A stretch of DNA of 64,000 nucleotides from a virus. Lineage: Duplodnaviria; Heunggongvirae; Uroviricota; Caudoviricetes. Positions 1-64,000 of the stretch are shown here, one piece after another. Position numbers and translations under genes: made by a program. The notes below the pieces were generated by a model. That model was not told the origin of the DNA. It was given only the letters and a program-made list of their open reading frames with translations, and ran no database searches. Where the stretch lies: IMG/VR virus record IMGVR_UViG_3300035042_000139. One strand, given 5' to 3'. Within the stretch, counting starts at the first letter, position 1; each line of letters opens with the position of its first letter.

Positions 1-377
1 CTGGAGTTTTTGACGAACCAGAACCCACAAAAGAAGAAATTATTGAATTCGAAATGGACACAATCGGTTTATCTTTAACCTATCCTTCTGAATGGGATTT
101 TGCTAAAAGTGGAGAGGTCTTAGAGGTAGAAGGTATAATTACAGAATCTAAAGAGGTTAAAACCAGAAAGTCAAATAAGCTGATGGCTTTTGCAAAAGTT
201 AAGACAGATAAAAATAAAATTAAACTTGTAGTTTTTCCAGATACCTACAGAGCAAACCACGACTTATTCCAAAAAGGTTTTAAGCTAAAGCTTGAAGGTA
301 AAAAAGATAAAAGTAATGCAATGCTGGTTGATAAAGTTAAATTGATTGAAGGAGATTTCTTTAAGAAAGCTAATTAG
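1..377 (+). CDS. Partial CDS (5' end outside the window). C-terminal OB-fold (tRNA_anti-like) of a replication protein, probably a DNA polymerase III alpha (DnaE)-type C-terminus.
   Basis: Frame 3 is open from base 3 with no upstream stop (GVFDEPEPTKEEIIEFEMDTIG...). The pattern 'KLMAFAKVKTDKNKIKLVVFPDTYRANHDLF' resembles the DnaE C-terminal OB domain ('MAF..LED..G.IE.VVFP..Y'). Stop at 375-377. Confidence 0.4.
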   Translation, partial: GVFDEPEPTKEEIIEFEMDTIGLSLTYPSEWDFAKSGEVLEVEGIITESKEVKTRKSNKLMAFAKVKTDKNKIKLVVFPDTYRANHDLFQKGFKLKLEGKKDKSNAMLVDKVKLIEGDFFKKAN

Positions 378-2001
378 AAAGAAGGTGGTAAGTTTGAGCA
401 AATTAAAAGTAGAAGATATACAAGAAAAACTAAATATAAATAAAATAGTAGCAGAGCTCATGGTGGATAGAGGTCTTGATAATGAGAAAGATTTAGACCT
501 CTTTCTCAACGGCTCTTTAAAAGACCTGCACGAACCAGAAAAGATACCAAATATTAAGGAATTTGCAGATAAGGTAAAAGAGTATGCCTTCTTTTCAAAG
601 ATTGCAATCTATTCAGATTATGATGCTGATGGAGTTTCATCTGCTTATATTTTAAGAACTGCACTAAAAAAGCTGTCAAACAATGCTAAGGTGGATGTCT
701 TTTTTGCTAATAGGTTTAAAGATGGTTATGGTTTATCAAAAAGGTCAATAGATATAATGAATCATCAGGGGGCTAAGTTAATAATTACTTTAGATTGCGG
801 TATATCTAATCAGGCTGAAATAGATTATGCACGCTCTTTGGGAATGGAAGTAGTTGTTATCGACCACCACGAAAGTGATGATGGTGTTGATGCTCCCTTT
901 ATAGATTTAAAAGCAAACTCGGGAGATTATCCATTTACTGAACTTTGTGGAGCTGGAGCAGTCTGGAAGTTTTCTCAGTATCTTCTAGATGACTTATTCT
1001 TAGATGTAATCGACATTGCAGCAATTGCTACAGTAGCTGATGTTGTACCTTTAGTTGATGAAAACAGAATTATCGTCAGAGAAGGCTTAAAGCGTATGAG
1101 AAATGGAATAATGAATCCCGGCCTTAAAAATATACTTGAAGTTAACGAGGTTGATGAAACAAAACTTTCAGCGACTGATATAGGCTTTAAGATAGGACCA
1201 CTCATCAACGCTACTGGAAGGCTTAAAACCGCTCGACCAGCATATGATATTTTATATACAGATAACGAATATCAGCGCTCAGAATTAGCTGATGAGCTTT
1301 ATAGAAAAAATGTACAACGAAAAGATATCACTAAAAAGATATTAGATGAAATGAAAAATGATATCGATGATAGTGATAAAGTAATAGTTTGTAATGGCAA
1401 TATACCACAGGGCATAGTTGGACTTATTTCAGGAAGAATATCATCTTCTTTTGAGAAGCCATCAATAGTTGTTGATAGAAAGAGTGGTAAGGGTTCAGGC
1501 AGAAGCATAGAGCCGTTTAATCTTTACGAAAATTTAAAAGTCTGCTTAGAAGAAGAACTCTTAAATTCTGCAGGTGGACACTCGATGGCAGCTGGCCTAA
1601 ATGTATCAATGAACAAATTTGATGATTTTAGCTTAAGACTAAATGAGCTTGCTGAAAGTGTAGAGTTAATGCCAGTAACCTATGATAAAGAGGTAGACAT
1701 AGGTGAAATTTCAGAAGAGCTACTATACGACCTTGAGATTTTAGAACCATGTGGAGAAGGAAACAGGAAGCCAGTATTCTATTCAAAAGATGTTGATATA
1801 ACTTCAGTCTGGGTTCTGCCAGGAAATGAACATGTTAAATTTAAAGCTGGTGGAGTTGAAGCTATAGCCTTTAGGCAGGCTGATATGGAAAGAACCTTGA
1901 GAGAGGGTAAAGTTAACCTAACATATACAGTTGGCTGGAATGAGTATAGAGGCAGAAAGTCACTGCAAATAATAGTTGAAAAGATAAATCCTTTTAAGTA
2001 A
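346..2001 (+). CDS. recJ: Single-stranded-DNA-specific exonuclease, RecJ-like (DHH/DHHA1 phosphoesterase).
   Basis: DHH-family motifs 'IYSDYDADGVSS', 'ITLDCGIS', 'VVVIDHHE' and a DHHA1-like 'GGGHSMAAG' region. The true start is probably the in-frame TTG at 394 (or GTG at 385) after RBS AAGGTGG (382-388), because the first ATG overlaps the upstream gene. Confidence 0.75.
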   Translation: MKEISLRKLIRKKVVSLSKLKVEDIQEKLNINKIVAELMVDRGLDNEKDLDLFLNGSLKDLHEPEKIPNIKEFADKVKEYAFFSKIAIYSDYDADGVSSAYILRTALKKLSNNAKVDVFFANRFKDGYGLSKRSIDIMNHQGAKLIITLDCGISNQAEIDYARSLGMEVVVIDHHESDDGVDAPFIDLKANSGDYPFTELCGAGAVWKFSQYLLDDLFLDVIDIAAIATVADVVPLVDENRIIVREGLKRMRNGIMNPGLKNILEVNEVDETKLSATDIGFKIGPLINATGRLKTARPAYDILYTDNEYQRSELADELYRKNVQRKDITKKILDEMKNDIDDSDKVIVCNGNIPQGIVGLISGRISSSFEKPSIVVDRKSGKGSGRSIEPFNLYENLKVCLEEELLNSAGGHSMAAGLNVSMNKFDDFSLRLNELAESVELMPVTYDKEVDIGEISEELLYDLEILEPCGEGNRKPVFYSKDVDITSVWVLPGNEHVKFKAGGVEAIAFRQADMERTLREGKVNLTYTVGWNEYRGRKSLQIIVEKINPFK

Positions 2002-2027
2002 TAATTATAGTTTATAAGGAGGTAAAA

Positions 2028-2450
2028 ATGCTTAAAAAATTATTGAATTTTTTTAAGAAAAATTCTTCTTTAGTTTCTGGAAATAATAATAAAGTCGCCG
2101 GCAGAGATATAAACTCTGTTGGCGATAACAATTTAAAAAGTAAAGTTGTTATAAATGGAAGAATGTATGAAGGTAACAATATTAGCATTTCAAATGGTGA
2201 GGTTCGTGTTGATGGCAGCAAAGTAGATGATATTGATGATGATATAAAATGTCTAAAAATAAACGGAGATATAAACGGCAATTTAACTACTGACCTTGCT
2301 GTAAACTGCAACAATGTCGATGGAGATATAAGTTCTCACGGAAGTATTAACTGTGACGACGTTTTTGGAAGTGTATACTCTAAAGGCAGTGTAAATTGTG
2401 AAGATGTTAATGGTGATATTACAGCAAATGGAAGTGTAAATACTATATAA
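2028..2450 (+). CDS. Bactofilin-like / polymer-forming beta-helical repeat protein.
   Basis: Strong RBS AAGGAGGT at 2016-2023. Protein has a repetitive 'G.V.G.I..NG.V' pattern, e.g. 'INGDINGNLTTDLAVNCNNVDGDISSHGSINCDDVFGSVYSKGSVNCEDVNGDITANGSVN'. Confidence 0.35.
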   Translation: MLKKLLNFFKKNSSLVSGNNNKVAGRDINSVGDNNLKSKVVINGRMYEGNNISISNGEVRVDGSKVDDIDDDIKCLKINGDINGNLTTDLAVNCNNVDGDISSHGSINCDDVFGSVYSKGSVNCEDVNGDITANGSVNTI

Positions 2451-2454
2451 GGTT

Positions 2455-2482
2455 GAGAAGGCATTTCGCCTTCTCTTTTTTT
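2455..2482 (+). terminator. Rho-independent terminator.
   Basis: GAGAAGGC (2455-2462), loop ATTTC, GCCTTCTC (2468-2475), then T7 run. Followed by TGtTATAAT (2484-2492), a possible extended -10. Confidence 0.7.
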
Positions 2483-2513
2483 ATGTTATAATATGTAAAA
2501 GGAGGGATTTAAT

Positions 2514-2816
2514 TTGGCTTCTTTTGAAGAAGAAAGAAAAAAGATATCTAATAAAATAAAAGGTGGAAAGAAAAAATCTTTTAGAAGGTTGAGAGAGTGG
2601 AATGTAGAGAATAAAATATTATATGGAATTATGTTTTCGCTTAACTTGAAGATTTCTGACTTAGCTAAAATAATAAATGTTAGTCCCAGAACTGTTCAGG
2701 CATGGGTTTTTGAAGGCAGGAATCCCAATGAAGAAAATAAAGAAAGCCTATCTAAATTACTTGGTTATCCTGAGTATATATTATTTTATGATTTGAGAAA
2801 AGGAGGTAAAAAATGA
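2514..2816 (+). CDS. XRE-like helix-turn-helix DNA-binding protein.
   Basis: Segment 'ISDLAKIINVSPRTVQAWVFEGRNP' has the HTH signature (helix, turn G/S, recognition helix with T/R..V..W). RBS AAAGGAGGG upstream. Confidence 0.5.
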   Translation: MASFEEERKKISNKIKGGKKKSFRRLREWNVENKILYGIMFSLNLKISDLAKIINVSPRTVQAWVFEGRNPNEENKESLSKLLGYPEYILFYDLRKGGKK

Positions 2817-3037
2817 TTAAAACTTTAAAAGAAGATAATGGAGACTGGACTGTATATGATGATGAATCAATGATTGCTGCTACCATATCAATAATAAATG
2901 AATATTCTATAATTCCAGAAGATGAAAAGACTAGAAAATACAGGGTTGATATGAGCGGAAAAACAGTAAGAACATATATAAAAAACTTCAACGATGCTGT
3001 TTCTGCAGCCGCTGAAGCTATAAGAGATAAAAAGTAA
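2813..3037 (+). CDS. Hypothetical protein.
   Basis: ORF overlaps the stop of the upstream gene (ATGA). RBS GGAGG at 2802-2806. Confidence 0.4.
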   Translation: MIKTLKEDNGDWTVYDDESMIAATISIINEYSIIPEDEKTRKYRVDMSGKTVRTYIKNFNDAVSAAAEAIRDKK

Positions 3038-3288
3038 AATTATTTGCACATTAATATTGAATGTGTTATAGTTAAATTATAAAATATGTAGTATGTAGAG
3101 TGATACTTATCAAACTAAAATTAAAACAAAAAAAATAGGAGCGACCCACCAAGTCACTCCAGCAAACAAAAATAAACTAAAACAAACAGAAAAAACAAAA
3201 ATAACCATTTAATTGTTTAATTCTTGGATTAATAATAACACATATAGATAATATTAGTCAAGGGTTATTTAAAAGTTTTTCCTATTCT

Positions 3289-3335
3289 CGCCCACTGTTT
3301 GCTGGATACTTGCCAAGACTCTAGCAGCAGTGGGC
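3289..3335 (+). promoter_or_regulatory. Long imperfect hairpin (about 13-bp stem, 20-nt loop) in a 335-bp non-coding A/CA-rich region.
   Basis: GCCCACTG(3289-3296) pairs with CAGTGGGC(3328-3335). Inner pairs are TGCTG/CAGCA. Lies directly upstream of RBS AAAGGAGATG and the ATG at 3374. Confidence 0.4.
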
Positions 3336-3373
3336 TTTATTATGCTCCGAAAACAAAAGGAGATGTAGACGAA

Positions 3374-3544
3374 ATGAATAAAAAGAAAAGAGAAAGCTTA
3401 AAAAAAGCAATGGAGATTTATAAGAATAAGGAAAAACAAAAACCAAAAGGGTACATAGAGACTAACATCAGAATAAAGCATAGTATTTCAGAAAAACAAT
3501 ACGAAAGATTATTGGATTATGTTTTATGTGGCGGTGTTTTATAA
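3374..3544 (+). CDS. Small basic hypothetical protein. The ORF-track N-terminal extension from 3299 is probably not translated.
   Basis: RBS AAAGGAG at 3356-3362 precedes ATG 3374 (MNKKKRESLKK...). The 3299 start lies inside the hairpin. Confidence 0.4.
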   Translation: MNKKKRESLKKAMEIYKNKEKQKPKGYIETNIRIKHSISEKQYERLLDYVLCGGVL

Positions 3545-3614
3545 TGAAAGAAATTATAAAATCTATTAATGCTGAAAATGTGTCTAATATTATTGGTGGA
3601 GAAGGTGTTGCTGT

Positions 3615-4583
3615 ATGAGTGATAAAAAACAGCGACCACTAAAGAGGGTTGTTATAAAAGAAGAACTAGTTGAGCTTACAGGAGAGTACTTAGCAGCATT
3701 AGTTTTAAATCAGTTTATATACTGGTCAGAAAGAGTTAATGATTATGACAAAATGTTAAGTGAAGAATATTCAAGGTTAGAAAATGAAGGAATAAAAACT
3801 GATGAAGAAGTTCAGTTTAAGAATGGGTGGATATATAAAAGTGCTGAAGAAATGAATGAAGAATTAATGGTAGATATGACTGAACCTACTATAAGAAAAA
3901 GAATGACTAAGTTAGTAGAAAAAAAATGGCTACAAAGAAGGAGAAATCCAAAGTACAAGCAGGATAGAACATATCAGTACAGAGTAGATATTATACAGAT
4001 ACAAAAAGACTTACTTAAGCTTGGTTATAACTTAGATAAATATCCTTCAATAATTCAAAAGGTTCCTTATCCCCGAGATAACGCCAAAGAAAATAAAAAC
4101 GAATGCAAAGAAAATGATTTTGTTTCAAACACGAATAATTTTGGTTCAAACATAAATAAAAACGAAACATTACCAGAGAGTACTACAGAGACTACTACAA
4201 ATTCTAATAATAATAACAAAAAGCCGGGAGATAAAAATTCAGAACTGCTTGTGGATAACTTCCAAAAAGCATTCGGCAAAAAACCAAACGATTTTCAAAA
4301 GCAAAAGCTCTCAGAGTTTATTGATAAAGGTGGCGATTTTGAACTATTGCTCAAAACAATAGAGTACTGTGCACTAGGTGGCCACAACCAGACATTCTTT
4401 TTCAGGAGACTTGATATCCTGATGGACAAAGGTATTTATAAAAAAGACGACCTTAAAAAGATTTTTAGAAAAGACAATCTTAAAACAGCTGCAGGAGATT
4501 CTAATAAAACAGAGAAGAATGAAGTAGAGGATAATTATAAATGGAAGGATTTCTTTATAGATTTCGACAAGTATAAGGAGTGA
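3615..4583 (+). CDS. DnaD-domain replication initiation / replisome organiser protein.
   Basis: C-terminal 'KQKLSEFIDKGGDFELLLKTIEYCALGGHNQTFFFRRLDILMDKGIYKKDDLKK' matches the DnaD-like domain pattern (IxYA...G.....YxxxILxxWxxxGIxT). N-terminus is winged-helix-like. A low-complexity N/T-rich linker separates them. Confidence 0.55.
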   Translation: MSDKKQRPLKRVVIKEELVELTGEYLAALVLNQFIYWSERVNDYDKMLSEEYSRLENEGIKTDEEVQFKNGWIYKSAEEMNEELMVDMTEPTIRKRMTKLVEKKWLQRRRNPKYKQDRTYQYRVDIIQIQKDLLKLGYNLDKYPSIIQKVPYPRDNAKENKNECKENDFVSNTNNFGSNINKNETLPESTTETTTNSNNNNKKPGDKNSELLVDNFQKAFGKKPNDFQKQKLSEFIDKGGDFELLLKTIEYCALGGHNQTFFFRRLDILMDKGIYKKDDLKKIFRKDNLKTAAGDSNKTEKNEVEDNYKWKDFFIDFDKYKE

Positions 4584-4589
4584 TTAAAG

Positions 4590-4823
4590 ATGATTCCTGT
4601 TGACAAGGATATTTATAATGAGCTCATACAGGCCAGACAAATCTATGTTAAAGATTTAGGCTTTGAGGATTTTGCTAATACTTTATTCAATGATTTGGAC
4701 TATCTTATAAACAAACTTGCCTTTATAGGTTTTAGGAGGGCATACACCTGGGCCACCATGAATAAGTCTGAGTTTGCTCAGGGTATGGCTCAGGGTTTTG
4801 CGATAAGAAACGAAAGATTATGA
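4590..4823 (+). CDS. Hypothetical protein.
   Basis: ORF with RBS AAGGAG at 4576-4581. Confidence 0.4.
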   Translation: MIPVDKDIYNELIQARQIYVKDLGFEDFANTLFNDLDYLINKLAFIGFRRAYTWATMNKSEFAQGMAQGFAIRNERL

Positions 4824-4864
4824 TGCAAATAATTGTATTTTAATTTAGTTTATAATACTAAACC

Positions 4865-4893
4865 TTGAAAAATGGATAGGGGTATGGTATACT
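4865..4893 (+). promoter_or_regulatory. Sigma70-type promoter with extended -10.
   Basis: TTGAAA (4865-4870), 17 nt spacer, TATACT (4888-4893), preceded by TGg. The shared 'TTGAAAAATGG...ATGGTATAcT' core also occurs at 36951-36979 on the - strand. Confidence 0.45.
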
Positions 4894-5102
4894 TATTATA
4901 GGTTAAAAAGAGAGGGGGATTTACCATAAAGTTATATAAATGGCAGGAGGAAGTTTTTGCTGATAAGTCATCAGTTATAGAAGTTAAAGGAGCAAGAAGA
5001 ACAGGCAAAACAGAGCTTGGAAATCATTTATCTTTAAGAGATGAGGTTGTTGTAAGATACTTTAAATACAGTAGACAAAAGGATGAATGTTTTAAATCAA
5101 CT

Positions 5103-5534
5103 ATGCACAATATACTCTCACTTAAGAATTTTATAAGCTATACTGCTAAAGATAGAAGAATAATTCGATACTGGATTTTAAATGATAATGATGAAGTTGA
5201 AAGCAGAAAAATATTCTTTTTATCTGGAACATCAGATTATGCTATCAGAAATATATATGAAAGAACAAATGGTTATACTAAAAAAATCGATACTTTAATT
5301 TTTGAAGACATGGAAGTTTCTGATAAAAAAGTAGAAAAAATAAGAGAGCATTTTATTAAAGACTTTAATTTAAAGCAGATATTCATTTTTAACTCAACTC
5401 CTTTAAAAAGGAAACAATATGTGATAGACTTATTACAGGTCAACAAAAGTGCAGCAGAAGACATGAAAAAACTAATGTCTGAAGAAAGGTATAAAGAAGA
5501 TATAAAACTTATTGGTTACGAGGAGGTAGATTAA
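5103..5534 (+). CDS. Hypothetical protein.
   Basis: 143-aa ORF. No recognisable motif. Confidence 0.4.
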   Translation: MHNILSLKNFISYTAKDRRIIRYWILNDNDEVESRKIFFLSGTSDYAIRNIYERTNGYTKKIDTLIFEDMEVSDKKVEKIREHFIKDFNLKQIFIFNSTPLKRKQYVIDLLQVNKSAAEDMKKLMSEERYKEDIKLIGYEEVD

Positions 5535-5708
5535 TTGCCTACATATAATTACAGGTGTAAAGATTGTGGCCACGAGTTTTCTGAGATTCAGAAAATAAGT
5601 GATGAGCCTTTTAAAGAATGTCCAAAATGTGAAGGTGAGCTTGAAAAGATTTTTAAAAAACCACCCGGCATTCAATTTAAAGGTCCAGGATTTTATAGTA
5701 ATACTTAA
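5535..5708 (+). CDS. FmdB-family zinc-ribbon regulatory protein (TTG start). Not in the ORF track.
   Basis: RBS AGGAGG at 5521-5526 then TTG 5535. MPTYNYRCKDCGHEF...CPKCEG: CxxC-x17-CxxC with the typical FmdB N-terminus 'Y.Y.C..CGH.FE'. Confidence 0.6.
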   Translation: MPTYNYRCKDCGHEFSEIQKISDEPFKECPKCEGELEKIFKKPPGIQFKGPGFYSNT

Positions 5709-5771
5709 CTTTTTTTTAGGCTTAATGGTTTAGTTAAGTTTAATAAACTAATCAATTGAAAGGATGATTTT

Positions 5772-5909
5772 ATGTGGGGCCCGATGTTTATATTTTTTAG
5801 CCTTCTGGCTATTATGGTTTTTGCAGTTTCTATCTTTTCTATCTTTCCGAAGGTAGGAAATGCAATTAAAAAATATTTTGACTGGGAAGATGAAGAAGAG
5901 AATAAATAA
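5772..5909 (+). CDS. Small membrane protein (45 aa).
   Basis: ATG after RBS AAAGGATG. Single hydrophobic helix 'MFIFFSLLAIMVFAVSIFSIF' and an acidic C-terminus. Confidence 0.35.
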   Translation: MWGPMFIFFSLLAIMVFAVSIFSIFPKVGNAIKKYFDWEDEEENK

Positions 5910-5933
5910 TAAAAAACTAGGGGGATTTATTTT

Positions 5934-7034
5934 ATGACAGGAAAAGACAAAGGTATGATGGGGCTTATAGCATTTTTGGTGATTGTGTTTATTGCAGGTG
6001 TAGGATTTTTTATGGTAACGGATAATATCGAGCCAGGGTTTGTTGGCTATGTTTATGACCGTACCATTGACCCTGATAATCCAGATGAAAATAGTGTACC
6101 TGTATTAGAGGGTACATCAGTAATCAACCAGCCAAGGTATGGACTTGTTTGGCTTAATCCTTTTACTCAAGAAATGTATATCTCACCAACAACTATTATC
6201 AGCAGAAACTGGACTAAAAATGAGCAGGAAGGCTCAAAACAGGATGACTCAATTGAGGCAGGAACAATTGAGGGCAAGAATGTAATTACTGATATTTATA
6301 TGTCAGTTCAGCCAGAAAATGTAGCTAAGATTATTAAAAATTGGGGCGTCAAAAAAGACTTCGAGACTATTGTAGATGATGAGCTTTACGGAGTTATGAA
6401 GGGCGAGGTTAAAAAGGTAACAAGAAAAACTTCAGTCTATAACTTCCAGGCCAAGGTTAGTGAAATGCAGACAGAAATCTTTGAGAACTTAAAAGAAACA
6501 ATGTCTGATAAGTATGGCATTAGATTAATCAGGTTTGAATTTGGAAACATATTAGTGCCAGAGGAAATTCAGGCTGAGATTAACCGAAAAACATCAGCTA
6601 TTAATGAGGTAGAACTTGCTGAGCTGGATGCTAAAAGACAGGCTGAGGTTAACGCTAAAGAGGTAGCAAGACAGGAAGCTGAGTCAAAGCAGGAGCTTAT
6701 TCAAAGACAGGCAGCTGCTGATGCTGATGCTTATGAGAAGGAAAGAAAAGCAGATGCAGAAGCTTACTCTATTGAAAGAAAGGCAGAGGCTATTAAGATG
6801 GCAGCTAACAATAAATATGAAGCAGCTATTTTAGAAAAGAAAGCAGAGTTAGAAAAACAGCAGGCTTATACAGATGTGTATTTTGCTAACAGAGAGCTTG
6901 ACCTGCAGACTAAAGCTGTTACAAGCATCAATGATAAGATGAAGATTATTGTTACTCCAGAAGACGGCAGTGGTATAGGTTCAATGCCCGGTATCATGGG
7001 TATCTTAAATGAAATCAGCGGGGCGATGGAATAA
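5934..7034 (+). CDS. SPFH / Band-7 (flotillin/HflK-like) membrane-scaffold protein.
   Basis: N-terminal TM helix (GLIAFLVIVFIAGVGFFMV), SPFH-like core, and a long Ala/Glu/Lys-rich coiled coil ('EVELAELDAKRQAEVNAKEVARQEAESKQELIQRQAAADADAYEKERKADAEAY...') typical of flotillin and HflK/C. Confidence 0.65.
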   Translation: MTGKDKGMMGLIAFLVIVFIAGVGFFMVTDNIEPGFVGYVYDRTIDPDNPDENSVPVLEGTSVINQPRYGLVWLNPFTQEMYISPTTIISRNWTKNEQEGSKQDDSIEAGTIEGKNVITDIYMSVQPENVAKIIKNWGVKKDFETIVDDELYGVMKGEVKKVTRKTSVYNFQAKVSEMQTEIFENLKETMSDKYGIRLIRFEFGNILVPEEIQAEINRKTSAINEVELAELDAKRQAEVNAKEVARQEAESKQELIQRQAAADADAYEKERKADAEAYSIERKAEAIKMAANNKYEAAILEKKAELEKQQAYTDVYFANRELDLQTKAVTSINDKMKIIVTPEDGSGIGSMPGIMGILNEISGAME

Positions 7035-7201
7035 TGATGTTTGATGAGGATTTTATAGGACTAATGATTGGAGGATTTGGATTTTTCCTGATTGCAGTAT
7101 CATTTTTACTGGCAGACATTCCTTTGTCGGGCAAGTTGTTACTTGAGGGGTTTTTATTCTTGGTAGCTTGGCTTATTTGGGAGATGAAAAATTCATTGTA
7201 A
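7034..7201 (+). CDS. Small two-helix membrane protein translationally coupled to the SPFH gene (possible NfeD-like partner).
   Basis: ATG overlaps the SPFH stop (TAATG). MMFDEDFIGLMIGGFGFFLIAVSFLLADIPLSGKLLLEGFLFLVAWLIWEMKNSL. Confidence 0.4.
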   Translation: MMFDEDFIGLMIGGFGFFLIAVSFLLADIPLSGKLLLEGFLFLVAWLIWEMKNSL

Positions 7202-7232
7202 AAAAAGAGAGGCGGGTAATTCCGCCTCTTAA
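7201..7232. terminator. Bidirectional rho-independent terminator.
   Basis: A6 (7201-7206), then AGAGGCGG (7208-7215), loop GTAATT, CCGCCTCT (7222-7229). Read on the - strand it gives a U-run directly after the stop of the 7229..7525 gene. Confidence 0.75.
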
Positions 7233-7525
7233 TCTAAATCTTCTTCGACATATTTAGAGTGTGACTGGCCTAGTTTCTGGTATTTAGAGTAATATTTTTT
7301 AAGGATATAGCGGTATCCTTCTTCGGTTAACTCATTAATGTTACGCTTAATACCAATCTTTCTAAGCCTTAATGATAACATTTTAATCTCATAATACAGG
7401 TCGGGGTCAATTGTTCCACTAAATTCTATTCTTTCTATTTTTTTCTTTTTCGACATATACCTCACCTCTGTATTAATTGTATCTCGTACAATTTTGATTG
7501 TCAATAATACAATAAAAGAATGCAC
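7229..7525 (-). CDS. Hypothetical protein. Lone - strand gene within the + strand module.
   Basis: 98-aa basic ORF flanked by a terminator. Unknown function. Confidence 0.4.
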   Translation of the reverse strand: MHSFIVLLTIKIVRDTINTEVRYMSKKKKIERIEFSGTIDPDLYYEIKMLSLRLRKIGIKRNINELTEEGYRYILKKYYSKYQKLGQSHSKYVEEDLD

Positions 7526-7642
7526 CTTCTTATATAGGTTTACTTAAACAACAAAAGTATAGGCAGTAAATTTTTTAATCTTACATTATAGAAAATAAAA
7601 AAGCAAATTTAATTTTAAAAAGGATTGGAAGTGGTTTATTTA

Positions 7643-8338
7643 ATGACATGTGTAGTTGGATTTAAAGCAGAAAAAGAAAACAAAATATATATTGGCGCTG
7701 ACACTGTTGGCTCTACAAATTACACAAAAGAAAACAGGAAAGACGGCAAGGTATTTGCTTCAGGTGATTTCACAATAGGTTTTGCGGGTTCTTATAGAAT
7801 GGGACAGGTATTGCAGTATAAATTAGATGTTCCGGCACAGAAAGACTCTCAGACAGACCACGGCTATATGGCCACGACATTTATCGATGCAGTTAGGAGA
7901 CTTTTTGATAAAAATGGTATTATGGGTGTCGACCAGGACAACAAGGAATTTGGCGGTTTGTTTTTAGTAGCATATAAAAATGAGCTCTATAGAATCGACT
8001 ATGACTTTCAGGTTGGTATCGGAAGTGAAGACTTTACCGCTATAGGTTCCGGTGGAGAGGTAGCTTTGGGGGCTATGTACGCTTTAAATAGTTTTGATGA
8101 AGTTGGGCCTACCGAAAAGGTAACGATGTCTATTCTGGCAGCTATGGACCTCACACCCTTTGTTGGTGGAGATATAGAGATTGTAACTCATACCTATGTT
8201 GAAGAAAAAGAGATTGATAAGGTATACAAGAAACTTTCTGATATGACAGATGAGGACCTAATGGAGATTCAGGAATATCTTGATATGACTATTTGCGATA
8301 ATGACATGATGGCTCTCGGAGTTGATGAGTGTGCGTAG
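7643..8338 (+). CDS. HslV/20S-proteasome-beta-like Ntn-hydrolase peptidase (T1 family).
   Basis: With start at ATG 7643 the N-terminus is M-TCVVGFKAEKENKIYIGADTVGS, i.e. nucleophile Thr1 after Met removal, matching HslV/proteasome beta 'TT.VG.K..DGVVLAAD'. A later 'FTAIGSGGEVALGAMYAL' matches the GSGG motif. Confidence 0.55.
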   Translation: MTCVVGFKAEKENKIYIGADTVGSTNYTKENRKDGKVFASGDFTIGFAGSYRMGQVLQYKLDVPAQKDSQTDHGYMATTFIDAVRRLFDKNGIMGVDQDNKEFGGLFLVAYKNELYRIDYDFQVGIGSEDFTAIGSGGEVALGAMYALNSFDEVGPTEKVTMSILAAMDLTPFVGGDIEIVTHTYVEEKEIDKVYKKLSDMTDEDLMEIQEYLDMTICDNDMMALGVDECA

Positions 8339-9974
8339 CAAGAAGACAAAATATATATTTGTTACTGGTGGAGTGGTTTCGGGCTTAGGTAAAGGCCTTA
8401 CTGCTGCTTCACTTGGTTTTTTGCTTAAAGCTAGAGGGTTAAATATTAAGGTTCAGAAATTTGACCCCTATATCAATGTTGACCCCGGGACAATGAACCC
8501 TATAGAACATGGAGAGGTTTTTGTAACATCAGATGGGGCTGAAACTGATTTAGACCTCGGTCATTATGAAAGGTTTATCAACATTGAGCTTTCTGGTAAA
8601 AACTCAGTTTCTACAGGTCAAATATATCAGACTGTTTTAGATAATGAAAGAGAAGGAAAGTATTTAGGAAAAACAATACAGGTTATACCGCACATAACAG
8701 ACGAGATTAAAAGAAGAATGACATTACCAGAAGATAAAAATACAGATATTATTATTATTGAAGTTGGAGGAACTGTAGGAGATATTGAAAGCTATCCATT
8801 TATAGAAGCTGTAAGGCAGTTAAGACATGACTTGGGCTTTGATAATACATTCCATATTCACTGCACTTTAATACCTTATATGCATAAGGTCGGTGAATAC
8901 AAGTCAAAGCCAACACAGCAGAGTTTAAAAGAACTTAGGAGCTTGGGTGTTCAGCCAGATGCCGTTGTTGGCAGAATAAAAGGTCAGATGCCGGAAGATA
9001 TAAAAGATAAAATTTCACTCTTTGGAAATATAGATAAAAGATTAATATTTGAATCTGTAGATGTTGAGCACATATACGATATTCCTCTGAAATATGAAGA
9101 GCAGTTTATGGCTGAAAGGGTTATGAAAGGTATAGGTTTTGATTTGTCTGTACCAGATATGACTCCCGGAGTTAAGTTTAAGGATATGGATATGTGGGAA
9201 ACTATGGTCAAAAATTTAAAAGAAGAAAAAGAAAGTGTAAATATCGCTGTTGTTGGTAAATACACAGAGCTTGAAGATGCTTATCTTAGTATCAAAGAAG
9301 CTTTATATCATGCAGGTGTCGCAAACAATCTTGATGTAGAAATTGCATTTATAGATGCTGAATACTTAGAAGATTTAAGCTGTGATGAAGCAGTAAAAAT
9401 AACATTAAAAGAATATGATGGAATACTAGTTCCTGGTGGATTCGGCAAAAGAGGTATTGAGGGTAAGATAAAAGCAGCTAGGTATGCTAGAAAAAACAAT
9501 GTCCCTTACTTTGGTATCTGCCTAGGAATGCAGGTTGCAGCTATTGAGTATGCCAGAAACAAGCTTGGCCTAGAAGATGCCAACAGCTTAGAGTTTGACA
9601 GTGAAACTAAAAACCCTGTAATCACTCTCATGAATGAGCAGAAAGAAATTAATAATAAAGGTGGAACAATGAGGCTTGGCTCTTATGACTGCACTCTTGA
9701 TACTAATAGCAAGGCTTACGGAGCTTATAAAGAAGAGCATATTAGTGAAAGGCACAGACATCGCTTTGAATTTAATAATTATTTTACTGAGTTTTTTGAA
9801 AAAGGAATGATAGTTACTGGAATAAACCCGGACTTAAATCTTGCTGAAATAATTGAAATAGAGGACCACCCGTGGTTTGTTGGTGTGCAGTTTCACCCTG
9901 AGTTTAAGTCAAGGCCTTTAAGACCACATCCGTTATTTGTTGACTTTATAAAAAATGCTTCTACGAGGAGATGA
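8322..9974 (+). CDS. pyrG: CTP synthase (glutamine-hydrolysing).
   Basis: 'KYIFVTGGVVSGLGKG' N-terminal P-loop, 'DPYINVDPGTMNP', and a GATase domain with catalytic Cys in 'YFGICLGMQ' and 'HRHRFEFN'. Start overlaps the end of the HslV-like gene by about 17 nt. Confidence 0.95.
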   Translation: MMSVRSKKTKYIFVTGGVVSGLGKGLTAASLGFLLKARGLNIKVQKFDPYINVDPGTMNPIEHGEVFVTSDGAETDLDLGHYERFINIELSGKNSVSTGQIYQTVLDNEREGKYLGKTIQVIPHITDEIKRRMTLPEDKNTDIIIIEVGGTVGDIESYPFIEAVRQLRHDLGFDNTFHIHCTLIPYMHKVGEYKSKPTQQSLKELRSLGVQPDAVVGRIKGQMPEDIKDKISLFGNIDKRLIFESVDVEHIYDIPLKYEEQFMAERVMKGIGFDLSVPDMTPGVKFKDMDMWETMVKNLKEEKESVNIAVVGKYTELEDAYLSIKEALYHAGVANNLDVEIAFIDAEYLEDLSCDEAVKITLKEYDGILVPGGFGKRGIEGKIKAARYARKNNVPYFGICLGMQVAAIEYARNKLGLEDANSLEFDSETKNPVITLMNEQKEINNKGGTMRLGSYDCTLDTNSKAYGAYKEEHISERHRHRFEFNNYFTEFFEKGMIVTGINPDLNLAEIIEIEDHPWFVGVQFHPEFKSRPLRPHPLFVDFIKNASTRR

Positions 9975-10423
9975 ACACAATCAGTAATGAATTCACAGGA
10001 AAAAAAGTAAAAGCAGCAGAGATGAGAATGTTTATAGATAATATTGAATTCCCGGCAGAAGTTATGACCATGACATCTCAGGTAGCAAAAGACCAGATTG
10101 AGTGGTATGACAGTATATCTAAGGATAGGTATTCTGTCGAATGTGAAATAAATACAGACGAAACAAGCCTTGATGACTTGTATGAGGCAATAAATTCACT
10201 GCCTGAAATGTCTTATCATTATGTAATTGTTTTTAATAAAGAGGGTTTTGAAGAATTTAAAGAAACAATGCCTGTTGAGTTGAAAGAAAACGCAGATAAG
10301 ATTAGTTCTATATTTGGGATGAAAGTTAGGGTAATTGCAGGACTTGAAGAAAAGGTAGCAATTTACAAAATTCCTCTTGGCTCTGAAGGAATTGAAGGGG
10401 TGTTAGACTTATGGAATTTTTAA
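9971..10423 (+). CDS. Hypothetical protein.
   Basis: 150-aa ORF overlapping the pyrG stop. Confidence 0.4.
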   Translation: MNTISNEFTGKKVKAAEMRMFIDNIEFPAEVMTMTSQVAKDQIEWYDSISKDRYSVECEINTDETSLDDLYEAINSLPEMSYHYVIVFNKEGFEEFKETMPVELKENADKISSIFGMKVRVIAGLEEKVAIYKIPLGSEGIEGVLDLWNF

Positions 10424-10659
10424 AAGAAAAGCCACCAAGAATTGATTATATCAAACACTTTTTTGCTGGAGGGTTAATAACACTAATTTTAAGTTTGATT
10501 AACCCATTCTTTGGATTAGTAACAGGAAGTACAGTTGGTATATTAAAGGAATATGTCTGGGACAAGTGGCTTGATAAAGGTTGCTTTGAATGGACGGATA
10601 TGGCTTACACTATAACAGGTTCAACACTTGTATATATAGTAATTATGCTTTGCATATAA
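10411..10659 (+). CDS. Small membrane protein.
   Basis: Two predicted TM helices (GGLITLILSLINPFFGLV, GSTLVYIVIMLCI). Confidence 0.35.
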   Translation: MEFLKEKPPRIDYIKHFFAGGLITLILSLINPFFGLVTGSTVGILKEYVWDKWLDKGCFEWTDMAYTITGSTLVYIVIMLCI

Positions 10660-10678
10660 AAAATGGAGGAATATAAAA

Positions 10679-10876
10679 ATGATTAAATGGATTAAAAAAA
10701 TCTTTTCGAAAGAAGCAAGAGCTAAAGTAGATAAAATAAAATACCATCTGCTTTTGGAAAAGACTTATTGGGATGGACGAGCCTATGATAAAACTGAAAA
10801 AGATTACGAAACAGTAAAGCACGAAACTATTTTAGATATAGAAAACATGGTAAAGGAAGTTTCAAATAAAGAGTAA
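10679..10876 (+). CDS. Hypothetical protein.
   Basis: RBS GGAGG at 10666-10670. Confidence 0.35.
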   Translation: MIKWIKKIFSKEARAKVDKIKYHLLLEKTYWDGRAYDKTEKDYETVKHETILDIENMVKEVSNKE

Positions 10877-10895
10877 AAACAAGGGGGATAAAATA

Positions 10896-11180
10896 ATGGC
10901 AGCTACACAGAAATTAAAAGAACACGAAGATATTAAGAAGGAATTTTTTAATCTTCTAGATGAAAAGAATGAAGAACTTGAAGTTGGGTTTTTAGATGGG
11001 ACATGGGATAAGTATAAAGGAACAATGTCTTTAATTGATAATAGAAGTTCTGTACCTAGAACAAAGAGATTTATGAAAGTAAAGTATGACAAGGACCTTA
11101 AAAAGTTTCAGTATAAAAACTGGCTAGGTCAACATACAAATTTAGAAAAGGAAATCGAGATTGGTCTCTCGAGATTTTAA
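10896..11180 (+). CDS. Hypothetical protein.
   Basis: RBS AAGGGGGA at 10881-10888. Confidence 0.35.
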   Translation: MAATQKLKEHEDIKKEFFNLLDEKNEELEVGFLDGTWDKYKGTMSLIDNRSSVPRTKRFMKVKYDKDLKKFQYKNWLGQHTNLEKEIEIGLSRF

Positions 11181-11912
11181 ATGGAAGATTACTTAAAAAG
11201 ATTTACAGAGCCTATTGTTATAAAGTCGCAAAAAGCAGCTGATAGGTTTTATGAACTTTTAGAAGAAGCTGAAAATCATAAATCTACACCAGAAGAAATA
11301 AATAAAAGAAAAACAAACATAAAGAAAACAATGGAAGAAATTGAAAGAGGAAAAAGGATAATTGAGTCAATCTTGGGTGTTAAAAATCTATATCTGATTG
11401 CTGACACCCATTTTGGCCATTATAACATTATAGAATATGAGAACAGACCTTTTTTAACAGCAGAAGAGATGGATGAATACATGATTGAAATGTGGAATGA
11501 TACTGTTTGTCCACATGACACAGTGCTTCATCTAGGAGATTTCTTTCTTACTAACACCAAACGACAGCTTGAGATTATGGACCGTTTAAACGGCAAAATT
11601 ATACTCATTAGAGGTAATCACGACGGTCAATCACGAACAAAACTCGTTGAGAGGCTTGGGTTTAAAGAAGTATATGACAGTTTTACCTTGATGGTTGATG
11701 ATTACACTTTCGTTTTAACTCACAGACCAATGGAATTGAGTATAGAAGATGAGCTTTATTTTAAGTCACACAACATAATTAACATTCACGGACATGTTCA
11801 TGGTGTTAAGGAAGAGAAATCTAAGTTTCACAAATGTGTTTCAGCAGAAAATTTATTATTAAAACCTATAAACTTAAAAAGACTAATAAAATTTATAGAG
11901 AATGAAAGGTGA
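11181..11912 (+). CDS. Calcineurin-like metallophosphoesterase.
   Basis: Motifs 'IADTHFGH', 'LHLGDFF', 'IRGNHDG', 'LTHRP', 'GHVHG' are the canonical MPE motifs I-V. Confidence 0.75.
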   Translation: MEDYLKRFTEPIVIKSQKAADRFYELLEEAENHKSTPEEINKRKTNIKKTMEEIERGKRIIESILGVKNLYLIADTHFGHYNIIEYENRPFLTAEEMDEYMIEMWNDTVCPHDTVLHLGDFFLTNTKRQLEIMDRLNGKIILIRGNHDGQSRTKLVERLGFKEVYDSFTLMVDDYTFVLTHRPMELSIEDELYFKSHNIINIHGHVHGVKEEKSKFHKCVSAENLLLKPINLKRLIKFIENER

Positions 11913-12297
11913 TAAAATGACAGAAAAAGAAGATTTAAATGGAGATATGCCTAGAATTATAGCTGTCGACTTTGACGGAACTATTGTTCAAAATAAATGG
12001 CCTGAAATTGGAGAGATTAATAAGCATGTTGTAGAAGAGATGAGAAGAGAAGATGAAGATGGCACTGTAATTATTCTCTGGACATGTCGGACTGGTAAAG
12101 AGCTTGAGGAAGCTATAAAATTCTGCTACGAAAATGATATACCTATTGACTATGCTAATGAAAATTGTGAATGGGTTAAGAATAATTTTAATGGCGAGGG
12201 AATAAAAGTGTTTGCTTTTCAGTACTGGGACGACAGAGCCCTTAATGTCGACGATATATCTGTTGGTATACCTTTAGATATTGGAGAGGATGAATAA
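11902..12297 (+). CDS. Small HAD-like hydrolase (DxDGT).
   Basis: 'RIIAVDFDGTIV' is the HAD motif I. Similar to the small HAD protein at 33461..33751. Confidence 0.4.
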   Translation: MKGDKMTEKEDLNGDMPRIIAVDFDGTIVQNKWPEIGEINKHVVEEMRREDEDGTVIILWTCRTGKELEEAIKFCYENDIPIDYANENCEWVKNNFNGEGIKVFAFQYWDDRALNVDDISVGIPLDIGEDE

Positions 12298-12701
12298 TGT
12301 ATCAATACAATGCAGTGGTAGATGAGGTTATAGACGGTGATACATTTGATATAACAGTAGATTTAGGCTTTTCTACCTTTAAAAAAGAAAGGCTTAGACT
12401 AAAAGGTGTTGATACACCAGAGCTAAGAACATCAAATAAAAGAGAAAAAAATGCAGCAATACTTGTTACTGAGTTTGTTAAACATCTTCTAAAGGATAGA
12501 ACATTAGTGATTGAAACAAATAAAAAAGGTGGCTTTGGCAGATACATTGCAGATATTTATCTACCACAAGGTGGAACCTTGAGCAACTTTCTTTTAAAAA
12601 GAGGCTTGGCCAGAGAGTATGAAGCTGGAGCCCCTGACTGGACTGAAGAGCAGTTAGCACATATTTTTAACGAACTTAACTTTATAGAGATTGGAGATTA
12701 G
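12297..12701 (+). CDS. Staphylococcal nuclease (thermonuclease/SNase) homolog.
   Basis: 'GDTFDI', 'RLRLKGVDTPEL', 'EKNAAILVTEFV', 'DRTLVIET...DKYGRYIADIYL', 'LLKRGLA'. Confidence 0.7.
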   Translation: MYQYNAVVDEVIDGDTFDITVDLGFSTFKKERLRLKGVDTPELRTSNKREKNAAILVTEFVKHLLKDRTLVIETNKKGGFGRYIADIYLPQGGTLSNFLLKRGLAREYEAGAPDWTEEQLAHIFNELNFIEIGD

Positions 12702-12707
12702 AATACG

Positions 12708-13037
12708 ATGGAGCTTAGTTTGGTAGAGCAGTTTGCAATTTTAATACTTATGCACTTAATGTATGACTTTCACTGGCAGGGAGATTTTGTCGGAACATAC
12801 AAGGCTAAATACATTTTTATTTTATTCATACACTGTCTGACATGGGCTTTATTCTTGTCGCTTGGGTTAAAGATTCTTGGAATTTATACACTCTGGAAGT
12901 TTATGTTTTTATTTGCTACACATTTTATTATCGACCTGGCGAAAATTTCATTGCAGCGCGAGGCTCATTATTCTGGCTACTTAATAGCAGACCAGCTTGC
13001 CCATGTATTTACATTAATAATAGTCTTTATATTTTAG
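12708..13037 (+). CDS. Membrane protein (DUF3307-like).
   Basis: Three or four hydrophobic helices and a 'HLMYDFHWQGDF' start. Confidence 0.35.
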   Translation: MELSLVEQFAILILMHLMYDFHWQGDFVGTYKAKYIFILFIHCLTWALFLSLGLKILGIYTLWKFMFLFATHFIIDLAKISLQREAHYSGYLIADQLAHVFTLIIVFIF

Positions 13038-13046
13038 GGGGGTAAA

Positions 13047-13244
13047 ATGAGTCACCTTTGGAAAAACGCTCCTGGTTATCAGAAATATCAATCGCTTGAA
13101 GCTATGCTTTTAGCAAAGTGGGCTCTTGATGTAGGGAGCAGACAAAAAGCTTTAAGAATGAAAAAGATTGCTGATAAGATGGAGGATAAAAAAAGAAAAT
13201 ATAATGAAGGAAGAAGCTTTGTTTATCATTACAATCTAATTTAG
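13047..13244 (+). CDS. Small basic hypothetical protein, paralog of 15686..15931.
   Basis: Shared 'W..PGY..Y.S.EA..LA.WA......AL..K..AD..ED.KRK.N' with 15686..15931. Confidence 0.45.
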   Translation: MSHLWKNAPGYQKYQSLEAMLLAKWALDVGSRQKALRMKKIADKMEDKKRKYNEGRSFVYHYNLI

Positions 13245-13255
13245 GAGGTAAATAA

Positions 13256-13645
13256 ATGAATTACGAAAAAATGTGGGAAGAATTAAAAGATGAAATTTTA
13301 CAGCAGGTAGAACAGTACGGGACAAATAAAGATACGCTATCTGCAATGATGGAAATAGAAATGATGGAAATAGAAAAGTCCAATAAAATGTCGATTAAGC
13401 CGCATGAATACCGTTTTGTAAGACTTGAAAATGGTCATGAATACCATTTTGTAAGACTTGAAAATGGTGAATGGGAAGGTTTTTATTTAGGCAACAAACT
13501 TGTAGCAGAAAATCATAGATTATCAGCTGATGATGTACTAAAGCATGTTGATGATGCGCTTGTTCTTTATATGAGGGAAGAAGACTTTGAAAAAATTAAT
13601 CTTAGAATGCCAGAAGATTTTGCGGAATTAACAGAGGTGCTATAA
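13256..13645 (+). CDS. Hypothetical protein with an internal tandem duplication.
   Basis: RBS AGGAGGT at 13241-13247. Contains 'HEYRFVRLENG/HEYHFVRLENG' and 'MMEIE/MMEIE'. Confidence 0.45.
   Translation: MNYEKMWEELKDEILQQVEQYGTNKDTLSAMMEIEMMEIEKSNKMSIKPHEYRFVRLENGHEYHFVRLENGEWEGFYLGNKLVAENHRLSADDVLKHVDDALVLYMREEDFEKINLRMPEDFAELTEVL
13403..13468 (+). repeat. Tandem direct repeat, 2 x 33 bp with 1 mismatch. A 2 x 15 bp repeat also lies at 13346-13375.
   Basis: CATGAATACC(G/A)TTTTGTAAGACTTGAAAATGGT repeated head-to-tail, in frame, within the CDS. Confidence 0.9.
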
Positions 13646-13888
13646 ATGATTGTTTTATTTGAGAGATTATTTTGGTTTTATTTAGCAGGAGTGATGGCCA
13701 CAATGTTTTTGTGGCTGTCACAGTATTTAGTTAATAAACATATTTGGGAAGATGCACTTGAACATATTATAAAGGCTTCATCAGCAAAAGATAAGAATGA
13801 TATTTATTCTGCTATTTTTCTTTCATGTCTTTTAAGCTGGATTACAATTCTTGCATTTATTTATGTCAAGTCGATGTCTCCAAAATAG
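13646..13888 (+). CDS. Small membrane protein.
   Basis: Two TM helices. Confidence 0.35.
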   Translation: MIVLFERLFWFYLAGVMATMFLWLSQYLVNKHIWEDALEHIIKASSAKDKNDIYSAIFLSCLLSWITILAFIYVKSMSPK

Positions 13889-13903
13889 AAAGCGAGGATT
13901 ATT

Positions 13904-14137
13904 ATGGATTTTGAGCCAAACTTTATTAAACTTGATTATAATATAATAAATGTCAACTCAATTATTAATATTGAAATTTATGAAAAAGAAAATATGGTTG
14001 AGCCATATTATTTAGAAATAACATTAACAGATAAAAATATCGTTAAAACTTTTAAATACCGAATGCAAAGAGATTCGGTTATGAGAAAACTTTACAACTA
14101 TATAAAAGATAATGGAGTTTTACTAGAGCTAGAATAA
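13904..14137 (+). CDS. Hypothetical protein.
   Basis: 77-aa ORF with RBS. Confidence 0.35.
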   Translation: MDFEPNFIKLDYNIINVNSIINIEIYEKENMVEPYYLEITLTDKNIVKTFKYRMQRDSVMRKLYNYIKDNGVLLELE

Positions 14138-14253
14138 AGGAGAATTAAAAATGGATTTCTTAATAGGAACAGTATTTACAATTGGAGCACTTGTTATACT
14201 ATATGCAGTATTTAAAATATTAAAAGAATTATATTATTGGATGTTTTTATAAA

Positions 14254-14622
14254 AAAAGATTCGCAAAAAAGTTTCGCAATATTTTCGTATAATTCTTGTT
14301 TTACGAAATTTTTACCAAAAGAGAGGTTATTTTACTATTAAAATATTTTACATCCAAGTTATTTAATTCTAAATTATGTCTCAATATCCCAAGATATCTA
14401 GGTTTTTGGGATAAAATGGAAAAAATAACATAAATTATATGGCCTCATATCGTCAAAAGTTTTTGGATTGTGGGTATAACTAAATACTTTTTTAAAATTA
14501 GAGGGGTTAGTTCTTTTATTCCTATATTCATTAATTCATATTATGATTAAACATAATAAAAATATATGTTTTTATATTCTTAAACATACTTAGTTCATAA
14601 GAATAAATAAATTTAAGAAGGA
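14254..14622. promoter_or_regulatory. 370-bp AT-rich non-coding region with several inverted repeats. Candidate promoter/operator cluster or replication origin.
   Basis: TTCGCAA x2 direct (14260-14278). TTTCGTA/TACGAAA IR (14283-14308). TATCCCAA-13nt-TTGGGATA perfect 8-bp IR (14385-14413) containing a GATATC palindrome. ATTATG-ATTAAA-CATAAT (14538-14556). Confidence 0.35.
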
Positions 14623-15234
14623 ATGTTTTTTATGGCAGATATTGTATTTCCAAAAAATGAGAGCTTTGAACATTTTACTTTAAAAGAAATTGGCAAGCTT
14701 TATTTAAAACATAACCAGCTCTGCAACTTTGTGACGGATGAATTTAAAATACCTCGCTACTTTTCTTCCCTTGCAGAAAAACAGTTTGATTTAAAACTTG
14801 GTTATAAGATACATAACAAAAGTATTACAGATGCTTTTGGGTTTAAGGCAACCTACTCTGGTGATGTGACGATTAAATCGGTTGAGGCTAAGGCCTCTTA
14901 TTCTGACTTTCAAAACGGTTTCTGCATCGGCGGTGAGTATAATTATCTTATTGCACCAAAAGGAGTTATCCCTGTGGATGAGGTCCCTTCTTTTGTCGGT
15001 TTGATTGAGATTGATTTTGATAAGTTCTACTATAAAGGTAATAGAATAAAGTCGGGTTATAAGACTATCCAGAGGGCCAGAAAAATAAAGACACCTAAAA
15101 AAAGAAAAGAACAAACTGTTGAAAGATTAAAGTGGAGGATGCTTTATAAATTAAGTAAGGACTTTTATATGAGAAATAACTGGCTCTATAGAACAAGGTT
15201 AAAGAAGGAATATGGAGATAAATTTAAGGATTGA
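14623..15234 (+). CDS. Hypothetical protein, possibly a PD-(D/E)XK-fold nuclease with a basic C-terminal tail.
   Basis: 'ITDAFGFKATYSGDVTIKSVEAKAS' gives D...(D)..E-x-K spacing. C-terminal 'KTPKKRKEQTVERLKWR' is basic. Weak. Confidence 0.3.
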   Translation: MFFMADIVFPKNESFEHFTLKEIGKLYLKHNQLCNFVTDEFKIPRYFSSLAEKQFDLKLGYKIHNKSITDAFGFKATYSGDVTIKSVEAKASYSDFQNGFCIGGEYNYLIAPKGVIPVDEVPSFVGLIEIDFDKFYYKGNRIKSGYKTIQRARKIKTPKKRKEQTVERLKWRMLYKLSKDFYMRNNWLYRTRLKKEYGDKFKD

Positions 15235-15488
15235 GGTGTTTTAATTTGAGAGTTAAAAAGATAAAGGTGTTTAAGGGCGAGCTATGGAACATCACTATTT
15301 ATGCATATCTTATAACTGTTGTTTTATATGCTCTCCTCTCTCTTTTTGAGCTTGGTAGAGATGTTGAATATACATATACATGGACTGCATGGTTTTTAGA
15401 TAATTTAAGATTTATTATAATGACTGTTTTGTGGTTTTATTACGGATATACTGAGGAGGACCGATTTAAGGATGAGCAACATAAATAG
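15231..15488 (+). CDS. Small membrane protein.
   Basis: Two TM helices. Confidence 0.35.
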   Translation: MRCFNLRVKKIKVFKGELWNITIYAYLITVVLYALLSLFELGRDVEYTYTWTAWFLDNLRFIIMTVLWFYYGYTEEDRFKDEQHK

Positions 15489-15696
15489 AAAAGTTTTTCG
15501 TCTTGAAGATGGTGGCGTTTTTAAAGAGGTTAACTTCAAAGACTTAAAAAAAGATGATATGTTTAAAATGTATGAACCAGATGGAATGCTTGTATCTGAT
15601 AAGAATGACAGAGTTCTTTTTACATGTATTTCAGACGCATACATTAATGATGGAGTATATACTGTAGATATTAAGGATAAAAAAGATGAGTCTTGA
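15472..15696 (+). CDS. Hypothetical protein.
   Basis: 74-aa ORF overlapping neighbours. Confidence 0.3.
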   Translation: MSNINRKVFRLEDGGVFKEVNFKDLKKDDMFKMYEPDGMLVSDKNDRVLFTCISDAYINDGVYTVDIKDKKDES

Positions 15697-15931
15697 AGAT
15701 AGAGTTAAGTGGCCTACAATGCCTGGCTATAATGAGTATGAATCAGACGAAGCTTTTGACCTTGCTACTTGGGCAATGGAAACTCCCAATAGGATTTTGG
15801 CCCTTAAAAGAAAGAGGGTAGCTGATAGAGTTGAGGACAGAAAAAGAAAAAGTAATAGGTTTGCTATTGGTAGAACAAAAAAAACTATATATATGTACAA
15901 GATATTAATGGGAGTTGATGATGATGATTAA
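15686..15931 (+). CDS. Small basic hypothetical protein, paralog of 13047..13244.
   Basis: See 13047..13244. Confidence 0.45.
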   Translation: MSLEDRVKWPTMPGYNEYESDEAFDLATWAMETPNRILALKRKRVADRVEDRKRKSNRFAIGRTKKTIYMYKILMGVDDDD

Positions 15932-16169
15932 AAAAGGAGACATTGTCTATCACAAAGGACTGCTCGAACGCCGTGGAATCAATAACAATTGTGAGTTTAA
16001 AGTTAATAAGGTAGAAAATGATAAGGCTGAAGTTGAGGTAGTTGTCCCTGCCGAGGACCCTTTCGATAGAGTCGGTATGAAATGGACTAAAATACCAATT
16101 GAAAATCTAATTAAAGTTAGAGATTATAACCAGAGTGAAGTTAAAGAGTTTGATATGGGGGGATTTTAA
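15915..16169 (+). CDS. Hypothetical protein.
   Basis: 84-aa ORF. Confidence 0.3.
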   Translation: MMMMIKKGDIVYHKGLLERRGINNNCEFKVNKVENDKAEVEVVVPAEDPFDRVGMKWTKIPIENLIKVRDYNQSEVKEFDMGGF

Positions 16170-16507
16170 TGAGTGAAATGGTACATTTTAAGGGTCAGTT
16201 AGTGCCTTTGACAAGGCCTGAAGGTATGACACTTGAAGAACAAATGAAAGATGTAGCTGGTATTACAGAGGTTAAAAGCTATTATGACAGCTTAGAAGAA
16301 CAGTTTTTGGAAGCTGCTTACAAGAAGTTTGCTGTTATCGATGATACTATCTACCGGATTGAAATGGAAGATGTTTATTATGATGATATCTTTGAATCTA
16401 ATTTTAACGATGACGGAACTATAAGCTTTGAAACAAAGTATTATAATGGTGGCTGCTCTTTTTATGAGGCTTTAGGTTATGCCCTGAAGAGTGATAATAA
16501 TGCCTAG
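16169..16507 (+). CDS. Hypothetical protein.
   Basis: 112-aa acidic ORF. Confidence 0.35.
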   Translation: MSEMVHFKGQLVPLTRPEGMTLEEQMKDVAGITEVKSYYDSLEEQFLEAAYKKFAVIDDTIYRIEMEDVYYDDIFESNFNDDGTISFETKYYNGGCSFYEALGYALKSDNNA

Positions 16508-16578
16508 AGCTTATTGCGATGCATCTGATTGCGAATATCATGATTTAGGCGAATGCTGGACAGATGAAGTTTTTTTAG

Positions 16579-16998
16579 ATGAGAAGGGTAAATGCAGAAA
16601 CTATAAAAAAGAGGATGATGACAACAATGAGTAAGGAGCTTCTATTTTCTGTAACTAAAAACGATTTAGAAATTGAGACATTCCGCTCTGGTGGCCCGGG
16701 CGGACAAAACCAAAACTCACGAGAAACTGGTGTCAGAATTAGACATAAAGAGTCAGGGGCTGTGGCCGAGTCAAGAAACCACAGGACTCAGGCTAAGAAT
16801 AAAAAGGCTGCACTTGAAAGACTTGTAAAGACAGATGAATTTAAAAAATGGCATAAGCTTAAAACAAGTTATGCTCTAAAGGGTGTTGATGACTATAAAA
16901 AACAAATAGAAAAAGAAGTTGATGCATGGATGAGTGATAGGAATTTAAAAATAGAAAGTTTTAATGAAGATACTAAGCAATGGGAGGAATTAAATTAA
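16579..16998 (+). CDS. RF-1 domain (GGQ) peptidyl-tRNA hydrolase, ArfB/ICT1-like ribosome-rescue factor family.
   Basis: 'FRSGGPGGQNQNSRETGVRIRHKESG' is the canonical GGQ motif and context. Size of about 125-139 aa equals ArfB. Likely start at ATG 16618 or 16630 (MMTTMSKE...). A Cys-rich micro-ORF lies at 16500..16634 in another frame. Confidence 0.65.
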   Translation: MRRVNAETIKKRMMTTMSKELLFSVTKNDLEIETFRSGGPGGQNQNSRETGVRIRHKESGAVAESRNHRTQAKNKKAALERLVKTDEFKKWHKLKTSYALKGVDDYKKQIEKEVDAWMSDRNLKIESFNEDTKQWEELN

Positions 16999-17297
16999 TG
17001 ATAGAGATTACAAATATAGATGAGTTTAATTATTTTATCAACCAGGATGAATATGTTCTGATTGATTTTTATGCTAAATGGTGTGGAAAGTGTAAGCAAC
17101 TTAAAGGAAGGTTAATGGCCCAGTATGCTGATAAGTTTGATATTTACACAGTTGATGTTGACTCTTTTGAGGCTTTAGCTGAAGAGTATAACGTAAAAGG
17201 ACTTCCGAAACTTATATTGTTTAAAAATGGAGAGATTGTTGAAGAACAGGATAAATCAGCTATGGTATTTCTAAAAAAGATAAAAACATTACTATAA
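16980..17297 (+). CDS. trx: Thioredoxin.
   Basis: 'IDFYAKWCGKCKQL' CxxC active site, 'GLPKLILFKNGE' cis-Pro region, 105 aa. Confidence 0.8.
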   Translation: MGGIKLMIEITNIDEFNYFINQDEYVLIDFYAKWCGKCKQLKGRLMAQYADKFDIYTVDVDSFEALAEEYNVKGLPKLILFKNGEIVEEQDKSAMVFLKKIKTLL

Positions 17298-17335
17298 AAA
17301 AAGAAGCCGTCCATTTAAGGGCGGCTTTTATTGTT
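17296..17335. terminator. Bidirectional rho-independent terminator at the convergence point of the + and - strand modules.
   Basis: A-run 17296-17302, AAGCCGTCC (17304-17312), loop, GGGCGGCTT (17319-17327), then TTTTA. Confidence 0.7.
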
Positions 17336-17340
17336 TCTAT

Positions 17341-17925
17341 TTAGTTATCTATTACTAAATCAGCTGTAGAATAAATGGCTACACCTAATGCTATGTACTC
17401 AATTTTTTCTATAAAGCTCATTGAATACATTTTTTCCTGTTCATTTATTATATCGTCTTTAAGCATTAGCTGCTCTTTCTGCAGTCCTATCACCTGATTG
17501 GCGTTAGCTATTGCACTGTCAAAAGATTCTTTCTGGTTTTTAATAGAAACTTTAAGCATGTCATTTTCATCTTCTAAGGATAATATGTATTTATCTTGGA
17601 GTTCATTCTCCTTTTTTAATCCTTTTATTAAAGATTCCTGTTTGGCTACAATGCTTTTTAGTTTCGATACTTCATTTTCAAGAGATTTAATCTTATTTGC
17701 AACATCAATAGCTTCCTGTTCTGTTAAATCATATTTTTTACTTTCTATTATCTTTTTTAGAGTTTCTATCTCTGCCTTTTGAGCTTTTATAGTGTTGCTT
17801 AGTTCTACTATTGTTGCAGACTCAGCATTAGCCTTCTGACTTCCCATCATCATTAATACTGTCAATAATATAATTATAAGCAGCGTCGCCATCAGAGTCG
17901 CCAAATTCTCCGGGTGCATTCTCAT
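17341..17925 (-). CDS. Membrane-anchored coiled-coil protein.
   Basis: N-terminal hydrophobic segment 'LATLMATLLIIILLTVLMMM' then about 150 aa of heptad-rich coiled coil. The true start is probably an internal Met (about 17892 or 17856). Confidence 0.45.
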   Translation of the reverse strand: MRMHPENLATLMATLLIIILLTVLMMMGSQKANAESATIVELSNTIKAQKAEIETLKKIIESKKYDLTEQEAIDVANKIKSLENEVSKLKSIVAKQESLIKGLKKENELQDKYILSLEDENDMLKVSIKNQKESFDSAIANANQVIGLQKEQLMLKDDIINEQEKMYSMSFIEKIEYIALGVAIYSTADLVIDN

Positions 17926-18268
17926 CGTCTTCGAGCTCCTTTTTTAGGGTTTCAATTTCCTTTTCTGTCTCCCTATTTTTTTCTTTCTGTTGTTTGATTT
18001 CATTATCAATTAAATCTCTTTTCTCTTTCATATCTTTAGTTTTCTGAATCGAATCCTCAAACTCTTTGTCATACTTCTTAGCGTCTTTTTTTAATTGTTC
18101 CTGCCTGATTTTTACCTCTTCTCTAATTCTCTTTTCTTTTTCTTTTTTGCTTTTGATTTTTCTTTCTATCTCTTCCTTTTCTTTATTTTTGCTGAAGAAA
18201 ACAAATGCTAAAGCAGCACCTATCCCTGATAGAATATAAACCAAAGCTTCCTTTATTTTATTAAACAT
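17828..18268 (-). CDS. Membrane-anchored Lys/Glu-rich coiled-coil protein.
   Basis: TM 'ALVYILSGIGAALAFVFF' then a KE-rich helix and an acidic C-terminus. Confidence 0.4.
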   Translation of the reverse strand: MFNKIKEALVYILSGIGAALAFVFFSKNKEKEEIERKIKSKKEKEKRIREEVKIRQEQLKKDAKKYDKEFEDSIQKTKDMKEKRDLIDNEIKQQKEKNRETEKEIETLKKELEDDENAPGEFGDSDGDAAYNYIIDSINDDGKSEG

Positions 18269-18288
18269 AAATTCGCACCTTCTTTTTT

Positions 18289-18534
18289 TTATTTAAAGTT
18301 CTTAAGCAGTTCCTTTAAAATACCCTTAAGCATCGTCATGCCGCCGGAAAGACCTACAACAAGATAAAAGACAATTTTTACATCTTCAAAATCAATCATC
18401 TTGAGGAAAAAAGCCGGCACAGTAATCAAAAGAAGCACCAAGGCTAAGATATAATCTATAATTCTCTCCACTCTGTCATCTACTCCATCCTGGTCCCTGT
18501 CTAAAAACTCTCTTTTTTCTTCCATTAAGACCAC
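18289..18534 (-). CDS. Small two-TM membrane protein (holin-like topology).
   Basis: 81 aa. Two TM helices (IIDYILALVLLLITVPAFFL and VFYLVVGLSGGMTML) and a charged N-terminus. Confidence 0.35.
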   Translation of the reverse strand: MVLMEEKREFLDRDQDGVDDRVERIIDYILALVLLLITVPAFFLKMIDFEDVKIVFYLVVGLSGGMTMLKGILKELLKNFK

Positions 18535-18578
18535 TCCTATTTAAATTTTTACCCCCTTTTAACCCCCTTTTTATGCCT

Positions 18579-18959
18579 TTACCGTCTCTCAATATCCTTT
18601 TTTATACTCTCAATCTCTCCCTTTAAGTCGACCTTTACATCGTTTAAATCATTTCTCATTTCTGCTACAGCTGTTGCTATCTCTTTAATTGCATAACGGT
18701 GTTCTCCCATCTGCACCTCTAATGTGTGTGCAAATTTAGTCTGATTTTTTTGTGACTGAGCTAAGAGCTTTCTCGTCTCTTCCGCATCACAGATTACTTT
18801 ATCAAGCATCTCCGATTTCTCTTTTGAGTTTTCTCTTTCTCTTTCAATCATGACTTTAACTATCGAATAGATTACACCAACTAACATAGCTATCAAGTAG
18901 AGATAAGGGTTTGATAGTGTGTCTCCTAGTACTGAAATGAATTTTGTGAATTCTACCAT
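18579..18959 (-). CDS. Membrane-anchored coiled-coil protein.
   Basis: TM 'YLYLIAMLVGVIYSIVKVMI' followed by a coiled coil. Confidence 0.4.
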   Translation of the reverse strand: MVEFTKFISVLGDTLSNPYLYLIAMLVGVIYSIVKVMIERERENSKEKSEMLDKVICDAEETRKLLAQSQKNQTKFAHTLEVQMGEHRYAIKEIATAVAEMRNDLNDVKVDLKGEIESIKKDIERR

Positions 18960-19017
18960 CTTCTCAAGTTACCTCCTAGACATATTTAATGTCCCCCCTG
19001 TGATAGCCCCTTTTGAA

Positions 19018-20127
19018 TTATAACTTATCACCTCCATTTAAGATAATGTAGGACCTTGGCTCAATTTTAAACCCCTGAACCATTTCTGCGTTGCCTCCGT
19101 TGTTGATTATTAGTTCGTAACATCCTCTTTTAGCGTGGTAAATGTTACATGTTGATTTGATAATCTCAAGGCCCTCTTTTTTTGTTTTCTTTTTAACTCC
19201 GATAAGAGTATCTATTTGGTCTTTCAGTTCATATCTAAAGTAATCATCCCAGAAAACAACGACTGGATTGTCCTGGAAGAATATATATGCATATGCAAGC
19301 TCTTTTTTCTCTGAGATTGCATCCTTATTTGAACTTCTCTCTCTTCTTTCAATATCGTGATTAGCAAGGAAGTTAACCCTTTTATTTTTGTTTATTTCTT
19401 CAAGTTTTCTGATATCAAAATCAGGGTTCATACACATATCTCTTAATTTGTAAAATAAGGGAAAATTTAATAAATTTAAGTCTGGATTATAAGAGTGAAC
19501 CTCATTTAGTTTTGAATCTGCACCTTCCCAGTATTCGCCCATCATAAATGTGTCAAGCTTAAAATATTGTGTGAATACTTTTGTAAAATCCCAGCGCATA
19601 TCTTTTATGTTATCTAGTCGAAAACTGTCGAAACCTATCTCATCTTTGAGCCATTTTGCCCAGTTTATTAAACCATCTGCCATATATTTATCATCAGAGT
19701 AATAACAGATTGTTTCTCCAAAGGAGTTGCGGCTGTCGCAGCCACCACATTCGTGACAGAAGTGCTTGTAATTTTTTTTAAATAATTCATCTTCAAATTT
19801 TGTGTATGTTTTTTTATCAAAATAAGGATTGTACTCAAGCTCTCCTCCAAGCATATGGCCTAATACTAAATCAGCCATGACATTAACATCTTCTTTATGT
19901 AGTTTATTTATTAGTTTTTTGAGTGTTTCTTTAGTACCAAACCTAGAATCTAAGTTGTAATGTTCTTTAATATCATAGCCCATTGAGTTAGCACCATTCA
20001 TGCCCTTTGAAACAGGTGGAAGCCAGACAGTATCAAAGCCCTTGTTTGCTATCTCTTCAGCCAGATACTCTAAATGCTCCCACCAATTCTCAAGACAATT
20101 CCAATAAAACCCCTGTAAGATTACCAA
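19018..20127 (-). CDS. Glycoside hydrolase family 13 alpha-amylase catalytic domain protein.
   Basis: 'VILQGFYWN' N-terminus. GH13 regions I 'DLVLGH', II 'GFDSFRLDNIKD', III 'MMGEYWEG' and IV 'NFLANHDIERR'. Confidence 0.7.
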   Translation of the reverse strand: MVILQGFYWNCLENWWEHLEYLAEEIANKGFDTVWLPPVSKGMNGANSMGYDIKEHYNLDSRFGTKETLKKLINKLHKEDVNVMADLVLGHMLGGELEYNPYFDKKTYTKFEDELFKKNYKHFCHECGGCDSRNSFGETICYYSDDKYMADGLINWAKWLKDEIGFDSFRLDNIKDMRWDFTKVFTQYFKLDTFMMGEYWEGADSKLNEVHSYNPDLNLLNFPLFYKLRDMCMNPDFDIRKLEEINKNKRVNFLANHDIERRERSSNKDAISEKKELAYAYIFFQDNPVVVFWDDYFRYELKDQIDTLIGVKKKTKKEGLEIIKSTCNIYHAKRGCYELIINNGGNAEMVQGFKIEPRSYIILNGGDKL

Positions 20128-20141
20128 AGCCTCTCCACTCC

Positions 20142-20837
20142 TTAAAAATAGTAATTGTAATGTTTTAATGCTCCATTTTCTATAACCACTGCTAGTGCTT
20201 CAAGTTCTTTTTCTATTTCAAAACTAGTTTTAATATCATTTATTTTTTCATCTAATATTGTTTCGAATTCCTTTAAGTCCTCATCAGTTAAAGGCTCTGA
20301 TACATCTTCGTATTTTACCCTGTTTACTGTAAAATAAAGTCTTAAATTATCTTCTATCTTTTTTGTTTCCAGATTGTAATCAAGACCTATAAGGTAAGCT
20401 TTATCCAAAATAGATTCACTTAAAACTAAATCATCAGTATTCGTCATACTCTTAAGTTTGTTGAGCTGTTCATCATTTAAGCCCTTTTTGTACAAATAAA
20501 ATGTTACGCTTTTTTTGTCGTAAGAGATAATTGAATAAATCGAAGATAAAAAACTTAAGCTTGTAATATCAAAGAGCTTATTATTAATCTCCTGATTTAT
20601 AACATCACCCATCTTAAGCTCATCTAATACCTTTAAATACTTTTCGGTGTCGGCAACTTTATACTCATTAAATGTATAGTAAACTTCCTTTTTATCTATA
20701 TTAACTATGTCGGGTAGAGCTTCTTCGATTTCAAAGCCAAGCTCTTTTATTTTACTTTTTAGTTTTTCCTTGTTTTTGAACCTGTAGTCTTCATTTTTTA
20801 TTAAGCCGTCACTAATCTTAGTCATTACTTTTTCCAC
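20142..20837 (-). CDS. Hypothetical protein.
   Basis: 231-aa ORF, no recognised motif. Confidence 0.4.
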   Translation of the reverse strand: MEKVMTKISDGLIKNEDYRFKNKEKLKSKIKELGFEIEEALPDIVNIDKKEVYYTFNEYKVADTEKYLKVLDELKMGDVINQEINNKLFDITSLSFLSSIYSIISYDKKSVTFYLYKKGLNDEQLNKLKSMTNTDDLVLSESILDKAYLIGLDYNLETKKIEDNLRLYFTVNRVKYEDVSEPLTDEDLKEFETILDEKINDIKTSFEIEKELEALAVVIENGALKHYNYYF

Positions 20838-20853
20838 TTATATTTGCCTCCTT

Positions 20854-21477
20854 TTATAAGTTTAAAATAAAATTCTTAAACTCTGTTTTGTTAAGATTGT
20901 TATCTTCTTTAGTCCACATATTTTTATCTAAAGTAAGGCCTCTTTTAATAATGCCGAAACCCTCAGTGTTATTTTTAGCTAAAAAGGTGAGTCCGTATTT
21001 TTCTGCATATCTTTCACCAAAGTACAAGGAAAGTTCACACCCTTCTGAGAATTTAAGTTCAGATGAAGGTAATAATATATGAACTTTACTTTCTTTTGCA
21101 CTTTTAACTAAATCTCTTTTTTGCTTAAATTCTTTGCAAAGCTCTATGTATGGAATATCAAACTGCAAAACACAACTTAAACTTTTAATGTCATATACTT
21201 TAGGCATCCATTTAATACCAACTTTTTTTGAATATCTATCTATTTCTTTCAGTTCTTCTTTTTTGAGCTGTAATCTTCTTTCACAATCTATATTGAGCAT
21301 CTGGCCCCAGGGAGTATCAATCAATTTAAACCAATTATCTCTAGTGATTGATAGCTCTGGAACTTTAACATCAAAGGATATAATATCTGCTCCTGCCATA
21401 AAGGCTTCCTCTATTAGTTTTTTAGCAAATACTATATTTCCATTATGGTTTGTTTTTGCGTCTGCTATTATTTTCAT
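20854..21477 (-). CDS. NeuB/PseI-like (sialic/ulosonic acid synthase family) TIM-barrel protein, short form.
   Basis: 'KIIADAKTNHNGNIVFAKKLIEEAFMAGADIISFDV' parallels NeuB '[33 protein letters not shown]'. 'KVGIKWMPKVYDIKSL...FDIPYIELCKEF..KRDLVKSAKESKVHILLPSS' parallels NeuB 'KGMIFISTPFS...MDIPAYKIGSGE....LIKLVASFGKPIILSTG'. Lacks the C-terminal SAF domain. Confidence 0.4.
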   Translation of the reverse strand: MKIIADAKTNHNGNIVFAKKLIEEAFMAGADIISFDVKVPELSITRDNWFKLIDTPWGQMLNIDCERRLQLKKEELKEIDRYSKKVGIKWMPKVYDIKSLSCVLQFDIPYIELCKEFKQKRDLVKSAKESKVHILLPSSELKFSEGCELSLYFGERYAEKYGLTFLAKNNTEGFGIIKRGLTLDKNMWTKEDNNLNKTEFKNFILNL

Positions 21478-21521
21478 ATTTTTGTCACCCTTTTTAATTA
21501 AATGCTCCCCCTATTAAAAAT

Positions 21522-22115
21522 TTAGCTGTTGTATCTTATTACTGCATTGACTACATCGTTCATCATTAACTTTAAGTAGTCATCGTTATTTAGTTTCTTT
21601 TCTTCTTCTATATTTGTAATAAAACCCATCTCTATCAAGACTGCTGGCATATGAGTGTGTTTTAATACGTATAAGTTCTTTCTTTCTTTAAGGCCTCTAT
21701 CACGAGGATTAAGGTCCCTTATTACTTCTTCTTGTATTAATCCTGCAAGCTTTTTACCTCCTGTACTGGTAGGATAATGAAGTGTTTCAAAGCCACTAGC
21801 ACTCTCTGCAGCTGCTGCATTAGCATGGATTGAAATAAATAAATCTGCCTTTGCATTGTTTGCTATATTGCATCTTTCACTAAGCCTTACATATTCGTCT
21901 TTATCCCTAATCATTACTATTTCAAACCCTGTTTTTAGTTCGAACAAACTTTTAAGCATTTTTGCAGCTTTTAAGTTCTTTTCGCTCTCTTCTGTGTAGA
22001 TTTCATCTTTATAAATATCATCATCATGTTTTTTATCTTCAGGGTCAACAGCCCCCCCGTCTTTTCCTCCATGTCCTGCCGATATTGCAATTATTAAGTT
22101 TTCTTTATATGGCAT
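21522..22115 (-). CDS. N-acetylmuramoyl-L-alanine amidase (Amidase_3), endolysin.
   Basis: 'IAISAGHGGKDGGA', 'EKNLKAAKML', 'VMIRDKDEYV...RCNIANNAKADLFISIHANA', 'SGFET'. Confidence 0.75.
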   Translation of the reverse strand: MPYKENLIIAISAGHGGKDGGAVDPEDKKHDDDIYKDEIYTEESEKNLKAAKMLKSLFELKTGFEIVMIRDKDEYVRLSERCNIANNAKADLFISIHANAAAAESASGFETLHYPTSTGGKKLAGLIQEEVIRDLNPRDRGLKERKNLYVLKHTHMPAVLIEMGFITNIEEEKKLNNDDYLKLMMNDVVNAVIRYNS

Positions 22116-22174
22116 CTATAGTCACCTCCCTTCTTTTTTTAGTTTTATTTATCAAACATTACTAAACATAAAAC

Positions 22175-22408
22175 TTAAAGTTTATTTTTTTTATTCTCAT
22201 AAGTAAATTTAATATCGAATGGTTCTCCTTTTAGCTTACTTATTTCTGCTGCAAGTACATGAACTGCCTCTATTAATTCTTCTTTTGTAATGTAGTCTAG
22301 GTCGTTTGCTAGCTCAGCGTTTTCATCTGTTAATTTTTCATAACCTTTTGAAATAACCAGCCTATCTCCATTATCTAAAACATTATATTTAGCCATCATA
22401 CTCACCAT
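22175..22408 (-). CDS. Small acidic hypothetical protein immediately downstream of (and overlapping) radical-SAM paralog 1.
   Basis: 77 aa with a 20-nt overlap with the upstream gene. Confidence 0.35.
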   Translation of the reverse strand: MVSMMAKYNVLDNGDRLVISKGYEKLTDENAELANDLDYITKEELIEAVHVLAAEISKLKGEPFDIKFTYENKKNKL

Positions 22409-23292
22409 TTTCTATTTTTTTTAAATGATTATCAAAATGCTCTATTATAGAATCATCTTTTTTATATCTTATTTTGTTGCACCGCTTACACATATCGGGG
22501 TATTCCGAGACATCTTTTCTTAATTTATCTCTAAACCTATTTGCTTTTTTGGAATAAAATATTTCATAGACTGTATTTTTAAAAACATTCCCAAAAGACA
22601 TATCTTCAAATTCCTCTAGTTCTGTTCGTATATGGCAACAGGGATTAACCTCCCCCAAATAGTTAATTGATATATTTATAAATGGTTCATAGCATTTAAC
22701 ACTTCTGTTATCTCTATTATTTTTGTATTTTACCTTTCTCTTTTTATTTGATTCTTTATCCTCATAAAATATATCTTCAGTTATTATACCTGCCCTGTCC
22801 TCTATTTCTTTATTTTCTGGCCAATTATAAATAACTATAACTTTTGTTGCATCTTTATGGGTTGCTAATATTTTTGACTTACACTCAATAACATCAAGAA
22901 TACCACAGCCAGAATCCATTAATTTATTTTTCCAGTAATTTATACCCTTCATATCATAATCCATAATATGAAGCCTGTTAAGATTTAAACCATCTAAATT
23001 ATTATAATTTATAAAATCTCCATTTGTTGATATGTCAATCCTTACATTATCTAAAATATCTCTTGCTTGATTAACTCTTTTTTTGAGAATCTCAATATTT
23101 ATCATTGGCTCTGAATAACCATTTAATGTTAATATTTTATTAGGCTGATTAAAGCCTAATTCTTTTAATTCATTTAATATTTCTAAATATTTATTTTCTG
23201 AAAGTTCTTTATAAAAACTTCTATCTACATATTTGTTTGTGCACCACTCACAAGAGCGATTGCACTGACTAAAAATTTCAATTTCAACCCTC
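22389..23292 (-). CDS. Radical SAM / SPASM-like domain protein (paralog 1). N-terminal region lacks a canonical start codon, so this is either a non-ATG start or a pseudogene.
   Basis: ORF track starts at Met 23105, but the same frame stays open upstream to a TAG at about 23296 and encodes 'VEIEIFSQCNRSCEWCTNKY' (CX3CX2C). C-terminus has the 'CYEP...NPCCHIR...FGN....EI...C.RCNK' SPASM-like cluster. Start coordinate uncertain. Confidence 0.5.
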
Positions 23293-23323
23293 TTTATATT
23301 TGATAAAATTTTAAACTACCCCC

Positions 23324-24196
23324 TTAAACAATATTCCCGTTTACTTTTTTCGCGTGTGTTCTTCCCTCTCTATCTTTGTTGCAGTACTTGCATATCTCAG
23401 GCATAGTTTCTACAGTAGAAAACTTGTTGTACAAATCAAAAACAAACTTAGAATTATATATTTCTGGAAGAGTTTTTTCTTTTATATTTCCAAGAATAAA
23501 TCTTTTATGCTTATCATGGTCGCTTCTCATATGACAGCAAGGCATTACATTCCCGTTGTAGTCTACATATATTGACAAAGAAGGTTCACTGCATACATAA
23601 TCTCTTTTTTCTTTTTTTCCTCTCCATAAAAGTGGCTTATCTTCATTATATATAAATTCATCATCTAAAATTCCACCTCTATCTTCAAGTAGAGCATGTT
23701 TTGGCCAGTCAACTTTATATATTAATTTGTCAATATTTTTGCTTTTAGCATGTATCGTCTTTGTGTCTTCTTTAATTTCAATTATAGAGAACCCTAAATC
23801 TTTAACTCTTTTTTTGCACTTATCCATTCCTTCCATATCATAATCCATAATATTTAACCTATCTATAATTAGATTTTCTAATGATTTCTCATTAACAAAA
23901 TCTCCATTTGTTTTTACAACAACTCTTGCGTTTGGAAATGTTTTATTAATTTCCCGAGTCCGTTTTTTTAAAAGTTCAGGATTTAAAAATGGCTCATGAT
24001 ATCTTCCTATAACTATTTGCACAAATACATTCTGGCCAAAACCATCTTCTCCAAGTTCTTTTAATATTTTTGTGAAATGTTCATCGCTCATTTCTTCATA
24101 AAAAGTTCTATCTATATCCTTATTAGGACACCACGAACATTTTCTGTTGCATTGACTATGGAGCTCTAATTCTAAATATTTCATTCCAGAAATCAT
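23324..24196 (-). CDS. Radical SAM / SPASM-like domain protein (paralog 2).
   Basis: 'ELELHSQCNRKCSWCPN' (CX3CX2C), 'KTNGDF', 'LNIMDYDMEG', C-terminal 'CSEP...MPCCHMR...LGNI...C.YCNK'. Confidence 0.65.
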   Translation of the reverse strand: MISGMKYLELELHSQCNRKCSWCPNKDIDRTFYEEMSDEHFTKILKELGEDGFGQNVFVQIVIGRYHEPFLNPELLKKRTREINKTFPNARVVVKTNGDFVNEKSLENLIIDRLNIMDYDMEGMDKCKKRVKDLGFSIIEIKEDTKTIHAKSKNIDKLIYKVDWPKHALLEDRGGILDDEFIYNEDKPLLWRGKKEKRDYVCSEPSLSIYVDYNGNVMPCCHMRSDHDKHKRFILGNIKEKTLPEIYNSKFVFDLYNKFSTVETMPEICKYCNKDREGRTHAKKVNGNIV

Positions 24197-24198
24197 TA

Positions 24199-25044
24199 TT
24201 AACTCACCTCTTCTACAAAATTATTCCATTCTTTTTCGTCGTTAATTATTTTATGAGGCTTTATCATTTCGCCAGTCCTATTTTTGTAATCCCACAAAAT
24301 ATCTCTCATCCAATGTGGTATTGCCTGATTAAAAAATAATAAATCAGCATAATATTTTGCCTCTATTTCGAGCAGTATTTTTCTGTCGTCATAAAATTTA
24401 ACATTGTCAATATTAAAATATTTTTCTTCCAATATCTTTTTTATTTCATCTGTATTGTTTCTGTCACCATAAAGTACCACAAAAGGAACTGCTTGCTTTA
24501 TTTTTCTTTCGACTTTTGCTAAATCTCTCCTTGACTTTAAAGGAAAATAATCTCGTTTTACTTCTAGGCATAACAGTTTCTTATCTTCAGGCCAGATTCC
24601 TTCATCAACTAAGAGTTGTATAGAATAAAGTCTGTGATTACCTTCGTATATAAAAAGTTCATCATGAGGCATTCTGTTTGCTATAACAAGAGGCCAATAT
24701 GTTCCGTTTTCTAGTATATCTAAACCTAATTTTTTTTTATTATTTATAGTTTCCATAAGATATTTGTCCTCAACAAATTCATCCCAAAATTTTTGTGTCT
24801 GGTCATGCCTAACACGAATTTTTCTTGGGTGAAGCCATCTAAACTCAAAATATTCTAAATCAAGTATATTTTTGATATTATTATAGATATGCGTATTATA
24901 AAGGTAATGTATATCCTCTTTGCTGTACTTTATCTTGTTTTTTTGCAATAAGTAATTACCATGCTCATGCCCTACTATATTAGCAAAAACGAAATCGTTT
25001 ATCTTTTCATCAAAGAACAAAGGCCTAATAATATTTGGCTCCAT
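24199..25044 (-). CDS. Hypothetical protein (possible ParB/Srx-like fold).
   Basis: 'LFIYEGNHRLYSIQLL' loosely resembles the ParB 'DG.HRL.A' motif. Weak. Confidence 0.35.
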   Translation of the reverse strand: MEPNIIRPLFFDEKINDFVFANIVGHEHGNYLLQKNKIKYSKEDIHYLYNTHIYNNIKNILDLEYFEFRWLHPRKIRVRHDQTQKFWDEFVEDKYLMETINNKKKLGLDILENGTYWPLVIANRMPHDELFIYEGNHRLYSIQLLVDEGIWPEDKKLLCLEVKRDYFPLKSRRDLAKVERKIKQAVPFVVLYGDRNNTDEIKKILEEKYFNIDNVKFYDDRKILLEIEAKYYADLLFFNQAIPHWMRDILWDYKNRTGEMIKPHKIINDEKEWNNFVEEVS

Positions 25045-25061
25045 TTTTAACCTCCCTATAA

Positions 25062-25595
25062 TCAGTAAGCGTTGATTGTTATTTCATTATCAGAAAATCT
25101 ATCATCTACAACTCCAAAAACATAAGAGCCAGCTTCATTTATTTCAATACTTTTCTCTCCATAATTATTTGATACGTTTACAGGAAATGGAATATCATTT
25201 ACTTTTAGCTCTATTTTTTCAAAGTTGTCTACAGCCTCTAAAGTATTTTTGATAGTAACACTTATAGTTAAATTATTATTTAGACTTAAATCGAGCTCAT
25301 CCATTGAAGATTCAATTTCAATTACCGGCTTTTCTTTCACTTCTGTAAATCCATCAATTTTAACAATTCTTAATTTTTCTTGAGCATCAATTGTTATTAA
25401 CTCATCATAATAAACAACACTATCTAAAAATTCCTTCTGGTCTAATGGTACTCTAGCGGACATACATAGATTCTCAAAATCAGGAAGTGGAGCGCTACCA
25501 TAAGGCTTAGCCTGACATCTCAAAATTGCAAGATTCCTTTTGTCATATAAAATTCTACTTGGCATTAATCTGAACCTCCCTCTATTGCTAACCAC
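25062..25595 (-). CDS. Hypothetical protein (possible fiber accessory or assembly protein).
   Basis: 177-aa ORF overlapping the upstream fiber gene by 31 nt. Confidence 0.35.
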   Translation of the reverse strand: MVSNRGRFRLMPSRILYDKRNLAILRCQAKPYGSAPLPDFENLCMSARVPLDQKEFLDSVVYYDELITIDAQEKLRIVKIDGFTEVKEKPVIEIESSMDELDLSLNNNLTISVTIKNTLEAVDNFEKIELKVNDIPFPVNVSNNYGEKSIEINEAGSYVFGVVDDRFSDNEITINAY

Positions 25596-27388
25596 ATTAC
25601 CTCACCAGTTGCTATATTTAAGTCACTGGCTCTATACTCGCACTCAACAACGTTAATAGAAAGACTACCTGTTGAACATGATATATTGAATCTAAAATGA
25701 TATTCTCCCGCTGCCAAGTCCATTGCAATATCCCTGACACCAGTTGAAGGGTTTGTGTATCCTTTATGGTAAATCCAAGATGAACTTGTAGTTCTTTTAT
25801 AATAAAACCTTAGCACATTATTTGAAGATGATGATGTAACATTAAATCTTACTCTCAAATATGTGGAACCATTAACAGTACTTCCTGGCCAAACCCAGTC
25901 AGCACTTCCTGGAGTATAAGTATAACCATAACATTCGGAACCTGAGCGAATTGATGATGCACTAATATTTGTGTTTATTGTGTTTTTAGTAGTACCACCC
26001 AAAACTACTGACCTACCATAAACATAAAAACCACTGGCACTTGGAGCTGAGTGGTAACAGGAATATGTTTGGTTTCTGTTTGAGTAAGAACCAGTATAAC
26101 TTCTTAACTGTTTTATAGCTGTTGTAACTTTTGGGGCCTTATCCCAGCCCAAACTTATATAATCACCGTTTTGTGCTATGCCAGACGCTACTCTTTTAGA
26201 ATAATCATGTGGTATGCTTGAACCATTTTCGTAAAATAAAAGGGAGTCATCTGAAAGTATGGAGTAATCTCCATCAGAACCTGTGGTTCTTATACCTCTA
26301 CCATCAATTGTTACACTATTTACATCAACATCCCATTCTGTAGATGCATACCCGGCAGGTATTACTCCGTTATCAAACTCAACAGGATTCCATCCATTAC
26401 TTTGTATATTGTCTGTTATCTCACATCTTACACCACTTGTAGCACCAGTAAAGAAAACCTCAACATACATAGGGTCGTAAGTTCCATTAGTTAGCAACCT
26501 AACTCCTGAGATTGAAAGAATTGAATATCTAGAAAAAGATACCATTTGAAAATCAGCATTGCCTCTTTGGTTGTAACTACAACCTAATTTGAATTCTAAT
26601 GAGTTATGTTTTCCTCCATCTGTATCTCTTATTTTGAAGGTTGCGTGAGCTCTGTCTCCTGGATTTGAAGCTATCCTGACCCAACCAGGGCCCTCAATAT
26701 CTGCTTCAAATCTGTGATTAGTGCTAACCCATTTAGATTCATCATCAGCATATTTTTTGGCGTTAGTTTCTGCTGTAGTAGATTTACTTGTAGAACCACT
26801 TACTGTTTCTAAATCTTCAGCACTTGTGTCAACACCAGCAATATTTGAGCCTACATTTATTGAGCCACTAAATGATGCGTTACCATTACTATCTATTTTG
26901 AATGTGTCTTTAGAGCCATCATTTGCTGTTATACCAGTGTTATCTATTGTGATTGAGCCTGAAGAGTTTACTAGTTTAAAAGCTCCATTTACTACAGTTA
27001 TACCTGCTGAATCTATAGTAACATCTCCACCAGAAGAAGTTATTGGGTTGCCGTCAGCATCAGTAGTAGCTATTGTAGCTTTGCCATCATCAGAAACGTT
27101 GATACCTGTTGCTGACAGCCATTCTGAATCAAAGCCATCAGTTAGAGACTGAACCCATGCTATGTAGTTTGTGTCTTTATTTAATGTTATATTTCTAAAA
27201 ATATGCTCGTACTGAGTTGTACCTCTATTTAATATATCTGTTTTTTCTGAACTTGTTTTTTGTATAATTATTGCCTCTGTGTTAGGGTCAGAGCCTTGAG
27301 GGGCTATTGCTACATTAAACCCCTCAAGTAACATTTCGTCTCCTTCCCAGGTCCAAGACACATATATATCTTTAAGTATCTTCGCCAT
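25565..27388 (-). CDS. Tail fiber / receptor-binding protein, paralog family (N-terminal anchor domain).
   Basis: N-terminal 'IYVSWTWEGDEMLLEGFNVAIAPQG...YIAWVQSLTDG' is shared with 32083.., 36998.. and 39651... C-terminal part is beta-rich and Gly/Ser/Thr-rich. Confidence 0.6.
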   Translation of the reverse strand: MAKILKDIYVSWTWEGDEMLLEGFNVAIAPQGSDPNTEAIIIQKTSSEKTDILNRGTTQYEHIFRNITLNKDTNYIAWVQSLTDGFDSEWLSATGINVSDDGKATIATTDADGNPITSSGGDVTIDSAGITVVNGAFKLVNSSGSITIDNTGITANDGSKDTFKIDSNGNASFSGSINVGSNIAGVDTSAEDLETVSGSTSKSTTAETNAKKYADDESKWVSTNHRFEADIEGPGWVRIASNPGDRAHATFKIRDTDGGKHNSLEFKLGCSYNQRGNADFQMVSFSRYSILSISGVRLLTNGTYDPMYVEVFFTGATSGVRCEITDNIQSNGWNPVEFDNGVIPAGYASTEWDVDVNSVTIDGRGIRTTGSDGDYSILSDDSLLFYENGSSIPHDYSKRVASGIAQNGDYISLGWDKAPKVTTAIKQLRSYTGSYSNRNQTYSCYHSAPSASGFYVYGRSVVLGGTTKNTINTNISASSIRSGSECYGYTYTPGSADWVWPGSTVNGSTYLRVRFNVTSSSSNNVLRFYYKRTTSSSWIYHKGYTNPSTGVRDIAMDLAAGEYHFRFNISCSTGSLSINVVECEYRASDLNIATGEVMWLAIEGGSD

Positions 27389-30300
27389 TATTGCATTACC
27401 TCCATATCGACTGAATCCGGCATATCAATTTTTACACTTCTGTTAGGGTCATAAAACGGAGACCCTCCTATTCTGTCAATTTGTTTTTGGTCTATTATCT
27501 GTGGAAAAACTAAAAGCTCATCTATATCAATAGCTCCACTTTTAATAGTTATTTTGTCGTTTGTGCTCTCAAACCAGCTGACATCATACTTATTGTTTAT
27601 TTCGTTATCAACATAGACCTCTCCATCTGAGTTGATAAATATTGTTCTAAACTCACTATCGTCTATACCTCTTCTAAATACATGCATTGTCCATTCAGTA
27701 AAATCGCTGATATCAATTTCTAAGTCTGATAGACCTAGCCTTATGCCTTGCGAGAATTTACCGCTTACTAAGATAGGTTCGTCATACAATACCAAGATAT
27801 CCTGTAGTGAAGGTGCCGGACCTTCTGTTTTGTTTATGCCTGCTTCATATAATGTTTGTGATTTATAATTTGTTCTTTTACCTATTTCGTAGAGTGTAGG
27901 AGAATCGTATGACTTTGATAAAACATCTATTATCTGAGAACTTGGCGACTGGTAATTTTTGTTTATACCAGTTTCGTATTTTGTTTCAGATTTATAATCT
28001 GAGTTTATTCCCATTTCATAGTCGCTTAATCCCGTTAAAGTATGACTAGCATATATTCTTGGGGTAAATATAGAACTAATTTGTTGCTCTCCAGTTTCAT
28101 TTGTTGCTATATCATAACCATTAAAGCTTGCAGCTATATCTATCTCTCTAGGTACATTGCTAAAAATTGCTGTTTTACTCCCACCACCTGTTATATTATC
28201 CATATCAGTATTTGTTGTTATACCATCAGGAAGTGTGTTTTCATCGTAGTGCCAAATACCATCTACGTAAAACCCTATCTCTGTTCTGTCAACACCGGAT
28301 AAGTCTTGCTGGTCTTCTATGAACCACTCTATTGTGGCTGTATAGGTGTCATAGACCCCAGTTGGTGAATCAATTGTTATGTTGGTTGAGTTGATTACTG
28401 GTGCTGTTTTGTCTATCTTATATGGCCCTGAATAATCATAGGCTGTGTTATTGTAATTATCAGTTGCCTTGATGTGTAAATACCATTCACCTTCTTGTGA
28501 TTGAGAGGTAGCAAAATTAGTAGTTGTACCCATTACAATCCATCCATCAGTAGGTTGAACAGCTGAGTTTGTCCACTTATACCATGCCTCTGCTACACCA
28601 GAACCAGCCTGGTCATCAACATTAATTACCTCATCTACATTTGTATTTAACCAATCTCTTGAATTCAAACTATAACCAACAATTGGTTCTGTAATATCAT
28701 CAGTTATCATCTCAGCATAAGTATCTTCACTGAAGTTTCCTGCCTTATCAAATACTCTTACCTTATATCTATAATTAGTATATTCACTTAAACCATCAAC
28801 AGTATAGCTTGTATCAGTATTTGAAAGCTGTATAGAAGGTTCTGTGTTAGAATCTCCATCAATATCTATATCAGCCACATAATTTAAACTGCCGTCACTT
28901 TCTTCAGTATATAGTTCTACATAATCTACTCCTGATAAGCTATCGCTATTAGTCCACTCTAAACTGAATGAGTGAGAAGTATTATTGATTAAATTAACAT
29001 TAGGTACATCAGGTTGTGTCTTATCTATATCATAAGTCCCTTGTCTGTCTATCACTACTTGGTTGTCTGAGTTAAAAGCTTTAGTATATAAGTACCATTG
29101 ACCATCCTGTGATTGAGTCAAGGGGTTAGAGGTAAATGTTTCCCAAGTGTTAGGATTAGTAGTATCTAAGCTCCACTTATATTTTATTGGAGTTTCTATT
29201 TGTACCTCTAAACTCTCTAATACAGGGGTCAAAGTAGTGTCATTAGTATCAAGAGTTTGCCTTACATCAAGAGTAGTTGGATTAGCAGGTAGGTTAGGTA
29301 TAGCACCACCATTAGTTGCTGTCTGCCAGGTTGAGCCGTTGTCAATGGAGGTTTTGATAGTAGTTAATAAATTTTCATCTACAGAGTTTACTACAGATGT
29401 TTTAGTGATAGTAATATCATCAACCCATAATGCACCTGTGTTATTTACATAATTGAATATCCAAATTCCTACCTCTGTTATACCAGCAGGAATAGTTAAT
29501 CTTCCTTCATAAGTAGTCCAACTTTCTCCTACATTAACATAACTCATATTTGAAAAGTATCGATAATTTTGATTGTTATTAGCAGTAAGACCAACATACA
29601 TGCTTGAAGTTCCTGCATCACCTTTTGCTCTTATTCTACATTTATATTCTTCTCCTTCTTCAACATTAAATCTATAATTACTTTTTATTCTGTGATAAGC
29701 GCCATCACCTGGAAAATAAACAGACTTATTGCCGTCCTCTGATGTTGTGCTTAAAGATGGATTACCCAATTCTATTATCCATTCATCAGTTAAATTTATT
29801 ATATCAAAGTTAGCTTGATAAGGATAATATTTCCAACTAATACTACTACTTGCTACATCATTAACTGCTGATAAGTCTAGTTGAGGGGCTTGGCGTGTTC
29901 CATTGTCCATTCTTTTAGCAGGTAGTTGTTGATTATATATTTTCTGTATTTGACTATCGCTTATAGCTTTTTTCTCTATCATTAATTCATCATAAATAAA
30001 ACCTGTTTCATTAGAGACACCATAATACCCTAATGCTAAATATGGTATATCTGTATCGAAATCATTAGATAAAATCCTAGTTGATGATAAACTACCATTA
30101 TGATAAAAACTAAGCTCATTACCATCTTTTTTTATAGTAATCATATTCCATTGGAAAGAATTATTATCTATATCGCAAATGTCTTGGGTTTCCCATACTC
30201 CACTACTATCCTTCTGCCAAGTTCCTAGAGAAGGGTCAGTCTTCCACCTCATAATTGTTATTGAATTATTCACATAATAGTCATTAATTTGGAGTAGTCT

Positions 30301-31203
30301 AACTGTTCTATCCGGTAATAGTGAAGTGTCCCAATCCCATTTAGCCCATAAATTAATAGTGAAGTTATCTTTTGGTATTGTTATAGGATACTTTAATTGT
30401 CCACTGCTTCTACTACCATCTACAAATGATGTACAAAAAGCTCTTTCTTCAATTTGTGCTTTCTTGAAATATATAAAGTCTGTATCAGGGTTAAATGAAG
30501 TGCCATCAGAAACTGGTCGCATATTCAAATACCCATTTTGAATTGTGGTTGAGGTATATGCAAAACCCATAGCTTGTACTAATCTATCCCCATTAGGTAA
30601 ATCAGTTGTAAAATTCCTTTCTCCATAATCTAGTGGTTCATTTACATATTTTATAGCGTCAATTTTATGGTTAAACTTTTCTGGTACATTTGTGTAATAC
30701 TGTATAAAGGCACTATACCTAACTCCTCCTGTAAAACTTACAGAAGGCAACGCCATACAATATGGGTAAGTACCACTACTCCAAGTCCCACTTATTCCAT
30801 ATTTATAATAACCACTTTCTATTCCTATATAATTAAGTGAAATGTTACGGGTTCCTCTAATTGAAGTAGGGTCTATTAAATTTGTAGTGCTAGGCTCAAC
30901 AGCAATACTTGTTCCTCCATTTCTCCCTAAACCCTCTTTATAGGTAGAAATATCAGTGGTAGGAGATATATCACTAGACCTTCCTTCTAAATTTTTACTA
31001 TCTTCATACCCACTAAAATAGTCAAATTGTTTTAACTGCAAATTATCATTAACTACCTCTACATCAGTCAGAGTTCCTTCTGAAAAACTAGCATTATCAT
31101 TGTCAACATCTATTATCCCATTAAATCCATCAGGGTCTGTTATGTTTACATTCACATCTGTATTATCCCAGTCTCTACTTGTTATATCGTAATTTAAAGC
31201 CAA
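27388..31203 (-). CDS. Large tail fiber / receptor-binding protein with LamG-like, FN3 and CBM-like domains.
   Basis: FN3 ('PDVPNVNLINNTSHSFSLEWTNSD...YRYKVRVFDKAGN'), ConA/LamG-like ('FTINLWAKWDWD...FYHNGSL') and CBM-like ('YKCRIRAKGDAGTSSMYVGL...ALWVDDITI') domains. Shares internal segments with 36998..39634 and the family C-terminal motif. Confidence 0.6.
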   Translation of the reverse strand: MALNYDITSRDWDNTDVNVNITDPDGFNGIIDVDNDNASFSEGTLTDVEVVNDNLQLKQFDYFSGYEDSKNLEGRSSDISPTTDISTYKEGLGRNGGTSIAVEPSTTNLIDPTSIRGTRNISLNYIGIESGYYKYGISGTWSSGTYPYCMALPSVSFTGGVRYSAFIQYYTNVPEKFNHKIDAIKYVNEPLDYGERNFTTDLPNGDRLVQAMGFAYTSTTIQNGYLNMRPVSDGTSFNPDTDFIYFKKAQIEERAFCTSFVDGSRSSGQLKYPITIPKDNFTINLWAKWDWDTSLLPDRTVRLLQINDYYVNNSITIMRWKTDPSLGTWQKDSSGVWETQDICDIDNNSFQWNMITIKKDGNELSFYHNGSLSSTRILSNDFDTDIPYLALGYYGVSNETGFIYDELMIEKKAISDSQIQKIYNQQLPAKRMDNGTRQAPQLDLSAVNDVASSSISWKYYPYQANFDIINLTDEWIIELGNPSLSTTSEDGNKSVYFPGDGAYHRIKSNYRFNVEEGEEYKCRIRAKGDAGTSSMYVGLTANNNQNYRYFSNMSYVNVGESWTTYEGRLTIPAGITEVGIWIFNYVNNTGALWVDDITITKTSVVNSVDENLLTTIKTSIDNGSTWQTATNGGAIPNLPANPTTLDVRQTLDTNDTTLTPVLESLEVQIETPIKYKWSLDTTNPNTWETFTSNPLTQSQDGQWYLYTKAFNSDNQVVIDRQGTYDIDKTQPDVPNVNLINNTSHSFSLEWTNSDSLSGVDYVELYTEESDGSLNYVADIDIDGDSNTEPSIQLSNTDTSYTVDGLSEYTNYRYKVRVFDKAGNFSEDTYAEMITDDITEPIVGYSLNSRDWLNTNVDEVINVDDQAGSGVAEAWYKWTNSAVQPTDGWIVMGTTTNFATSQSQEGEWYLHIKATDNYNNTAYDYSGPYKIDKTAPVINSTNITIDSPTGVYDTYTATIEWFIEDQQDLSGVDRTEIGFYVDGIWHYDENTLPDGITTNTDMDNITGGGSKTAIFSNVPREIDIAASFNGYDIATNETGEQQISSIFTPRIYASHTLTGLSDYEMGINSDYKSETKYETGINKNYQSPSSQIIDVLSKSYDSPTLYEIGKRTNYKSQTLYEAGINKTEGPAPSLQDILVLYDEPILVSGKFSQGIRLGLSDLEIDISDFTEWTMHVFRRGIDDSEFRTIFINSDGEVYVDNEINNKYDVSWFESTNDKITIKSGAIDIDELLVFPQIIDQKQIDRIGGSPFYDPNRSVKIDMPDSVDMEVMQ

Positions 31204-31222
31204 GTTAAAACCTCCTTTCTTT

Positions 31223-31513
31223 TTATAGTTCTATCATTGTTATATTGTCTGGTTTGTTTATTTTTTCTTTTTCGTCAGGGTCGTAAAATGTTGAGTTGTA
31301 ATACCTATCAAGGTCTTCATCTGTTATCATAAATGGTATCGCTATTAGTTCATCGATATCAATCGCCTCATTTTTAATCGTTACTGTTTTATCTGTTTCG
31401 TTAAATTCAAACCAACTTATATTAGTTTCTATTAACTCCTTATCAACATATATTCTTCCTTGACGCTCCTCGGGGCAAGCCCTCGAGGTTTGCGAGCAGA
31501 CTTTCATAATCAC
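31223..31513 (-). pseudogene. Remnant of a tail-fiber C-terminal domain (fragment).
   Basis: 'IKNEAIDIDELIAIPFMITDEDLDRYYNSTFYDPDEKEKINKPDNITMIEL' matches the last about 60 aa of 27388..31203. Its N-terminus is encoded by an anomalous GC-rich patch (31463-31500). Confidence 0.5.
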
Positions 31514-31671
31514 TAATAATATTTATGCTTTTTGTTTCTCCAATCTCGTATTTGCTGCTAGAATAAACAGAGAGTGAGTCATTAGTGTAATACCAGTCTC
31601 AATACTGTAGTCTAATGATAAAACTAAAACCTCCCTTCTGTTGTTAAGTATTATAAATATTACTAAACTAA

Positions 31672-32079
31672 TTACTTAACATATTCGTCATAATTTTCTA
31701 TGTGATGTTCTATATTACTTATTGTAAAGGCGGTTGTTATATTTGGTGCTGTCATCTTCCTCCAGATAGGTACAGGTGGGTCAAAATCATTATTTGGAAC
31801 ATTTAAAACCTGATTGTATGTACCTGGACTTCCATTACTGTCTAAAGCATATTCTATGTCAATCTCTCCTGCGTTTGATGTATGGTCAAAATCATTTACT
31901 GTGCTGACAACTATATTTTCGTATGTTAAATTAGGGTCATCTGAACCTATATAAATTTGTGTTTCTGATATAATAGTGCTGCCTACAACATCAGCAAGTC
32001 TTTCATGGTCTACATCTGCTTCTGTTATCTCTTGAGTACCTGCTGCATCATGATAAAAATGTAATGCCATTATATTCAC
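31672..32079 (-). CDS. Hypothetical protein.
   Basis: 135-aa acidic ORF. Confidence 0.35.
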   Translation of the reverse strand: MNIMALHFYHDAAGTQEITEADVDHERLADVVGSTIISETQIYIGSDDPNLTYENIVVSTVNDFDHTSNAGEIDIEYALDSNGSPGTYNQVLNVPNNDFDPPVPIWRKMTAPNITTAFTISNIEHHIENYDEYVK

Positions 32080-32082
32080 TCC

Positions 32083-33417
32083 TTAAACTGGTTTTATTAT
32101 TGTAATCATTTCTCCCTGGGTGGATGTGAAGTGCTTGTCAAAATGCCACAACTTACCACCTTCGGGTTTTACATTTACCTTTTTTTTCGTTGATTCGTTT
32201 ATTGTTTCGAGTATCGATTTACCTTCTGCTCCTACTGTAACACCATCAGATATGTACCCATCTTCTGCATAAATGGTTCCGTTTACAAGTAATCCTAAGT
32301 TTGGTTCGTAGTATAATCTTCCTCCGAAATCTATAATGCCGCTATCTAGGTCAACCTGAGCTCCTTTTGTTTGTGGTTCATAATTTTCTGACTGAATCTG
32401 CCCTGTCCTTACTACTCCACCAGAAATAGTTGTGTAATTTGTTGTATCAGAAGTCCAATTTTCAACAGCACCAACAGCATTTTCTGAATAAGATTTAGCG
32501 TTTTCTTCAGCAGAATCAGCTTTGCTTTGTGCCCCTGATTGTGTTTCTAAGTCATTGGTTGAAGTTGCTGTACCTCCAATTACTATCTCGCCTTCAAAAT
32601 GGGCGTTTCCGTCGGGGTCTATACTAAAGCTACCGCTTGTATGTCTAATACCGTTTTCGTCTAAAAGGAATGTTCCTCCACCAGCTGAACCATTAACATT
32701 GTCGTGATTGATGGTTGCATCACCAACATCAACATCTGTCCAACTTGCAGGACTTACTATATTGCCAATCTCTAATCCGTTTTCTGTTCTTCTTGCTGCT
32801 GCTATACCAAATCTATAAAATGTATTAGGAGCAAGTCCTTCTAATAAGTAGTACGCACTATTGCTTTCGTTTACACTAAAGCTAACATTGCTGTCTTCTG
32901 TTGTAGGCACTCCAAGACCTGAAGTATCACCCTTTTTCCAGAAAAGAATAAGCATATCTGCTTTTCTTGTCCCCTGACTATATGGTGCCCACTCGACTCT
33001 AATATCTAGAGAGCCGTTGCTGTTTTCATTAACAACTATATTGGTCGGTGTTGGCTCATTAGTTGGAGACCCTTTTGTTCTGTAATTAACAGTTTCATCT
33101 AAAAGAGCGTCGTGCTGGTCTTTAGTTGTTATAGTAGCTGTGCCGTCATCATTGGCTATAAACCCGCTGACGCTTATCCACTGACTATCTTTATTTTCAT
33201 AGATAGCCTGAACCCATGCCGTATATTCAATGCCGTCTTTTAGTGTAATCTGCCTGAATGTATGCTCAAATTTTTCCTTACCGGTTTGAGCTAATACAAC
33301 AATCTCATCAGTAGGCTCAACTCCAACAGGTGTTATTGCTACATTAAATCCAAGAACAGCATATATGTCTCCTGACCAATCCCATGTTATCTTTAAGTTT
33401 TTTATAACATATGCCAT
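32083..33417 (-). CDS. Tail fiber / receptor-binding protein paralog (N-terminal anchor domain). Appears C-terminally truncated.
   Basis: N-terminal 'LKITWDWSGDIYAVLGFNVAITPVG...YTAWVQAIYENKDSQW'. Ends 'WHFDKHFTSTQGEMITIIKPV*', i.e. stops about 10 aa into the 'HFDKHLTSTKG' LamG-like module found in paralogs. Confidence 0.55.
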   Translation of the reverse strand: MAYVIKNLKITWDWSGDIYAVLGFNVAITPVGVEPTDEIVVLAQTGKEKFEHTFRQITLKDGIEYTAWVQAIYENKDSQWISVSGFIANDDGTATITTKDQHDALLDETVNYRTKGSPTNEPTPTNIVVNENSNGSLDIRVEWAPYSQGTRKADMLILFWKKGDTSGLGVPTTEDSNVSFSVNESNSAYYLLEGLAPNTFYRFGIAAARRTENGLEIGNIVSPASWTDVDVGDATINHDNVNGSAGGGTFLLDENGIRHTSGSFSIDPDGNAHFEGEIVIGGTATSTNDLETQSGAQSKADSAEENAKSYSENAVGAVENWTSDTTNYTTISGGVVRTGQIQSENYEPQTKGAQVDLDSGIIDFGGRLYYEPNLGLLVNGTIYAEDGYISDGVTVGAEGKSILETINESTKKKVNVKPEGGKLWHFDKHFTSTQGEMITIIKPV

Positions 33418-33460
33418 TATTTCACCTCTCTATTTTTGAAGTTTGCCCCCCTTTAAAAAA

Positions 33461-33751
33461 TTAAATTTCAAAATTTTCTATATTAACCATTCTATCTCCT
33501 ACATAAACATCGGCAGAGGGTTTTTTAAATAATAATTTATGGTACCTCACACCCCAGTCCTCAAACTGCTTTTCTGTGACAAAACGCCAGTCAATTTCAG
33601 TTTCAGTACCTCTAGCTGTGAAGTACCATATAGTATTTCCTTCATCATATAATCTGTTAAACATTTTTATTTTTTCTTTTTTTGGCTTAGCATCATGATA
33701 GTTTTTCTCTTGTGTACATATAGTTCCATCTATATCTACAACATATTTCAT
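33461..33751 (-). CDS. Small HAD-superfamily phosphatase-like protein.
   Basis: 'KYVVDIDGTICT' HAD motif I. 96 aa. Similar to 11902..12297. Confidence 0.45.
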   Translation of the reverse strand: MKYVVDIDGTICTQEKNYHDAKPKKEKIKMFNRLYDEGNTIWYFTARGTETEIDWRFVTEKQFEDWGVRYHKLLFKKPSADVYVGDRMVNIENFEI

Positions 33752-33884
33752 TTATTTATAGCAAGGAAACCTCATCCTAATCTTGTCTCTGATTAGGGTG
33801 GGGAGGAATTGCGTAATTTAATATCCTTACTATTTTTTCACCATCCTTTTTTAAATATTTTGTAACATTTAAGTGTTTAAATAC

Positions 33885-33913
33885 TTGACTTTTACAACAA
33901 AATGTGGTATAAT
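33885..33913 (+). promoter_or_regulatory. Consensus sigma70 promoter (TTGACT-17-TATAAT, extended -10 TGg).
   Basis: TTGACT 33885-33890, 17-nt spacer, TATAAT 33908-33913. Confidence 0.6.
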
Positions 33914-33933
33914 AGTAGTATGAGGTGATAAAA

Positions 33934-34074
33934 ATGGAACGAACACAAGTCTCTTTACCTAAATATCTTAGAGATAAACTAGATGAAGAAGGAAACAAAA
34001 AAGGCATAGGCATTTCAGAAATGGTTCGCTATATTTTATTTCAATACTATGAAGAAAGTGATAACAATGAGTAA
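33934..34074 (+). CDS. Small ribbon-helix-helix-like protein (46 aa) inside the IS element.
   Basis: RBS GAGGTGA 33922-33928. MERTQVSLPKYLRDKLDEEGNKKGIGISEMVRYILFQYYEE... has a beta-strand plus two helices of CopG/RHH type. Overlaps the tnpB start. Confidence 0.35.
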   Translation: MERTQVSLPKYLRDKLDEEGNKKGIGISEMVRYILFQYYEESDNNE

Positions 34075-35203
34075 ATCACATATCACACTACACCACATTA
34101 AATTATTTGAACCTACAAATATTAAACGTAATGAACTAAAAAAGCTTTCTCGTAACTGGAACAAAGCTATTCGTTCAGCCCTCAAAATAATTAAACACTG
34201 GGGGCTTACTGCTTACACTAAATCACATAAGCATGTATATAGAGTTGTTAAGAATAATTACAACCTCCCTTCACAGGTAGCTATTGAAGCTAATCGTAAA
34301 GCTATGGAATCTTATAAGTCTTGTCATAAAAAGTTTAGAGATAACGTTAAGTTTAACTATCAAGTACCTGTTGATTTAGTTAAGAATAAAAGTTTTAAAC
34401 TTATAAGAAAAGATAACGGTACTAATATTATAAAGATAAGCATTGAGCCTTATAACAATATCTACGTACCTATCTCTTTAAGCAACTACCACTTAAATTA
34501 TATTAATAATGATAGGTACGAGATTAAAACAGCTGAGCTATATAAACAAGATGGTGAATGGTATCTTAATTTTATACTAAGATACGAAGTGAAAGGAAAA
34601 GAAACAGACACTCATCTTGGTGTTGACCTTGGTATTATTAATCTAGCTACGTTTAGTGTAGTAGACAGCAGTGAAAATATTTTGCATACTGAACACCTAT
34701 CAGGTAAAGAGTTAAGGTTTAAACGTATGAGATATAAAAGTAAACGTAAGCGTAAAGCTTTTAAGTCTGATAGTAAGAATACTTCACTGATTAAAGAAAA
34801 CAGAATTACTAAAGAAACTAACTGGCTTATAACTAATAGAATTATTGAGATAGCTAAAGAATATAATTCTACTATTGTATTTGAAAACCTTAAGAATATT
34901 AGAAAGAATATTACTAACGATAACAATCTAAACAACTATGAGAAAAATAGTTGGGCTTACTATCAATTAAAACAGTTTGTAAAACATAAAGCTAATCTTA
35001 ATAACTTACCTGTTGAAGAAGTTAATCCTTACAAAACATCTAAGATATGCCACGTATGTGGACAAGAAGGCATAAGAGAAACACAAAACTTGTTTGAATG
35101 TACTAATGGTCACACTTTTAATGCTGATACTAATGCCAGTATAAATATAGCTAAACTTGCTATGGGTATTGAGATAGAAAATCCTTTTGTCGATGTAGCA
35201 TAG
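34049..35203 (+). CDS. tnpB: TnpB (IS605 OrfB / IS1341-type RNA-guided RuvC-like nuclease).
   Basis: RuvC-I 'HLGVDLGIINLA', RuvC-II 'TIVFENLKNI', zinc finger 'CHVCGQ...CTNGH', RuvC-III 'NADTNASINIAK'. Likely start at ATG 34067 (MSKSHITL). Confidence 0.8.
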   Translation: MKKVITMSKSHITLHHIKLFEPTNIKRNELKKLSRNWNKAIRSALKIIKHWGLTAYTKSHKHVYRVVKNNYNLPSQVAIEANRKAMESYKSCHKKFRDNVKFNYQVPVDLVKNKSFKLIRKDNGTNIIKISIEPYNNIYVPISLSNYHLNYINNDRYEIKTAELYKQDGEWYLNFILRYEVKGKETDTHLGVDLGIINLATFSVVDSSENILHTEHLSGKELRFKRMRYKSKRKRKAFKSDSKNTSLIKENRITKETNWLITNRIIEIAKEYNSTIVFENLKNIRKNITNDNNLNNYEKNSWAYYQLKQFVKHKANLNNLPVEEVNPYKTSKICHVCGQEGIRETQNLFECTNGHTFNADTNASINIAKLAMGIEIENPFVDVA

Positions 35204-35424
35204 CTGTTTAATACAGCTTACAGAGTAATCTGTAACCCACTGTGTTTTAACATGGTGGATAGGGTGAAAAAGATTCACGAGTCAACCATCCTGTAACTTT
35301 CTTAATCCTGAATCACCCACTTGTGGGTTTAAGAAGGTGCGAAAACTTGTTAATAGACTATACTGAGTATGGTTTATTACTTAACAAGCTCCCTTCTAAT
35401 CTTGTTTTTGATTAGGTGGGAGAA
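35204..35424 (+). ncRNA. Putative omega-RNA (right-end RNA) scaffold of the TnpB element.
   Basis: Non-coding stretch of about 200 nt from the tnpB stop through the right-end hairpin (35396-35415), as in characterised TnpB/omega-RNA loci. The guide would derive from flanking DNA from about 35421 onward. Confidence 0.4.
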
Positions 35425-36092
35425 GTTGACTTATTTTCCCACTTCCATTTAGCAAATTCATAATCCTCTTTGGTGTCTATATCTATTACTTCTTTGTTTG
35501 GTACTTCTATTAAAGAATGGTTGTCTTTTAGCATCTGCCCGTCTTTGAAAAAATTATCTTTATTAAAAATATGAAAGCAGTGAGCAGCTTCGTAATAATC
35601 AGGTATTTCTTTTGTTGTCAGCCTCTCATAATTTATATCTGTTAAGCATTGATTTTGATTATTAAATAACCAGTTTTTATAAACTTTTACGCTTGTTGCA
35701 TAATTGCCCTCACAGTAATCTTCATCTAAACTATCGAATGTCTCTAATGACTTTAAGATTGTTTCTTTTTTTAAAAAAGCAAGGCACGGATTTAAAAACA
35801 TTAAATGTGTATCTTCTACTTCTTTTAAGTCTTTAAATATATACTCAAGCGGGCCATCAACTAAAGCCGTAATTTTATCTCTTAAAATAACTGTTAGATT
35901 ATCATATTTTTGAGCAATCTCTACAAGCTCTTTGTCGTAGCATAGTGCATATTTATTATACTTATCTGGCAGACTGTTTAGCTTTTTACAGGCTATATCC
36001 CAAAGGTTTGTATCTCCTAAAGGAAGTACTAATTTGTTTGGAAGCCTTTCGCTTTGTAATCTACCAGGAATAAAAACTCCGATTTTTTTCAT
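35412..36092 (-). CDS. Acylneuraminate/3-deoxy-manno-octulosonate cytidylyltransferase family (NeuA/KdsB-like, CTP_transf_3).
   Basis: 'KIGVFIPGRLQSERLPNKLVLPLGD' matches 'IIPAR.GS.R.P.K.L..' N-terminal motif of CMP-ulosonic acid synthetases. 226 aa. Its stop codon lies inside the IS right-end hairpin. Confidence 0.55.
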   Translation of the reverse strand: MKKIGVFIPGRLQSERLPNKLVLPLGDTNLWDIACKKLNSLPDKYNKYALCYDKELVEIAQKYDNLTVILRDKITALVDGPLEYIFKDLKEVEDTHLMFLNPCLAFLKKETILKSLETFDSLDEDYCEGNYATSVKVYKNWLFNNQNQCLTDINYERLTTKEIPDYYEAAHCFHIFNKDNFFKDGQMLKDNHSLIEVPNKEVIDIDTKEDYEFAKWKWENKSTSPT

Positions 36093-36111
36093 TTATTAAC
36101 TCCTTTTAATC

Positions 36112-36915
36112 TCAATATTTTATACCGGGATTCTCCCTGGTATACCTTCCCTCTTCTTTGATGCAGTATTTACACTGCTCGGGAAAGTCTAAGTTTTGAA
36201 GTCTTAACTGCAGGTCTTTTAGCTTTTTAGAATCCAGTATTGACCTGATACTTTCGTTTTTTATGTTACCAAGTACAAATTCCTGGTGGATATTATTATC
36301 GCTTCTGAAGTTGCAGCAGGGCATCACATTGCAGTTGTAGTCTATCCCAAGAAAATGAAAAGGCTCATAACATTTCTTTTTTCTTATTTTTTTATCTGCT
36401 TTTTCTAAAGAGCCCGCCCTGTCTCCAAAGCTTTCCAGTCTGGCCCAGTCGCTAACATACACTACTTCCATGTCGTGACCAAAACCGTATATCTTATTAT
36501 CTATTATTTCTGTTATCTCAAAATTTAAATCTTCCATTCTTTGAATACAGTAGCCTAAACCTTTGTTGTCGTAATCCATTATTGAAAGCTCATCTATCTC
36601 AACTCTATCTAAAATTGAGTTTGTAAGATAATCTCCATTGGTGTTTGTTACAAGTCTTGCTTCAGGTAATAACAACCTTGCTTTTTTAGTATACTGAGCA
36701 AAAATTTCTTTCAAAGCAAAAGGTTCATTATACCTTGAGTAACTTATTGTTCCTTTATAATCGATGGACTTGAGTTCGTTTAAAATATTTGTATAATTAG
36801 TCTTAGGCAGTATCTTTTTTATCTTTCGATTTATATATTTATTAGGACACCAACTGCATGTTCTGTTGCAATAGCTGTGTATTTCTATTTCTACCATTCT
36901 TAGATTAGTGTACAT
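36112..36915 (-). CDS. Radical SAM / SPASM-like domain protein (paralog 3).
   Basis: 'VEIEIHSYCNRTCSWCPN', 'TNTNGDY', 'LSIMDYDNKG', C-terminal 'CYEP...MPCCNFR...LGNI...C.YC'. Confidence 0.65.
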   Translation of the reverse strand: MYTNLRMVEIEIHSYCNRTCSWCPNKYINRKIKKILPKTNYTNILNELKSIDYKGTISYSRYNEPFALKEIFAQYTKKARLLLPEARLVTNTNGDYLTNSILDRVEIDELSIMDYDNKGLGYCIQRMEDLNFEITEIIDNKIYGFGHDMEVVYVSDWARLESFGDRAGSLEKADKKIRKKKCYEPFHFLGIDYNCNVMPCCNFRSDNNIHQEFVLGNIKNESIRSILDSKKLKDLQLRLQNLDFPEQCKYCIKEEGRYTRENPGIKY

Positions 36916-36950
36916 TTTGGCCCCCTTTTTATTCTTTCCTTCTATATATA

Positions 36951-36979
36951 ATTATACCATATTCTGGACCATTTTTCAA
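36951..36979 (-). promoter_or_regulatory. Sigma70-type promoter on the - strand (TTGAAA-17-TATAAT, extended -10).
   Basis: Reverse complement of 36951-36979 is TTGAAAAATGGTCCAGAATATGGTATAAT. Lies between the fiber gene 36998.. and radical-SAM paralog 3. Confidence 0.5.
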
Positions 36980-36997
36980 GTTGTTTATTAAACTAAA

Positions 36998-39634
36998 CTA
37001 AACCTCTGTTAATACTACATTTGTGGGTGTATTTGTGTTTGTTTTAGGGTGCAAATCAACGAATGGTGTTCCGAGTTCATACCAGTTATTGATTTCTTCT
37101 TCTGTTACGTCTCCATCTTTTATTAGTACTTCGTCATAGATGTTGTTTGGTTTAAACTGTAACTTGCCGGGTTCGGTTATATCTATCACGGCATTCGGTA
37201 CTGCATTTATTTGATTACCGTTTAGATAAGCTGTGCCGTCAGGCTTGATGGTGTACATTTTGTACTCATCATCACTATCAGTAAAGATATATGCCTTAAC
37301 TTCTGATAGAGTAGGGGTTATGGTTGTTGCACCAGTGCTGAGTTTGAGCCTTACATCAAGTGTCGTTGGACTTGTTGGCAGGTTAGGAACTGAGCCCCCA
37401 TTTTCACACAATTGCCATGAAGAACCATTATCTACGCTTGTTTCTACTTTTAATGAGCTTAAGTCAGTTATGTGCCAGTCAAAAAAATAATAATAATAAT
37501 CAGCAGCATTTGTTCCAGTCATTGTTGCTATATTATATTTACTTTCATATGGAAATGTTGCTGCACCCGGAATCCTTCTTAATGGCGTGGCGCTGGTATT
37601 TGTTACCCTTCCTATTCTGTAGCTTCCAGGTTCTAACACCCAGCCTATATCTATCCTCTGCTCTCCTGAAGTTGATATATTGATAGTTTTGTCTTTTATA
37701 TAGCCTCCGCTACCATCCTGTAATGTTATAACAACATCACCTGTAAAATTAGCATCAATAAGCACACTATCAAGTCTCATTCTTCTATGAACATCAAAAT
37801 AGATTAATCCATTATTACCGTGATAACTTCCCCCCATGCTATCTCCGAAGTTCTCTTCTTCGATGTAATTTCCTTCCCACTCTATTAAACTATCAGTAAC
37901 ATTATTAATATCAGATAGATTTAGTTGAGGTGATTGTCGGGTGCCAGATTTTTTGTATTGTTCTATATAGATATTATCCAACCCAGTTCCATTAACATCA
38001 GTATATCTTGCAAAAGAATGAAACTTGCCTTCATCAACTACTCCTTCTGGGGCTGAAACTTCCCAATCCCAATTCTCAGGCTCAGAGTCTCCTTCAATCC
38101 ATATTTTAACTTTAATATCAGAACTATCTTTAAACATTTTTATATTAAACCATTGACCAGCCATATTATAATAGTTGTATTTTGTGTCAGAAAATAAAGA
38201 AGTGCTTGCCCCACCTATTAAAGATAGTAGTTCTATTTCATAATCTCCGCTTTTGTAAGTCCTCATGTAAAAGGTTAATCTATCATCATCACTATTCCAT
38301 ATAGGAGATACATAGTATTGGTCCTGTGATGAACCATGACCATTGTTCATAAATTTAAAATTTATAGTTTTTTTACCAGACTCAATAACGTTGTTAATAG
38401 TATATGCAGAAATATTGTCTGCTGTATGTCTTAAATATCCATTGTCAATATCAAAATTGCCTGTCCAATTATTTGAGTTTAAAAAATCATCTTCAAAAGT
38501 AGGTTTTAATAACTCAACCCCATCACCAACAACTTCTACATCAGTTAATATTCCTTTACTAAAATCCTCGTTTGTATTCTCTACTAAACTCGTAACACCT
38601 TTTCTGTAGAAATTAATTGTTTTATTATCAGTATTGATAGGATAGTTAAGCTTACCTTTGTCTCTGGTTGATTCTGTGAATGAGGTTGAGAATATACTTT
38701 TTTCTACTTGAACTTTTTTAAAGTATACAAAATCAGTATTAGGATTAAATGTAGTTCCATTTTCTTTTGGTCTTATAGACAAATATCCTGATTGGGTTGT
38801 ATCTTTAGGGTAAATAAACCCCTCTCTTTTAACAAAAAAGATATCATTATGTAGCTTCTCAACTGAAAAATTTCCGGTTGTAACCAAAGACATGTTCACA
38901 TAATTAACAGACCTTATTTCTGAGTGAAATTTGTGCTGTGCATTAGTTTTAAAATAAAACGAAGTAGAATAAGCAGTATTAGCTTTTAAACTAACACCTT
39001 TAAGGCGCATGCAGTATGGATATGTTCCACTGTTCCAGGTGCCACTTAAACTATACTTTTTCCAACCATTTTCATCACTAATATAAGTTAAAGAAATTCC
39101 ACTCGTTCCTGATATTCCATTTGATAAATTCTCAGTGCTTTCCTCTATGGCCACAGCTCCATCATGTTTTCCATCTTCTCTTATAGTTACTTCATAGCCA
39201 GCTTCCGGCTCCAACCCCTTAGTAGAAGTTAAATGCTTATCAAAATGAATCAGCTCGTCATTGTCTTTTATGTAGCGTGAATCGAAATATTCTTTTGCAT
39301 TCTGTTCTGTTTCATCTGCTATTGTGTCTACATCAGTAGAAGATACTATGGTTGGTGTTCCGTCATCAGGTACTGTTATCTTACCCGTAGTCTGCCAGGC
39401 ACTATCTCCACCTTCATAAATAGCCTGCACCCAGCCCTGATATTCTCCATCAGCATTAATAGTTATATTTTCAAAAGTATAAGACCTTGATGAGGCTTCA
39501 ACTCTTGCCTTTGCAATTGACTCACTGTTTGGGTTGCCACCATAGGGGGTTATGGCAACATTAAACCCCCTTAAGGCAAAGGTATCTCCCTCCCAGCTCC
39601 ATGTTATATTTCCGTCTCTGTTTTGTTTGTTCAA
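36998..39634 (-). CDS. Tail fiber / receptor-binding protein paralog with LamG-like domains.
   Basis: N-terminal anchor 'NITWSWEGDTFALRGFNVAITPYG...YQGWVQAIYEGGDSAW', 'HFDKHLTSTKG' module, segments shared with 27388..31203, and the family C-terminal motif 'YDEVLIKDGDVTEEEINNWYELGTPFVDL'. Confidence 0.6.
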   Translation of the reverse strand: MNKQNRDGNITWSWEGDTFALRGFNVAITPYGGNPNSESIAKARVEASSRSYTFENITINADGEYQGWVQAIYEGGDSAWQTTGKITVPDDGTPTIVSSTDVDTIADETEQNAKEYFDSRYIKDNDELIHFDKHLTSTKGLEPEAGYEVTIREDGKHDGAVAIEESTENLSNGISGTSGISLTYISDENGWKKYSLSGTWNSGTYPYCMRLKGVSLKANTAYSTSFYFKTNAQHKFHSEIRSVNYVNMSLVTTGNFSVEKLHNDIFFVKREGFIYPKDTTQSGYLSIRPKENGTTFNPNTDFVYFKKVQVEKSIFSTSFTESTRDKGKLNYPINTDNKTINFYRKGVTSLVENTNEDFSKGILTDVEVVGDGVELLKPTFEDDFLNSNNWTGNFDIDNGYLRHTADNISAYTINNVIESGKKTINFKFMNNGHGSSQDQYYVSPIWNSDDDRLTFYMRTYKSGDYEIELLSLIGGASTSLFSDTKYNYYNMAGQWFNIKMFKDSSDIKVKIWIEGDSEPENWDWEVSAPEGVVDEGKFHSFARYTDVNGTGLDNIYIEQYKKSGTRQSPQLNLSDINNVTDSLIEWEGNYIEEENFGDSMGGSYHGNNGLIYFDVHRRMRLDSVLIDANFTGDVVITLQDGSGGYIKDKTINISTSGEQRIDIGWVLEPGSYRIGRVTNTSATPLRRIPGAATFPYESKYNIATMTGTNAADYYYYFFDWHITDLSSLKVETSVDNGSSWQLCENGGSVPNLPTSPTTLDVRLKLSTGATTITPTLSEVKAYIFTDSDDEYKMYTIKPDGTAYLNGNQINAVPNAVIDITEPGKLQFKPNNIYDEVLIKDGDVTEEEINNWYELGTPFVDLHPKTNTNTPTNVVLTEV

Positions 39635-39650
39635 AGTCTACACCTCTCTT

Positions 39651-41882
39651 TTAATTCCAACTCATTGTAATTGAGGTTGGCTCCGGAACATCTATTGTAA
39701 GTTCAGGGTCAAAAAATGGTTTCTGCATATCATACCAGTTTTTTATCTCTGCTGCTGAATTTAATTCTGTTGAGACCATCAGTTCATCATATACTCCTGT
39801 GTTTAATGTTATATTTGGTGCACTAACTGTCATGAAGCTTGTGGTAGCTCCGTCATTTCTCTCTCCATTCACATACTTCTCTCCGTTAGACTTTATTACA
39901 TAATGGTCAAAAGAACCGCCTAATGTGCTTGTATAGTAGACTGATATAGTATAATCTGTTAAACTGCCGAAGTTATACGACAGGCTACTGACTACTTCTG
40001 CTGCTCCACCGAATTTGCCTCCATCTTTGTGCAAATTAACATCATAACCTGAGTTAGGACCTACTCCATCAGTAGATGTTATATTTTTATTAAAGTGGAA
40101 TAAATAGGTTGTGTTTGGATTAACTATATGAGCGTGTGTTAAATCTTTTGTATACTGTTCTGCATTAGTAGCAAGTTCCCAATGAGAAGCTGTGAAGTTT
40201 CCTGTTGAACCATCAGCTGTTGTACAGATTTTCATATCAACATTATCCGGGCCAAGCCACCACATATCACCTACATCATAAGGAGAAACTGGCTCATTTG
40301 TGAATATTGTCTTCTTTTTATCAGCGGTCCCTTGAGCTTCTCCTGCAGCTTCCATAGCGTCTATTGCTTTCTGGTCTGTTATCTCATTCCAGCCTGCCCC
40401 ATCCCATCTTTTAAGCTTCTGAGAACCTGATGTATTGTCATACCAGAGGTCTCCTTCGTGAGAGGCATCAGTGCCAGCCCAGCTTGTAGAAGGGTCTGTT
40501 GAGCCAAACCAGGTATCTATCTTACCGTCAATCTGGCCTGTTAAATCGTCAACTGTATCTGCAAATGTCCCGTCTATGAAAGTATTTACTGTTGTGTCAT
40601 CTGTATATTTTACTGCCTTTTCCCAGTCGTTTGAGCTGTAAGAACCTGTGTCTGATTTAGGAGTAATACAGCGGTATAAATCTCCGCTTTCTCCTTCTGT
40701 CCATAAATCTCCGACATCATAAGGTGTCGTTGGAGTTGTGACAAAAACTCTTCTTTTCTGGTCAGCTAAATCTTCAGCACCTCTTGCTGTTGTCAAAGCT
40801 TCAGTCAAGGCGTTATCTGTTATTTCTGTCCAGGAATATGAGCCTGTTGAGCCTGTAAAACGGTAGGCTGTACCTGTTACATTATCATAGTAGATATCTC
40901 CCAGGTGAGAATTTCTGATATAGTAATCTGTATCATCAGTTGATGCATTATCTTCTGTTTCCCAGTCTGTATATGGCTGGCTTGTTAAGCTAGGTACCCC
41001 ATCCATAAACCAGGTTGTTATATTGCCATCTAGCTGGTTTTGGAGTTCTGTCATATTTTGAGTCATGCTGTCTACAAAATTCTGGTATTCTGTTCCTGTT
41101 GCATAGTCAGCAGCTTTCTGCCAGTCATTTACTGAATAACTTTCGCCTTCAAGCTTTGCAGTTTTACAGACATACATGTCTCCTGCTTCACCCTGTGCCC
41201 ACATATCACCTACATCATAGGGGGTTGTAGGAGTTGAGGTAAAGATTCTTCTCTTTTCGTCTGCTGTATCCTGAGCCTTAGAAGCGTTATCGTAAGCGTC
41301 AATTGCTTTCTGGTCCTGTATTAAAATCCAGCTTCCTGCAGAACCGTCCCAGTTATATCTTTTAAGCTGGTTTGAGGTTCCGTTGTACCACATATCTCCG
41401 TGGTGTTTTTCCTTTTCAGAAGCTGTTGTCCAGTTTGTCTCAGGGTCAGTTGAGGTAAACCATGTTTCTATCTTGCCGTCAATTTGTGTCTGCAGTGCTT
41501 CTTTATCTGTTGTGTACTGGCCGTCAATAAAGGTCTGAACTTTATCTGCGGCTACAGTGTCAACTTCATCAAGTGAAGCTATTGACGGTGTTCCATCATC
41601 TTCTATAACCAGAGTACTTGTAGAAAGCCAATCACTATCCTCGTTTTCATAAACTGCCTGAACCCATGCTACATATGTATTGGCTGTATCTACTGTTATA
41701 TCTCTAAATATATATTCATAAAGTCCGTTTTTGTTTTTTGTGGTTCCTGCAGATGCATAAACTGTTGCATCCTGTCTTGGGTCTCCCCCTGAAGGGGTTA
41801 AAACTACATTAAATCTTTCTAATGCAAACTCATCACCAGACCAGTCCCATGTTATCTTTGCGTTTCTTATTTGTTTATTCAT
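39651..41882 (-). CDS. Tail fiber / receptor-binding protein paralog with internally repeated modules.
   Basis: N-terminal anchor 'AKITWDWSGDEFALERFNVVLTPSG...YVAWVQAVYENEDSDW'. Three internal repeats of a 'TPYDVGDMW..GE.GD.Y.C' module. C-terminal LamG-like 'FHFNKNITSTDG...YDELMVSTELNSAAEIKNWYDMQKPFFD'. Confidence 0.6.
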   Translation of the reverse strand: MNKQIRNAKITWDWSGDEFALERFNVVLTPSGGDPRQDATVYASAGTTKNKNGLYEYIFRDITVDTANTYVAWVQAVYENEDSDWLSTSTLVIEDDGTPSIASLDEVDTVAADKVQTFIDGQYTTDKEALQTQIDGKIETWFTSTDPETNWTTASEKEKHHGDMWYNGTSNQLKRYNWDGSAGSWILIQDQKAIDAYDNASKAQDTADEKRRIFTSTPTTPYDVGDMWAQGEAGDMYVCKTAKLEGESYSVNDWQKAADYATGTEYQNFVDSMTQNMTELQNQLDGNITTWFMDGVPSLTSQPYTDWETEDNASTDDTDYYIRNSHLGDIYYDNVTGTAYRFTGSTGSYSWTEITDNALTEALTTARGAEDLADQKRRVFVTTPTTPYDVGDLWTEGESGDLYRCITPKSDTGSYSSNDWEKAVKYTDDTTVNTFIDGTFADTVDDLTGQIDGKIDTWFGSTDPSTSWAGTDASHEGDLWYDNTSGSQKLKRWDGAGWNEITDQKAIDAMEAAGEAQGTADKKKTIFTNEPVSPYDVGDMWWLGPDNVDMKICTTADGSTGNFTASHWELATNAEQYTKDLTHAHIVNPNTTYLFHFNKNITSTDGVGPNSGYDVNLHKDGGKFGGAAEVVSSLSYNFGSLTDYTISVYYTSTLGGSFDHYVIKSNGEKYVNGERNDGATTSFMTVSAPNITLNTGVYDELMVSTELNSAAEIKNWYDMQKPFFDPELTIDVPEPTSITMSWN

Positions 41883-41903
41883 TTTTATACCACCTCTTAA
41901 TTT

Positions 41904-44900
41904 TTATAACCAATTAATATTTACAACATCAGCAATTGGTACAGATATATAATCTTCGGTATCATTAAACGGCCTATTCATTTTGGCCCATCTTTTTATC
42001 TTCATATCGTCTTCAGCTTTGTTAGAAATTAAAACCTCATCTATCACGGAATTAATGTGCTCCTCGTTTTTGTTTTTGGAACCGAAGTATATTATATCTG
42101 AGGCAAAAAATTCCGGCAGATTAAAACTATTTTTGATAAATTTTTCGCTACCTATAAAAATAGCCATCTCATCAGGGCTCCACTTAAAAGTAAAGCGTTT
42201 AAATCCTGGCTGATAAACATGATTTGCGGTAACTTCCTGTGCTGTTGTTCCGTCATGGATTCTAAATCTGAAGGTGTTGTCGCTTAAGTTATAGTAAGCT
42301 ATAAACTGGCCCTCTGTAGCAAACTCTCCTATGCTAAATAATCTCTTGTAACCTGAACTTCCTTTAAAATCTACATCACTTGGTATCTTAAAAGCCATCG
42401 ATATTGTTCCTGAATTTGTATTTAAATTAAGGTCTGCTGTATTATAGAACAAAACTCCCTCATCTACGCTGTGGATTCCAGCACCGTTTTTAAATAATCC
42501 AGTTTCTATTGAAACTGTAAAATCTCCTGCTGGATGAACACCTTTTGTTGATGTAAGATGCTTATCGAAATGGAATATATTTATCTCAGGGTCACTTACT
42601 ATATCAGCTTCAGAGTAAAGAATAGCCTCTTCCTGCTTGGCATCTGTAATTGAGTTATATAAAATAACTCTTTTAGATTCCAAATCATCAAATAGTGCTC
42701 TTACTTCAGTTCTTGTTGCATTTGTTGTCGTAATATCTAAAGGGTAAAGGTCAGAATCAAGACCTATCCACTCTGAAAGTTTAACCTCTAAATCTATTAA
42801 AGCCTGTTCGTAAGACTCTTTGATAGTGACTATATTCTTTTCTTCAGCTATCTGAACCAAGTCAACACTCTCTGTCTTTAAGCTTTCCAATGTTGTCTGA
42901 AGAGTGTTGGCTTCTGCTTTTGTGATAACAGAGTCCATTGAAAATCTATCAATCTGGTTTTGTATCTCAGTCTCTAATGAGTTTATCTCAGCCTGTGACC
43001 ATGCTATAGCAGCATCCTGTCTGAACTTTGTTATCTCATTTAAAAGCTCTGCTTTGGTGCTCATTACATTGTCGAATTTTATTTCAATATTATCTTTATC
43101 GCTAACAGTTATATCAACAGGGTAAGAGTCTAAGCCTATCCATGAGTTTAGTTCAAGCTCTAATTCATTTATAGCATTTTCTGCTGCAAGCCTTTTATCA
43201 GCAAGTGATGTGATATTGTATGTTGATGTGGAAATAATAGAACTTGCTACTGTATTTAAGGAAGACCACTCTGATTTAACTCTTTCTTTTGAACCCCTTA
43301 AAGTTTCGGCCTCTATTCTTGTAAGTTTTAAGTCATCTACAAATTGACTCAGCTGGTTTCCCAAAGAGGAAAAGCTTTTGTTTAAATCATTCATATCATC
43401 TGTTAACTTATCGTTTATTATTTTAGGGTTATACCCCTCTTCGTACTGAGTATCTGTTCCTATAACTATGTGGTCTGCACTTAATCTACCCCTAACATCA
43501 AGTTTCTCTATATCAAGATAATCAATATGGGCTGTGTTAATCATTGCTTCTTCTATCTGAGCTGCGCTTGTTATAATCGAAGCTGCAGCTAGCTTATCAC
43601 CAGTAACAGAACCGTTAGCAATTAAATTAGCCTCTATATAAATATTTCCAGTAGTTGAGTCAACAGCAAAGATTGGTCTTCCAACCTCAGCTCCGTCTTC
43701 TGTATCTCCAAAAACAAAGAACCTGTCGGCCATGACTGAGAATTCAGATTCTCCATCTTCACTAGCTAGTCCAAAGCCTGATATTACTTCTTTGCCGTTT
43801 GCATGCTCTCTTACCTTAACTGTAAACTCGTTGCTTAACTGCCTTACCTGACTTGTGGTGGACTCTATTCCGTACCATTCACATTTTTTGATAATCCCGT
43901 TTTGAACTTCTTTGATGTCGTTTACTATTAAGCCCGAGCCTTCATCTATCTTATATCCGCTTAAAAGGCCGACTTCATTCCCTTCAATATCATCCATCAA
44001 GCCTGTTGTCTGGTAGCTGTTCCAGAGCTGAATCTCATCAAGGTAGCCGTTAAAAAAGTTGGAATACTCTGCTGAGATAATACCTGAAGCTGGTGATTTT
44101 AGCTTTGTAGTACCAAAAGCAAATCCATCTGATAAGTAAGATAAATTAAAGCTATCTGTTATTTTGCTTTTAACCACTTCTCCATCAATTTTAAGGAAAA
44201 GCTTGCCTGCTGGTCCATCAGCTATAGCCTCTATCTCATACCATCTATCTTTGCTTAAGTTTTCCAGTCCATAATCTGTACTCTTTTTAACTTCATTTTC
44301 TACAACCGTGAAGTCAAGATTGTTATTATAAAGTGATACCTCAAGACCGCTGACATTATCTCCACCTACAAAAAGAGCCTGATGTCCCTCAAAGTCTGTA
44401 AAGTTAACCCTTAATTTTATCGAAAGAACATTGTTGCCATGTACCGAGGCTAAAGTGTTAAAGTCAATCCAGCTTTCAACACCTCTAAATCTAAGATAAC
44501 TACCTTCATCTATGTTAATGTGTCTTACTGTTGATTTAATAGAGTCAGCATTCTGGCTGATTTCTGTCTGGTTTAATTCTATGTTGCCTTCGTTTGTGTC
44601 AAGTCTATTTACTGCCGACGTAATGTTTTCAGCGTTGACTGTTATTGCGGCTTCATTAGCTGAGATATTACCCTCGTTTGTAGTAAGTCTTTCAGCATGG
44701 AGGCCGATATCAGTCTCGTTTTGAGAAATAGAAGTCTGGTTGGTTGAAATGGACCCCTCGTTGCCGCTAACCCTTGTTTCAAGACCTAGAATTGTAGAAT
44801 CTTCAGGTATAGGCTCGTTCCATTTAAAGCCTTCTCCTTTAAGTTGGCTTATGGTATCAACTACGCTTACATCAACTTCCTTGGCTGTTACACCTCTTTT

Positions 44901-46364
44901 GATTAAAGCGTCAACTGCAAGCTCTTTCATTGTCTTCTTTACTGCATAGCGGACTACTATATCTGTTAATCCATCAGGAAGATTTGGTGTTGCGGATAAA
45001 ACTAGGTGTATTTCCTCTCCTGGTTCTTTCCCGTACCATTTAATGTCATTTCCTTCTACATCTTGATGAGGTAATTGAAGCCCGTTCTCGTCAACTAAAT
45101 CTATAACCTCAACTGCATTACCATCTGCATCAAAAAGCTCTCCGTAATTCTCGTCAACAAAATCAAAAAAGGCATTTGGGTCTTCTAAAGATGACCCCAC
45201 ATAAATGTCCTCCGGGCCAGAATACTGGATTAAATAATCCATAGGTGTTAAATCCTCGGTTAAAGTGTAGCTTTCTTCTACCGGATATCCTATTTCCTTA
45301 TCCCAGTAAGCAGACCTGGATTCAAGGTTATTTATTTTATCTGTTAAGCCGTCAACAACTAATGACTTATTTAAAAGATTAAAGTTGATAACTGTTTTTC
45401 TGTCACTTACTACAACAGCATCTTTAAAATAGGTGTAATAACCATCAGCTTCGGCTTTTACTGTGTAAGGCCCTTTAGGTATTCCTTCCCATAAGGCTTT
45501 AAAACTGCTCAGCTCATCTGCATTTATAGTTTCTTCTCTCTCGACGAGAGTAATCGTTGCCGGAATTGATTCTCCTGCGAGGTTAAAAGCTTCAACCTCC
45601 AAGTCTCCAAGGCCTGACTCCAAAGCTTTTAAGGCCGTAGAACCTATATCTACTGAAGTATTTGCTATCACTTCTACATTCGTTATTGTCTCTGTCTCAA
45701 AACCGCTGGCGTTAATTGTAATACTGTGTGTGCCGGCTGTTAGTCCGGGCAGTGTAAAATATCCATCAGGACCTGTAACAATGCTCATTCCGGATTCTAC
45801 CTGAGCGTTTGCTATCCCTACACCGTCTTCTCTTGTTACTCTACCTGTTACATCTCCAACTTCGGGGTCAAGGGCTATGATACCCATATCTGTTACCCCG
45901 CCGTTGGTTATTATTATATTCTTTCTTGATTTTGTATAGTGTCCATCTGCACTTACTTCTACTAAGTATGTATCAGAAGCTACCCCTGTAGCCTTGAAAT
46001 CTCCGTCTTCATCTGAAGTGAAGGTGTAATTATCGAAGTTTCCATAAAGGCTTATTGTAGCTCCTTGAGGGACTGTGCTACCGATTAATGTTCCCGGTCT
46101 TGGCAGGAGATAAATCGTTCCTATTTCTTTAACACTATTTTTTTGAACATTAACTTCTATAGTTTTTGTTTCATAGTCTGGATGGTAAATCATTACTTTC
46201 TGCAGCCCAACCTCAGCTTCAACTATGAACTCTCCTGTAGTTCCAGTGATGGTGGAGTTTCCAGTAACTACAATAGTTACATTATCTACTGGGTCTTCAG
46301 CTGTCTTTACTTTGATAAACCCGTGTATTTTACCGGGCTTTGGGTCTAAAAATATCTGGCCCAT
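41904..46364 (-). CDS. Very large (1486 aa) tail fiber / baseplate protein with CarboxypepD_reg-like Ig domains, a repeat-rich coiled-coil region and a C-terminal LamG-like module.
   Basis: Several N-terminal 'GxVxD..G.P...A.V........TD..G.F.L..L.AG.Y' beta-sandwich repeats. Periodic 'TNEGNI..N...I' repeats around 44470-44790. C-terminal 'FHFDKHLTSTKGVHPAGDF...IDEVLISNKAEDDMKIKRWAKMNRPFND'. Confidence 0.55.
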   Translation of the reverse strand: MGQIFLDPKPGKIHGFIKVKTAEDPVDNVTIVVTGNSTITGTTGEFIVEAEVGLQKVMIYHPDYETKTIEVNVQKNSVKEIGTIYLLPRPGTLIGSTVPQGATISLYGNFDNYTFTSDEDGDFKATGVASDTYLVEVSADGHYTKSRKNIIITNGGVTDMGIIALDPEVGDVTGRVTREDGVGIANAQVESGMSIVTGPDGYFTLPGLTAGTHSITINASGFETETITNVEVIANTSVDIGSTALKALESGLGDLEVEAFNLAGESIPATITLVEREETINADELSSFKALWEGIPKGPYTVKAEADGYYTYFKDAVVVSDRKTVINFNLLNKSLVVDGLTDKINNLESRSAYWDKEIGYPVEESYTLTEDLTPMDYLIQYSGPEDIYVGSSLEDPNAFFDFVDENYGELFDADGNAVEVIDLVDENGLQLPHQDVEGNDIKWYGKEPGEEIHLVLSATPNLPDGLTDIVVRYAVKKTMKELAVDALIKRGVTAKEVDVSVVDTISQLKGEGFKWNEPIPEDSTILGLETRVSGNEGSISTNQTSISQNETDIGLHAERLTTNEGNISANEAAITVNAENITSAVNRLDTNEGNIELNQTEISQNADSIKSTVRHINIDEGSYLRFRGVESWIDFNTLASVHGNNVLSIKLRVNFTDFEGHQALFVGGDNVSGLEVSLYNNNLDFTVVENEVKKSTDYGLENLSKDRWYEIEAIADGPAGKLFLKIDGEVVKSKITDSFNLSYLSDGFAFGTTKLKSPASGIISAEYSNFFNGYLDEIQLWNSYQTTGLMDDIEGNEVGLLSGYKIDEGSGLIVNDIKEVQNGIIKKCEWYGIESTTSQVRQLSNEFTVKVREHANGKEVISGFGLASEDGESEFSVMADRFFVFGDTEDGAEVGRPIFAVDSTTGNIYIEANLIANGSVTGDKLAAASIITSAAQIEEAMINTAHIDYLDIEKLDVRGRLSADHIVIGTDTQYEEGYNPKIINDKLTDDMNDLNKSFSSLGNQLSQFVDDLKLTRIEAETLRGSKERVKSEWSSLNTVASSIISTSTYNITSLADKRLAAENAINELELELNSWIGLDSYPVDITVSDKDNIEIKFDNVMSTKAELLNEITKFRQDAAIAWSQAEINSLETEIQNQIDRFSMDSVITKAEANTLQTTLESLKTESVDLVQIAEEKNIVTIKESYEQALIDLEVKLSEWIGLDSDLYPLDITTTNATRTEVRALFDDLESKRVILYNSITDAKQEEAILYSEADIVSDPEINIFHFDKHLTSTKGVHPAGDFTVSIETGLFKNGAGIHSVDEGVLFYNTADLNLNTNSGTISMAFKIPSDVDFKGSSGYKRLFSIGEFATEGQFIAYYNLSDNTFRFRIHDGTTAQEVTANHVYQPGFKRFTFKWSPDEMAIFIGSEKFIKNSFNLPEFFASDIIYFGSKNKNEEHINSVIDEVLISNKAEDDMKIKRWAKMNRPFNDTEDYISVPIADVVNINWL

Positions 46365-46377
46365 TTACTCCACCTCC

Positions 46378-47802
46378 TTAAACTTCTTGTACTATGAGTT
46401 CTAGTTCTGTTGTTCTGTTTGCATTAACATCTACGTTATACCAGGCTGCTATATAATCAGCATGTGAAACCTTCATCGTGTAATTGCCGGGCCTTACGTT
46501 AATCATTGTAAATCCACCGGAAGATTCTGTGACTGCTGTTCTGTTTTCTGCATCATCTACAAATAATTCCACATTGGCATTTAATATCGGGCTGTTATCA
46601 TAGGAACTTTTTACTATACCTATAATCTGTCCAAATAAATCAATGTCTACTGTCATACCCTTTAAAACGGGAGTTGCTATTCCATCTGTCTTATTTATCG
46701 TTACTTTAATCCAGAATTTCTGGTTATAATTTGTCGAGATATTTGTGCCTATATTGATTGGTACTAATGTGTTTGTCTCTAAGTTTTCTGCAAAGACATC
46801 AATTTGAACTGCTCCCGGGTCCTCTGTGTTTTCAAGTATAGGTGTGATATCCTTAATCATCTTAACTTCTGTTCCCGGGTCAAGTACAGCATAAAAACTG
46901 CTTTCTTTTATGTAATCAATATTATAGACTGCAATATTTTGGATACCCATCATGAACATTTTTGAAGATGAGTCTATATCAATAGCATTTCTCTGCCTGA
47001 TATTTATCCTGATTTTTTCTATTGGCTTTTTCTCAAATGAAAGCATTACATTATTTGAGTTTTCTTTTGTTCTAAAAATATCCTCATCCTGAAAGTTGAA
47101 ATATCCCTCGCTGTTAATTTTTGTGTATTCAACTGATACTATATCAAGTGAAGAGTCTGGATAAGGGTTAATAAAAATTGTGTTCGAATACATGTTGTTA
47201 ATAATACTTTTAGGTAATGTAATCTCTATTGAGGCATTTACACTTGATATCGGTGAGTTGATATCATAAACTACCTTTCTCTTCCACTGAGTTGAGATGT
47301 CCTGGTCGAAAGCGTACTTGATGTCGTTTTCTTTAACAATAGCATCTGTGTATTCTTTTGGCGTAACTCCAACTCTTAAGTCCTCAGGTAAAAATACCTC
47401 ATCATCCATCTTATTGTAGAGGAAGGTTTTGCTGTTTTGGAAAACAGGCTTAAGCGTTGCCACATTATAGTCGTTATTGATATAAGCTCTTTTTGTTTCT
47501 TCTATTGGCTCTGTATCTATTTCTTCACCGTAGGATAATATTTCAGAGCGGTAAAAATCTATGTATTCTTTATCCACATCCATATTATTAATCTGGTTTT
47601 CTAGAAAAGAAATCCTATTTGCAAGCTGCTGATTGTTAACCTGGAGAGTTTCTATTATCTGGTCAAGTTTATTATCTTCTGTTGCAAATGTTTGGAATAA
47701 TCCCGTAAGGTCGGTACCGAGCTCTTTATTCATCTTATTGAAGTCTTCTGAATCTAAAACATTATTAAACTTCACATTCCTCGGTTTAAATATAGAATCC
47801 AT
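46378..47802 (-). CDS. Virion structural protein (baseplate/fiber-associated) with a C-terminal CarboxypepD_reg-like domain.
   Basis: N-terminal helix 'LQVNNQQLANRISFLENQINNM' resembles that of 50461... C-terminal 'SGGFTMINVRPGNYTMKVSHADYIAAWYNVDVNA' is an Ig-like beta-sandwich. Confidence 0.45.
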   Translation of the reverse strand: MDSIFKPRNVKFNNVLDSEDFNKMNKELGTDLTGLFQTFATEDNKLDQIIETLQVNNQQLANRISFLENQINNMDVDKEYIDFYRSEILSYGEEIDTEPIEETKRAYINNDYNVATLKPVFQNSKTFLYNKMDDEVFLPEDLRVGVTPKEYTDAIVKENDIKYAFDQDISTQWKRKVVYDINSPISSVNASIEITLPKSIINNMYSNTIFINPYPDSSLDIVSVEYTKINSEGYFNFQDEDIFRTKENSNNVMLSFEKKPIEKIRINIRQRNAIDIDSSSKMFMMGIQNIAVYNIDYIKESSFYAVLDPGTEVKMIKDITPILENTEDPGAVQIDVFAENLETNTLVPINIGTNISTNYNQKFWIKVTINKTDGIATPVLKGMTVDIDLFGQIIGIVKSSYDNSPILNANVELFVDDAENRTAVTESSGGFTMINVRPGNYTMKVSHADYIAAWYNVDVNANRTTELELIVQEV

Positions 47803-47806
47803 TTTA

Positions 47807-48073
47807 TCACTCTCCTTTAAATCTGTACTGTTTTATAAAATCAAACTTCTTTTTAAGATAACTGAGTCTTCTTATAAGCTCGGCATTTTCTTTAATTATA
47901 TTTAAAACATCTGTCTCTAAAATTTCAGTATTTTTATTCTTGCCATTTTTTAGGTATTCTAAGTTTATCTTAAGCTCATTTAAGAGCATATTATACTTAA
48001 AAGTTTCTGTTGGCCCATTTTTACGGTTGTTTCTTAAGGTCATTAAGGGCTTGTAATTTTCCATTTTAACCAC
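47807..48073 (-). CDS. Small hypothetical protein within the structural operon.
   Basis: 88 aa with a coiled-coil-like 'LKINLEYLKN...ENAELIRRLSYLKKKFDFIKQY'. Confidence 0.35.
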   Translation of the reverse strand: MVKMENYKPLMTLRNNRKNGPTETFKYNMLLNELKINLEYLKNGKNKNTEILETDVLNIIKENAELIRRLSYLKKKFDFIKQYRFKGE

Positions 48074-48083
48074 TCCTTACTTC

Positions 48084-50447
48084 TTAAAATACAAAGCTGT
48101 ATTTTTGATTTTCTATATTCCAGTAGCCCTCATCCCATACCCACTGGTCCCAGTAAACATTAAGGTGGTTGTTTATATAACTTGAAATTGATAAAAGCCT
48201 TTCTGAGGCAGAGCCGTCAGCCTTTTTAAGTTCATTTAAATAACTATCATCAGAGAGTGAGTTAACATTAACTTCATCTTTATTAAGTGAAAGTTCCCTT
48301 GCTATATGGTTCCTTAATCCTTCTGTGGTTGAATCTCCGGGGTTTATGCCGTAATCCAATATCCTAGCTTTTAATTCTTCATTTGTTTCATTTTTATTTC
48401 TTTCAAGGTCAAAAAGGAGGGCAAACTCATCAAAGACATTCCATATCTTATGCTCTTTTAAGTCCGCCTCCAAGCTGTATGTGATATCATTATATAAATC
48501 GATTAGTTTTAAGTCTCTACCGTAATTGTCGCTGAAATATATTACCTCAGTCTTTAAATTAAAATAGCAGAGTTCATCTTTGGAGTTGTAATACTTTTTC
48601 TCATCGAAAGTTATGGGTATGTATTTACCCTTATACTTTGCCTTAAACTGCTCTGTATTTGCTATTAAAGGAGTATCTTCTCCGTTTTTGAAGTTTTTAG
48701 CCCTTGTCTTAAAAGCTATAGACTTCATTGATGTGTCAGCTGTATCTAAAAAGTAGTTTTTTATCAGCTGGTAGTATTTACTTCCTGCATCTTCCACTTC
48801 TGTAAAAACACCGTGGTTTAAAATTTGCTGAAAGTTTGATTCTTTTTTCCTGACATCCATCCACCTTGGCAGTTTGGTAGCAGCCATCTTGGTTCTTGGT
48901 GAGTATAGGTTATCTGTTGCCATAATTCCATAGGTACTGAAATGTTCTATATATGAGATTGCCTTATTTCTTAATTCATCCACCACGGTAGATAGTTCTT
49001 CTGGTTCTGTGTTATCAAGGTAAGCCAGTTTAAGCCCGCTCTCGCTCTGGTAGGAGTTGAAATTAAAGCTTGAATAGTCAACCTCAAGCATAGCAGGTTT
49101 TAGAAACTGCAGTCCTTCAGGGCCAAACTCGAAGCCTATAATATCATCTGCAAATTTCTCTTCTGAGCTTGCAACTCTTCTAATAGTTATCGTCTCATCG
49201 GCTGTTAAAGCTCCTTCTGGAATGTATAAGCTGACAGGGAAGTATTCTGTGTCTAAACTTATAACTCCTCCAGCTTGGCCTATAATACGGCTTGTACTGG
49301 ATTCTGTTACCTCTTTCTGTACGTATCCACTCTGCTCGCTAGGAAGTAAGTATTCGAGCTTAAAATAATCGATTGAGTTCTGGTAGTTTTTGCTGTTTGA
49401 GATATTTATCTTGAGTTTCAAATACCTACCTTTAAGTTCCTGAAGTTCTTCTTCAAGCTCATTTGAGATTGTAAAATCTTTTTCTGTAGGAACTAAGTTT
49501 ATGCTCCTTGACATATCTGATTCAATTGTCTCTGTGTTATCAGAAGCAAAAACATCTATTGTGATTGAGTTGGAGCCGTCCTCTATTAGTGCAGCTTCAG
49601 GAAAAGTACCGCTTAATGTCAGGCTATCCCAGACTGCAGAGTTTTCTCCTGCATCAAAAATCTTGGACTCGTAAGATGTTGTTTCGTTAAAACCTTCGGC
49701 ATATATCTCTTTAATGTTTAGCTCTTTATCAACAATTGAGTTAGTACCGTTATTTGCCGGCTGTACCAGTCTCATCTTTGATATTTTGTTTGCACCAAAC
49801 TTAGCCCTGTACCAGATACTTTCATAACCAGAACATCTTAATCTACTTTCTAAATAATATACTGCTTCAGTCTCGTCATAATCAAGTCTTAAATCAACAA
49901 AGAAGTCTGCAAGGTTATTTGTTATGATTGATGTTATCTGACCTATTGAACCTACAGCAGAGTCTTCTACAGTAAATTCCGTGGTTGACACTCCATCTGT
50001 GATACTCATCTTTATTTCCGACTGGTTTGTTAAAATAAGCCTGTAGACTGAAGATGCGCTATCTAAAAACTCTATATAGGCATTTTCTTTGTGGTTTGTT
50101 TTTAGTGCTTCCCAGTCAAATTTAACTGAGATATAATCAAGCTCGTGAGCTATATTGTTCTTTTTGAATGTGCTCTCAGCCAGCATAAAGTTATCTTCAG
50201 TTAGTGCTTTTTCTGCGTCTTCTTTTTTTACCTTTAAATTTATTTTATTTCCTTCAATGTCAAAGCTTGAATATTCCTCAAGGATAATACTTTCTGAAAA
50301 ATCTGAGCGTACTGGAAGCTCAAGACTATCATCATTTAAGACCTTGAGTTTGTTTTTTATGGTGTTTGAATCTGTTGCCTCAGCACCGTAAAGCGTACCT
50401 TCAAGCCATTGACTTTTATGGAAAATAGCCATTTCTTTTGAGGCCAT
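48084..50447 (-). CDS. Large virion structural protein (putative baseplate component).
   Basis: 787-aa ORF in the structural operon with tight spacing. Confidence 0.45.
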   Translation of the reverse strand: MASKEMAIFHKSQWLEGTLYGAEATDSNTIKNKLKVLNDDSLELPVRSDFSESIILEEYSSFDIEGNKINLKVKKEDAEKALTEDNFMLAESTFKKNNIAHELDYISVKFDWEALKTNHKENAYIEFLDSASSVYRLILTNQSEIKMSITDGVSTTEFTVEDSAVGSIGQITSIITNNLADFFVDLRLDYDETEAVYYLESRLRCSGYESIWYRAKFGANKISKMRLVQPANNGTNSIVDKELNIKEIYAEGFNETTSYESKIFDAGENSAVWDSLTLSGTFPEAALIEDGSNSITIDVFASDNTETIESDMSRSINLVPTEKDFTISNELEEELQELKGRYLKLKINISNSKNYQNSIDYFKLEYLLPSEQSGYVQKEVTESSTSRIIGQAGGVISLDTEYFPVSLYIPEGALTADETITIRRVASSEEKFADDIIGFEFGPEGLQFLKPAMLEVDYSSFNFNSYQSESGLKLAYLDNTEPEELSTVVDELRNKAISYIEHFSTYGIMATDNLYSPRTKMAATKLPRWMDVRKKESNFQQILNHGVFTEVEDAGSKYYQLIKNYFLDTADTSMKSIAFKTRAKNFKNGEDTPLIANTEQFKAKYKGKYIPITFDEKKYYNSKDELCYFNLKTEVIYFSDNYGRDLKLIDLYNDITYSLEADLKEHKIWNVFDEFALLFDLERNKNETNEELKARILDYGINPGDSTTEGLRNHIARELSLNKDEVNVNSLSDDSYLNELKKADGSASERLLSISSYINNHLNVYWDQWVWDEGYWNIENQKYSFVF

Positions 50448-50460
50448 TATTTATACCTCC

Positions 50461-52899
50461 TTAATATTTTGCGTTTACTTTTATCGAGTCTATTTTGGGT
50501 GTGATATATGTGTTCTCACTTTCCATCTCTGCCATTATTTTTATAGATTTTACCCTGTTTATATTGTATTTATAATTAATTGAATAGTTGTTGTTGATTC
50601 CAGCTTCTGAGTTGTTGAATATGATACTGTTTCCTTCTATAGCAAATACGCTGTCATCTTCGTAATCATAGCCGGACATTAAGGAAGATAATGAAACCTG
50701 CTTTAAACCTTCTCTCTTTGCTCTCCATTTTTCAAAAGAACTTAAATCTATTAAGTCCTCAAAAAAGCTGGCCTTTGTGCTGTCTCCAAGATAAATTACA
50801 ATATCAATCTTATTCCAGCCTCTATCAAGCTGAATATCATAAAGGTATGTGCTTCCGTTTACCTGTCTTTCAAGCTTCATTCCGTTAACATAAAGTGCTT
50901 CATTCTGGTAACATTCACTGTAATCAATGCCGTCTTTTGTTATTGACTTAGGCTCATCTAAATAAAGCCAGGTAGAAAAAAGATAATGGCTGTTATCTGT
51001 AGCATCAAGACTTACATTATCTTTGTATGTCTTGGTAAAGCTTTGACCCATTGGATAGTAAAAATAATTCTTTTTAGTAAAGGTTGGCATCTTTCTTTTA
51101 TTCCATAAGAATAAGCCGACCTGAGAGTCTAGATTTATTTCCTTTTCGTATTTATAAACAGACCATCTGTTAACACCCGCAACAACTTCAGCCTCTTTTT
51201 TGAGAGGTATATACGGAAGATTGTAGCTTTTGAAATCCTTGCCGTGCTTATTTTTATAAAGTGAAAGATTTGCCGTACTGAAATTAGCCTCTCCCTTAAG
51301 CGTATTTTTAAGCTTTAGAGAAGTTTTGTTTTTGGGGTTTTCTCTATTATCAGGACTAATTATGTAAGGGTTGCTGTAGTCTACCTTTCCTGCCTCACTA
51401 CCCTCAACCAGGAAGAATTTGTCTGCTAGAACTTCTGTTTGAGGGGTGTCAGAATCCTTTATTCTTATTCTCTGAGTTCCCTCTACCTCGTTTAAAAATG
51501 TATACTCAAAGTGGTTCCATTCTTGGTTGTCCTCTAAAGATAGAACCTCTATAACCTCTCCATCATGCTCTCTTATGATATTGATTGGTTCCATTGATAT
51601 TTCTCTTTTTAAATAGCCAGACAGTGTGTATTCTCTTCCGGGAATAAGCTCTACATCCTGATACATTCCTTCAGAACTTGAATCTCCACAGTAAGAACCT
51701 CCGTCAGCACCACCTTCATCATAGTAGTTTTCTGCATGCCAGCTCTCAGCTTTGTCAAACTCGGAGTCATTAAAGAAGTTGTTATTCTCCTTTATCTTAA
51801 GGTAGTATCTTATCTCAGAACCCTGTGGTACTATCTCGTCTGCGGTTATTGAAAGTTCTTCCAGTGTGTCCTTATCTTCTCTGTCATTGATTGTCAGTTC
51901 TTTTGTTTCTATTTTTGCTGTAGGCTCATACTCTCTATAATCAATTGATATATTTTTAAGCCCAAATAGGTATTCCTTTTCTGTCAGTTCAATATCGGGA
52001 GAACTTTTAGATAGTATTAATTTTATTTTTTCTGTTTTTATAGGTTCAGGGAAGGAAAACCATGCTTCTTTTTTATTTAAAATTGTCTTTTCTTTGAAGT
52101 CGAATTTGTGCCAGCCTCCATCAAGGAGATAATGAAGCTCTATCTCCATCAAGCCTGATGACTGCGGTGTTAGCTGTATTTCAGATATCTTATATGAATC
52201 AGCAAGCTCAATCTCAAGTTCTAGGCTGACAGAGTTATCTATCTCAAAACCTTTAGGATAAATCACTTTAGTTGCCCAGAAGGTATTTAAATAATCATCA
52301 AGAAGGTTTGATAGAGGACTTACCTCATTTATATATGCCTTCTCAGTTGGAGTTATGTTTGTTATTTTTACTCTGGCGTTTGACAGTGGAACCTTGACAA
52401 CATCCTTATTTGAAATAGGGAGCATCGCTCTTTTCTCATTCAGGTCAATAAATGCGTTAGAATTTTCCATGTCAATGTTTTTAAAGCTCGAAAAGTTTTC
52501 CTCAAATGAATAGTTAAAGTCATTTGATTTACTGCTTTCTGTTGTCAGCTTAGAAATCCTGTTCTGAAGGCTTTTTATTTTGGCCATCAGCTTTATTCTC
52601 TCATCTTCTTTGATTGAAAAATTGTTCAGAATTTCTTTGTGCTGCTCATTAAAAGATTCAAAAAGACAGCTTATATCAAAGTGTATATCATCTAGCAGGC
52701 TGTTGTAGGATTTTATATCTGAGCGCTCTCTTTTTTCTATAGGCTCAAAGTCGGTCATCGGCATCCCAAGCTCGTTTCCCTTAATGATTTTCCCAAATAA
52801 AAACTCAATGGTCTCTTCTGTTGGATTAACACCGGATTTAAGCTGATTTGACATAATAGCCTCAAGTATTCTTCTTGTTTGTATGCTTTTGTTGTCCAT
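50461..52899 (-). CDS. Large virion structural protein (putative baseplate component).
   Basis: 812 aa. N-terminal helix plus beta-sandwich ('W..K..YP') similar to 46378.. and 52899... Confidence 0.45.
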   Translation of the reverse strand: MDNKSIQTRRILEAIMSNQLKSGVNPTEETIEFLFGKIIKGNELGMPMTDFEPIEKRERSDIKSYNSLLDDIHFDISCLFESFNEQHKEILNNFSIKEDERIKLMAKIKSLQNRISKLTTESSKSNDFNYSFEENFSSFKNIDMENSNAFIDLNEKRAMLPISNKDVVKVPLSNARVKITNITPTEKAYINEVSPLSNLLDDYLNTFWATKVIYPKGFEIDNSVSLELEIELADSYKISEIQLTPQSSGLMEIELHYLLDGGWHKFDFKEKTILNKKEAWFSFPEPIKTEKIKLILSKSSPDIELTEKEYLFGLKNISIDYREYEPTAKIETKELTINDREDKDTLEELSITADEIVPQGSEIRYYLKIKENNNFFNDSEFDKAESWHAENYYDEGGADGGSYCGDSSSEGMYQDVELIPGREYTLSGYLKREISMEPINIIREHDGEVIEVLSLEDNQEWNHFEYTFLNEVEGTQRIRIKDSDTPQTEVLADKFFLVEGSEAGKVDYSNPYIISPDNRENPKNKTSLKLKNTLKGEANFSTANLSLYKNKHGKDFKSYNLPYIPLKKEAEVVAGVNRWSVYKYEKEINLDSQVGLFLWNKRKMPTFTKKNYFYYPMGQSFTKTYKDNVSLDATDNSHYLFSTWLYLDEPKSITKDGIDYSECYQNEALYVNGMKLERQVNGSTYLYDIQLDRGWNKIDIVIYLGDSTKASFFEDLIDLSSFEKWRAKREGLKQVSLSSLMSGYDYEDDSVFAIEGNSIIFNNSEAGINNNYSINYKYNINRVKSIKIMAEMESENTYITPKIDSIKVNAKY

Positions 52900-54821
52900 T
52901 AATAATCATCTCCACTTAAATCGATAAGCATGTCTGCTTTGAAATTTTTTAAAATAGGAGTAAAAAACTCGGCATCTTCAATTGTTGTCGGCCTTTTAAA
53001 AACAGCCTTAAATTTAAAGTTGTTATCGGAATCGCTTTTGATATACTTTACGTTCTCATTCTGCATTTCATCAGGTATTTTTGAATTAAGATATATTTCA
53101 TTTGCTATTCCATCTTTGCCGTTACCTATTTCATGCCACTCTTTACCATCATCAAAACTAACAAAGTATTTAATCCAGTTATTTTTATTTTTAATAGATG
53201 TCTCGTTATTTTGGCCGGAGTAAAAAACTTTAGGCAGATGTTCATTTGCACTGATTAAAACCCTTTTTATTCTGCCTGGAATTATATAATTTCTGGAAAC
53301 AACCTGTGATTCCTCAGAATAACCATAAGCGTTTACATTAATATCTCTAATTCCAATAGCCCATCTTTTTCCATCGAAAGCTTCGACTCTGTTTTCTGTC
53401 TTGTCGGAAACTATTGTTTTTTCAACGCTACCCCCAAATATGCTTTTAAAAGCGCCCTCAAGCCAGTTATCGTCGTTTCCTTCAATTAGTTTCTTATCGT
53501 ATTTATTGAGCTCTGTTGGAATTCTATACTTTCTTGTTTCATAAGTTGTATCATCGCTATGGAACCAGCCACCATCTTCTTTTATTTTTATTCTTGTTAT
53601 TCTTAAAACATAGTTGTGACCTATAATGCAGCTATATGGACTGTTCTGCTCAAAGGTAATATAGATATGTTTTGCAGTCCTTGGAGAGAATGTAAATACA
53701 CCTCTGCCTGTAAAATCATCATTGCCTGGAATTAGGTCTTCATCTAAAAACCTGTCGTAGGTTTCTGTATTTTCATTTAACCTATAGTTTATGAACTCAT
53801 TACTGTAGATGCTCTTTGGAGTCTCGTTTATTCTCTTTGATGTTTTTATGCTTTTTATTATGGCCCCTTTTGCACCCTTAAATTCTGGCACATATGGGTT
53901 AACATCAATCCAGTTTATTCTTTGAGCTTTATCTAAAGTTATCTTTAAAGTTAAGCTAAGCCTTCCATTTTTAGGGTTTCTTGCCCATGACACCTCTTTA
54001 TTATCCGATACTTTGTAGCTAAAACCATAGCCCTTAGCCTTCTTTTTGGCCGCATTTGAAACATTAACAAGCTCATACTCAAACCATGTATTTGGGTTGT
54101 CATCTAAGATGTCATACTTATTTATTCTAGGATTTTCTTCTCCATACCAGACAATCTTTTTTTCTCTTTCATTTCTGCTGTACTCTATATCTCTCACACC
54201 ATCAGTTTTAACCTGGTGCAAGTTGCCCACAAAACCTTCAGAGTCACCAACTATCTCAACTTTTGTACCTGAATCTATCAGGTTTATAGAGCGGTCCTTG
54301 TTTAAGGATACAACACCGCTGTGGTTATCTATATCAGCTGTTGTTAGGCTTTTATCTATATTATTTGATGTTTTAAAATCTTCTGTTATGACAAAGGTTC
54401 CACTGTCATTTTTTACCTCTACCTCATTATTGTAGAGGCTTATTTTGTCAACCTGATTTTTTAGCTCAAAAACTTCTTTTTCCAGTTTATTATTTGAGAT
54501 GGCATTATAGTTGAAATTGTTTTTGATATCATTTGTTAAATTTTCAATTTCTCTATAGGAAGAATCTATATCATTACAAATTTCTCTGATGTTTTTATTA
54601 TAATCCTCTACATTGGGTATCCTTTTGGCATACCTTTTTTGAAAAGAAGGTTCTCCTATACCATCTATTGCCTCTTTTATACCAGAGACTATCGAGCTTA
54701 TAATTCCTCCGAAGTCCATATCTTTATTTTCTTCTAAGTTGTCATGTATCTTATTAACCCCATCTTTTAACTGCTTTCTTATTGTCTCAACATTGTGTTT
54801 AAATCTGTATGGGTTTGGCAT
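52899..54821 (-). CDS. Large virion structural protein (putative baseplate component).
   Basis: 640 aa. Start overlaps the stop of the downstream gene by 1 nt. Confidence 0.45.
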   Translation of the reverse strand: MPNPYRFKHNVETIRKQLKDGVNKIHDNLEENKDMDFGGIISSIVSGIKEAIDGIGEPSFQKRYAKRIPNVEDYNKNIREICNDIDSSYREIENLTNDIKNNFNYNAISNNKLEKEVFELKNQVDKISLYNNEVEVKNDSGTFVITEDFKTSNNIDKSLTTADIDNHSGVVSLNKDRSINLIDSGTKVEIVGDSEGFVGNLHQVKTDGVRDIEYSRNEREKKIVWYGEENPRINKYDILDDNPNTWFEYELVNVSNAAKKKAKGYGFSYKVSDNKEVSWARNPKNGRLSLTLKITLDKAQRINWIDVNPYVPEFKGAKGAIIKSIKTSKRINETPKSIYSNEFINYRLNENTETYDRFLDEDLIPGNDDFTGRGVFTFSPRTAKHIYITFEQNSPYSCIIGHNYVLRITRIKIKEDGGWFHSDDTTYETRKYRIPTELNKYDKKLIEGNDDNWLEGAFKSIFGGSVEKTIVSDKTENRVEAFDGKRWAIGIRDINVNAYGYSEESQVVSRNYIIPGRIKRVLISANEHLPKVFYSGQNNETSIKNKNNWIKYFVSFDDGKEWHEIGNGKDGIANEIYLNSKIPDEMQNENVKYIKSDSDNNFKFKAVFKRPTTIEDAEFFTPILKNFKADMLIDLSGDDY

Positions 54822-54834
54822 AAAAGCCTCCTTT

Positions 54835-57435
54835 CTATTTGAATGGTTTTACTTTGATTGCATAATTTTTTATAACAGGTGTTATACCGTTCTGATGCTT
54901 TACATTTCTGTACATTACAGCCTTTACTCTAATACATTCTGTTAAGTATTTGTATTTTACTCTTATCTCTGATTTTTTATCTCCGTCTTCTAAGCTGTGG
55001 CTGAATATTATATTTTTTCCATCATGAAAGTAATCTATGATTGGATAGTCAGCTGCTGAATACTCTATTAAAGGTACCTGTATTCCCTGACTGAAAGGTA
55101 GTGCTTCTCTGCCTCTGTAATCAGTCTTATTAAAAAAGTATGGCTTGCTTTCTTTTTTGTACTCAAAAGATTCAATAACACCGTCACCGTTAGTGTCTTT
55201 AAAATAAGGGAACCTGTATGGAATGCCTGAAAGGTCCTGCTCTACGTTAATCTCTTCTTCTTTTATTTCGCTTCCCTCTAGATACTCAAGCTTACCAAAC
55301 CCACTTACCTCTATTGGCCTATAACACTTATGGTAGTTAGGATTATATGAGCCGTAAAATGGGTTTTTATCTGTTGAGCTTTCCTTAACATCTACTTTAG
55401 GACTTGAATAGAGTTTTTCTTTGTCAGTGAAGGGATAATATTTTAACCTTATTCTATTGTCACTGTAGTCACTGATATTAAAAAGTTCTCCCTCATTCCC
55501 GTCACTGTCTATAAAGTCAACAGGTGGTGCCGACTCTTCAAGGTCTAGTATAGTGGGGTCGAAGCCATCTTTGACAGTGTAATTTACAGTATAGATACTG
55601 CTGTTGTAGATTGAGTTTATTTCATTTACAAGTGTGATTATATTGTCTGTTAATAGTGAGTTTGATGAATCAGTTTCGCTATAGGTAATATAATCTGAGT
55701 CAATCTCTACACCATCTTTAAAAACCTCAATGGTATCAGGATTAGCTGGAAATCTTATTTTTGCCTTAAAATCCTCTCCACCAAGAGCAAAAAGCCTTTC
55801 GCCTTTTATTTTGGGGTTACCGTTTATATCTCTATATTCATAGTTTGTTGGCAGAATAGGATACCAGGTAGCTTTTCTTGGAGACGGGTTCTTTAAATTT
55901 GTTATGTAATACTCTGTTGAGGTTGAAAACTCCTCACTATCCTCATGGTAGAGTTTTTGATTTGTTTCATCAACTTCTATTGCAACCTCTTTTATATTGC
56001 TGATAAAATTATATGGTTTTGATACATATACAGCCCTATCTAAATATTCCTTGTATGATGGCTCTATATTTTTAAAGCCATACTGATATGAGTATTTGTT
56101 TAAGCTGACAATCTTTTCTGTTTCTTTTCCGGTGTTTTCTGATAGCGGATTGAATTTCTCAGAACTTAATTCAGGTATAATTGAGTTGATTGAGTTTAAG
56201 ATATTTCCTATTACCTTGTTTTTGTTGTTTACATCAAGCTCTTTAAAAAAGTTTCCAACCATATCCTTAAGGTAATCCCAGAGGATACTGTTATTTGAGT
56301 AGTCAAGCTCAAGCAGAGATTCATTGCTGCTTTCTTCAAGGTTTAAAACTGTGTGCCGGCTTGAATACATTTTCTCTGCTATATTAATATCGTTTTTATC
56401 TGACTCTTTAATGCTGAATTGTTCGTATTCGTAGTGTTCTTGGTTAACAACAAACTCGACAATCTGGATGTTTCTGGTAGGAAACTCGAGTGTTTCAGCA
56501 TCATCAATATACTTAGGGTCAAAAAAGGACTCATAACTATCAGATAAAATAGGAAAAGCAAATTCCTCACCCTTCATATAATCTTCAGCATTTTCGTATG
56601 TGTTTATCTTTATAATCTTTAAAGGGTATTTGCTGAAAGGGTCTATTGAAATATTATTAATAGGCATCGGCTTTTCAAATATTATCCTAAATTTAAATAC
56701 CGCCCCTTCTTTCTCTTCCTCCATTTCTACCTCAAATGGCCTATCTGTGAGTATGCTCTCACTCCATACATCTTCAGGTTTATCATTTTTTATAATGTTT
56801 TCCAAAGGGTAAAGGTTGTTTTCTACTTTAAGATACTTCCCTACCTGACTGTCCATCTCAACAAGGGGAGCTTCAGGTCTGATAGTTCCTATAGGAGATA
56901 GGGTTAGGCTGTCACTGTATTTATTTATATCTGCTATAAAATCAGAGCTATAGATTCTGTCATCCTTTGGGTTTGTAAAAAGCATCTTGGTCTCATCGTT
57001 CATTTCCTCAAAAGACTCTTTATCGTTAAAGTTTTCAAACTTTACTTCTGAAAACCCTTCATCATTATTTGCTATGTAACTGTAGGCCTCTATTTTGTTT
57101 TCTATTTTTTTAAGGTTATTCTTGAGGCTTGAAATAAAGGAATCATAAAGGTAATTATTTGTACTGATTGAAGCTGATGTTTTGTTTGCTAGTGTAAAAA
57201 GTTTAATCAGGTCAGTCAGTACATCCTCAAACTGTCTGTTAAAAAGCTCTGAACTTGTTTTTTCACCCTGATAAAGCGGCTTAGATACCGCTCTCAGGGC
57301 ATTGTTTTTAAAATCATCTATAATTTCTTCTTCGTTTTTTTCTGTAGTTGTTTTATTTTTTACAGTTTCTACAAAAAGCTTTTTATCTTTGTAATCTAAA
57401 TTAAGATTTAAGCTTTCTAAAGTCCTGGTTTCCAT
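54835..57435 (-). CDS. Large virion structural protein (putative baseplate component).
   Basis: 866-aa ORF. Confidence 0.45.
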   Translation of the reverse strand: METRTLESLNLNLDYKDKKLFVETVKNKTTTEKNEEEIIDDFKNNALRAVSKPLYQGEKTSSELFNRQFEDVLTDLIKLFTLANKTSASISTNNYLYDSFISSLKNNLKKIENKIEAYSYIANNDEGFSEVKFENFNDKESFEEMNDETKMLFTNPKDDRIYSSDFIADINKYSDSLTLSPIGTIRPEAPLVEMDSQVGKYLKVENNLYPLENIIKNDKPEDVWSESILTDRPFEVEMEEEKEGAVFKFRIIFEKPMPINNISIDPFSKYPLKIIKINTYENAEDYMKGEEFAFPILSDSYESFFDPKYIDDAETLEFPTRNIQIVEFVVNQEHYEYEQFSIKESDKNDINIAEKMYSSRHTVLNLEESSNESLLELDYSNNSILWDYLKDMVGNFFKELDVNNKNKVIGNILNSINSIIPELSSEKFNPLSENTGKETEKIVSLNKYSYQYGFKNIEPSYKEYLDRAVYVSKPYNFISNIKEVAIEVDETNQKLYHEDSEEFSTSTEYYITNLKNPSPRKATWYPILPTNYEYRDINGNPKIKGERLFALGGEDFKAKIRFPANPDTIEVFKDGVEIDSDYITYSETDSSNSLLTDNIITLVNEINSIYNSSIYTVNYTVKDGFDPTILDLEESAPPVDFIDSDGNEGELFNISDYSDNRIRLKYYPFTDKEKLYSSPKVDVKESSTDKNPFYGSYNPNYHKCYRPIEVSGFGKLEYLEGSEIKEEEINVEQDLSGIPYRFPYFKDTNGDGVIESFEYKKESKPYFFNKTDYRGREALPFSQGIQVPLIEYSAADYPIIDYFHDGKNIIFSHSLEDGDKKSEIRVKYKYLTECIRVKAVMYRNVKHQNGITPVIKNYAIKVKPFK

Positions 57436-57452
57436 TGCTTCACCACCATTCT

Positions 57453-59288
57453 TTAAACGTATTCTATTACAGGAAGAACTCCTAGAGCTACCTGTTTTTC
57501 TACTCTTGCCACTATTTCATTGTGTGTAAACCTTTCAAGAACTTCTTCTGGAAGCTCTATAACAACAACCCCGTTTGAAGGGTATGACTTTCCGTTCCAC
57601 TTTCCTATATCCCAGTAGAATTCTGCGTTTCTATCAATCTTTTTAACTTCTTTAATTAGCTTTTCTTTAATCCCTCCACCACGAGTTCTGGTATCTGTTA
57701 CTTCAAGCTTTTCTGGATTAGTTATCGGTACTATAAAAATCCTAGAAATTAGTTTTACATCTTCATAATTGTAGTAATTATTTTCTATATCAGAATTTAT
57801 CATCGGATGGTTCTCGCTTACGTGAATATCGTTATTTATAGTGTGGAATAATGTTTCACCATTCCTTGTTATTATCTCATTTCCGTCGATTACATACTCA
57901 GGTTTTAAATAAATGCTAATCATTTTGCTTGTAAGTTTATATGAGGGAATATTATGAGTTACAGCTCCGCCGTTTTTTATGTCCTTTGTGCTGTAAAAAT
58001 GTCCTGACCGAGGGTTTATATCAAGTTGAATAAACTGCCCGTTTTCATCATAATATCCTCTATATTTAAACTTATTCTGCCTTACTACATAGTCAGCAAT
58101 TATTTTTTTGTAGATTATGTTTTCATCAACATAGAGCAGGCCGTTTTCTATATCCCAATTTTTTACTGTATATTCATTACCTGCTGTATCTTTTAGGCTT
58201 ATATTTGAAGGAACTTTAATGCCTTCCTCGTTAGTTTCTGTCTTTATAAATAAAGGTGCGTTTTTAAGCTCAACGGTATGTTCGTCTACTACGCTAACTT
58301 CTTCCTCGAAATATTTCATGCAGGGATAGCCGTCAATCCAATAAATATCTTGGTATAAAAACTCTGGAATTTCATAGATATATAGCCTGTCAATTTTATT
58401 ATCAACAAAAGAATCTCTGTTAATATCTATATGCCATGAGTCGTTTTTTCTTAGGTTTTTATTTACACTGGCATAAATCTTACTTGTAGAGTCATTGAAA
58501 GAAAGGAAGAATTTTTTGGTATCATAAATGAAGTTATTAGAAGATAGGTACTCTTCTGTCCTTACTGAATCATCATCGTTTACTATCTGCATAATAGCCT
58601 TAATTGGAACCATGATTGCAAATCCATTTCTTCTGTTTTCTATAGCATAGACTTTATCATTGGTGTTTAACCTATTTTCATAGAAGTCGTTTGCTGAAAC
58701 TCGCTGGTATATTTCTACGGGATTAAGTATTTCTTCGTAGTTGTTTAACTTTTTATTTTCCGGATTATATATTATTTTAAACTGCTCATCCGGTTTAAAG
58801 TTTAAATAAATAGTAATTTCATATCTGTTTTTGTTGTTTGTCTGGCCCGGAAGCTCCTTGATGTCTAGCTTGTAAAAATACCTTTCATCTATTGAGTCTC
58901 TTTCTTCATCTATAATATCTATATTCTTTTCTACCTGTTCAAACTCTGTGTCAAGATGAATATATCTCAGCTTATGTCTAAAAAACACAGCCTCACCATC
59001 TATAGTTATATCTGTTAGAGAAAAGTCTTTTGAATAAAAAGTATCAACAAAATCATCACTATCTCCGTATATGTTGTAAAAGAGCTTATAACCTTCATCA
59101 ACATAGCATACCATGTCAGAATTATTGTTTATATTATCGTTCATGCTCACAGATTGATTGATTATTTCTATATTATTTTCTACTGTAACTTCTGGTGTTT
59201 TGTAGAATGCAATATTTACATCCTGTTCTGGAACTTCCCTGCCAACTTTTAAAAACACTTCGCTGCTTCCGTTAAATTTATCTGGCAT
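57453..59288 (-). CDS. Virion structural protein (putative baseplate component).
   Basis: 611-aa ORF. Confidence 0.45.
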   Translation of the reverse strand: MPDKFNGSSEVFLKVGREVPEQDVNIAFYKTPEVTVENNIEIINQSVSMNDNINNNSDMVCYVDEGYKLFYNIYGDSDDFVDTFYSKDFSLTDITIDGEAVFFRHKLRYIHLDTEFEQVEKNIDIIDEERDSIDERYFYKLDIKELPGQTNNKNRYEITIYLNFKPDEQFKIIYNPENKKLNNYEEILNPVEIYQRVSANDFYENRLNTNDKVYAIENRRNGFAIMVPIKAIMQIVNDDDSVRTEEYLSSNNFIYDTKKFFLSFNDSTSKIYASVNKNLRKNDSWHIDINRDSFVDNKIDRLYIYEIPEFLYQDIYWIDGYPCMKYFEEEVSVVDEHTVELKNAPLFIKTETNEEGIKVPSNISLKDTAGNEYTVKNWDIENGLLYVDENIIYKKIIADYVVRQNKFKYRGYYDENGQFIQLDINPRSGHFYSTKDIKNGGAVTHNIPSYKLTSKMISIYLKPEYVIDGNEIITRNGETLFHTINNDIHVSENHPMINSDIENNYYNYEDVKLISRIFIVPITNPEKLEVTDTRTRGGGIKEKLIKEVKKIDRNAEFYWDIGKWNGKSYPSNGVVVIELPEEVLERFTHNEIVARVEKQVALGVLPVIEYV

Positions 59289-59309
59289 AGAACCCTCCTT
59301 CCTTTCTTT

Positions 59310-62300
59310 TTATGCTCTCATAACCGTAATATTTGTTGTATCCTCGATAACTGAACCCTCAACATCTGCACTTGCTTTAATCATGTAAGTATCAAGCACT
59401 GTGTGGCTTAAGGTCTTAACGAACTCAAATGAACATAGTCCATCTTTATCAGTTGTTAAACTTTTAGATTCTGTGCCACCTGTATAAGTGTCTTTTATTT
59501 CTATATTTATCGCAGTATCAGTAATCGGATTTTCATTCTTGTCGTACATTTTTACATTTACTCTGATTTGTTCTCCCTTTAAAATAACGTACTTATCAGG
59601 AGTGATATTGATTCTGAATTCATCTTTTGTTTCGTTATTTGTGTAGGCACTATTATCAAGGTCATTTTTTATTCTCTTGGGGTTTATTCTTACAGTATTT
59701 GACGCTGATAGGTCTCCGTAATTTCCATATATTAAATCCTCACTAAGACCTTCTCCACCAGCATAAGTATATACTGCATAAACGTTACCGAATTTATCCG
59801 GTATTGATAGGTCTTCTCCAGGAATTTCAGACTGTAAATTACCTTCATAATCTATAAACTCTATGGTTCCACCATTACTTCCAAGGCTTACACCTTTTGT
59901 CATATCAGGGTTAAAGAACGGATTTCCGTAATTATCAAAAAGCGAAACCTTTAAGTATACTTTCTGCAGCCCATCTGAATAAATAGTCTCTGGAAAAACT
60001 GAGATTTCCATAGTTCCTATCTGAGGTTTTTTGTTTGAGATAAATAAAAAGCCTTCGTTATAATCATTAATGTGTGGGTTTAAGTTTATCTCAACCTCTT
60101 CAAAGTATGAAGTAGAAATTGAACTCTCATAAGATATATCTACACCATCTAAATAGTTGTTACTGAATTTGATTGTGGGAACATCACCAAAGGTGTTTAC
60201 TAAAAATGAATCGTTTATCATGTATTCTATATTTACTTTTTGGTCAGCATAATCAGCTGTAAGGTCTATTTCTATATAGTTTTTGTTAACATCTTTGACA
60301 GTGATAGGGTTTCCTTCATGGTCTGAGACCACAAGTGTGTCCTCTTTGATGTTTGTATAGTCTGTAAATATACCTGCAACAAAAGCCTCACTGAGCTCTA
60401 TTGTAAGCTCTGAAGAAACGGTTAGTGTATCAGTCTTTTTATTTGAACCTGAATAATAATATTCAACATTAACAACGTCTCCTGGACTCACCTTTGAACT
60501 GCTTAGGTAGATTATATTACCTTCTTTTTTAACAACATCTACTTTGATTTCTGATGTGTTTATCACACTTAACTTAACTGGAGTATGCTCAACTTTAACA
60601 TCATGAGACTCTTTACTTGTCAGGCTAGGATTATAGTTTTCATCGAAAAACATAACACCTGTTAGCTCTTTTCCTTCTTTATCTTTTGCTATTACTGGTG
60701 ATAGCTGTTTAGGGAAATCCTGAAGCTCGTACTCGTAGCCGTTTACCACCTCAATTATTTCTTCATCTTTAACCATAGAGTATAGATAGTATTCTTTCGG
60801 CATCAGGTCATTGTTAGCATCAGTTATGTAGAAATATCCGTTGTGAATATATGGCTTCCAACTCATAACACTTGTCATCTTTACCATAGCTTTAAACTGT
60901 TCATTTTCCTTCAATATCACCACATCAGGGTTTAACATCTGTTCTCGACATTCAGCAAGCAGAGAGTAACTTCCTATATCTCCTTCCGGAACTGAGAAAA
61001 CAGAGGCTAGTGACATATCATCTTCTGGTATTTTCAAAGACCAGATAGGTTCTGAAAGGGAAACTGAACCGAGCTTTGTTATAGTATCACTCCACCCTTT
61101 TAAGTAATACCCATCTTCAAGGATATCCGAACTGATATTTATTGTATCTTCAGTAAATAAGTTGCTGGAGTTTGTCGAGCTGCTTGTAAAAGAACTTACT
61201 ATATCATCAAGTTGAGCTTCGACAGTCTCTTTAACTATGTATCCATACTTATTTTCTCCAATAACAACTGTTGTGTCCTCAATGCTGTCTCCATTTGCAG
61301 TAACAGTAATAAAATCATAAACAGCTGATTTTAAGTCTATATTGTATTCTACTGTGCCAAAATCTATATCTCTTGGAAAAAGAATTTTAGCTGAAACATT
61401 ATTACCTCTGTTTGAGTTAACTATTATCTGGCGTGAACTGCCTGTGCCTGTCTGGTTTATGGAAGCACTGTAGTCATATTTTCCTGTTTCATCCTGAACA
61501 TAATAGCCGTTAACATATGCCTTTAAGTTAATTGTAGCATCTTCTATCTCGTCTTCTGTAGCAGGCCATGGTTCGTCAAAAATTGTAGTTGTAATAGCAG
61601 CTGCATTTGGGAAAATTAATATATTGTCATTGCTTAATGCTCCGTTTATTTCGTGATAATTTGTAGTGTCTGTTCTTGTTAGCTCAAACTCTATATTTGT
61701 ATCTTTAGGGTCAGCTAATTTATTTATGAGCTTAATTTCTATCTTTGAATCACCAATAGTTGAAACTATTCCATCATCATCTATTGTTACCTCTTCTATT
61801 CCAGACCATAAATCAGCACCAGGAAATCTTGGGTCTTCCTCTCTTATCTTGGGAATCTCAACTCTCTGGATTTCATCAAGTGTCCCAGTAAGGTTTTTTA
61901 CTATCTCAAAGTCTGTACTTAAAATTACGCTGTCGGTAATTGCTGTTGAACTTAAAGTTCCAGAACTCGACCACGAGAAATTAAGTGGCTTTTCATAGTT
62001 TTCGTACTCTTCAAGTACACTAACTGGTGTTATGTCCTGTATCTCGACTCTGCATAATGTGTAATCCTCAAGTGTCGGATAACCAGACAAGCTTATTGTT
62101 GGCAACACGTTTGTGTAGTTTTTGCCAGAATAATTAAGTGAGTTGTTACCATCAATATAATTTGAGTTGCTAATTTCTGTAAAACCATAAATTCTTTTTT
62201 GGGTATAGCTTGGAGACTGCCAGAATCTATCCTGTCTATCAACCCATCTTCTTATCTTTAGATAACTGCCATTGTTTCTGTTATAAGTTTTGCCCCAATA

Positions 62301-63938
62301 ACTTACAGTAAAGTTATGGTAGACAACTCTTATTCGTCTTCTTTTTGTGCCGGATAAGTTGATAGTTATATTTCTGTTTTTGCTAGAATAATTACTGGTA
62401 TCTTCAGTGCTTTTTTTTCTGGTGTAGTAGTTCCAGGTTGACTCACCTTCGTTTTGATAGTAAATAGAGTAATCTACTTTAAATCTCCATCTGTCCTGGT
62501 CCGAATGGTATTTTCTGTCCTTTTCATAATGGTCACCATATTCAGTAAAAGAAATTTCAAGTCTATCAACCTTATCCCTTGACCAGGCAGAAATCCACTC
62601 GTTGCCGGCACTGATATTATTGTTTATATAGTATCCTTTTCTGTGTTTATAACTTGAGTCTGGCTTAAACCAATTATTAGAAAGATAAGAATCTTTTCGC
62701 TGTGGCTTAAGTATTTTATTTGCCTGATACCAGATATACCATGAATTATTAACATTAGAGATAGATAACCTGTTATCCATATCAGCCTTAAAGATTTCAT
62801 TAAAAGTCTGTGTAGATAAAACTTTACTAGCCTCTCCATATTTTAAGAAGTCATCTTGGGCTGTATTCTCTAAAACTATATACCTATCAAAAGATATGTT
62901 TTCAAATCTTGCGTTTGTAACCCTGTATGTTGCCAGACCAAAACCATTAGCGGTGAGCGGGTTGGCATCATTATATGAAATAACCTTTCTGCCGTTTGCA
63001 AAAACCTGTATTTGACCTTCTATTTTCCTTACTTCAAGGGTTAGGATATTAAAATCAGGACCAAACCGACCAGCATCCTTAATTCGCCTAGCGTATGGTG
63101 ATTTTGCTAATACCTCTTTTGCCCCTCCAGAGACTTTAAAAAGTGTAATTTTATTATCGACTCCATTATGTCCGGCAAAATAAAAGTTATTAGCATCCTG
63201 AACATTAAAAGCAAAACCAACAAGTCCATACCCTAATTCTTCAAAGGTTAACTCTGCTTTAATTCTAAAATTACTGTAGTTAAATTCGCTGTGGTTGGCT
63301 TTTAAGATAGCAAACCTTGAATTCGCTCCGTTTACAGATGCTCTTCCTTCTCTCTGGTAATAGTTATATCTAGGATAACCAAGAGAAGGTATTGAGCTTT
63401 CTCCTGAATTAATAGAGCTGTTGTATAATTTCTGCCAGGTGCTAAAGCCTGTAAATCTGTGGACATAAAAGGCTGAAGTTTCTACAGTAACCATCTTCTC
63501 CTGATGAGAGAAGGTCATAGCCCTCCTGTTTAAGGTTGAGTTTGTGCCGTCGAGAGTTAACACGTTTTTGTTGCCTTCTGATTTTTTAATTGAAGTTCTT
63601 TTATCTACATTGTCAATTTCTGTATCAAAAATAGGGTCAAAAGATTTTAATCTATAATAAGCCTTAAAGTTGGGCTCGTATAAAACATCAAAATTGTAAT
63701 CAGCTGGGTCTGTTGTTCTTTCAACTTTTCTTGTACCGGAAGCTTTTACCTCGTAGTCAACATCAAGCTTTGGGTAAAAGGTGTCATTTTCTAATGTTTT
63801 GCCTGATAAGGTTAAGTCTACCTCGAAGTCCTCTTCATGTTTTCTGCTGTAGTCATCTAAAACTTTTAGGTCTTCTAAATCCCCGATACCGGATTTGAAA
63901 TATTTTTCGTTGTCTTCTATCTTAATTTCTCTGTCCAA
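59310..63938 (-). CDS. Very large (1542 aa) virion structural protein with LamG/DUF1080-like jelly-roll and C-terminal bacterial Ig-like (Big) domains.
   Basis: 'FRIKAELTFEELGYGLVGFAFNVQDANNFYFAGHNG...LEVRKIEGQIQVFANGRKV' is a ConA-like jelly roll. C-terminal 'KVYLKVSLFDNYGNPF...' and 'IRVNVKMYDKNENPITDTAINIEI...DKDGLCSFEF' are Big_1-like. Confidence 0.5.
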   Translation of the reverse strand: MDREIKIEDNEKYFKSGIGDLEDLKVLDDYSRKHEEDFEVDLTLSGKTLENDTFYPKLDVDYEVKASGTRKVERTTDPADYNFDVLYEPNFKAYYRLKSFDPIFDTEIDNVDKRTSIKKSEGNKNVLTLDGTNSTLNRRAMTFSHQEKMVTVETSAFYVHRFTGFSTWQKLYNSSINSGESSIPSLGYPRYNYYQREGRASVNGANSRFAILKANHSEFNYSNFRIKAELTFEELGYGLVGFAFNVQDANNFYFAGHNGVDNKITLFKVSGGAKEVLAKSPYARRIKDAGRFGPDFNILTLEVRKIEGQIQVFANGRKVISYNDANPLTANGFGLATYRVTNARFENISFDRYIVLENTAQDDFLKYGEASKVLSTQTFNEIFKADMDNRLSISNVNNSWYIWYQANKILKPQRKDSYLSNNWFKPDSSYKHRKGYYINNNISAGNEWISAWSRDKVDRLEISFTEYGDHYEKDRKYHSDQDRWRFKVDYSIYYQNEGESTWNYYTRKKSTEDTSNYSSKNRNITINLSGTKRRRIRVVYHNFTVSYWGKTYNRNNGSYLKIRRWVDRQDRFWQSPSYTQKRIYGFTEISNSNYIDGNNSLNYSGKNYTNVLPTISLSGYPTLEDYTLCRVEIQDITPVSVLEEYENYEKPLNFSWSSSGTLSSTAITDSVILSTDFEIVKNLTGTLDEIQRVEIPKIREEDPRFPGADLWSGIEEVTIDDDGIVSTIGDSKIEIKLINKLADPKDTNIEFELTRTDTTNYHEINGALSNDNILIFPNAAAITTTIFDEPWPATEDEIEDATINLKAYVNGYYVQDETGKYDYSASINQTGTGSSRQIIVNSNRGNNVSAKILFPRDIDFGTVEYNIDLKSAVYDFITVTANGDSIEDTTVVIGENKYGYIVKETVEAQLDDIVSSFTSSSTNSSNLFTEDTINISSDILEDGYYLKGWSDTITKLGSVSLSEPIWSLKIPEDDMSLASVFSVPEGDIGSYSLLAECREQMLNPDVVILKENEQFKAMVKMTSVMSWKPYIHNGYFYITDANNDLMPKEYYLYSMVKDEEIIEVVNGYEYELQDFPKQLSPVIAKDKEGKELTGVMFFDENYNPSLTSKESHDVKVEHTPVKLSVINTSEIKVDVVKKEGNIIYLSSSKVSPGDVVNVEYYYSGSNKKTDTLTVSSELTIELSEAFVAGIFTDYTNIKEDTLVVSDHEGNPITVKDVNKNYIEIDLTADYADQKVNIEYMINDSFLVNTFGDVPTIKFSNNYLDGVDISYESSISTSYFEEVEINLNPHINDYNEGFLFISNKKPQIGTMEISVFPETIYSDGLQKVYLKVSLFDNYGNPFFNPDMTKGVSLGSNGGTIEFIDYEGNLQSEIPGEDLSIPDKFGNVYAVYTYAGGEGLSEDLIYGNYGDLSASNTVRINPKRIKNDLDNSAYTNNETKDEFRINITPDKYVILKGEQIRVNVKMYDKNENPITDTAINIEIKDTYTGGTESKSLTTDKDGLCSFEFVKTLSHTVLDTYMIKASADVEGSVIEDTTNITVMRA

Positions 63939-64000
63939 TTAGAACCCTCCTTTAGGTAATCAAGGGATTTTAGTTTATTTTTATATCTCCTGGAACTATT

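Follow-up and report, generated by a model that had tools for sequence, protein, structure and literature searches.

Alpha-amylase genes have already been reported as auxiliary genes of viruses in viromes from rumen, mangrove soil and activated sludge (PMC6460857, which also cites PMC5704599; bioRxiv 10.1101/2021.11.08.467685). These GH13 genes are flanked by viral genes and are presumed to enhance the breakdown of carbohydrates during infection. They differ from the phage gene described here in GH13 lineage and in host (Actinobacteria, Proteobacteria, Cytophagales and others) and lie mostly on short contigs. The present gene, in contrast, is found in nearly complete genomes of about 200 kb, and phages of several lineages that share one host order carry it. 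No biochemical test of the virome alpha-amylases was found in the literature. Legionella pneumophila offers a possible parallel, namely LamA, an injected amylase effector that degrades host glycogen in the cytoplasm (PMC8262857); the analogy would be a functional one, and LamA is a bacterial type IV secretion effector that acts in eukaryotic cells.

Three groups of enzymes are closest to the phage amylase. The 365-aa alpha-amylases of Halanaerobium species such as H. congolense and H. saccharolyticum, which are annotated only, are 61-64% identical to it along their whole length and share with it the A, B and small C domains, the start at beta-strand 1, the catalytic triad, the glycine in region I and a four-cysteine cluster. 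They are chromosomal and lie in a PFL/PFL-AE-RecQ setting, whereas the phage gene lies in a genome of about 200 kb between endolysin and holin-like genes. The best solved relative is the archaeal (Ca,Zn) GH13 alpha-amylase of Pyrococcus woesei/furiosus (1mwo/1mxd), with a TM score of about 0.81 and an aligned triad. In contrast to the phage enzyme, it is secreted and hyperthermophilic, has a more extensive domain C (the crystallised protein comprises 435 aa) and carries Asn110 in place of Gly; the two are only about 25-27% identical. Barley AMY1 and AMY2 and rice AmyI-1 resemble the phage enzyme in their size (about 403 aa) and in their small, five-stranded domain C (Foldseek TM of 0.74-0.75 normalised to the target, 20-23% identity), but they are secreted, calcium-dependent and eukaryotic.

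With moderate confidence, we regard the phage gene as a host-derived auxiliary metabolic gene encoding an active, cytoplasmic, compact GH13 alpha-amylase that acts on intracellular alpha-1,4-glucan; we infer its substrate, the timing of its action and its benefit to the phage. Given the viral alpha-amylase genes already described, such a metabolic gene of host origin is nothing very unusual. What is novel here is minor: an uncharacterised compact family, an all-or-none cluster of four cysteines, the loss of a calcium-ligand asparagine and the recurrence of the gene across phages.

Fold, active site and putative metal site of the enzyme

The assignment to the GH13 alpha-amylase family, first made in a preliminary description of the sequence, was confirmed by Pfam, phmmer, the family profile, the structural model and Foldseek, which all agree at a level well above chance. 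The Pfam profile PF00128, whose gathering cutoff is 22 bits, matched aa 17-92 only, with a score of 60.8 bits. Among PDB sequences, phmmer gave 6.6e-32 to the P. woesei alpha-amylase 1mwo, and the family profile reached 7e-63 against the same entry. The AlphaFold model of the 369-aa protein (pLDDT 87, pTM 0.89) matched alpha-amylases of the PDB at TM scores of 0.81-0.85 with a probability of 1.00, and the best matches in fold and sequence are archaeal, plant and Bacillus (liquefying type) alpha-amylases. As modelled, a (beta/alpha)8 barrel (domain A) carries domain B, at about aa 92-147, after beta-strand 3, which is the GH13 arrangement. The domain C part of the model has a pLDDT of 92-97 and forms a GH13 beta-sandwich, though a reduced one. 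The preliminary description was thus right about the length of 369 aa, but its view of the protein as a catalytic core only does not hold, since the model shows both domain B and a six-stranded domain C (aa 321-364).

All four signature regions, including the glutamate of GEYWEG and the nucleophile of region II, are present, as first described (Table 1). The preliminary description had made its assignment depend on the Asp/Glu/Asp triad being conserved on proper alignment, and in the alignment with 1mwo it is: D172, E198 and D258 correspond to D198, E222 and D289 (numbering derived from the alignment), which we take to be the catalytic triad of the P. woesei enzyme. In the family alignment, E198 and D258 are invariant, as are D86, H91, R170, K175 and H257, and D172 is found in 28 of the 29 members. 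The predicted reaction is the endo-hydrolysis of alpha-1,4-glucosidic bonds (EC 3.2.1.1).

Table 1. Positions in the analysed DNA of the amylase gene, its functional segments and its neighbours
Feature	Position	Strand	Remarks
GH13 alpha-amylase gene	19018..20127	-	369 aa; domains A and B plus a small C; starts with TTG; signal peptide absent
Shine-Dalgarno region TAAGGAGTGGAGAGGCT	20128..20144	-	direct sequence reading
GH13 region I, DLVLGH	19855..19872	-	aa 86-91
GH13 region II, GFDSFRLDNIKD	19600..19635	-	aa 165-176; also holds Arg170 and Lys175
Nucleophile Asp172 (codon)	19612..19614		region II
GH13 region III, GEYWEG	19522..19539	-	aa 197-202
Acid/base Glu198 (codon)	19534..19536		region III
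GH13 region IV, FLANHD	19354..19371	-	aa 253-258
Transition-state stabiliser Asp258 (codon)	19354..19356		region IV; His257 alongside
Domain-B segment HFCHECGGCDSRNSFGETICYY	19699..19764	-	Cys124, 127, 130 and 141
Reduced domain C	19030..19170	-	six short beta strands, about aa 320-366; DSSP of model
231-aa ORFan	20142..20837	-	directly upstream of amylase; this phage species only
NeuB-like protein	20854..21477	-	207 aa; matches N-terminal half of NeuB profile only
Amidase_3 endolysin	21522..22115	-	two genes upstream of amylase; Pfam 5.9e-48; phrog_435 endolysin
Four small membrane/coiled-coil proteins	17341..18959	-	downstream of amylase
GC-rich hairpin and T-run	17302..17329	.	between convergent transcription units

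Two features of the enzyme are unusual. Gly90, replaced by Ala in distant members, stands in all 29 family sequences at the position of N110 of 1mwo, presumably the usual calcium-ligand asparagine of region I, and the enzyme therefore lacks the Asn of the D-x-V-x-N-H motif that marks classical calcium-dependent alpha-amylases. The four cysteines of domain B form a putative Cys4 metal (Zn) site; 25 of 29 relatives retain all of them, and the other four have lost them jointly. Cys124, Cys141 and Gly128 align with H147, C166 and H152 of the P. woesei amylase, respectively, which we take to be Zn ligands in that enzyme. With no canonical calcium ligand and an all-or-none Cys4 cluster, the protein may interest students of GH13 as a candidate for a minimal, probably calcium-independent, salt-adapted amylase.

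The best NCBIfam match was NF006970, at 250 bits against an equivalog cutoff of 516; at the sequence level, the phage amylase thus shows kinship with this group of PRK09441-type alpha-amylases but falls outside any named equivalog. Its identity to any characterised amylase is about 25-27%, which makes the exact specificity uncertain. The enzyme could instead have another GH13 specificity, acting as a transglycosylase or on a disaccharide compatible solute or short maltooligosaccharides, and would then alter the sugar and osmolyte pool of a halophile rather than its glycogen. Besides the identity of about 25% to characterised enzymes and the shortfall against NF006970, the unusual Gly90, the cysteine cluster in domain B and the halophilic host group would fit this reading. 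We nevertheless consider it distinctly unlikely, given that the best matches are all true alpha-amylases and that sucrose- and trehalose-acting GH13 enzymes appear only as weak N-terminal matches.

No signal peptide and no hydrophobic or membrane segment was found in the amylase (maximum KD19 0.72), the search for an export signal having been proposed in the preliminary description. The N-terminus lies at beta-strand 1, as it does in all 28 aligned relatives, and the GH13 unit begins at residue 2, so that there is no space for an N-terminal extension. Neither a tail-fibre, virion-attachment or N-terminal adaptor domain nor a beta-helix or extra domain was detected in the protein, which thus has neither the attachment or spike module nor the secretion signal of tail-associated depolymerases. 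PHROGs holds no family for it, structural or other, and BFVD contains no phage GH13 amylase, the sole clear GH13 protein there coming from a giant virus. The role first suggested for the gene, in which its product would depolymerise the alpha-glucan of a capsule, EPS or surface layer, is not supported by this architecture, nor by the collinearity with the Halanaerobium enzyme. A virion-associated form, digesting an alpha-glucan capsule or receptor at adsorption, might be expected from the position of the gene downstream of tail-fibre genes transcribed in the same direction. It is nonetheless exceedingly improbable: the length and architecture equal those of the cytoplasmic host enzyme, and the copies of other phages lie mostly amid replication and nucleotide genes (RNR, ThyA, DHFR, TK, primase and helicase) and not beside genes for lysis or tails.

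Transcription unit and gene neighbourhood

The window, that is, the whole 64-kb stretch of DNA that was analysed, is part of a phage with a genome of about 200 kb. The locus was found on viral contigs of 188-213 kb, and the gene order around the amylase is identical in four independent assemblies. The open reading frame lies on the minus strand, which had not been given before. TAAGGAGTGGAGAGGCT precedes the TTG start as a good ribosome-binding site, and the stop of the upstream gene lies 14 nt before the start; the overlap of the Shine-Dalgarno sequence with that stop codon points to co-transcription or translational coupling. In the alignment, the cellular homologues have their N-terminus at the position of this TTG start. 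Scans of promoters and terminators did not rise above shuffled expectation, and only the hairpin between the convergent transcription units is positionally meaningful; the late operon on the minus strand, to which the amylase gene belongs, likely ends there.

Viral genes flank the amylase on both sides, as expected of a viral auxiliary metabolic gene. Upstream and on the same strand are genes for a tail protein, a tail-tip fibre and virion structural proteins, and on the other side lie genes of replication and nucleotide metabolism, which encode RecJ, a DnaD-like loader and CTP synthase. The gene had been described as adjacent to the endolysin gene and downstream of the tail genes; the latter position and the lysis neighbourhood were recovered, but the endolysin is two genes away. 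PHROGs has no family for the two intervening neighbours, the NeuB-like protein and the 231-aa protein, and a search with the latter revealed no functional link to the amylase. A sugar module formed by the amylase and the NeuB-like gene was considered and rejected as unsupported, since this pairing is missing from every other amylase-carrying phage. The four downstream proteins comprise 126 aa with one TM segment, 81 aa with two (holin-like), 146 aa with one, and 194 aa with an N-terminal TM segment and a weak Rz/LysB-like match (TIGR03495, 2.7e-4), and they are the putative holin/spanin part of a lysis cassette. No other glycogen-pathway gene was seen and no tRNA was found in the window, which also contains an IS605 element.

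The place of the gene in a late structural and lysis operon, with the endolysin on one side and holin/spanin-like genes on the other, counts against a metabolic reading: it is late for energy supply and could hint at a function linked to lysis. The amylase might be made late, escape through holin lesions or at lysis, and degrade alpha-glucan of the envelope, EPS or biofilm, which would free the progeny and ease their access to nearby cells. The order of amidase, NeuB-like gene, 231-aa ORF, amylase and four TM/coiled-coil proteins, kept in the four assemblies, is consistent with such a role, as are the short intergenic gaps, the lack of any terminator-like hairpin before that at 17302..17329 and the presence of EPS-synthesis genes in Halanaerobium genomes (PMC13340142). 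We consider this role unlikely, however, because the amylase has no export signal and is collinear with a cytoplasmic host enzyme, because no alpha-glucan envelope or EPS polymer of the host was found in the literature searched, and because orthologues lie away from lysis genes in five other phage contexts. Moreover, the surroundings of phage lysis genes are a common landing site for accessory cargo. A second, very improbable form of involvement in lysis would be that the enzyme, co-expressed with the endolysin and the holin- and spanin-like proteins, serves lysis instead of fuel supply and rapidly chops glycogen into many small oligosaccharides just before lysis, thereby raising the osmotic pressure and/or liquefying the cytoplasm. 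If true, such an amylase would allow efficient bursting of a low-turgor halophile and release of its virions and would represent an undescribed 'osmotic booster' class of lysis accessory.

Megablast of the 10 kb around the amylase against 50,697 GenBank phage records gave no match, and tblastn of the amylase returned only identities of 40% or less, mostly to unannotated contigs labelled as Listeria, Enterococcus and Staphylococcus phages, which we suspect to be host DNA.

Relatives, host and proposed role

Relatives of the amylase with 51-65% identity were found in at least five other, unrelated phage contexts. In three of them, the gene lies among genes of replication and nucleotide metabolism, in the gene orders RecJ, amylase, DHFR, ThyA, TK; primase, amylase, intein-RNR, dUTPase; and glutaredoxin, amylase, class II RNR. 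In another, it follows the terminase (terminase, 263-aa protein, amylase, SNF2 helicase), and in the last it lies at a boundary of structural and replication genes (tape-measure-like and structural genes, RusA, amylase, DNA polymerase). The dN/dS of the phage amylase across three phage genomes is 0.07-0.13, and the phage copy is under purifying selection. In a neighbour-joining tree, the Halanaerobium clade is nested among phage-borne branches; it is conceivable, though improbable, that the family is primarily phage-borne and the chromosomal copy of Halanaerobium phage-derived.

These data bear on the idea that the gene is a neutral passenger taken from the host and unused by the phage. Its location at the junction of convergent transcription units, beside an ORFan, would suit a passenger, and the IS605 element in the window indicates ongoing gene flux. 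Still, we hold this to be highly improbable: the dN/dS is low and no catalytic residue is lost, all four assemblies keep the gene, it occurs independently in at least five other phage contexts, and no cellular genome is nearer than 64% identity, which argues against a recent capture.

The closest cellular relatives are chromosomal, collinear 365-aa enzymes from at least nine Halanaerobium genomes, with 61-64% identity, and more distant ones (41-45%) occur only in other Halanaerobiales. Outside phages, the family was found above 40% identity in chromosomes of Halanaerobiales only (Halanaerobium, Halothermothrix, Halonatronum and Halanaerobacter). The phage probably infects salt-loving anaerobes, Halanaerobium and its relatives, and homologues exist in this presumed host lineage, as expected of an auxiliary metabolic gene; we infer the metabolic role from the GH13 family. 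No conserved glycogen or maltodextrin operon surrounds the cellular orthologues, which are stand-alone genes: that of Halanaerobium follows PFL/PFL-AE and precedes RecQ, and those of Halonatronum and Halanaerobacter follow a TetR regulator. The only hints in their vicinity come from a GlgC-like gene at a distance of three genes and, in Halanaerobacter, a gene for a CBM48-GH13 enzyme at a distance of two. The conservation of glgBC and pulA across the genus Halanaerobium (PMC13340142) makes glycogen a plausible host polymer. It is gene content alone that suggests glycogen accumulation by the host.

The mobilisation of host glycogen, raised only second in the preliminary description, is the role that the evidence favours, and it would proceed as follows. 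Expression of the late minus-strand operon would supply the infected cell with the amylase, which would cut internal alpha-1,4 bonds of an alpha-glucan inside the cell, be it stored glycogen or maltodextrins taken up from outside. Cleavage would follow the retaining double displacement of GH13, with Asp172 as the nucleophile, Glu198 as the acid/base and Asp258 as the stabiliser. Host enzymes would then channel the freed oligosaccharides into fermentation and into pentose and nucleotide synthesis, and thereby into phage production.

If host glycogen or maltodextrin is degraded during infection, this would offer a concrete example of how phages reprogram the use of carbon stores in Halanaerobiales, which have been reported from oil and gas reservoirs, hydraulically fractured shales and saline lake sediments (PMC13340142). 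The idea is testable, since the genomes are nearly complete and the host genus can be cultured, and the compact, signal-less enzyme of 369 aa is an easy candidate for testing among viral alpha-amylases. The best named matches of the IS605 TnpB are Natroniella, Ca. Frackibacter and Anoxybacter (59-62%), which supports the host at the level of the order only. The GC content of 34% agrees with both the phage and Halanaerobium.

Fold, active site and location of the amylase

The gene was found to encode a GH13 enzyme of the alpha-amylase family, in agreement with the preliminary description. Pfam PF00128 scored 60.8 bits (cutoff 22), with a match limited to aa 17-92. In a phmmer search of all PDB chains, Pyrococcus woesei alpha-amylase (1mwo) ranked first (6.6e-32), followed by Halothermothrix orenii AmyB (3bc9) and then the barley, rice and Bacillus liquefying amylases. 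With a profile built from 29 family members (the window protein and 28 relatives), the 1mwo match improved to 7e-63 and became nearly full length. The top Foldseek matches in the PDB of an AlphaFold2 model based on the family alignment (mean pLDDT 87, pTM 0.89) were all alpha-amylases, with query-normalised TM of 0.81-0.85. The TTG start is credible because TAAGGAGTGGAGAGGCT, read directly from the sequence, precedes it and reaches into the stop codon of the gene upstream, and because the first residues coincide with those of cellular homologues (MVILQGFYW versus MLILQAFYW). Opposite-strand ORFs inside the gene are short (40-60 aa) and were regarded as spurious.

All four signature regions claimed earlier are present (see table). 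A loss of the triad, which would have counted against the assignment, was not observed: D172, E198 and D258 align with D198, E222 and D289 of 1mwo (numbers counted from the alignment), which we take to be its catalytic triad. D86, H91, R170, K175, E198, H257 and D258 are invariant in the 29 family sequences, and D172 is kept in 28. The protein is also more than the catalytic core it had been thought to be, as the model also contains domain B (about aa 92-147) and, at aa 321-364 with pLDDT above 90, a compact beta domain of six strands at the C-terminus. The latter resembles the small domain C of plant alpha-amylases, which gave the best target-normalised Foldseek TM (0.74-0.75).

In every family member, Gly or Ala occupies the region I position of N110 in 1mwo, an Asn that binds calcium in classical amylases. 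Four cysteines (C124, C127, C130 and C141) lie in domain B within HFCHECGGC...TICYY, and two of them align with H147 and C166 of 1mwo, assumed here to be ligands of its Zn site. The four are kept in 25 of the 29 sequences and replaced all together in the others; this all-or-none pattern suggests a putative Cys4 metal site that substitutes for the usual calcium site, and such a site would suit a cytoplasmic enzyme. In one family sequence, P0012 (1.5-kb contig), the nucleophile Asp172 is replaced by Gly and the cysteine cluster is missing; this protein may be an inactive derivative.

A check for a signal peptide had been proposed. No hydrophobic segment was found along the whole protein in 19-residue Kyte-Doolittle windows (maximum mean 0.72, compared with 2.1-2.7 for neighbouring membrane proteins), the polypeptide begins directly at beta-strand 1, and a signal-like N-terminal extension is absent from all 28 aligned relatives. 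These features indicate that the amylase is synthesised and folds inside the cytoplasm. A role in capsule or EPS depolymerisation, suggested previously, would need export or virion attachment; neither was found and this role is not supported, a virion depolymerase being extremely improbable.

Features of the window and of related contigs (nt unless aa is stated)
Feature	Position	Strand	Remarks
Band_7/SPFH protein	5934..7034	+	host-like
HslV-like peptidase	7625..8338	+	host-like
CTP synthase (pyrG)	8322..9974	+	full-length
RF-1-domain protein	16579..16998	+	139 aa; possibly ArfB-like; host-like
Thioredoxin	16980..17297	+	host-like
Plus-strand block		+	RecJ, DnaD-like loader, HslV-like peptidase, CTP synthase, metallophosphoesterase, SNase, RF-1-domain protein, thioredoxin
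Hairpin with T-run	17302..17329		likely end of minus-strand unit; faces convergent plus-strand block
Four small membrane/coiled-coil proteins	17341..18959	-	downstream of amylase; 126, 81, 146, 194 aa
Amylase	19018..20127	-	single long ORF, 369 aa
GH13 region I	aa 86-91		DLVLGH
GH13 region II	aa 165-176		GFDSFRLDNIKD
GH13 region III	aa 197-202		GEYWEG
GH13 region IV	aa 253-258		FLANHD
231-aa ORFan	20142..20837	-	directly upstream of amylase; no family match
NeuB-like protein	20854..21477	-	207 aa; N-terminal half of NeuB profile alone matched
Amidase_3 endolysin	21522..22115	-	5.9e-48; phrog_435
Radical-SAM/SPASM proteins	22389..23105, 23324..24196, 36112..36915	-	small, some possibly SPASM/twitch-only; between large tail/virion block and endolysin, among tail-fibre genes
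ORF	24199..25044		possibly related to radical-SAM/SPASM proteins
Very large proteins	about 64 kb down to 25 kb	-	PHROG tail and virion-structural; Pfam Phage_Tail_Tip, Laminin_G_3, fn3, Ig-like
IS605 OrfB/TnpB	34049..35203	+	384 aa
CTP_transf_3 cytidylyltransferase	35412..36092	-	among tail-fibre genes
CTP synthase, L009	19883..21103		related phage genome
Tad2-like (anti-Thoeris) protein, L008	14586..14843		amylase-carrying phage
Ribonucleotide reductase, L024	5689..8799		intein/LAGLIDADG-interrupted; amylase-carrying phage
Distant short GH13, L018	9947..10993		

Genomic setting and recurrence in other phages

The window is phage DNA, and the placement of the gene next to lysis genes and downstream of tail genes was essentially right, given the amidase, the holin-like neighbours and the tail/virion block upstream. 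The four small downstream proteins have, in order, one TM segment and a coiled coil, two TM segments (holin-like), one TM segment and a charged coiled coil, and an N-terminal TM segment with a coiled coil. The 194-aa protein shows a weak Rz/LysB-like match, and about 100 nt are shared by the last two ORFs. Together the four could be the components of a holin/spanin system suited to a diderm Firmicute host. The order of amidase, NeuB-like protein, ORFan, amylase and membrane proteins recurs in three further assemblies of this phage species from different samples (contigs of 188,443, 203,584 and 212,659 bp). The ORFan is present in this species alone; its roughly 30 metagenome variants (93-100% identity), on contigs up to 212,659 bp, come from JGI, ENA and Logan samples, so the phage is widespread.

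The most informative result is the occurrence of the compact amylase, at 51-65% identity, on otherwise unrelated phage contigs. In one context, it lies between RecJ and a group comprising DHFR, thymidylate synthase, thymidine kinase and Tad2; in another (IMG/VR contig of 87.7 kb), it has DnaG primase and RNase H on one side, and an intein-containing ribonucleotide reductase and dUTPase on the other. It is flanked by glutaredoxin and class II ribonucleotide reductase on a 97.8-kb contig, and on 35-55 kb contigs it lies two genes 3' of the terminase large subunit and 5' of an SNF2 helicase. On 77-195 kb contigs, it follows a tape-measure-like protein, a virion structural protein and RusA, and faces DNA polymerase. 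Most of these phages thus carry it with replication and nucleotide-metabolism genes, and no gene near the amylase, other than itself, is common to the window and these loci. With regard to a role in lysis or dispersal, the place of the gene inside the lysis cassette is real; however, this position is not conserved in the other amylase-carrying phages, and phages commonly carry accessory cargo near their lysis genes, which makes such a role rather unlikely.

The compact amylase is absent from reference phage collections. A distant short GH13 (348 aa, 21-23% identity) lies beside a DnaB-like helicase and primase in another IMG/VR phage group (L018 to L023, 86-128-kb viral contigs of sample 3300045988), so that GH13 genes of this compact, signal-less type may be more widespread in phage replication modules.

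Among three near-identical phage genomes, the amylase shows 16-17 synonymous versus 5-7 non-synonymous differences (dN/dS 0.07-0.13). None of the seven variable residues is catalytic or a cysteine of the cluster; the G129N variant sits within the cluster, in the stretch that separates C127 from C130. Purifying selection maintains the gene, and a neutral passenger is very improbable.

Cellular relatives and proposed function

The nearest cellular counterparts of the protein are 365 aa long, are labelled "alpha-amylases" and are encoded on the chromosomes of Halanaerobium congolense, H. saccharolyticum, H. hydrogeniformans and several Halanaerobium MAGs (61-64% identity), followed by those of Halothermothrix orenii (45%), Halonatronum (43%) and Halanaerobacter (41%). 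The remainder, from Phycisphaerales, Ignavibacteria, Melioribacteraceae and a few other lineages, reach only 27-36%. The Halanaerobium gene stands alone on the chromosome, 3' of pyruvate formate-lyase and its activase and 5' of RecQ, with a GlgC-like nucleotidyltransferase three genes away. A TetR regulator precedes the gene in Halonatronum and Halanaerobacter, and in the latter a CBM48-GH13 enzyme is encoded two genes downstream. A rough NJ tree without support values, given little weight, places the Halanaerobium chromosomal clade among phage-borne branches. GC content is 34% for the gene, 33% for the phage and 33% for Halanaerobium, and relatives of the window TnpB (59-76% identity) include Halanaerobiales genomes, where the named relatives lie. 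From these homologues, GC content and TnpB relatives, the host is probably Halanaerobium or a close relative.

We favour, with some confidence, a host-derived auxiliary metabolic gene for glycogen or maltodextrin mobilisation; host glycogen had been the second suggestion of the preliminary description. The protein appears cytoplasmic and corresponds one to one to a host enzyme of the cytoplasm, and glycogen is a plausible substrate since glgBC and pulA are conserved across Halanaerobium in a genus-wide analysis (PMC13340142). During infection, the enzyme would cut intracellular alpha-1,4-glucan, and the products would feed fermentation and nucleotide synthesis. Given the low identity to characterised enzymes and a score under the NCBIfam equivalog cutoffs, a small weight is left to a different GH13 specificity, which we consider improbable.

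Virus-encoded alpha-amylases have been reported among the auxiliary metabolic genes of viromes from rumen, mangrove soil and activated sludge, by sequence-based assignment without biochemical tests (PMC6460857; bioRxiv 10.1101/2021.11.08.467685). Our literature search found no paper that describes an amylase in Halanaerobium phages, and none that demonstrates degradation of host glycogen by a phage amylase; the injected Legionella effector LamA, an amylase that degrades host glycogen (PMC8262857), offers a functional analogy to the proposed activity. Viral alpha-amylases are already known, and what is added here is an uncharacterised compact GH13 family, in which a Cys4 site probably takes the place of the calcium site. 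Of further interest is that the family recurs in several phage lineages of one host order.

Other cargo and variable regions

The NeuB-like protein, the cytidylyltransferase and the CTP synthase are possibly a scattered nonulosonic-acid/CMP-sugar toolkit, which might serve virion-protein glycosylation or host-surface mimicry. The host-like CTP synthase gene is 74% identical to that of L009, versus 90-100% for the genomes otherwise, which suggests mosaic replacement. The radical-SAM/SPASM regions, with three such genes consecutively in the related genome L001, are only 36-48% identical between genomes that are otherwise 90-100% identical, and thus form a hypervariable cassette beside receptor-binding proteins. 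The IS605 gene lies on the opposite strand amid the minus-strand tail-fibre block, and L001 carries a different OrfB copy at another place.

Follow-up and report, generated by a model that had tools for sequence, protein, structure and literature searches.

The radical SAM genes of the window

The stretch of viral DNA analysed here, referred to as the window, is 64,000 nucleotides long and carries three radical SAM/SPASM paralogs on its minus strand. Gene callers begin paralog 1 at a methionine codon at position 23105. The reading frame on the minus strand is open for a further 70 codons 5' of this methionine (210 nt, 23315-23106), as far as an in-frame TAG at 23318-23316, after which it reads FKILSNIKRVEIEIFSQCNRSCEWCTNKY... 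and runs into Met 23105. A scan of these codons from 23315 to 23106 found no in-frame ATG, GTG or TTG. The near-cognate codons that are in frame are ATT 23309, ATA 23297, ATT 23282 and ATT 23276. The features of the locus, with paralog 1 re-annotated from the first of these, are as follows.

22389-23309, minus strand: paralog 1 radical SAM/SPASM coding sequence as re-annotated, 306 codons and a stop, with a putative ATT start (open frame, Pfam, homologs, AlphaFold)
23307-23309, minus strand: proposed ATT initiation codon (start alignment with homologs, Shine-Dalgarno strength, identity in five assemblies)
23318-23325, minus strand: Shine-Dalgarno sequence AAGGGGGT, 9 nt upstream of the ATT as counted from GGGGG to ATT (duplex free energy)
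23316-23318, minus strand: in-frame TAG that ends the paralog 1 frame 5' of the ATT
23241-23264, minus strand: CX3CX2C radical SAM motif CNRSCEWC, residues 16-23, with C16, C20 and C23 invariant in alignment A1
23103-23105, minus strand: ATG used by the gene callers (238-aa product P0001), an internal Met at residue 69, without a Shine-Dalgarno sequence and giving a product without the cluster motif
23324-24196, minus strand: paralog 2 radical SAM/SPASM, 37% identical to paralog 1
36112-36915, minus strand: paralog 3 radical SAM/SPASM, 32% identical to paralog 1, adjoining a PseF-like cytidylyltransferase gene (35412-36092)

The three cysteines of the cluster motif fall at codons 16, 20 and 23 counting from the ATT. 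In the extended frame of 308 residues (23315-22392), which begins two codons 5' of ATT 23309, the Pfam Radical_SAM domain covers residues 12-117 and SPASM covers 208-280. Since Radical_SAM begins upstream of the called methionine, the 238-aa product lacks the SAM-cluster motif. The paralog 2 gene ends with TAA at 23326-23324, 14 nt upstream of ATT 23309; the GGGGG at 23323-23319 abuts this stop, and AAGGGGGT shares two bases with the end of the TAA and one with the beginning of the in-frame TAG.

The first-pass annotation had described a frame that stays open above Met 23105, encodes the CX3CX2C motif and has no ATG, GTG or TTG, as well as a GGGGG run adjoining the stop of the upstream paralog and an alignment of the cluster motif with the other two paralogs. 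The frame scan and alignment A1 agree with it on all of these points. Its coordinates need correction, as it placed the TAG at about 23296, about 20 nt away from the actual position, and gave the upstream open stretch as 190 nt rather than 210 nt.

The leader of paralog 1 is the longest among the real genes of the window. A coding run of 68 codons without ATG, GTG or TTG has a probability of about 0.24 given the codon usage of the genome's own coding sequences, so is by itself no rarity. The non-random feature is that three things occur together: a leader homologous to the N-terminus of the family, a strong Shine-Dalgarno sequence at its head and none at the called methionine.

The start of the protein as indicated by homologs

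The nearest orthologs of paralog 1 are on other uncultured phage contigs, L017 (49% identity) and L006 (43%), and both are closer to it than are the other paralogs of its own genome. In tblastn searches the first methionine of paralogs 2 and 3 aligns with ATT 23309, and in alignment A1 the start methionine of five relatives shares a column with Ile1 of paralog 1. Codon for codon, the ATT corresponds to TTG in L017 and to ATG in L006 and in paralogs 2 and 3, and the distance from the start to the first cysteine is exactly 15 codons in all five genes (paralogs 1-3, L017 and L006). The start regions compare as follows.

Window: AAGGGGGT-AGTTTAAA-ATT TTA TCA AAT ATA AAG AGG...
L017: GGAGGT-ATAAAT-TTG TTA TCT CAC TTA AAA AGA...
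L006: GGGGG-TCGTCT-ATG TTC AGT AAG GTA AAA AGA...

Against L017 the leader is as well conserved as are the other parts of the protein. When 1.84 billion representatives were searched with a profile, 619 family members were returned at E<=1e-30, and the top full-length members start at profile positions 1-5. Comparison of the start codon with orthologous phages, which had been proposed in the first-pass annotation, thus gives a TTG and an ATG at the position of ATT 23309.

The ATT is shared by all strains that are at least 99% identical, and the databases searched hold no relative of paralog 1 intermediate between these strains and the 49% ortholog. As the orthologs have TTG and ATG, the ATT is the derived state in this lineage. 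By this comparison it could be a recent mutation that weakened, or removed, the start.

The closest ortholog has also been cut by its gene caller. In L017 the JGI product (P0074) of the gene at 586-1467 is called from TTG 691, and the in-frame TTG 586 has GGAGGT 6 nt upstream, directly after the stop of the preceding gene. N-terminal truncation of the paralog 1 family in databases therefore extends beyond the ATT case. A marine (TARA) member of the family, P0114 on L016 (positions 1-150), has two in-frame stops just 5' of its CAWCP motif. These could mark a genuine pseudogene or an error at the end of the contig and, because they lie near the contig edge, this member is uninformative for the question of the start.

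Ribosome-binding sites

Shine-Dalgarno strength was computed for each candidate start as the free energy of the duplex with the 16S 3' tail, the sequence of which was assumed. ATT 23309 has a value of -11.7 kcal/mol, compared with a median of -10.75 for 44 genes of the window, and is the best in-frame candidate. The called ATG at 23105 has -3.0, which is background level and amounts to no Shine-Dalgarno sequence; the other near-cognate codons have -1.1 (ATA 23297), -6.3 (ATT 23282) and -7.2 kcal/mol (ATT 23276). A value as low as -9 occurs at only 3% of random positions. Shine-Dalgarno sequences of the GGGGG type also precede ATG genes of the window at 5934, 10896, 16169 and 36915, the last being paralog 3. 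In the predicted mRNA fold AAGGGGGT is unpaired and the surrounding mRNA is unstructured, with no significant structure that would hide or present the ATT site. No internal promoter or terminator above shuffle expectation was found between paralogs 2 and 1.

The first-pass annotation had offered rare initiation at an ATT or ATA codon as one option. Its ATT version gains support at 23309, from the duplex energy and from the aligned starts of the homologs; ATA 23297 was rejected as a start, having no Shine-Dalgarno sequence.

It is probable, on these sequence features, that ATT 23309 is the functional start of paralog 1. The gene would then encode an intact and expressed BtrN-like radical SAM/SPASM enzyme of 306 residues, starting at the AUU at 23309-23307. 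Ribosomes would be positioned at the AUU by the extended Shine-Dalgarno sequence AAGGGGGU, 9 nt upstream. With a gap of just 14 nt after the paralog 2 stop, translational coupling is likely and probably also delivers ribosomes to the site. The initiator tRNA would read AUU with a mismatch at the third position, so that the protein would begin with fMet, and output might be roughly one tenth to one quarter of the level expected from AUG. Both initiation at the AUU and this level of expression are inferred. As gene callers accept only ATG, GTG and TTG, the 238-aa gene from Met 23105 is best seen as an artefact.

A second near-cognate start in the window

A gene on the plus strand has the same arrangement.

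4926-5534, plus strand: P-loop protein with the Walker A motif GARRTGKT, putative ATA start at 4926-4928, called from ATG 5103

The frame at 4902-5534 encodes GARRTGKT upstream of its first canonical start, at 5103. A Shine-Dalgarno sequence, GAGGGGGA, lies at 4912-4919 (GGGGG at 4914-4918), 7 nt upstream of ATA 4926, and gives a duplex energy of -15.5 against -1.8 at the called ATG. A promoter, TTGAAA-17-TG-TATACT, is present at 4865-4893, 5' of the ATA. The ATA, the GGGGG and the peptide I-x-LY-x-WQ-x-EV are retained in relatives at 93% (L011/L012), 83% (L015), 66% (L014) and 53% identity (L013). In each of these an in-frame stop (TAG or TAA) lies 6-8 codons upstream, and the Walker A motif is never preceded by a canonical start; the downstream ATG has been lost in the 93% strain. 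The ENA caller put a 'Q' into P0005 for the TAG that precedes the ATA gene; this is an artefact, as the DNA reads TAG. A tblastn search with the ATA protein against GenBank phages gave no match.

From this conservation of sequence, initiation at ATA 4926 is evidently functional in the lineage. The retention of the ATA with its Shine-Dalgarno sequence down to 53% identity (L010-L015) indicates that near-cognate initiation operates in this group of phages, which in turn raises the prior expectation for ATT 23309. The conserved ATA gene is also the sole ground from which tolerance of AUU starts by the host may be inferred. A third candidate, the ORF at 346-2001 with ATA 781, was rejected in favour of TTG 394, which has a duplex energy of -16.

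Immediately 3' of the P-loop gene is a 57-aa Zn_ribbon_8 (FmdB-like) gene, at 5535-5708 on the plus strand. In distant relatives the Zn_ribbon_8 domain is fused to the P-loop protein (P0008 and P0009; L013 2001-2738 and L014 710-1318), and for this reason the two proteins probably work together.

Alternative explanations for paralog 1

Sequencing error and recoding had both been raised in the first-pass annotation, and there are signs that might point that way, since an in-frame TAG lies shortly 5' of both near-cognate genes and a caller has rendered one of them as Q. The truncated paralog 1 product is present on 7 contigs, of which five places were inspected, in JGI, Logan and ENA samples. 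A 251-nt junction is identical in these five independent assemblies from different samples, three of which diverge from the window elsewhere by 0.6-0.9% (35 positions outside the junction in L003, 9 in L004 and 9 in L005), and this excludes a sequencing error. Read-through of the TAG was rejected, as only 17 codons are open above it, none of them a start codon, and the stop that precedes the ATA gene in L013 and L014 is TAA. Among the TTG and GTG codons that are out of frame, none has a usable Shine-Dalgarno sequence, all of these being weak, and the ORFs run to 20 codons at most. A frameshift from TTG 23287 or 23281 was thus also rejected, with ORFs of 18-20 codons and loss of the invariant E11. 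The long structural genes of the window are open under table 11, and the window has no tRNA genes, so that a suppressor or unusual initiator tRNA was dismissed as well. Error or recoding, by read-through or by a shift from TTG 23281, is on these grounds scarcely credible. That the annotated 238-aa product is real, as a SPASM-only protein without a SAM cluster behind 68 upstream codons that are an untranslated relic, has in its favour that Met 23105 is the first canonical start and is the choice of the callers of three pipelines. Gene callers, however, also cut L017 despite its in-frame TTG, so their choice is not evidence for Met 23105. There is no Shine-Dalgarno sequence at this codon, the methionine falls inside a helix/strand unit of the partial TIM barrel, the leader is as well conserved as the remainder of the protein, and its 68 codons hold no stop in a genome of 34% GC. 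This makes a genuine 238-aa protein highly improbable. Hardly more plausible, and very unlikely, is a start at one of the downstream in-frame ATT codons, 23282 or 23276, within the peptide VEIEI behind an AAGAGGG motif; the protein would then lose 9-11 residues and keep the cluster motif. AAGAGG does lie 6 nt before ATT 23282, but the duplex energies of the two sites (-6.3 and -7.2) are far weaker than that at 23309 and the AAGAGGG is accounted for by conserved K-R-V coding that is also found in L006 and L017. A start at 23276 would drop the invariant E11, both sites would drop part of the first beta strand, and no homolog starts at either.

The first-pass annotation had also offered the option that paralog 1 is a decaying duplicate and linked this to recent paralog turnover. 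Neither part of this is supported by the sequence. The frame is intact across 306 codons and keeps 25 of the 25 residues that are invariant in the family (alignment A1), including C16, C20, C23, E67-P68, N96-G97-D98 and the SPASM cysteines; the gene has orthologs of its own; the predicted structure is a confident BtrN-like fold; and across strains it shows one synonymous and no non-synonymous change, a single substitution that leaves dN/dS without power. At 37% identity between paralogs 1 and 2 (32% between 1 and 3) the duplication is old. There is a narrower form of the idea, in which an ancestral ATG or TTG has only recently become ATT, translation has effectively gone, the frame has not yet decayed and the other paralogs cover the function. 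The canonical starts of the orthologs (TTG in L017, ATG in L006) make the ATT derived, two further paralogs are indeed present in the same genome, and the divergence among the strains is too low to gauge selection. Set against this are the strong Shine-Dalgarno sequence kept at the right spacing, the intact frame with its invariant residues, and the fixation of the ATT in every sampled strain, the diverged ones included. The paralogs share only 32-37% identity, hence redundancy is unlikely, and the same phage lineage has a conserved and evidently functional ATA start. Moreover, AUU with a good Shine-Dalgarno sequence yields 10-25% of the AUG output in tested bacteria, which is reduced but is not zero. 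A recent start-loss pseudogene is therefore considered unlikely, and initiation at ATT 23309 is the preferred reading.

Comparison with known near-cognate starts

Initiation at AUU and AUA codons is an established mechanism. In E. coli, infC and pcnB start with AUU, which in this species is 6-8 times weaker than AUG and gains about twofold when it directly follows an upstream stop (PMC3592434). In S. aureus, infC, cvfC1, ccpN and citZ combine AUU or AUA with an extended Shine-Dalgarno sequence and give about 10-30% of the AUG output (PMC13009471); the start codon is AUU in cvfC1 and AUA in infC, ccpN and citZ. Paralog 1 resembles these sites in having no canonical start and an AUU behind a strong, extended Shine-Dalgarno sequence at normal spacing and, as in infC, this AUU is just 3' of the stop of the preceding cistron. 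By analogy, attenuated and IF3-sensitive translation would be expected. In its sequence, the paralog 1 locus has the features of the near-cognate initiation class. It differs from the known cases in being a phage enzyme gene, rather than one for a regulator or translation factor, and in being known here from sequence alone. Unlike ccpN and cvfC1, the AUU of paralog 1 is conserved only at strain level, the orthologs having TTG and ATG; it is the companion ATA 4926 that resembles ccpN and cvfC1 in being deeply conserved.

The mechanism has precedents in infC, pcnB, cvfC1 and ccpN, and the paralog 1 case is mainly an annotation correction. For phages specifically, the literature searched holds essentially nothing on ATT or ATA starts, which are barely documented for phage genes. 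The window would thus contribute two naturally occurring phage genes with near-cognate initiation, of which one start is deeply conserved. The signature is found in two genes among roughly 60 in 64 kb, which can be set beside the two E. coli examples (infC and pcnB) and the four S. aureus sites (PMC3592434, PMC13009471). The deep conservation of the ATA start suggests deliberate low-level or IF3-sensitive expression of that gene. It is conceivable, though doubtful at present, that AUU and AUA codons behind very strong GGGGG-type Shine-Dalgarno sequences are a recurrent and selected device that sets or times expression in this lineage of uncultured large phages. One possible role of such starts is the sensing of host IF3 activity during infection.

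The consequences for databases are more immediate. All of the pipelines run on this phage (JGI, ENA and Logan) have removed the catalytic N-terminus of paralog 1, with the result that it is filed as a SPASM-only protein, and the same pipelines have removed the Walker A motif of the ATA gene. Family and domain statistics based on such calls will under-count phage radical SAM enzymes.

Enzyme family and gene neighbourhood

The SPASM domain (PF13186) of paralog 1 scores 48.4 bits, above its gathering cutoff of 21.5, and the invariant cysteines of this region are C206, C224, C225, C274 and C277. Radical_SAM (PF04055) scores 25.6 bits (E 1.6e-5) in paralog 1, below the gathering cutoff of 29.5, and 35.8 bits in paralog 2, which passes. 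The AlphaFold model of paralog 1 has a pLDDT of 81 and a pTM of 0.82. Its best structural match is BtrN (E 3e-12, TM 0.76 normalised to BtrN), followed, seven orders of magnitude behind, by MoaA (6e-5), and BtrN is also the only solved structure that is detectable by sequence (E 2e-13). Membership of the radical SAM enzymes at the level of the predicted fold is supported by this match.

BtrN (PDB 4M7S/4M7T) is a radical SAM 2-deoxy-scyllo-inosamine dehydrogenase with an auxiliary-cluster (twitch) domain. Paralog 1 is similar in being small, in the position of its N-terminal CX3CX2C, about 15 residues into the protein, in its Cys-rich C-terminal auxiliary domain, and in the sugar-metabolism context around the gene. 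The two differ in that they share only about 20% identity and that the C-terminal domain of paralog 1 scores as a full SPASM, whereas BtrN has the shorter twitch. Matches of paralog 1 to NCBIfam radical SAM subfamilies all fall well short of the cutoffs, which leaves the protein without assignment to a specific family. Nine proteins of the neighbourhood gave no matches in PHROGs, megablast of the 3-kb region against GenBank phages gave none, and tblastn of paralog 1 against the same phages gave one 25% match only. No match of paralog 1 peptides in IMG/VR was confirmed. A search for the host through the endolysin in GTDB genomes was uninformative, the sole match being at 30% to an Omnitrophota MAG.

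Two further genes of the window may bear on the function of the paralogs.

20854-21477, minus strand: NeuB-like synthase, 207 aa, neighbour in the window
35412-36092, minus strand: PseF-like cytidylyltransferase, adjoining paralog 3

The radical SAM/SPASM, NeuB-like and PseF/CTP_transf_3 genes form a conserved module set among tail and structural genes, at 19018-25044 and 35412-36915 on the minus strand of the window and at 2989-8847 in L006. The L006 contig has two radical SAM genes, CTP_transf_3, a cupin and NeuB in a row, the cupin being an addition there. The module also holds a 281-aa protein with a ParB-like end and no Pfam match. From its gene content, the module suggests a phage-encoded pathway for a nonulosonic-acid-type sugar with radical SAM steps. 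A sugar-modifying role for paralog 1 may be inferred from this context and the likeness to BtrN. The position of the BtrN-like trio beside NeuB-like and PseF-like genes, amid tail genes, hints at a modified-sugar pathway carried by the phage itself. The NeuB-like protein covers only the N-terminal half of the NeuB/PseI models (positions about 1-130 of 241-329); it is a divergent short form or else a synthase that has been truncated or split.

Strain divergence

The divergence of strain L003 from the window is uneven. Paralog 2 (23324-24196) has 18 substitutions, with 6 codons changed at the protein level, compared with 1 in paralog 1 (22389-23309), and 11 are clustered in a tail-like gene at 25565-27388. 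The pattern points to recombination mosaicism, or else to diversifying selection acting on paralog 2 and on the tail gene.

Follow-up and report, generated by a model that had tools for sequence, protein, structure and literature searches.

In the long tail fibre of phage T4 the proteins gp34, gp35, gp36 and gp37 are encoded in order and joined head-to-tail with the receptor-binding end last, and in CBA120/G7C-type phages and the Klebsiella jumbo phages phiKp24 and RaK2 the fibres are held by T4 gp10-like or other anchors on a branching adaptor. Phage T5 has its receptor-binding protein pb5 at the tip of the gpJ-like central fibre pb4, and in chaperone-usher pili an incomplete Ig-like fold is completed by a peptide of the next subunit, giving serial polymers. 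The N-terminal Ig-like domains of lambda Stf and of the T5 collar ring the distal tail protein (PMC13455828), and the 0305phi8-36 lineage is known for added complexity of its fibres, for FN3 domains and for fibre genes remodelled by recombination (PMC2147016).

Here I will set beside these systems a cassette of fibre genes in a 64-kb stretch of DNA from a giant uncultured tailed phage (the window). As in the T4 long tail fibre, several distinct fibre proteins would be serially joined, a contact suggested here by gene order and parity; however, there is no sequence relation to T4, the joints would be a repeated and interchangeable pair made of a LamG tail and an FN3-like domain, and the number of segments varies between strains. 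With the CBA120/G7C-type, phiKp24 and RaK2 systems the cassette shares many receptor-binding protein (RBP) genes, conserved N-terminal anchors and variable, mosaic distal domains, but Pfam and PHROG scans found no T4 gp10-like (XD) domains in its proteins, and gene order suggests that a fibre docks on its predecessor's C-terminus. The use of an N-terminal Ig/FN3-like domain as fibre anchor recalls lambda Stf and the T5 collar, except that the coupling seen in this cassette is to a C-terminal peptide of a tip or fibre protein, and the proposed docking of a receptor-binding protein at the C-terminus of a gpJ-like central fibre recalls pb4/pb5, although in T5 there is just one distal protein, no common connector family and no chain. 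The pili differ in that their missing strand is the C-terminal G of monomeric subunits, whereas here one may speculate that a strand A comes from a C-terminal tail. Finally, the virion-protein genes upstream have distant homologues in the 0305phi8-36 lineage: the product of 52899-54821 resembles ORF172-type proteins of five Bacillus jumbo phages and of Moorella phage MTATph1 (25-28% identity over 64-90% of the length), and five genes nearby match PHROG virion-protein families. The N-terminal domain discussed below was, in contrast, not found there, with no match to four variants of it (tblastn) in 50,697 deposited phage records that include 0305phi8-36 and its relatives; the cassette had no nucleotide match among deposited phages either, and literature searches turned up no described equivalent of the connector.

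An original prediction for this DNA saw in g25565, g32083, g36998 and g39651 (Table 1) tail-fibre or RBP-like paralogs that keep a conserved N-terminal domain of docking type and have mosaic distal parts that are swapped, and this has been borne out. In all-against-all BLASTP the first 100-115 aa of the four proteins are related at 37-45% identity (E 3e-19 to 6e-26), an HMM built on this block matches at four places and no others among the six-frame ORFs of the window, and the alignment holds 25 invariant columns among the four paralogs, which takes the likeness beyond low complexity; g25565 matches the consensus quoted at the time only loosely (WVQSLTDG). The internal blocks thought to be common to g27388 and g36998 were likewise recovered, as two BLASTP matches that pair residues 93-288 with 155-345 (46%, E 5e-44) and residues 616-719 with 730-818 (39%, E 2e-15).

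Table 1. Features of the fibre cassette in the 64-kb window; all cassette ORFs lie on the minus strand and coordinates are as first given.
Feature	Position	Strand	Remarks
g41904	41904..46364	-	1486 aa; gpJ/central-fibre-like; first donor in the proposed chain
g41904 C-terminal Laminin_G_3 module, start	42540-42575	-	FHFDKHLTSTKG
g41904 tail	41907-41972	-	PFND...VPIADVVNINWL, then stop; tail HMM matches to last residue
g39651	39651..41882	-	743 aa; proposed link 1; shaft rich in repeats
g39651 N-terminal FN3-like domain	41568-41882	-	
g39651 compact LamG-like module, start	40065-40100	-	from FHFNKNITSTDG
g39651 tail	39654-39719	-	PFFD...VPEPTSITMSWN, then stop
g36998	36998..39634	-	878 aa; proposed link 2
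g36998 N-terminal FN3-like domain	39335-39634	-	Pfam fn3: residues 9-81 on profile positions 15-78
g36998 segment	39215-39250	-	IHFDKHLTSTKG
g36998 blocks common with g27388	38600-39172 and 37181-37447	-	
g36998 C-terminal element	37001-37141	-	
g36998 tail	37001-37066	-	PFVD...NTPTNVVLTEV, then stop
g32083	32083..33417	-	444 aa
g32083 N-terminal FN3-like domain	33118-33417	-	
g32083 internal intact fn3	32788-33051	-	
g32083 motif next to protein end	32113-32148	-	LWHFDKHFTSTQG; protein ends just past it
g31672	31672..32079	-	135 aa; small conserved gene, always after a g32083-type gene
Dead 5' stub of the lost gene of g31223	begins ~31621	-	LSLDYSIETG; TTG start mutated to TTA
g31223	31223..31513	-	3' relic: LamG end and tail ...KPDNITMIEL, then stop
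g27388	27388..31203	-	1271 aa; proposed donor without N-terminal FN3-like domain
g27388 block common with g36998	30340-30927	-	
g27388 internal Laminin_G_3	29944-30378	-	
g27388 fn3	28726-29004	-	
g27388 C-terminal element	27391-27531	-	
g27388 tail	27391-27459	-	PFYD...MPDSVDMEVMQ, then stop
g25565	25565..27388	-	607 aa; proposed terminal acceptor; C-terminus ...GEVMWLAIEGGSD; without tail
g25565 N-terminal FN3-like domain	27059-27388	-	
Crossover segments	37055..37084 and 41961-41990		both align to the same 30 nt of sister strain REL (BLASTN)

A profile search through 1.84 billion representatives extended the N-terminal domain to 146 proteins (102 at E<1e-10); in 114 of them, which are 95-2605 aa long and have unrelated downstream parts, it starts at residues 1-33. 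Several carry a C-terminal Peptidase_S74 fibre chaperone domain, and a conserved DDG.ATI motif follows the N-domain. Judged by these sequences, the N-domain defines an unannotated family of 114 clusters of fibre-like proteins that reaches beyond this phage and beyond jumbo phages. A scan of a genome collection yielded one locus with the system, on a Halanaerobiales MAG contig, and as it is a single locus the host assignment is weak. The domain is FN3-like in fold and appears to be without strand A: an AF2 model of the domain alone has six strands (pLDDT 74.9), compared with the seven (A, B, C, C', E, F, G) of the FN3 sandwich, its top 50 Foldseek matches in the PDB are all FN3 (TM up to 0.72 on the target), and in three of the four paralogs Pfam fn3 aligns only from profile position 15-16, at protein residue 8-9, so that strand A is unaccounted for; the six-strand model and the late start of the alignment together describe an acceptor fold without an edge strand. 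The fn3 (PF00041) scores of these three domains are 15.4-19.4 bits, below the 25-bit gathering threshold, g39651 has no fn3 match, and a profile search against solved structures (E 0.016) and a Foldseek search against viral models returned only weak and only generic FN3 matches, respectively.

At the other end of the proteins, the C-terminal element that had been predicted for five ORFs is indeed common to them, since an HMM built from the last 85 aa finds five copies, each running to the last residue of its protein, and BLASTP pairs g27388 with g31223 (45% over 76 aa, E 3e-15) and with g39651 (E 1.5e-7), g36998 with g39651 (E 5.5e-7) and g39651 with g41904 (E 6e-5). In this element the canonical terminus of a lectin-like Laminin_G_3 domain (PF13385, concanavalin A-like) runs into a tail of 20 aa; what had been described as a 40-aa motif is thus for the most part the strand and helix with which any Laminin_G_3 domain ends, and only the final ~20 aa are specific, with the consensus PF.D...P.P[ST].V.[LM]T.. 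before the stop, in which I can stand for V. The suggestion that it is an assembly module comes near to what the evidence indicates. The C-terminal module of g41904 matches Laminin_G_3 with 28.7 bits (cut-off 27.6, profile 9-144), the internal LamG of g27388 scores 30.3 bits and ends at IYDELMIEKKAISDSQIQ, which is profile position 151/151, and the adaptor of locus L006 scores 36.1 bits; the C-terminal modules of g39651, g36998, g27388 and g31223 gave no Pfam match even at E<=1 and probably belong to Laminin_G_3 by their BLAST and HMM homology to the g41904 copy. Beyond the LamG motif the tail always forms the protein end, internal LamG copies are without it, and it also occurs on proteins without a LamG domain (L011, L005 and L022). 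Word-indexed protein searches, which are too insensitive here, returned zero matches for the g39651 C-terminal module and one for a 20-row tail alignment.

The two elements are coupled by gene order. By a strict regular expression the gene directly upstream of an N-domain gene ends in a tail in 18 of 27 cases versus 7 of 190 other ORFs (six of the seven being true tails), and with degenerate tails included the locus survey gives 24 of 27, in a set of loci of which many are strains of one lineage and which represents ~15 independent lineages; the three N-domain genes without an adjoining upstream tail are that of L003 and the first fibres of L004 and L006. Distant family members fetched by protein identity (GC 28-61%) have the upstream tail in 11/11 cases, on proteins with Prophage_tail, Phage-tail_3 or FNIII-A_GpJ domains. 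Tandem duplication cannot account for the adjacency; in single-fibre phages it is the Tal or gpJ-like tip protein that carries the tail. Tails and N-domains also agree in number, with four intact tails to four N-domains in the window, 2/2 in the sister strain REL and 2/2 in L011.

On balance I lean towards a reading in which fibre segments are joined by a conserved two-part connector and dock serially, the tail being the plug and the N-domain the socket. The plug would consist of the last Laminin_G_3 strand and helix, PF.D and then the ~20-aa tail, and the plug of an upstream-encoded (proximal) protein would dock into the socket of the downstream-encoded (distal) one, making one chain that runs from the gpJ-like base g41904 through g39651 and g36998 to g32083 and a separate second chain from g27388 to g25565. 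Each link would bear its own putative carbohydrate-binding modules (LamG, CBM-like), and therefore the chain would present several specificities in series; with one socket and one plug per link, recombination in the C-terminal element could add or remove links and leave the chain unbroken. Physical contact between plug and socket, and the serial topology with it, are what I infer from gene order, which best indicates the C-terminal tail of the preceding protein as the partner and on that account speaks for serial over parallel docking; no evidence was found for the common adaptor of the original prediction.

Comparison with related phages, as had been proposed, revealed that sister strains differ in the set of fibres present: REL has no links, the window two and L008 three, and whichever the strain, a given tail comes before the same N-terminus. 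Both g39651 and g36998 are missing from REL, and the crossover that separates REL from the window lies within the common C-terminal element, the REL homologue of g41904 being g41904-like to IDEVLISNK and then continuing with a g36998-type tail that ends ...SPTNVVVTEV before the stop (three-way alignment). Locus L009 has a g41904-like gene directly followed by a g32083-like gene; in the window three genes and an IS element stand between g36998 and g32083, and g32083 is probably the acceptor for the g36998-type tail.

The FN3-like domains could instead sit, all four of them, on one baseplate adaptor or collar ring, so that the proteins are alternative RBPs side by side and the C-terminal LamG and tail serve receptor binding or folding. 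Dodecameric rings of side-fibre N-terminal Ig-like domains are a described mode of anchoring (PMC13455828), four trimeric paralogs would supply 12 domains, the N-domains are conserved and the distal parts variable, and the tail did not dock in strand form in an AF2 chimera; nevertheless I consider such parallel attachment unlikely, since it explains neither the order of tail before N-domain in ~15 lineages, including those with non-paralogous Tal/gpJ-like proteins, nor the parity of tails and sockets, and since N-domains that are 37-45% identical within a phage are >=95% identical between strains, a pattern that distinct partners fit better than one shared site. More improbable is that the adjacency is a mere relic, left when an ancestral LamG-FN3 gene split between strands A and B, with no interaction today. 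Gene order is conserved, and a tail with the next N-terminus (NTPTNVVLTEV followed by MAYVIKNLKITWDW) is collinear with an intact FN3 such as the internal one of g32083 (PTPTNIVVNENSNGSLDIRVEW), but a functionless 20-aa tail would not hold its consensus across 28-68% GC and ~15 lineages, a domain that misses an edge strand normally needs a partner, and tails are found on proteins without LamG domains too. Hardly credible, finally, is translational fusion, in which readthrough or frameshifting would produce giant polyproteins and tail plus N-domain would be one ordinary FN3: the 21-nt spacer of g41904/g39651 does keep the frame, but the other junctions (16 nt, a 1-nt overlap, and 7 to 87 nt) are in differing frames, and with spacers of -4 to 87 nt overall a Shine-Dalgarno sequence and a start codon are present at each, so the fibre proteins are translated separately.

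How plug and socket would fit together is more speculative, and one thought is donor-strand complementation, with the tail supplying the missing FN3 strand A. A wider version, which I offer tentatively and regard as doubtful, identifies the tail with the strand A that the following protein's FN3 lacks, so that a single domain is split over two genes and rejoined between trimers, and sees in the joint a universal connector standard that would let diverse uncultured sipho- and myo-type phages concatenate and swap fibre modules, with a possible second split joint after the HFDK..STKG strand and, in this phage, one very long multi-specific fibre of strain-variable length. In an AF2 chimera of the g39651 tail on the g36998 N-domain the pLDDT of the FN3 core rose from 77-88 to 91-97, with 76-78 for the tail, a rise that speaks for the plug-and-socket reading. 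The tail had no DSSP strand in this model, whose tail alignment held only four window-derived pairs with shallow tail columns and which is therefore a weak test of strand placement. Foldseek alignments of the chimera that take in the tail have an rmsd of ~15 A, which places the tail outside the canonical strand-A position, and prepending the tail to the N-domain raised the Pfam fn3 score by only ~1 bit. On a simple complementation model, a fibre that brings its own A-strand-like N-terminal extension would be expected to lack an upstream tail, but relatives with such an extension have the tail all the same, and the prediction thus failed.

Fibre proteins determine host range, and for phage engineering it is important to know at which points a fibre can be divided into modules and reassembled. 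If the serial plug-and-socket reading is true, the C-terminal LamG tail and the N-terminal FN3-like domain would be a conserved connector that is recognizable in sequence, annotators could predict from gene order alone which fibre docks on which, a single crossover would explain the gain or loss of whole fibre segments among strains, and receptor-binding modules could be exchanged at a natural splice point; it would also give names to two elements that are unannotated in domain libraries and were not found in deposited phage genomes.

Several of the individual genes deserve comment. The g41904 product, which is without an N-terminal FN3-like domain, has Pfam matches to CarboxypepD_reg (three), Laminin_G_3 (residues 630-783) and Phage_Tail_Tip (842-933), g39651 matches the tail protein family phrog_21973 (E 2e-89), and the g36998 alleles P0016, P0018, L008_951 and L012_941 keep both ends and have the centre swapped. 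The g32083 protein has Pfam matches to fn3 (34.2 bits) and DUF7359; that it is a truncated pseudogene was considered and dropped because its ending after HFDKHFTSTQG recurs in other lineages, being conserved in REL and in the five loci L012, L009, L007, L004 and L006. The stop of g27388 overlaps the start of g25565, and the g27388 alleles of REL and L012, at 2184 and 2100 aa, retain the N-terminal ~30 aa and the C-terminal portion. Compared with its REL and L012 homologues, g25565 is 97.5-98% identical over the first 204 aa and 43% in the distal part, and I take it to be the putative distal receptor-binding end. The product of g31672 had no Pfam or PHROG match in domain scans, is 46% identical to its L007 counterpart, occurs also in L009, L012 and REL and is possibly an accessory or assembly protein. 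As for g31223, it does bear the C-terminal element assigned to it, but it is a 5'-truncated relic, the remnant of a lost g27388-like gene of which the dead stub also survives. An Rfam scan around the TnpB element had no match; in REL a TnpB remnant lies exactly at the 5' edge of the g31223 relic.

All genes of the fibre cassette lie on the minus strand of the window and follow a group of large genes for virion proteins (48084-63938) whose products match PHROG 'virion structural protein' families and, at 25-28% identity, proteins of the 0305phi8-36 group of Bacillus jumbo myophages and of Moorella phage MTATph1. Transcription (ORFs are named by lower coordinate) runs from g46378 through g41904, g39651 and g36998 to a radical-SAM/SPASM gene, a cytidylyltransferase gene and a small ORF, a stretch broken up by a TnpB element on the opposite strand, then through g32083, g31672, the 31223 fragment (a relic of a lost g27388-like gene), g27388, g25565 and g25062 to more enzymes and an endolysin. 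At the DNA level the window matches parts of IMGVR_UViG_3300033747_000022 (REL) with 92-96% identity; REL is assembled to 203.6 kb, and its ends overlap by 59 bp.

The original prediction that g25565, g32083, g36998 and g39651 share an N-terminus holds: BLASTP aligns their first 100-115 residues at 37-45% identity (E 3e-19 to 6e-26), the alignment has 25 invariant columns, and an HMM of the block detects four copies in the window and no more. When 1.84 billion representative proteins were searched with a profile, 146 matched this N-domain. In 114 of these it begins at residues 1-33; the proteins are 95-2605 aa long, are otherwise unrelated in sequence, and in some cases have at their end the Peptidase_S74 chaperone domain, a typical fibre feature; weak matches in multiple stretches are ordinary FN3 repeats. 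No family in Pfam or PHROG covers the domain, nor did four divergent members find a match among 50,697 deposited phage genomes. AlphaFold2, given 51 sequences, models the domain as a sandwich of six strands (pLDDT 74.9), followed by a conserved DDG.ATI segment that is disordered, and every top PDB match is an FN3 domain; Pfam fn3 scores are below threshold, and in three of the four copies the fn3 alignment starts only at profile position 15-16, or protein residue 8-9. Given six modelled strands and this late start, the N-domain looks like FN3 without strand A.

At the other end, the C-terminal element common to g27388, g31223, g36998, g39651 and g41904 was recovered by BLASTP and reaches the last residue in all five. 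Its '(I/Y)DE(V/L)(L/M)(I/V)...(E/Q)I..W' motif does close a LamG-like module, as proposed, but is not specific: since the C-terminal module of g41904 passes the Pfam Laminin_G_3 threshold, as does a copy inside g27388 with a match that stops at IYDELMIEKKAISDSQIQ, the motif is the generic last strand and helix of the lectin-like fold. The specific part is PF.D and the ~20 residues up to the protein end, a tail that internal LamG copies lack and whose consensus in 20 proteins from many lineages, P.P(S/T).(V/I).(L/M)T.., resembles the FN3 strand-A consensus.

Tail and N-domain are coupled in gene order. In the window g41904, g39651 and g27388 each end in a tail and are directly followed by an N-domain gene (spacers of 21 nt, 16 nt and a 1-nt overlap, respectively, with Shine-Dalgarno sites present), and the same adjacency recurs at L004 and L006 (52-68% GC), L005, L009, L011 and, on a contig binned to Halanaerobiales, L007, all of them unrelated loci. 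Among 11 distant family members, whose contigs were retrieved by protein identity, the upstream gene ends in a LamG-type motif and/or tail in every case; where Pfam hits are recorded for these genes (Prophage_tail, Phage-tail_3, FNIII-A_GpJ or Laminin_G_3), the products are siphophage tail-tip proteins. A strict tail regular expression matches 18 of the 27 genes upstream of N-domain genes versus 7 of 190 other ORFs (six of the seven being genuine tails), and 24 of the 27 are tail-bearing when degenerate tails are counted. Intact tails and N-domains number four and four in the window, and two and two in both REL and L011. Tandem duplication was ruled out as the cause of this adjacency, because many tail-bearing proteins are not fibre paralogs.

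We lean slightly towards a reading, based on gene order, in which the FN3-like N-domain of each protein would dock onto the C-terminal LamG and tail of the one before it, giving serial fibres to which every link would add lectin-like modules. That the tail supplies strand A of the next N-domain is an attractive but speculative detail. Prepending the tail raises the fn3 score by only ~1 bit; in an AlphaFold2 chimera of the g39651 tail and g36998 N-domain, confidence in the FN3 core rises from 77-88 to 91-97, while the tail (pLDDT 76-78, only four rows in its alignment columns) forms no strand, and structural alignments including it give an rmsd of ~15 A. In relatives whose fibre has its own A-strand-like extension the upstream tail is still present. 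Parallel attachment of the fibres to a common site or collar, which includes the earlier proposal of several receptor-binding proteins on a common adaptor, is already described for fibres with N-terminal Ig-like domains (PMC13455828); it seems rather unlikely here, leaving the gene-order coupling without explanation. We give little credence to tail and N-domain being a pure relic of gene fission, given conservation over 28-68% GC, and almost none to translational fusion of consecutive ORFs, where varying junction frames exclude readthrough. There are known precedents for multi-fibre cassettes, for N-terminal anchors and for serial fibres; this LamG-tail/FN3-like connector pair, its wide spread in uncultured phages and the chain-length polymorphism were not found in Pfam, PHROG or the papers searched.

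Links (proteins with both N-domain and tail that are encoded after the g41904-type gene and before the radical-SAM block) number none in REL, two in the window, three in L008 and at least three in L012, all strains of one lineage. Across strains MNKQIRNAKITWDW invariably comes after the tail VPIADVVNINWL and MNKQNRDGNITWSW after VPEPTSITMSWN, and ..P(T/S)NV.(L/V/I)TEV is in all cases the last tail ahead of the g32083-type gene, on whatever protein. The REL homologue of g41904 is like g41904 up to IDEVLISNK and has a g36998-like ending thereafter, so the crossover removing or adding two links lies within the shared C-terminal element. In L009 a g32083-like gene directly follows the g41904-like gene. 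Fibre swapping among relatives was also borne out, with alleles of g36998, g27388 and g25565 keeping their ends and exchanging centres or distal parts, and BLASTP confirms that g27388 and g36998 have internal blocks in common (46% identity over 197 aa, 39% over 104 aa). One L012 link protein (4274-6421) has its FN3-like domain split by a ~200-aa insertion (HMM matches at residues 1-33 and 242-313), and the g39651 shaft (residues ~120-570) consists of three to four long repeats, ..KRR(I/V)F..TP.TPYDVGD(M/L)W.., matching very large PHROG 'tail protein' families (phrog_21973, E 2e-89).

A second split joint may be marked by g32083, which stops just past LWHFDKHFTSTQG; gene decay was rejected, the same ending being found in its homologues in REL, L012, L009 and L007, and it recurs in the Tal-like protein and first fibre of L004 and L006. 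There the next gene opens with what comes after this motif in g36998 and closes with a tail; in L006 it encodes a Laminin_G_3 domain in full, in L004 a stretch weakly matching CBM_4_9. Its product looks like an adaptor taking one strand and offering a plug. Within the window no acceptor for the g32083 ending was identified.

Mobile-element, enzyme and small genes among the fibre genes
Feature	Position	Strand	Remarks
TnpB-type element	33758-35430	+	TnpB ORF 34049-35203; Cas12f1-like_TNB and OrfB_IS605 domains
Enzyme genes and small ORFs	36112-36915, 35412-36092, 33461-33751, 23324-24196, 24199-25044
g31672	31672-32079	-	small gene, always after g32083-type gene
g25062	25062-25595	-	small gene, always after g25565-type gene

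The TnpB-type element, inserted between the cytidylyltransferase gene and g33461, is absent in REL and L008, and no Rfam RNA was detected near it. REL has a TnpB C-terminus remnant, ..CPECGEVHDRDINASKNI.. (L002 ~11920-12134 plus L001 1-90, both parts of REL; window ~31491-31501), at the exact 5' edge of the 31223-type relic, which suggests that a second g27388-like gene was lost to an IS element; the dead start of this gene persists at window ~31621, with TTG mutated to TTA. The enzymes comprise two paralogous radical-SAM/SPASM proteins (37% identical) and a CTP_transf_3 cytidylyltransferase, which may modify a sugar or the fibres; in the second block of REL the radical-SAM paralogs number three and those of g24199 two. 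Conserved counterparts of g31672 and g25062 occur in L007, REL and L009, with 41-46% identity; both genes are without family matches and their products are candidate fibre accessory or assembly proteins. A 787-aa virion-protein homologue (48084-50447) matches a ZU5 domain at residues 386-459 (24.8 bits; cut-off 21), unusual in a phage structural protein. L007 (CAZGMM010000077.1), 12 kb long and the sole match in a scan of species-representative genomes, is a contig assigned by binning to an uncultured Halanaerobiales MAG; it has 33% GC, as in the window, and is syntenic with it from the g32083-type gene to the endolysin; its binning weakly hints at Halanaerobiales as the host group.

Follow-up and report, generated by a model that had tools for sequence, protein, structure and literature searches.

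The window, by which we mean the whole 64,000-nucleotide stretch of DNA that was analysed, contains part of the structural gene block of a jumbo phage. Within this block lies a mobile element with arc, tnpB and a hairpin at either end (Table 1), which is placed antisense between the overlapping stop and start codons (ATGA) of two phage genes. As the preliminary description of this DNA had stated, tnpB is encoded on the + strand of an otherwise - strand block, and it was the sole long + strand ORF between 17.3 and 64 kb.

Table 1. Positions of the element, its parts and the adjoining phage genes in the window
Feature	Position	Strand	Remarks
HAD-like small phosphatase gene	33461..33751	-	PHROG 1238 at 1.6e-25; weak Pfam HAD matches
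Target-adjacent motif (TAM) TTCAT	33747..33751	+	directly 5′ of the element; reverse complement of ATGAA, the start of the HAD-like gene
Whole mobile element	33752..35430	+	1,679 bp: left end, promoter, arc, tnpB, omega-RNA scaffold, right end
Left end	33752..33815	+	7-nt variable leader TTATTTA, conserved TAGCAAGGAAAC, imperfect palindrome 33770-33803, outer stem
Outer GCAA/TTGC stem of left end	33761-33764 with 33809-33812	+	part of the left end
Element promoter TTGACT-17-TATAAT	33885..33913	+	TG upstream of the -10 hexamer
arc	33934..34074	+	46-aa ribbon-helix-helix (RHH) protein MERTQVSLPKYLRDKLDEEGNKKGIGISEMVRYILFQYYEESDNNE; stop overlaps tnpB start by 8 nt
tnpB	34067..35203	+	378 aa from ATG 34067; ORF open from ATG 34049 (384 aa)
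Omega-RNA scaffold (putative)	35196..35430	+	begins near the tnpB stop codon, takes in the right-end hairpin and stops at the element's final base
Right-end imperfect palindrome	35389..35422	+	CTCCC-t-TCTAATC ... GATTAGG-t-GGGAG; right end finishes 8 nt later with AGTTGAC
Cytidylyltransferase gene	35412..36092	-	Pfam CTP_transf_3 1.8e-07
Predicted guide of omega-RNA	35431..35450	+	TTATTTTCCCACTTCCATTT; 16-20 nt; antisense to the 3′ end of the cytidylyltransferase gene

Ends of the element and its insertion site

The related phage contig L008 (92-96% nucleotide identity) lacks the entire 1,679-bp segment, hairpins included, and thus presents an empty site. The BLAST pieces of L008 join at window positions 33751 and 35431, with a 6-nt overlap that comes from the repeated TTATTT. 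With a slash marking the junction, the contig reads ...GGGAAAATAA/ATGAAATATG, and the empty site is TTCAT/TTATTTTCCC (TTCAT/TTATTTT at the junction itself). Because L008 has this empty site, the element ends are fixed to the base; the hairpin ends described earlier stand, while the terminal coordinates 33775 and 35424 are corrected to 33752 and 35430. Among ~35 family copies, conservation began just past TTCAT on the left and ended at ...GAAGTTGAC on the right, and the right ends finished with GAAGYTGAC at ~35 loci and were followed by unrelated flanks. These included 11 genome loci and ~24 metagenome loci recovered with a tighter right-end pattern, which found no true viral copy. A loose pattern, CAAGCTCC-N(8-34)-GAAGYTGAC, gave at least 120 viral matches; of the 81 matches listed none fit the scaffold profile, and the whole set was put down to chance. 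Of 13 independent insertion sites, 11 had TTCAT at a distance of 7-8 nt upstream of the conserved TAGCAAGG, with unrelated sequences further upstream. The empty site and these insertions replace the TTAC-like target motif that had been proposed by TTCAT, and insertion 3′ of this motif without target duplication is the IS200/IS605 pattern.

Insertion changed the two neighbouring genes. The cytidylyltransferase homologue of L008 (97% amino acid identity) ends with ...WKWENK, and its TGA overlaps the ATG of the HAD-like gene as ATGA. In the window, the last five codons (STSPT) and the stop codon (35412-35414) lie inside the right end of the element, so the C-terminus reads ...WKWENKSTSPT and a terminal WENK became WENKSTSPT upon insertion, as suspected when the right hairpin was first seen to supply the stop codon. 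The start codon of the HAD-like gene coincides with the TAM, and the insertion puts 1.68 kb between this gene and its upstream neighbour.

Both ends carry a subterminal imperfect palindrome, and they are asymmetric and without terminal inverted repeats, as in IS200/IS605 elements. The end hairpins (33770-33803 and 35389-35422) run in direct orientation. They had been called near-identical, and the two copies share 82% identity over 28 nt; a search for further copies of the repeat CTAATCTTGTnTnTGATTAGG found exactly two occurrences in 64 kb (33777 and 35396) against 0.08 expected. Folded as DNA, the left end reached -9.7 kcal/mol (z = -3.8) and the right-end palindrome -7.4 kcal/mol (z = -3.0). 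The left end is conserved in relatives; L007 has a different, shorter stem-loop at both its left and right ends, and left and right hairpins are alike within each element, with long stems in the window and short stems in L007. The end hairpins contain CTCCCTTCTAATC...GATTAGGTGGGAG. The left end and the right flank begin with the same 6 nt (TTATTT), which resembles a short duplication and is unexpected for IS200/IS605. The closest non-identical copy, L163 (TnpB 94% identical), lacks the left end and is uninformative on the age of the TTATTTA leader relative to the phage insertion.

Hairpins located at gene ends, one of them overlapping a stop codon, could be resident phage terminators or regulatory repeats, with a stand-alone or domesticated tnpB between them. 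The preliminary description had named hairpins without tnpB at the same site in related genomes as its refutation, and L008 displays the opposite, with neither hairpin nor tnpB; this empty site refutes the idea of resident hairpins. Moreover, the same hairpins accompany tnpB where it occurs in unrelated bacterial sequence, a scan of both strands revealed neither a terminator-like site nor a T-run, and the catalytic residues are intact, unlike those of the nuclease-dead TldR-type domesticated TnpBs. We give this explanation practically no credence, and regard the hairpins as the ends of the element.

TnpB, Arc and the structured 3′ tail

TnpB matched Pfam Cas12f1-like_TNB (PF07282) at 1.6e-17, OrfB_IS605 weakly, the PHROG transposase annotation at 7.9e-35, and solved TnpB/Cas12f chains in the PDB (best E-value 1.7e-13 over 125 residues). 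When aligned to these chains, its GVDLG, FENL and NADTNAS fall on the catalytic motifs. The RuvC triad D187, E273 and D354 and the CCCH zinc finger C328/C331/C345/H349 were invariant in 14 family members. These results confirm the intact RuvC domain and zinc finger claimed at the outset, with no loss of catalytic residues, and a TnpB/OrfB with a split RuvC nuclease (D, E, D) and zinc finger is characteristic of IS200/IS605. A TldR or other nuclease-dead domesticated TnpB was rejected given the intact triad, the two intact ends and the filled/empty polymorphism. The database protein P0001 was 100% identical to TnpB, and tblastn against deposited phage genomes found only relatives with at most 29% identity. 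The relatives are Halanaerobiales bacteria; across bacterial genomes, many copies of the family have decayed into remnants. TnpB represents a lineage remote from characterised TnpBs, from Halanaerobiales and their phages.

A search of the 64-kb window found no TnpA-like ORF (best tblastn E = 0.029 over 33 aa), in agreement with the earlier classification as IS1341-like. The element is non-autonomous because TnpA is absent, and this absence defines the tnpB-only group. A relative in Anoxybacter keeps a truncated Y1 gene where arc would be, and in L001 a TnpA+TnpB IS605 adjoins the arc-tnpB element, the end hairpins of both being almost the same. An IStron was also considered and rejected: there was no Rfam match at E <= 1 in 33000-36500, nor at gathering score in the whole window, and the left end holds only ~130 nt of hairpin and promoter, which counts against an IStron with its group I intron at the 5′ side.

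The promoter had been described as perfect; it is present and near-consensus (11/12), and was the sole such site in 33300-35800. Its spacer contains the imperfect palindrome TACAACAAAATGTGGTA. Relatives keep the promoter position together with a palindrome in the spacer and -10 region, for example CTACAT-N4-ATGTAG in L002 and TATAC-N3-GTATA in L004 and L182. The 46-aa RHH-like ORF noted before tnpB gave weak Pfam RHH_1/RHH_5 matches in the window and precomputed RHH_1 matches in relatives, where it is conserved beside tnpB. Most family copies have arc upstream of tnpB; it was present in the window, L164, L184, L003, L001, L170, L002, L004, L155, L182, L159, L168 and L178, and truncated in L163, L162 and L177. 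Invariant residues of Arc are R3, Q5, S7, L8, the K23-G24-I25 turn, S28, E29, R32, Y33, I34 and Y38. A small RHH protein inside the element boundaries beside tnpB is the mark of Arc-containing IS605 elements, and by this likeness we identify the ORF as the already described IS605 'Arc' repressor (bioRxiv 10.64898/2026.09.24.754181). Other IS605 Arc proteins bind and repress the element promoter according to ChIP-seq and reporter data, and some Arc homologues in the same preprint lacked specific binding (Moon et al., bioRxiv 10.64898/2026.09.24.754181). By analogy with that work, TACAACAAAATGTGGTA is a candidate Arc operator.

The last ~235 nt of the element encode a conserved RNA structure with abundant compensatory changes. 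The alignment of 19 family sequences supported 62 pairs, with 98.0% of cells paired and 29 pairs changed on both sides. None of 500 shuffles reached any of the five measures, and slid controls were 39-45% paired, with 3-7 pairs changed on both sides. The window sequence folds at -82.8 kcal/mol (z = -6.8), and no Rfam family matched the scaffold in searches of 33000-36500 and of the whole window. The non-coding tail in which an omega-RNA scaffold had been expected is thus a covarying structured RNA, and it spans the tnpB 3′ end and the right end as in OMEGA systems. A long-range helix closing the scaffold (CAGC 35214-35217 with GTTG 35425-28) is predicted, with one-sided changes only; alternatively, the same CAGC pairs locally with GCTG 35203-35206, in a hairpin that covaries in relatives.

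Position 35431 is the first base past the conserved right end, and from there on 23 nt of the window are identical to the 23 nt downstream of TTCAT in the empty site of L008. The relationship between guide and adjacent flank that had been proposed is therefore retained at the sequence level, and the start of the predicted guide moves from about 35421 to 35431. As in OMEGA systems, the putative guide is the flank just outside the right end, and the TAM plus guide equals the empty site. Within the window, TAM plus guide had a single near-match, the right-end junction TTGAC/guide, in which 2 positions of the TAM are mismatched.

The same gene order, with a small co-directional RHH gene directly upstream of tnpB and a long 3′ untranslated tail, occurs in archaeal RHH/MazE-TnpB loci, which are immobile, carry their catalytic site in rearranged form and have been proposed as toxin-antitoxin pairs (Altae-Tran et al. 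2023, PMC10691335). Arc and TnpB might likewise form a toxin-antitoxin-like addiction pair, in which the RHH protein would neutralise TnpB by direct binding and not via the promoter. However, the D-E-D triad is here in canonical positions, the setting is bacterial and phage, and arc-tnpB belongs to a mobile element for which both ends and an empty site are known, all of which place it outside the archaeal group. Furthermore, the 46-aa Arc is a bare RHH domain with no extra tail, family members without arc (e.g. L007 and L005) keep an intact tnpB, and the IS605 Arc proteins studied so far act on the element promoter (bioRxiv 10.64898/2026.09.24.754181). An addiction pair therefore seems very improbable to us.

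Taken together, the empty site in L008, the covarying RNA tail and the intact catalytic residues support the IS200/IS605 TnpB/OMEGA interpretation. We are confident, short of certainty, that 33752-35430 holds an insertion sequence of the IS200/IS605 family, structurally intact and non-autonomous, which belongs to the tnpB-only (IS1341-like) type, carries an Arc gene and resides in a ~200-kb phage; this judgement covers the whole explanation, including the OMEGA steps and the fit to homing set out below.

Probable spread among related phages

Empty and filled alleles coexist in related phages. A second phage, L164, carries an element 100% identical to that of the window, and a third sample has the same filled site at 99.95% identity. 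There were 0 differences between the window and L164 over 33552-35512 (1,961 bp), a run that consists of the 1,679-bp element, 200 bp of left flank and 82 bp of right flank. Beyond it, the right flank had 62 differences in 1,661 bp (~4%) and the left flank 3 differences in the 458 nt available (0.7%), so that it is chiefly the right flank that supplies the contrast. Elsewhere in ~8.5 kb the identical runs reached 378 bp at most, a fifth of the run spanning the element, and the Poisson probability of a 1,961-bp identical run was ~1e-10 even at the lowest local rate. No match to 32500-37000 was obtained by megablast against deposited phage genomes, and a related-locus search of IMG/VR with TnpB found nothing. 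An identical element in two phages whose right flanks are ~4% apart fits recent phage-to-phage spread, which may plausibly have been driven by TnpB through homing.

We infer the following steps from the established TnpB/OMEGA mechanism, including the omega-RNA ends, guide length, TAM use and cleavage. The promoter would transcribe arc, tnpB and the scaffold, reading out into the flank, and the transcript would be trimmed to an omega-RNA whose 3′ 16-20 nt (from 35431, TTATTTTCCCACTTCC...) serve as the guide. The TnpB-omega-RNA complex would then cut any DNA in which TTCAT is followed by the guide sequence, that is, the empty allele of sister phages. The filled allele would be spared because the right end finishes with TTGAC, not TTCAT. 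Repair of the break from a filled genome would copy the element in, and Arc, bound to the promoter palindrome, would keep expression low. For its first entry into the phage, the element could have depended on a host IS605 with matching hairpins, whose Y1 TnpA would have acted in trans.

Such an element could act as an RNA-guided gene drive, and possibly as a competition weapon, between co-infecting jumbo phages; we put this forward tentatively, with somewhat less than even confidence. If so, the TnpB-omega-RNA of a filled phage would cut TTCAT+TTATTTTCCCACTTCC in element-free sister phages and convert or damage them, an action that resembles phage homing endonucleases except that it is RNA-guided. 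In that case, the 1,961-bp identical tract and the empty allele of the third phage would be traces that TnpB homing between viruses has left in nature.

Alternatively, a single TnpA-mediated insertion in an ancestor may have left a real insertion sequence that is by now an inert passenger, the identical copies having been produced by ordinary homologous recombination or a recent segment sweep. It would be in keeping with this that tnpA is absent from the window and that many bacterial family copies are decayed. Recombination between co-circulating phages could give an identical tract without a TnpB cut, and the near-identical left flank (3 differences in 458 bp) leaves room for a recombination tract of ~2 kb that merely includes the element. 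On the other hand, the catalytic residues, zinc finger, promoter, arc, scaffold pairs and both ends are all intact, the 1,961-bp run spanning the element and short flanks resembles co-conversion around a homing site, and empty and filled alleles are both found in related phages. Weighing these points, we consider an inert passenger less likely than not, and favour an intact element whose distribution fits homing.

Comparison with known systems

Arc-containing IS605 elements and phage TnpBs have already been described, and the element is an ordinary insertion sequence of a well-studied family. It resembles the tnpB-only IS200/IS605 elements that encode OMEGA systems, such as ISDra2 and those of the Geobacillus IS605 homing model (Meers et al. 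2023, PMC10055086). In all of these, a ~380-aa TnpB has RuvC D-E-D and a zinc finger, the two ends are asymmetric and each has a subterminal hairpin, and integration takes place 3′ of a fixed pentanucleotide and duplicates nothing. The scaffold extends over the tnpB 3′ end and right end, the guide, a predicted one here, is drawn from the flank, and the right-end terminus differs from the TAM, by which the donor would be spared. In contrast to ISDra2 and the Geobacillus elements, the present element has TTCAT as its TAM and a zinc finger of the CCCH and not the C4 type, and no tnpA is present in the element or the window. Compared with characterised TnpBs, the protein is remote in sequence from the solved chains, and its scaffold is without an Rfam model. 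For this remote TnpB lineage, base-exact ends, the TAM TTCAT, a predicted guide and a covariation-supported omega-RNA are now defined, and of three related phage genomes, one has the empty allele, one the filled allele, and one an identical element against a diverged background. The locus thus offers a concrete, testable case of possible RNA-guided homing between viruses, and its compact nuclease-guide pair could be tried heterologously.

Homing endonuclease genes of large phages (the T4 family; the PhiPA3 intron endonuclease, PMC11620839) are likewise selfish nucleases directed at the element-free allele of a related phage, which is the predicted target here, and they also leave, in diverged backgrounds, inserts that are identical and bordered by short co-converted flanks. 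Unlike theirs, the target here would be set by an RNA guide and a 5-nt motif rather than by the protein, transposition is also possible, and homing is deduced from the alleles described above.

An Arc-like ORF was first noted in PMC10690162, and elements with 'arc and tnpB alone' were among those tested by Moon et al. (bioRxiv 10.64898/2026.09.24.754181). The present element has in common with the Arc-containing IS605 elements of that preprint a ~46-aa RHH microprotein beside tnpB and a strong sigma-70-type promoter with a palindrome over its core elements. In many of the TnpA/TnpB-associated Arc-clade elements of the preprint, arc is found with tnpA and is divergent from tnpB over a bidirectional promoter (bioRxiv 10.64898/2026.09.24.754181), whereas here arc is upstream of tnpB, co-directional and overlapping it by 8 nt in one operon. 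The preprint elements come from Clostridium and Petroclostridium, while the one described here belongs to a Halanaerobiales family and is hosted by a phage.

Exact ends of the element and the empty site

We found a related phage with an empty site, the 203,584-bp IMG/VR contig L008, by searching viral contigs with the neighbouring cytidylyltransferase, whose L008 counterpart is 97% identical at the amino acid level. The DNA of L008 is 92-96% identical to the window on either side of the insertion and the two matching pieces abut; its empty site (...TGGGAAAATAA followed directly by ATGAAATATGTTG) equals the minus strand of the window without 33752-35430. This makes the insert 1,679 bp long and places it, on the plus strand, directly 3′ of TTCAT. 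A TnpB protein search returned a compact family (54-100% identity) whose named members are Halanaerobiales (Natroniella, Frackibacter, Anoxybacter), and about 35 family loci were collected from seven encoding contigs and from genome and metagenome pattern scans filtered with a 3′-region profile. In all of them conservation stops abruptly after GAAGYTGAC and the flanks beyond are unrelated, so that the last element base in the window is 35430. On the left side, the conserved block TAGCAAGGAAAC starts after 7-8 variable element bases, and directly before these stands TTCAT at 11 of the 13 independent sites; the other two have TCCAT (locus L003) and ATCAC (the divergent locus L007). Since TTCAT precedes the left end at these sites while the sequences upstream of it are unrelated, we infer that it is the target-adjacent motif (TAM).

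These results shift the ends from 33775 and 35424, as placed in the preliminary description, and replace its TTAC-like motif; comparison with a phage lacking the insertion, which it had proposed, thus supplied both the exact ends and the motif. The near-identical hairpin ends that it noticed are real: there are exactly two occurrences of the 21-nt core CTAATCTTGTnTnTGATTAGG in the window (0.08 expected), and the two repeat copies share 82% identity over 28 nt and each fold into a DNA hairpin. Resident terminators are ruled out as an explanation of these hairpins, because no hairpin is present at the L008 empty site. The long CTAATC...GATTAG stem is found at the left and the right end of the window element, and in L007 both ends have a shorter stem-loop of different sequence. 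Such likeness within an element would be expected of ends that are read by one transposase.

The insertion remodelled the 3′ end of the cytidylyltransferase gene, as had been suspected. In L008 the protein ends ...WKWENK*, with the TGA overlapping the ATG of the HAD-like gene, while in the window it runs into the right end of the element and ends ...WKWENKSTSPT*. The left end and the right flank both begin with TTATTT, so that the insertion resembles one with a 6-bp target duplication; to our knowledge, IS200/IS605 elements do not make target duplications. The leaders differ in other family copies (CTAAAATG, CAAAGTG), and the HAD-like ATG is preceded by AAATAA (minus strand) whether the site is filled or empty. 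The repeat may be due to chance in AT-rich DNA, or may reflect selection restoring the sequence upstream of the HAD-like gene start.

Features of the locus and of related loci (window coordinates unless a locus is named)
Feature	Coordinates	Strand	Remark
Element	33752-35430	+	left end to right end
TTCAT	33747-33751	+	reverse complement of ATGAA, start of HAD-like gene
TTATTT, left end	33752-33757	+
TTATTT, right flank	35431-35436	+
Repeat core copies	33777; 35396
Promoter TTGACT-17-TATAAT	33885-33913	+	TG upstream; 11/12; only such site in 2.5 kb scanned
arc	33934-34074	+	46-aa ORF; weak ribbon-helix-helix matches; 8-nt overlap with tnpB start
tnpB ORF	34049-35203	+	384 aa; residues numbered from ATG 34067
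CAGC	35214-35217
GCTG, possible local partner	35203-35206
GTTG, possible partner before guide	35425-35428
HAD-like gene	33461-33751	-
Run identical with L164	33552-35512		1,961 bp
Large structural proteins	32083-33417; 36998-39634	-	similar N-terminus, ITWDWSGDIYAVLGFNVAITP and ITWSWEGDTFALRGFNVAITP
Cassette	33461-36915		between both structural proteins
PHROG 'tail protein' ORF	39651-41882
L005, Anoxybacter fermentans CP016379.1	5704-5943		79-aa Y1 transposase gene fragment, orientation as arc; TnpB identity 59%
L001, bacterial	571-2468, 2950-3037, 3662-3750		IS605 (Y1 TnpA divergent from 414-aa TnpB) and two solo end-like hairpins
Bacterial remnants	L138 4240-4496; L148 3860-4065; L141 6603-6716; L163 about 3000-4470		scaffold and right end with little or no tnpB, or left-truncated inside arc

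TnpB, omega-RNA scaffold and predicted guide

The tnpB ORF is the sole long plus-strand ORF between position 17.3 kb and the window end, where all other long ORFs are on the minus strand. It matches Pfam Cas12f1-like_TNB (1.6e-17), OrfB_IS605 weakly, PHROG transposase families, and solved TnpB/Cas12f structures (best E-value 1.7e-13). Alignment with 13 relatives (55-87% identity) showed that RuvC residues D187, E273 and D354 and zinc ligands C328, C331, C345 and H349 are invariant, in agreement with the earlier view of an intact TnpB set against a minus-strand operon. Of the deposited phages, an uncultured one of 484 kb (LR756508.1) gives the best TnpB match and contains six TnpB-like places.

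The tail between the tnpB stop and the right hairpin had been named as the expected place of the omega-RNA scaffold, and both covariation and folding agree. In an alignment of nineteen distinct copies, which begins at the tnpB stop and extends to the right end, the consensus structure comprises nine helices with 62 pairs, 29 of which show two-sided changes with pairing kept. In an independent count 98.0% of cells were paired, and none of 500 shuffles reached the observed value on any of five measures; when the 3′ partners were slid by 1-3 columns, pairing was 39-45% with 3-7 compensatory pairs. The window scaffold by itself folds at -82.8 kcal/mol (z = -6.8), and no Rfam family matches it. CAGC just after the tnpB stop has two possible partners: a local hairpin with GCTG, which spans the stop codon and covaries in relatives, or GTTG before the guide, which would close the scaffold. 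Five relatives with CAGT carry GCTG or GCAG at the 3′ site.

With the scaffold ending at 35430, the guide is predicted to start at 35431 (TTATTTTCCCACTTCC...); its origin in the adjacent flank had been anticipated correctly, and its start lies ten bases to the right of the earlier estimate of about 35421. The first 23 guide-side bases also follow TTCAT in L008. TAM plus guide has a single near-match in the window, the right-end junction, which reads TTGAC in place of TTCAT; such elements usually spare their own donor site via an altered junction, as in ISDra2-type systems.

Arc, its promoter and the element family

The promoter and RHH-like ORF reported ahead of tnpB are both present, the latter with GAGGTG, a Shine-Dalgarno-like sequence, on its 5′ side; the promoter has the described hexamers and 17-nt spacing and falls one position short of 'perfect'. 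Most family copies carry arc upstream of tnpB, and a few lack it or have it truncated. Invariant Arc positions comprise R3, Q5 and S7 of the predicted DNA-reading strand and a K-G-I turn. The promoter is conserved across the family, and in every case a palindrome lies within its spacer or overlaps the -10 hexamer (window, TACAACAAAATGTGGTA; L002, CTACAT-N4-ATGTAG; L004 and L182, TATAC-N3-GTATA); this palindrome is probably the operator of Arc. IS605 Arc proteins bind and repress the element's strong promoter in ChIP-seq and reporter assays, including in 'arc and tnpB alone' elements (September 2026, bioRxiv 10.64898/2026.09.24.754181). The RHH-tnpB association is already described, an Arc-like RHH ORF in TnpB elements having been noted before (PMC10690162). 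In the TnpA/TnpB-associated Arc clade of the preprint, arc is divergent from tnpB in many elements, whereas here the genes are co-directional and overlapping. Archaeal RHH/MazE-TnpB pairs, proposed as toxin-antitoxin modules (PMC10691335), share the order of RHH gene and tnpB but are immobile with a rearranged catalytic site, neither of which applies to the window element. In the Anoxybacter copy the arc position holds a truncated Y1 transposase gene, which suggests a tnpA-tnpB element as the ancestor of the arc-tnpB form.

True genomic copies in the genome scan (L136-L152) all belong to Halanaerobiales, including three contigs of Natroniella sulfidigena and several MAGs, or to one unclassified Bacillota MAG, so the phage host is probably a halophilic anaerobe of Halanaerobiales. 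Remnant copies also occur in bacteria.

Mobility and probable spread between phages

Taken together, the element is a tnpB-only, Arc-bearing IS200/IS605 member; the initial observation is confirmed and its interpretation supported, with corrections to the ends, guide start and motif. No tnpA is present in the 64-kb window, so the element is unable to transpose alone. Supply of TnpA in trans is plausible, since in the bacterial locus L001 a canonical TnpA+TnpB IS605 with nearly the same end hairpins lies 3.4 kb from an arc-tnpB copy; this IS605 is a candidate trans-mobiliser, and the two solo hairpins there may be miniature derivatives.

The large contig L164 (212,659 bp) is closely related to the window but distinct from it. 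The element occupies the same position there and does not differ at a single base, while 62 differences separate the right flanks over 1,661 bp, and identity is 93-97.5% in other aligned segments. The identical run of 1,961 bp compares with at most 378 bp elsewhere in about 8.5 kb aligned; its chance is about 1e-10 (Poisson) even when the lowest local divergence is assumed. From a third sample comes a contig of 1,939 bp (L183, ENA ERZ27245808) with 99.95% identity across the same junctions. It stops 119 and 141 bp beyond the element, as would happen if an identical element, common to diverged phage strains, made the assembly graph fork. Recent horizontal copying by homing would be expected to leave such a footprint: the insert and short stretches on either side are identical although the genomes have diverged, and a third genome has the empty allele. 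Alternatively, a segment of 2 kb may have been exchanged by ordinary recombination. The triad of filled, empty and identical-copy sites in jumbo phages turns RNA-guided homing between viruses into a concrete hypothesis.

The 64-kb window yielded no tRNA gene and, at gathering score, no Rfam family. The earlier label 'tail-fiber operon' is plausible and thinly supported, a single ORF having a PHROG 'tail protein' match. The cassette between the two large structural proteins is sugar-modification-like, with radical SAM/SPASM, cytidylyltransferase and HAD-like phosphatase genes.
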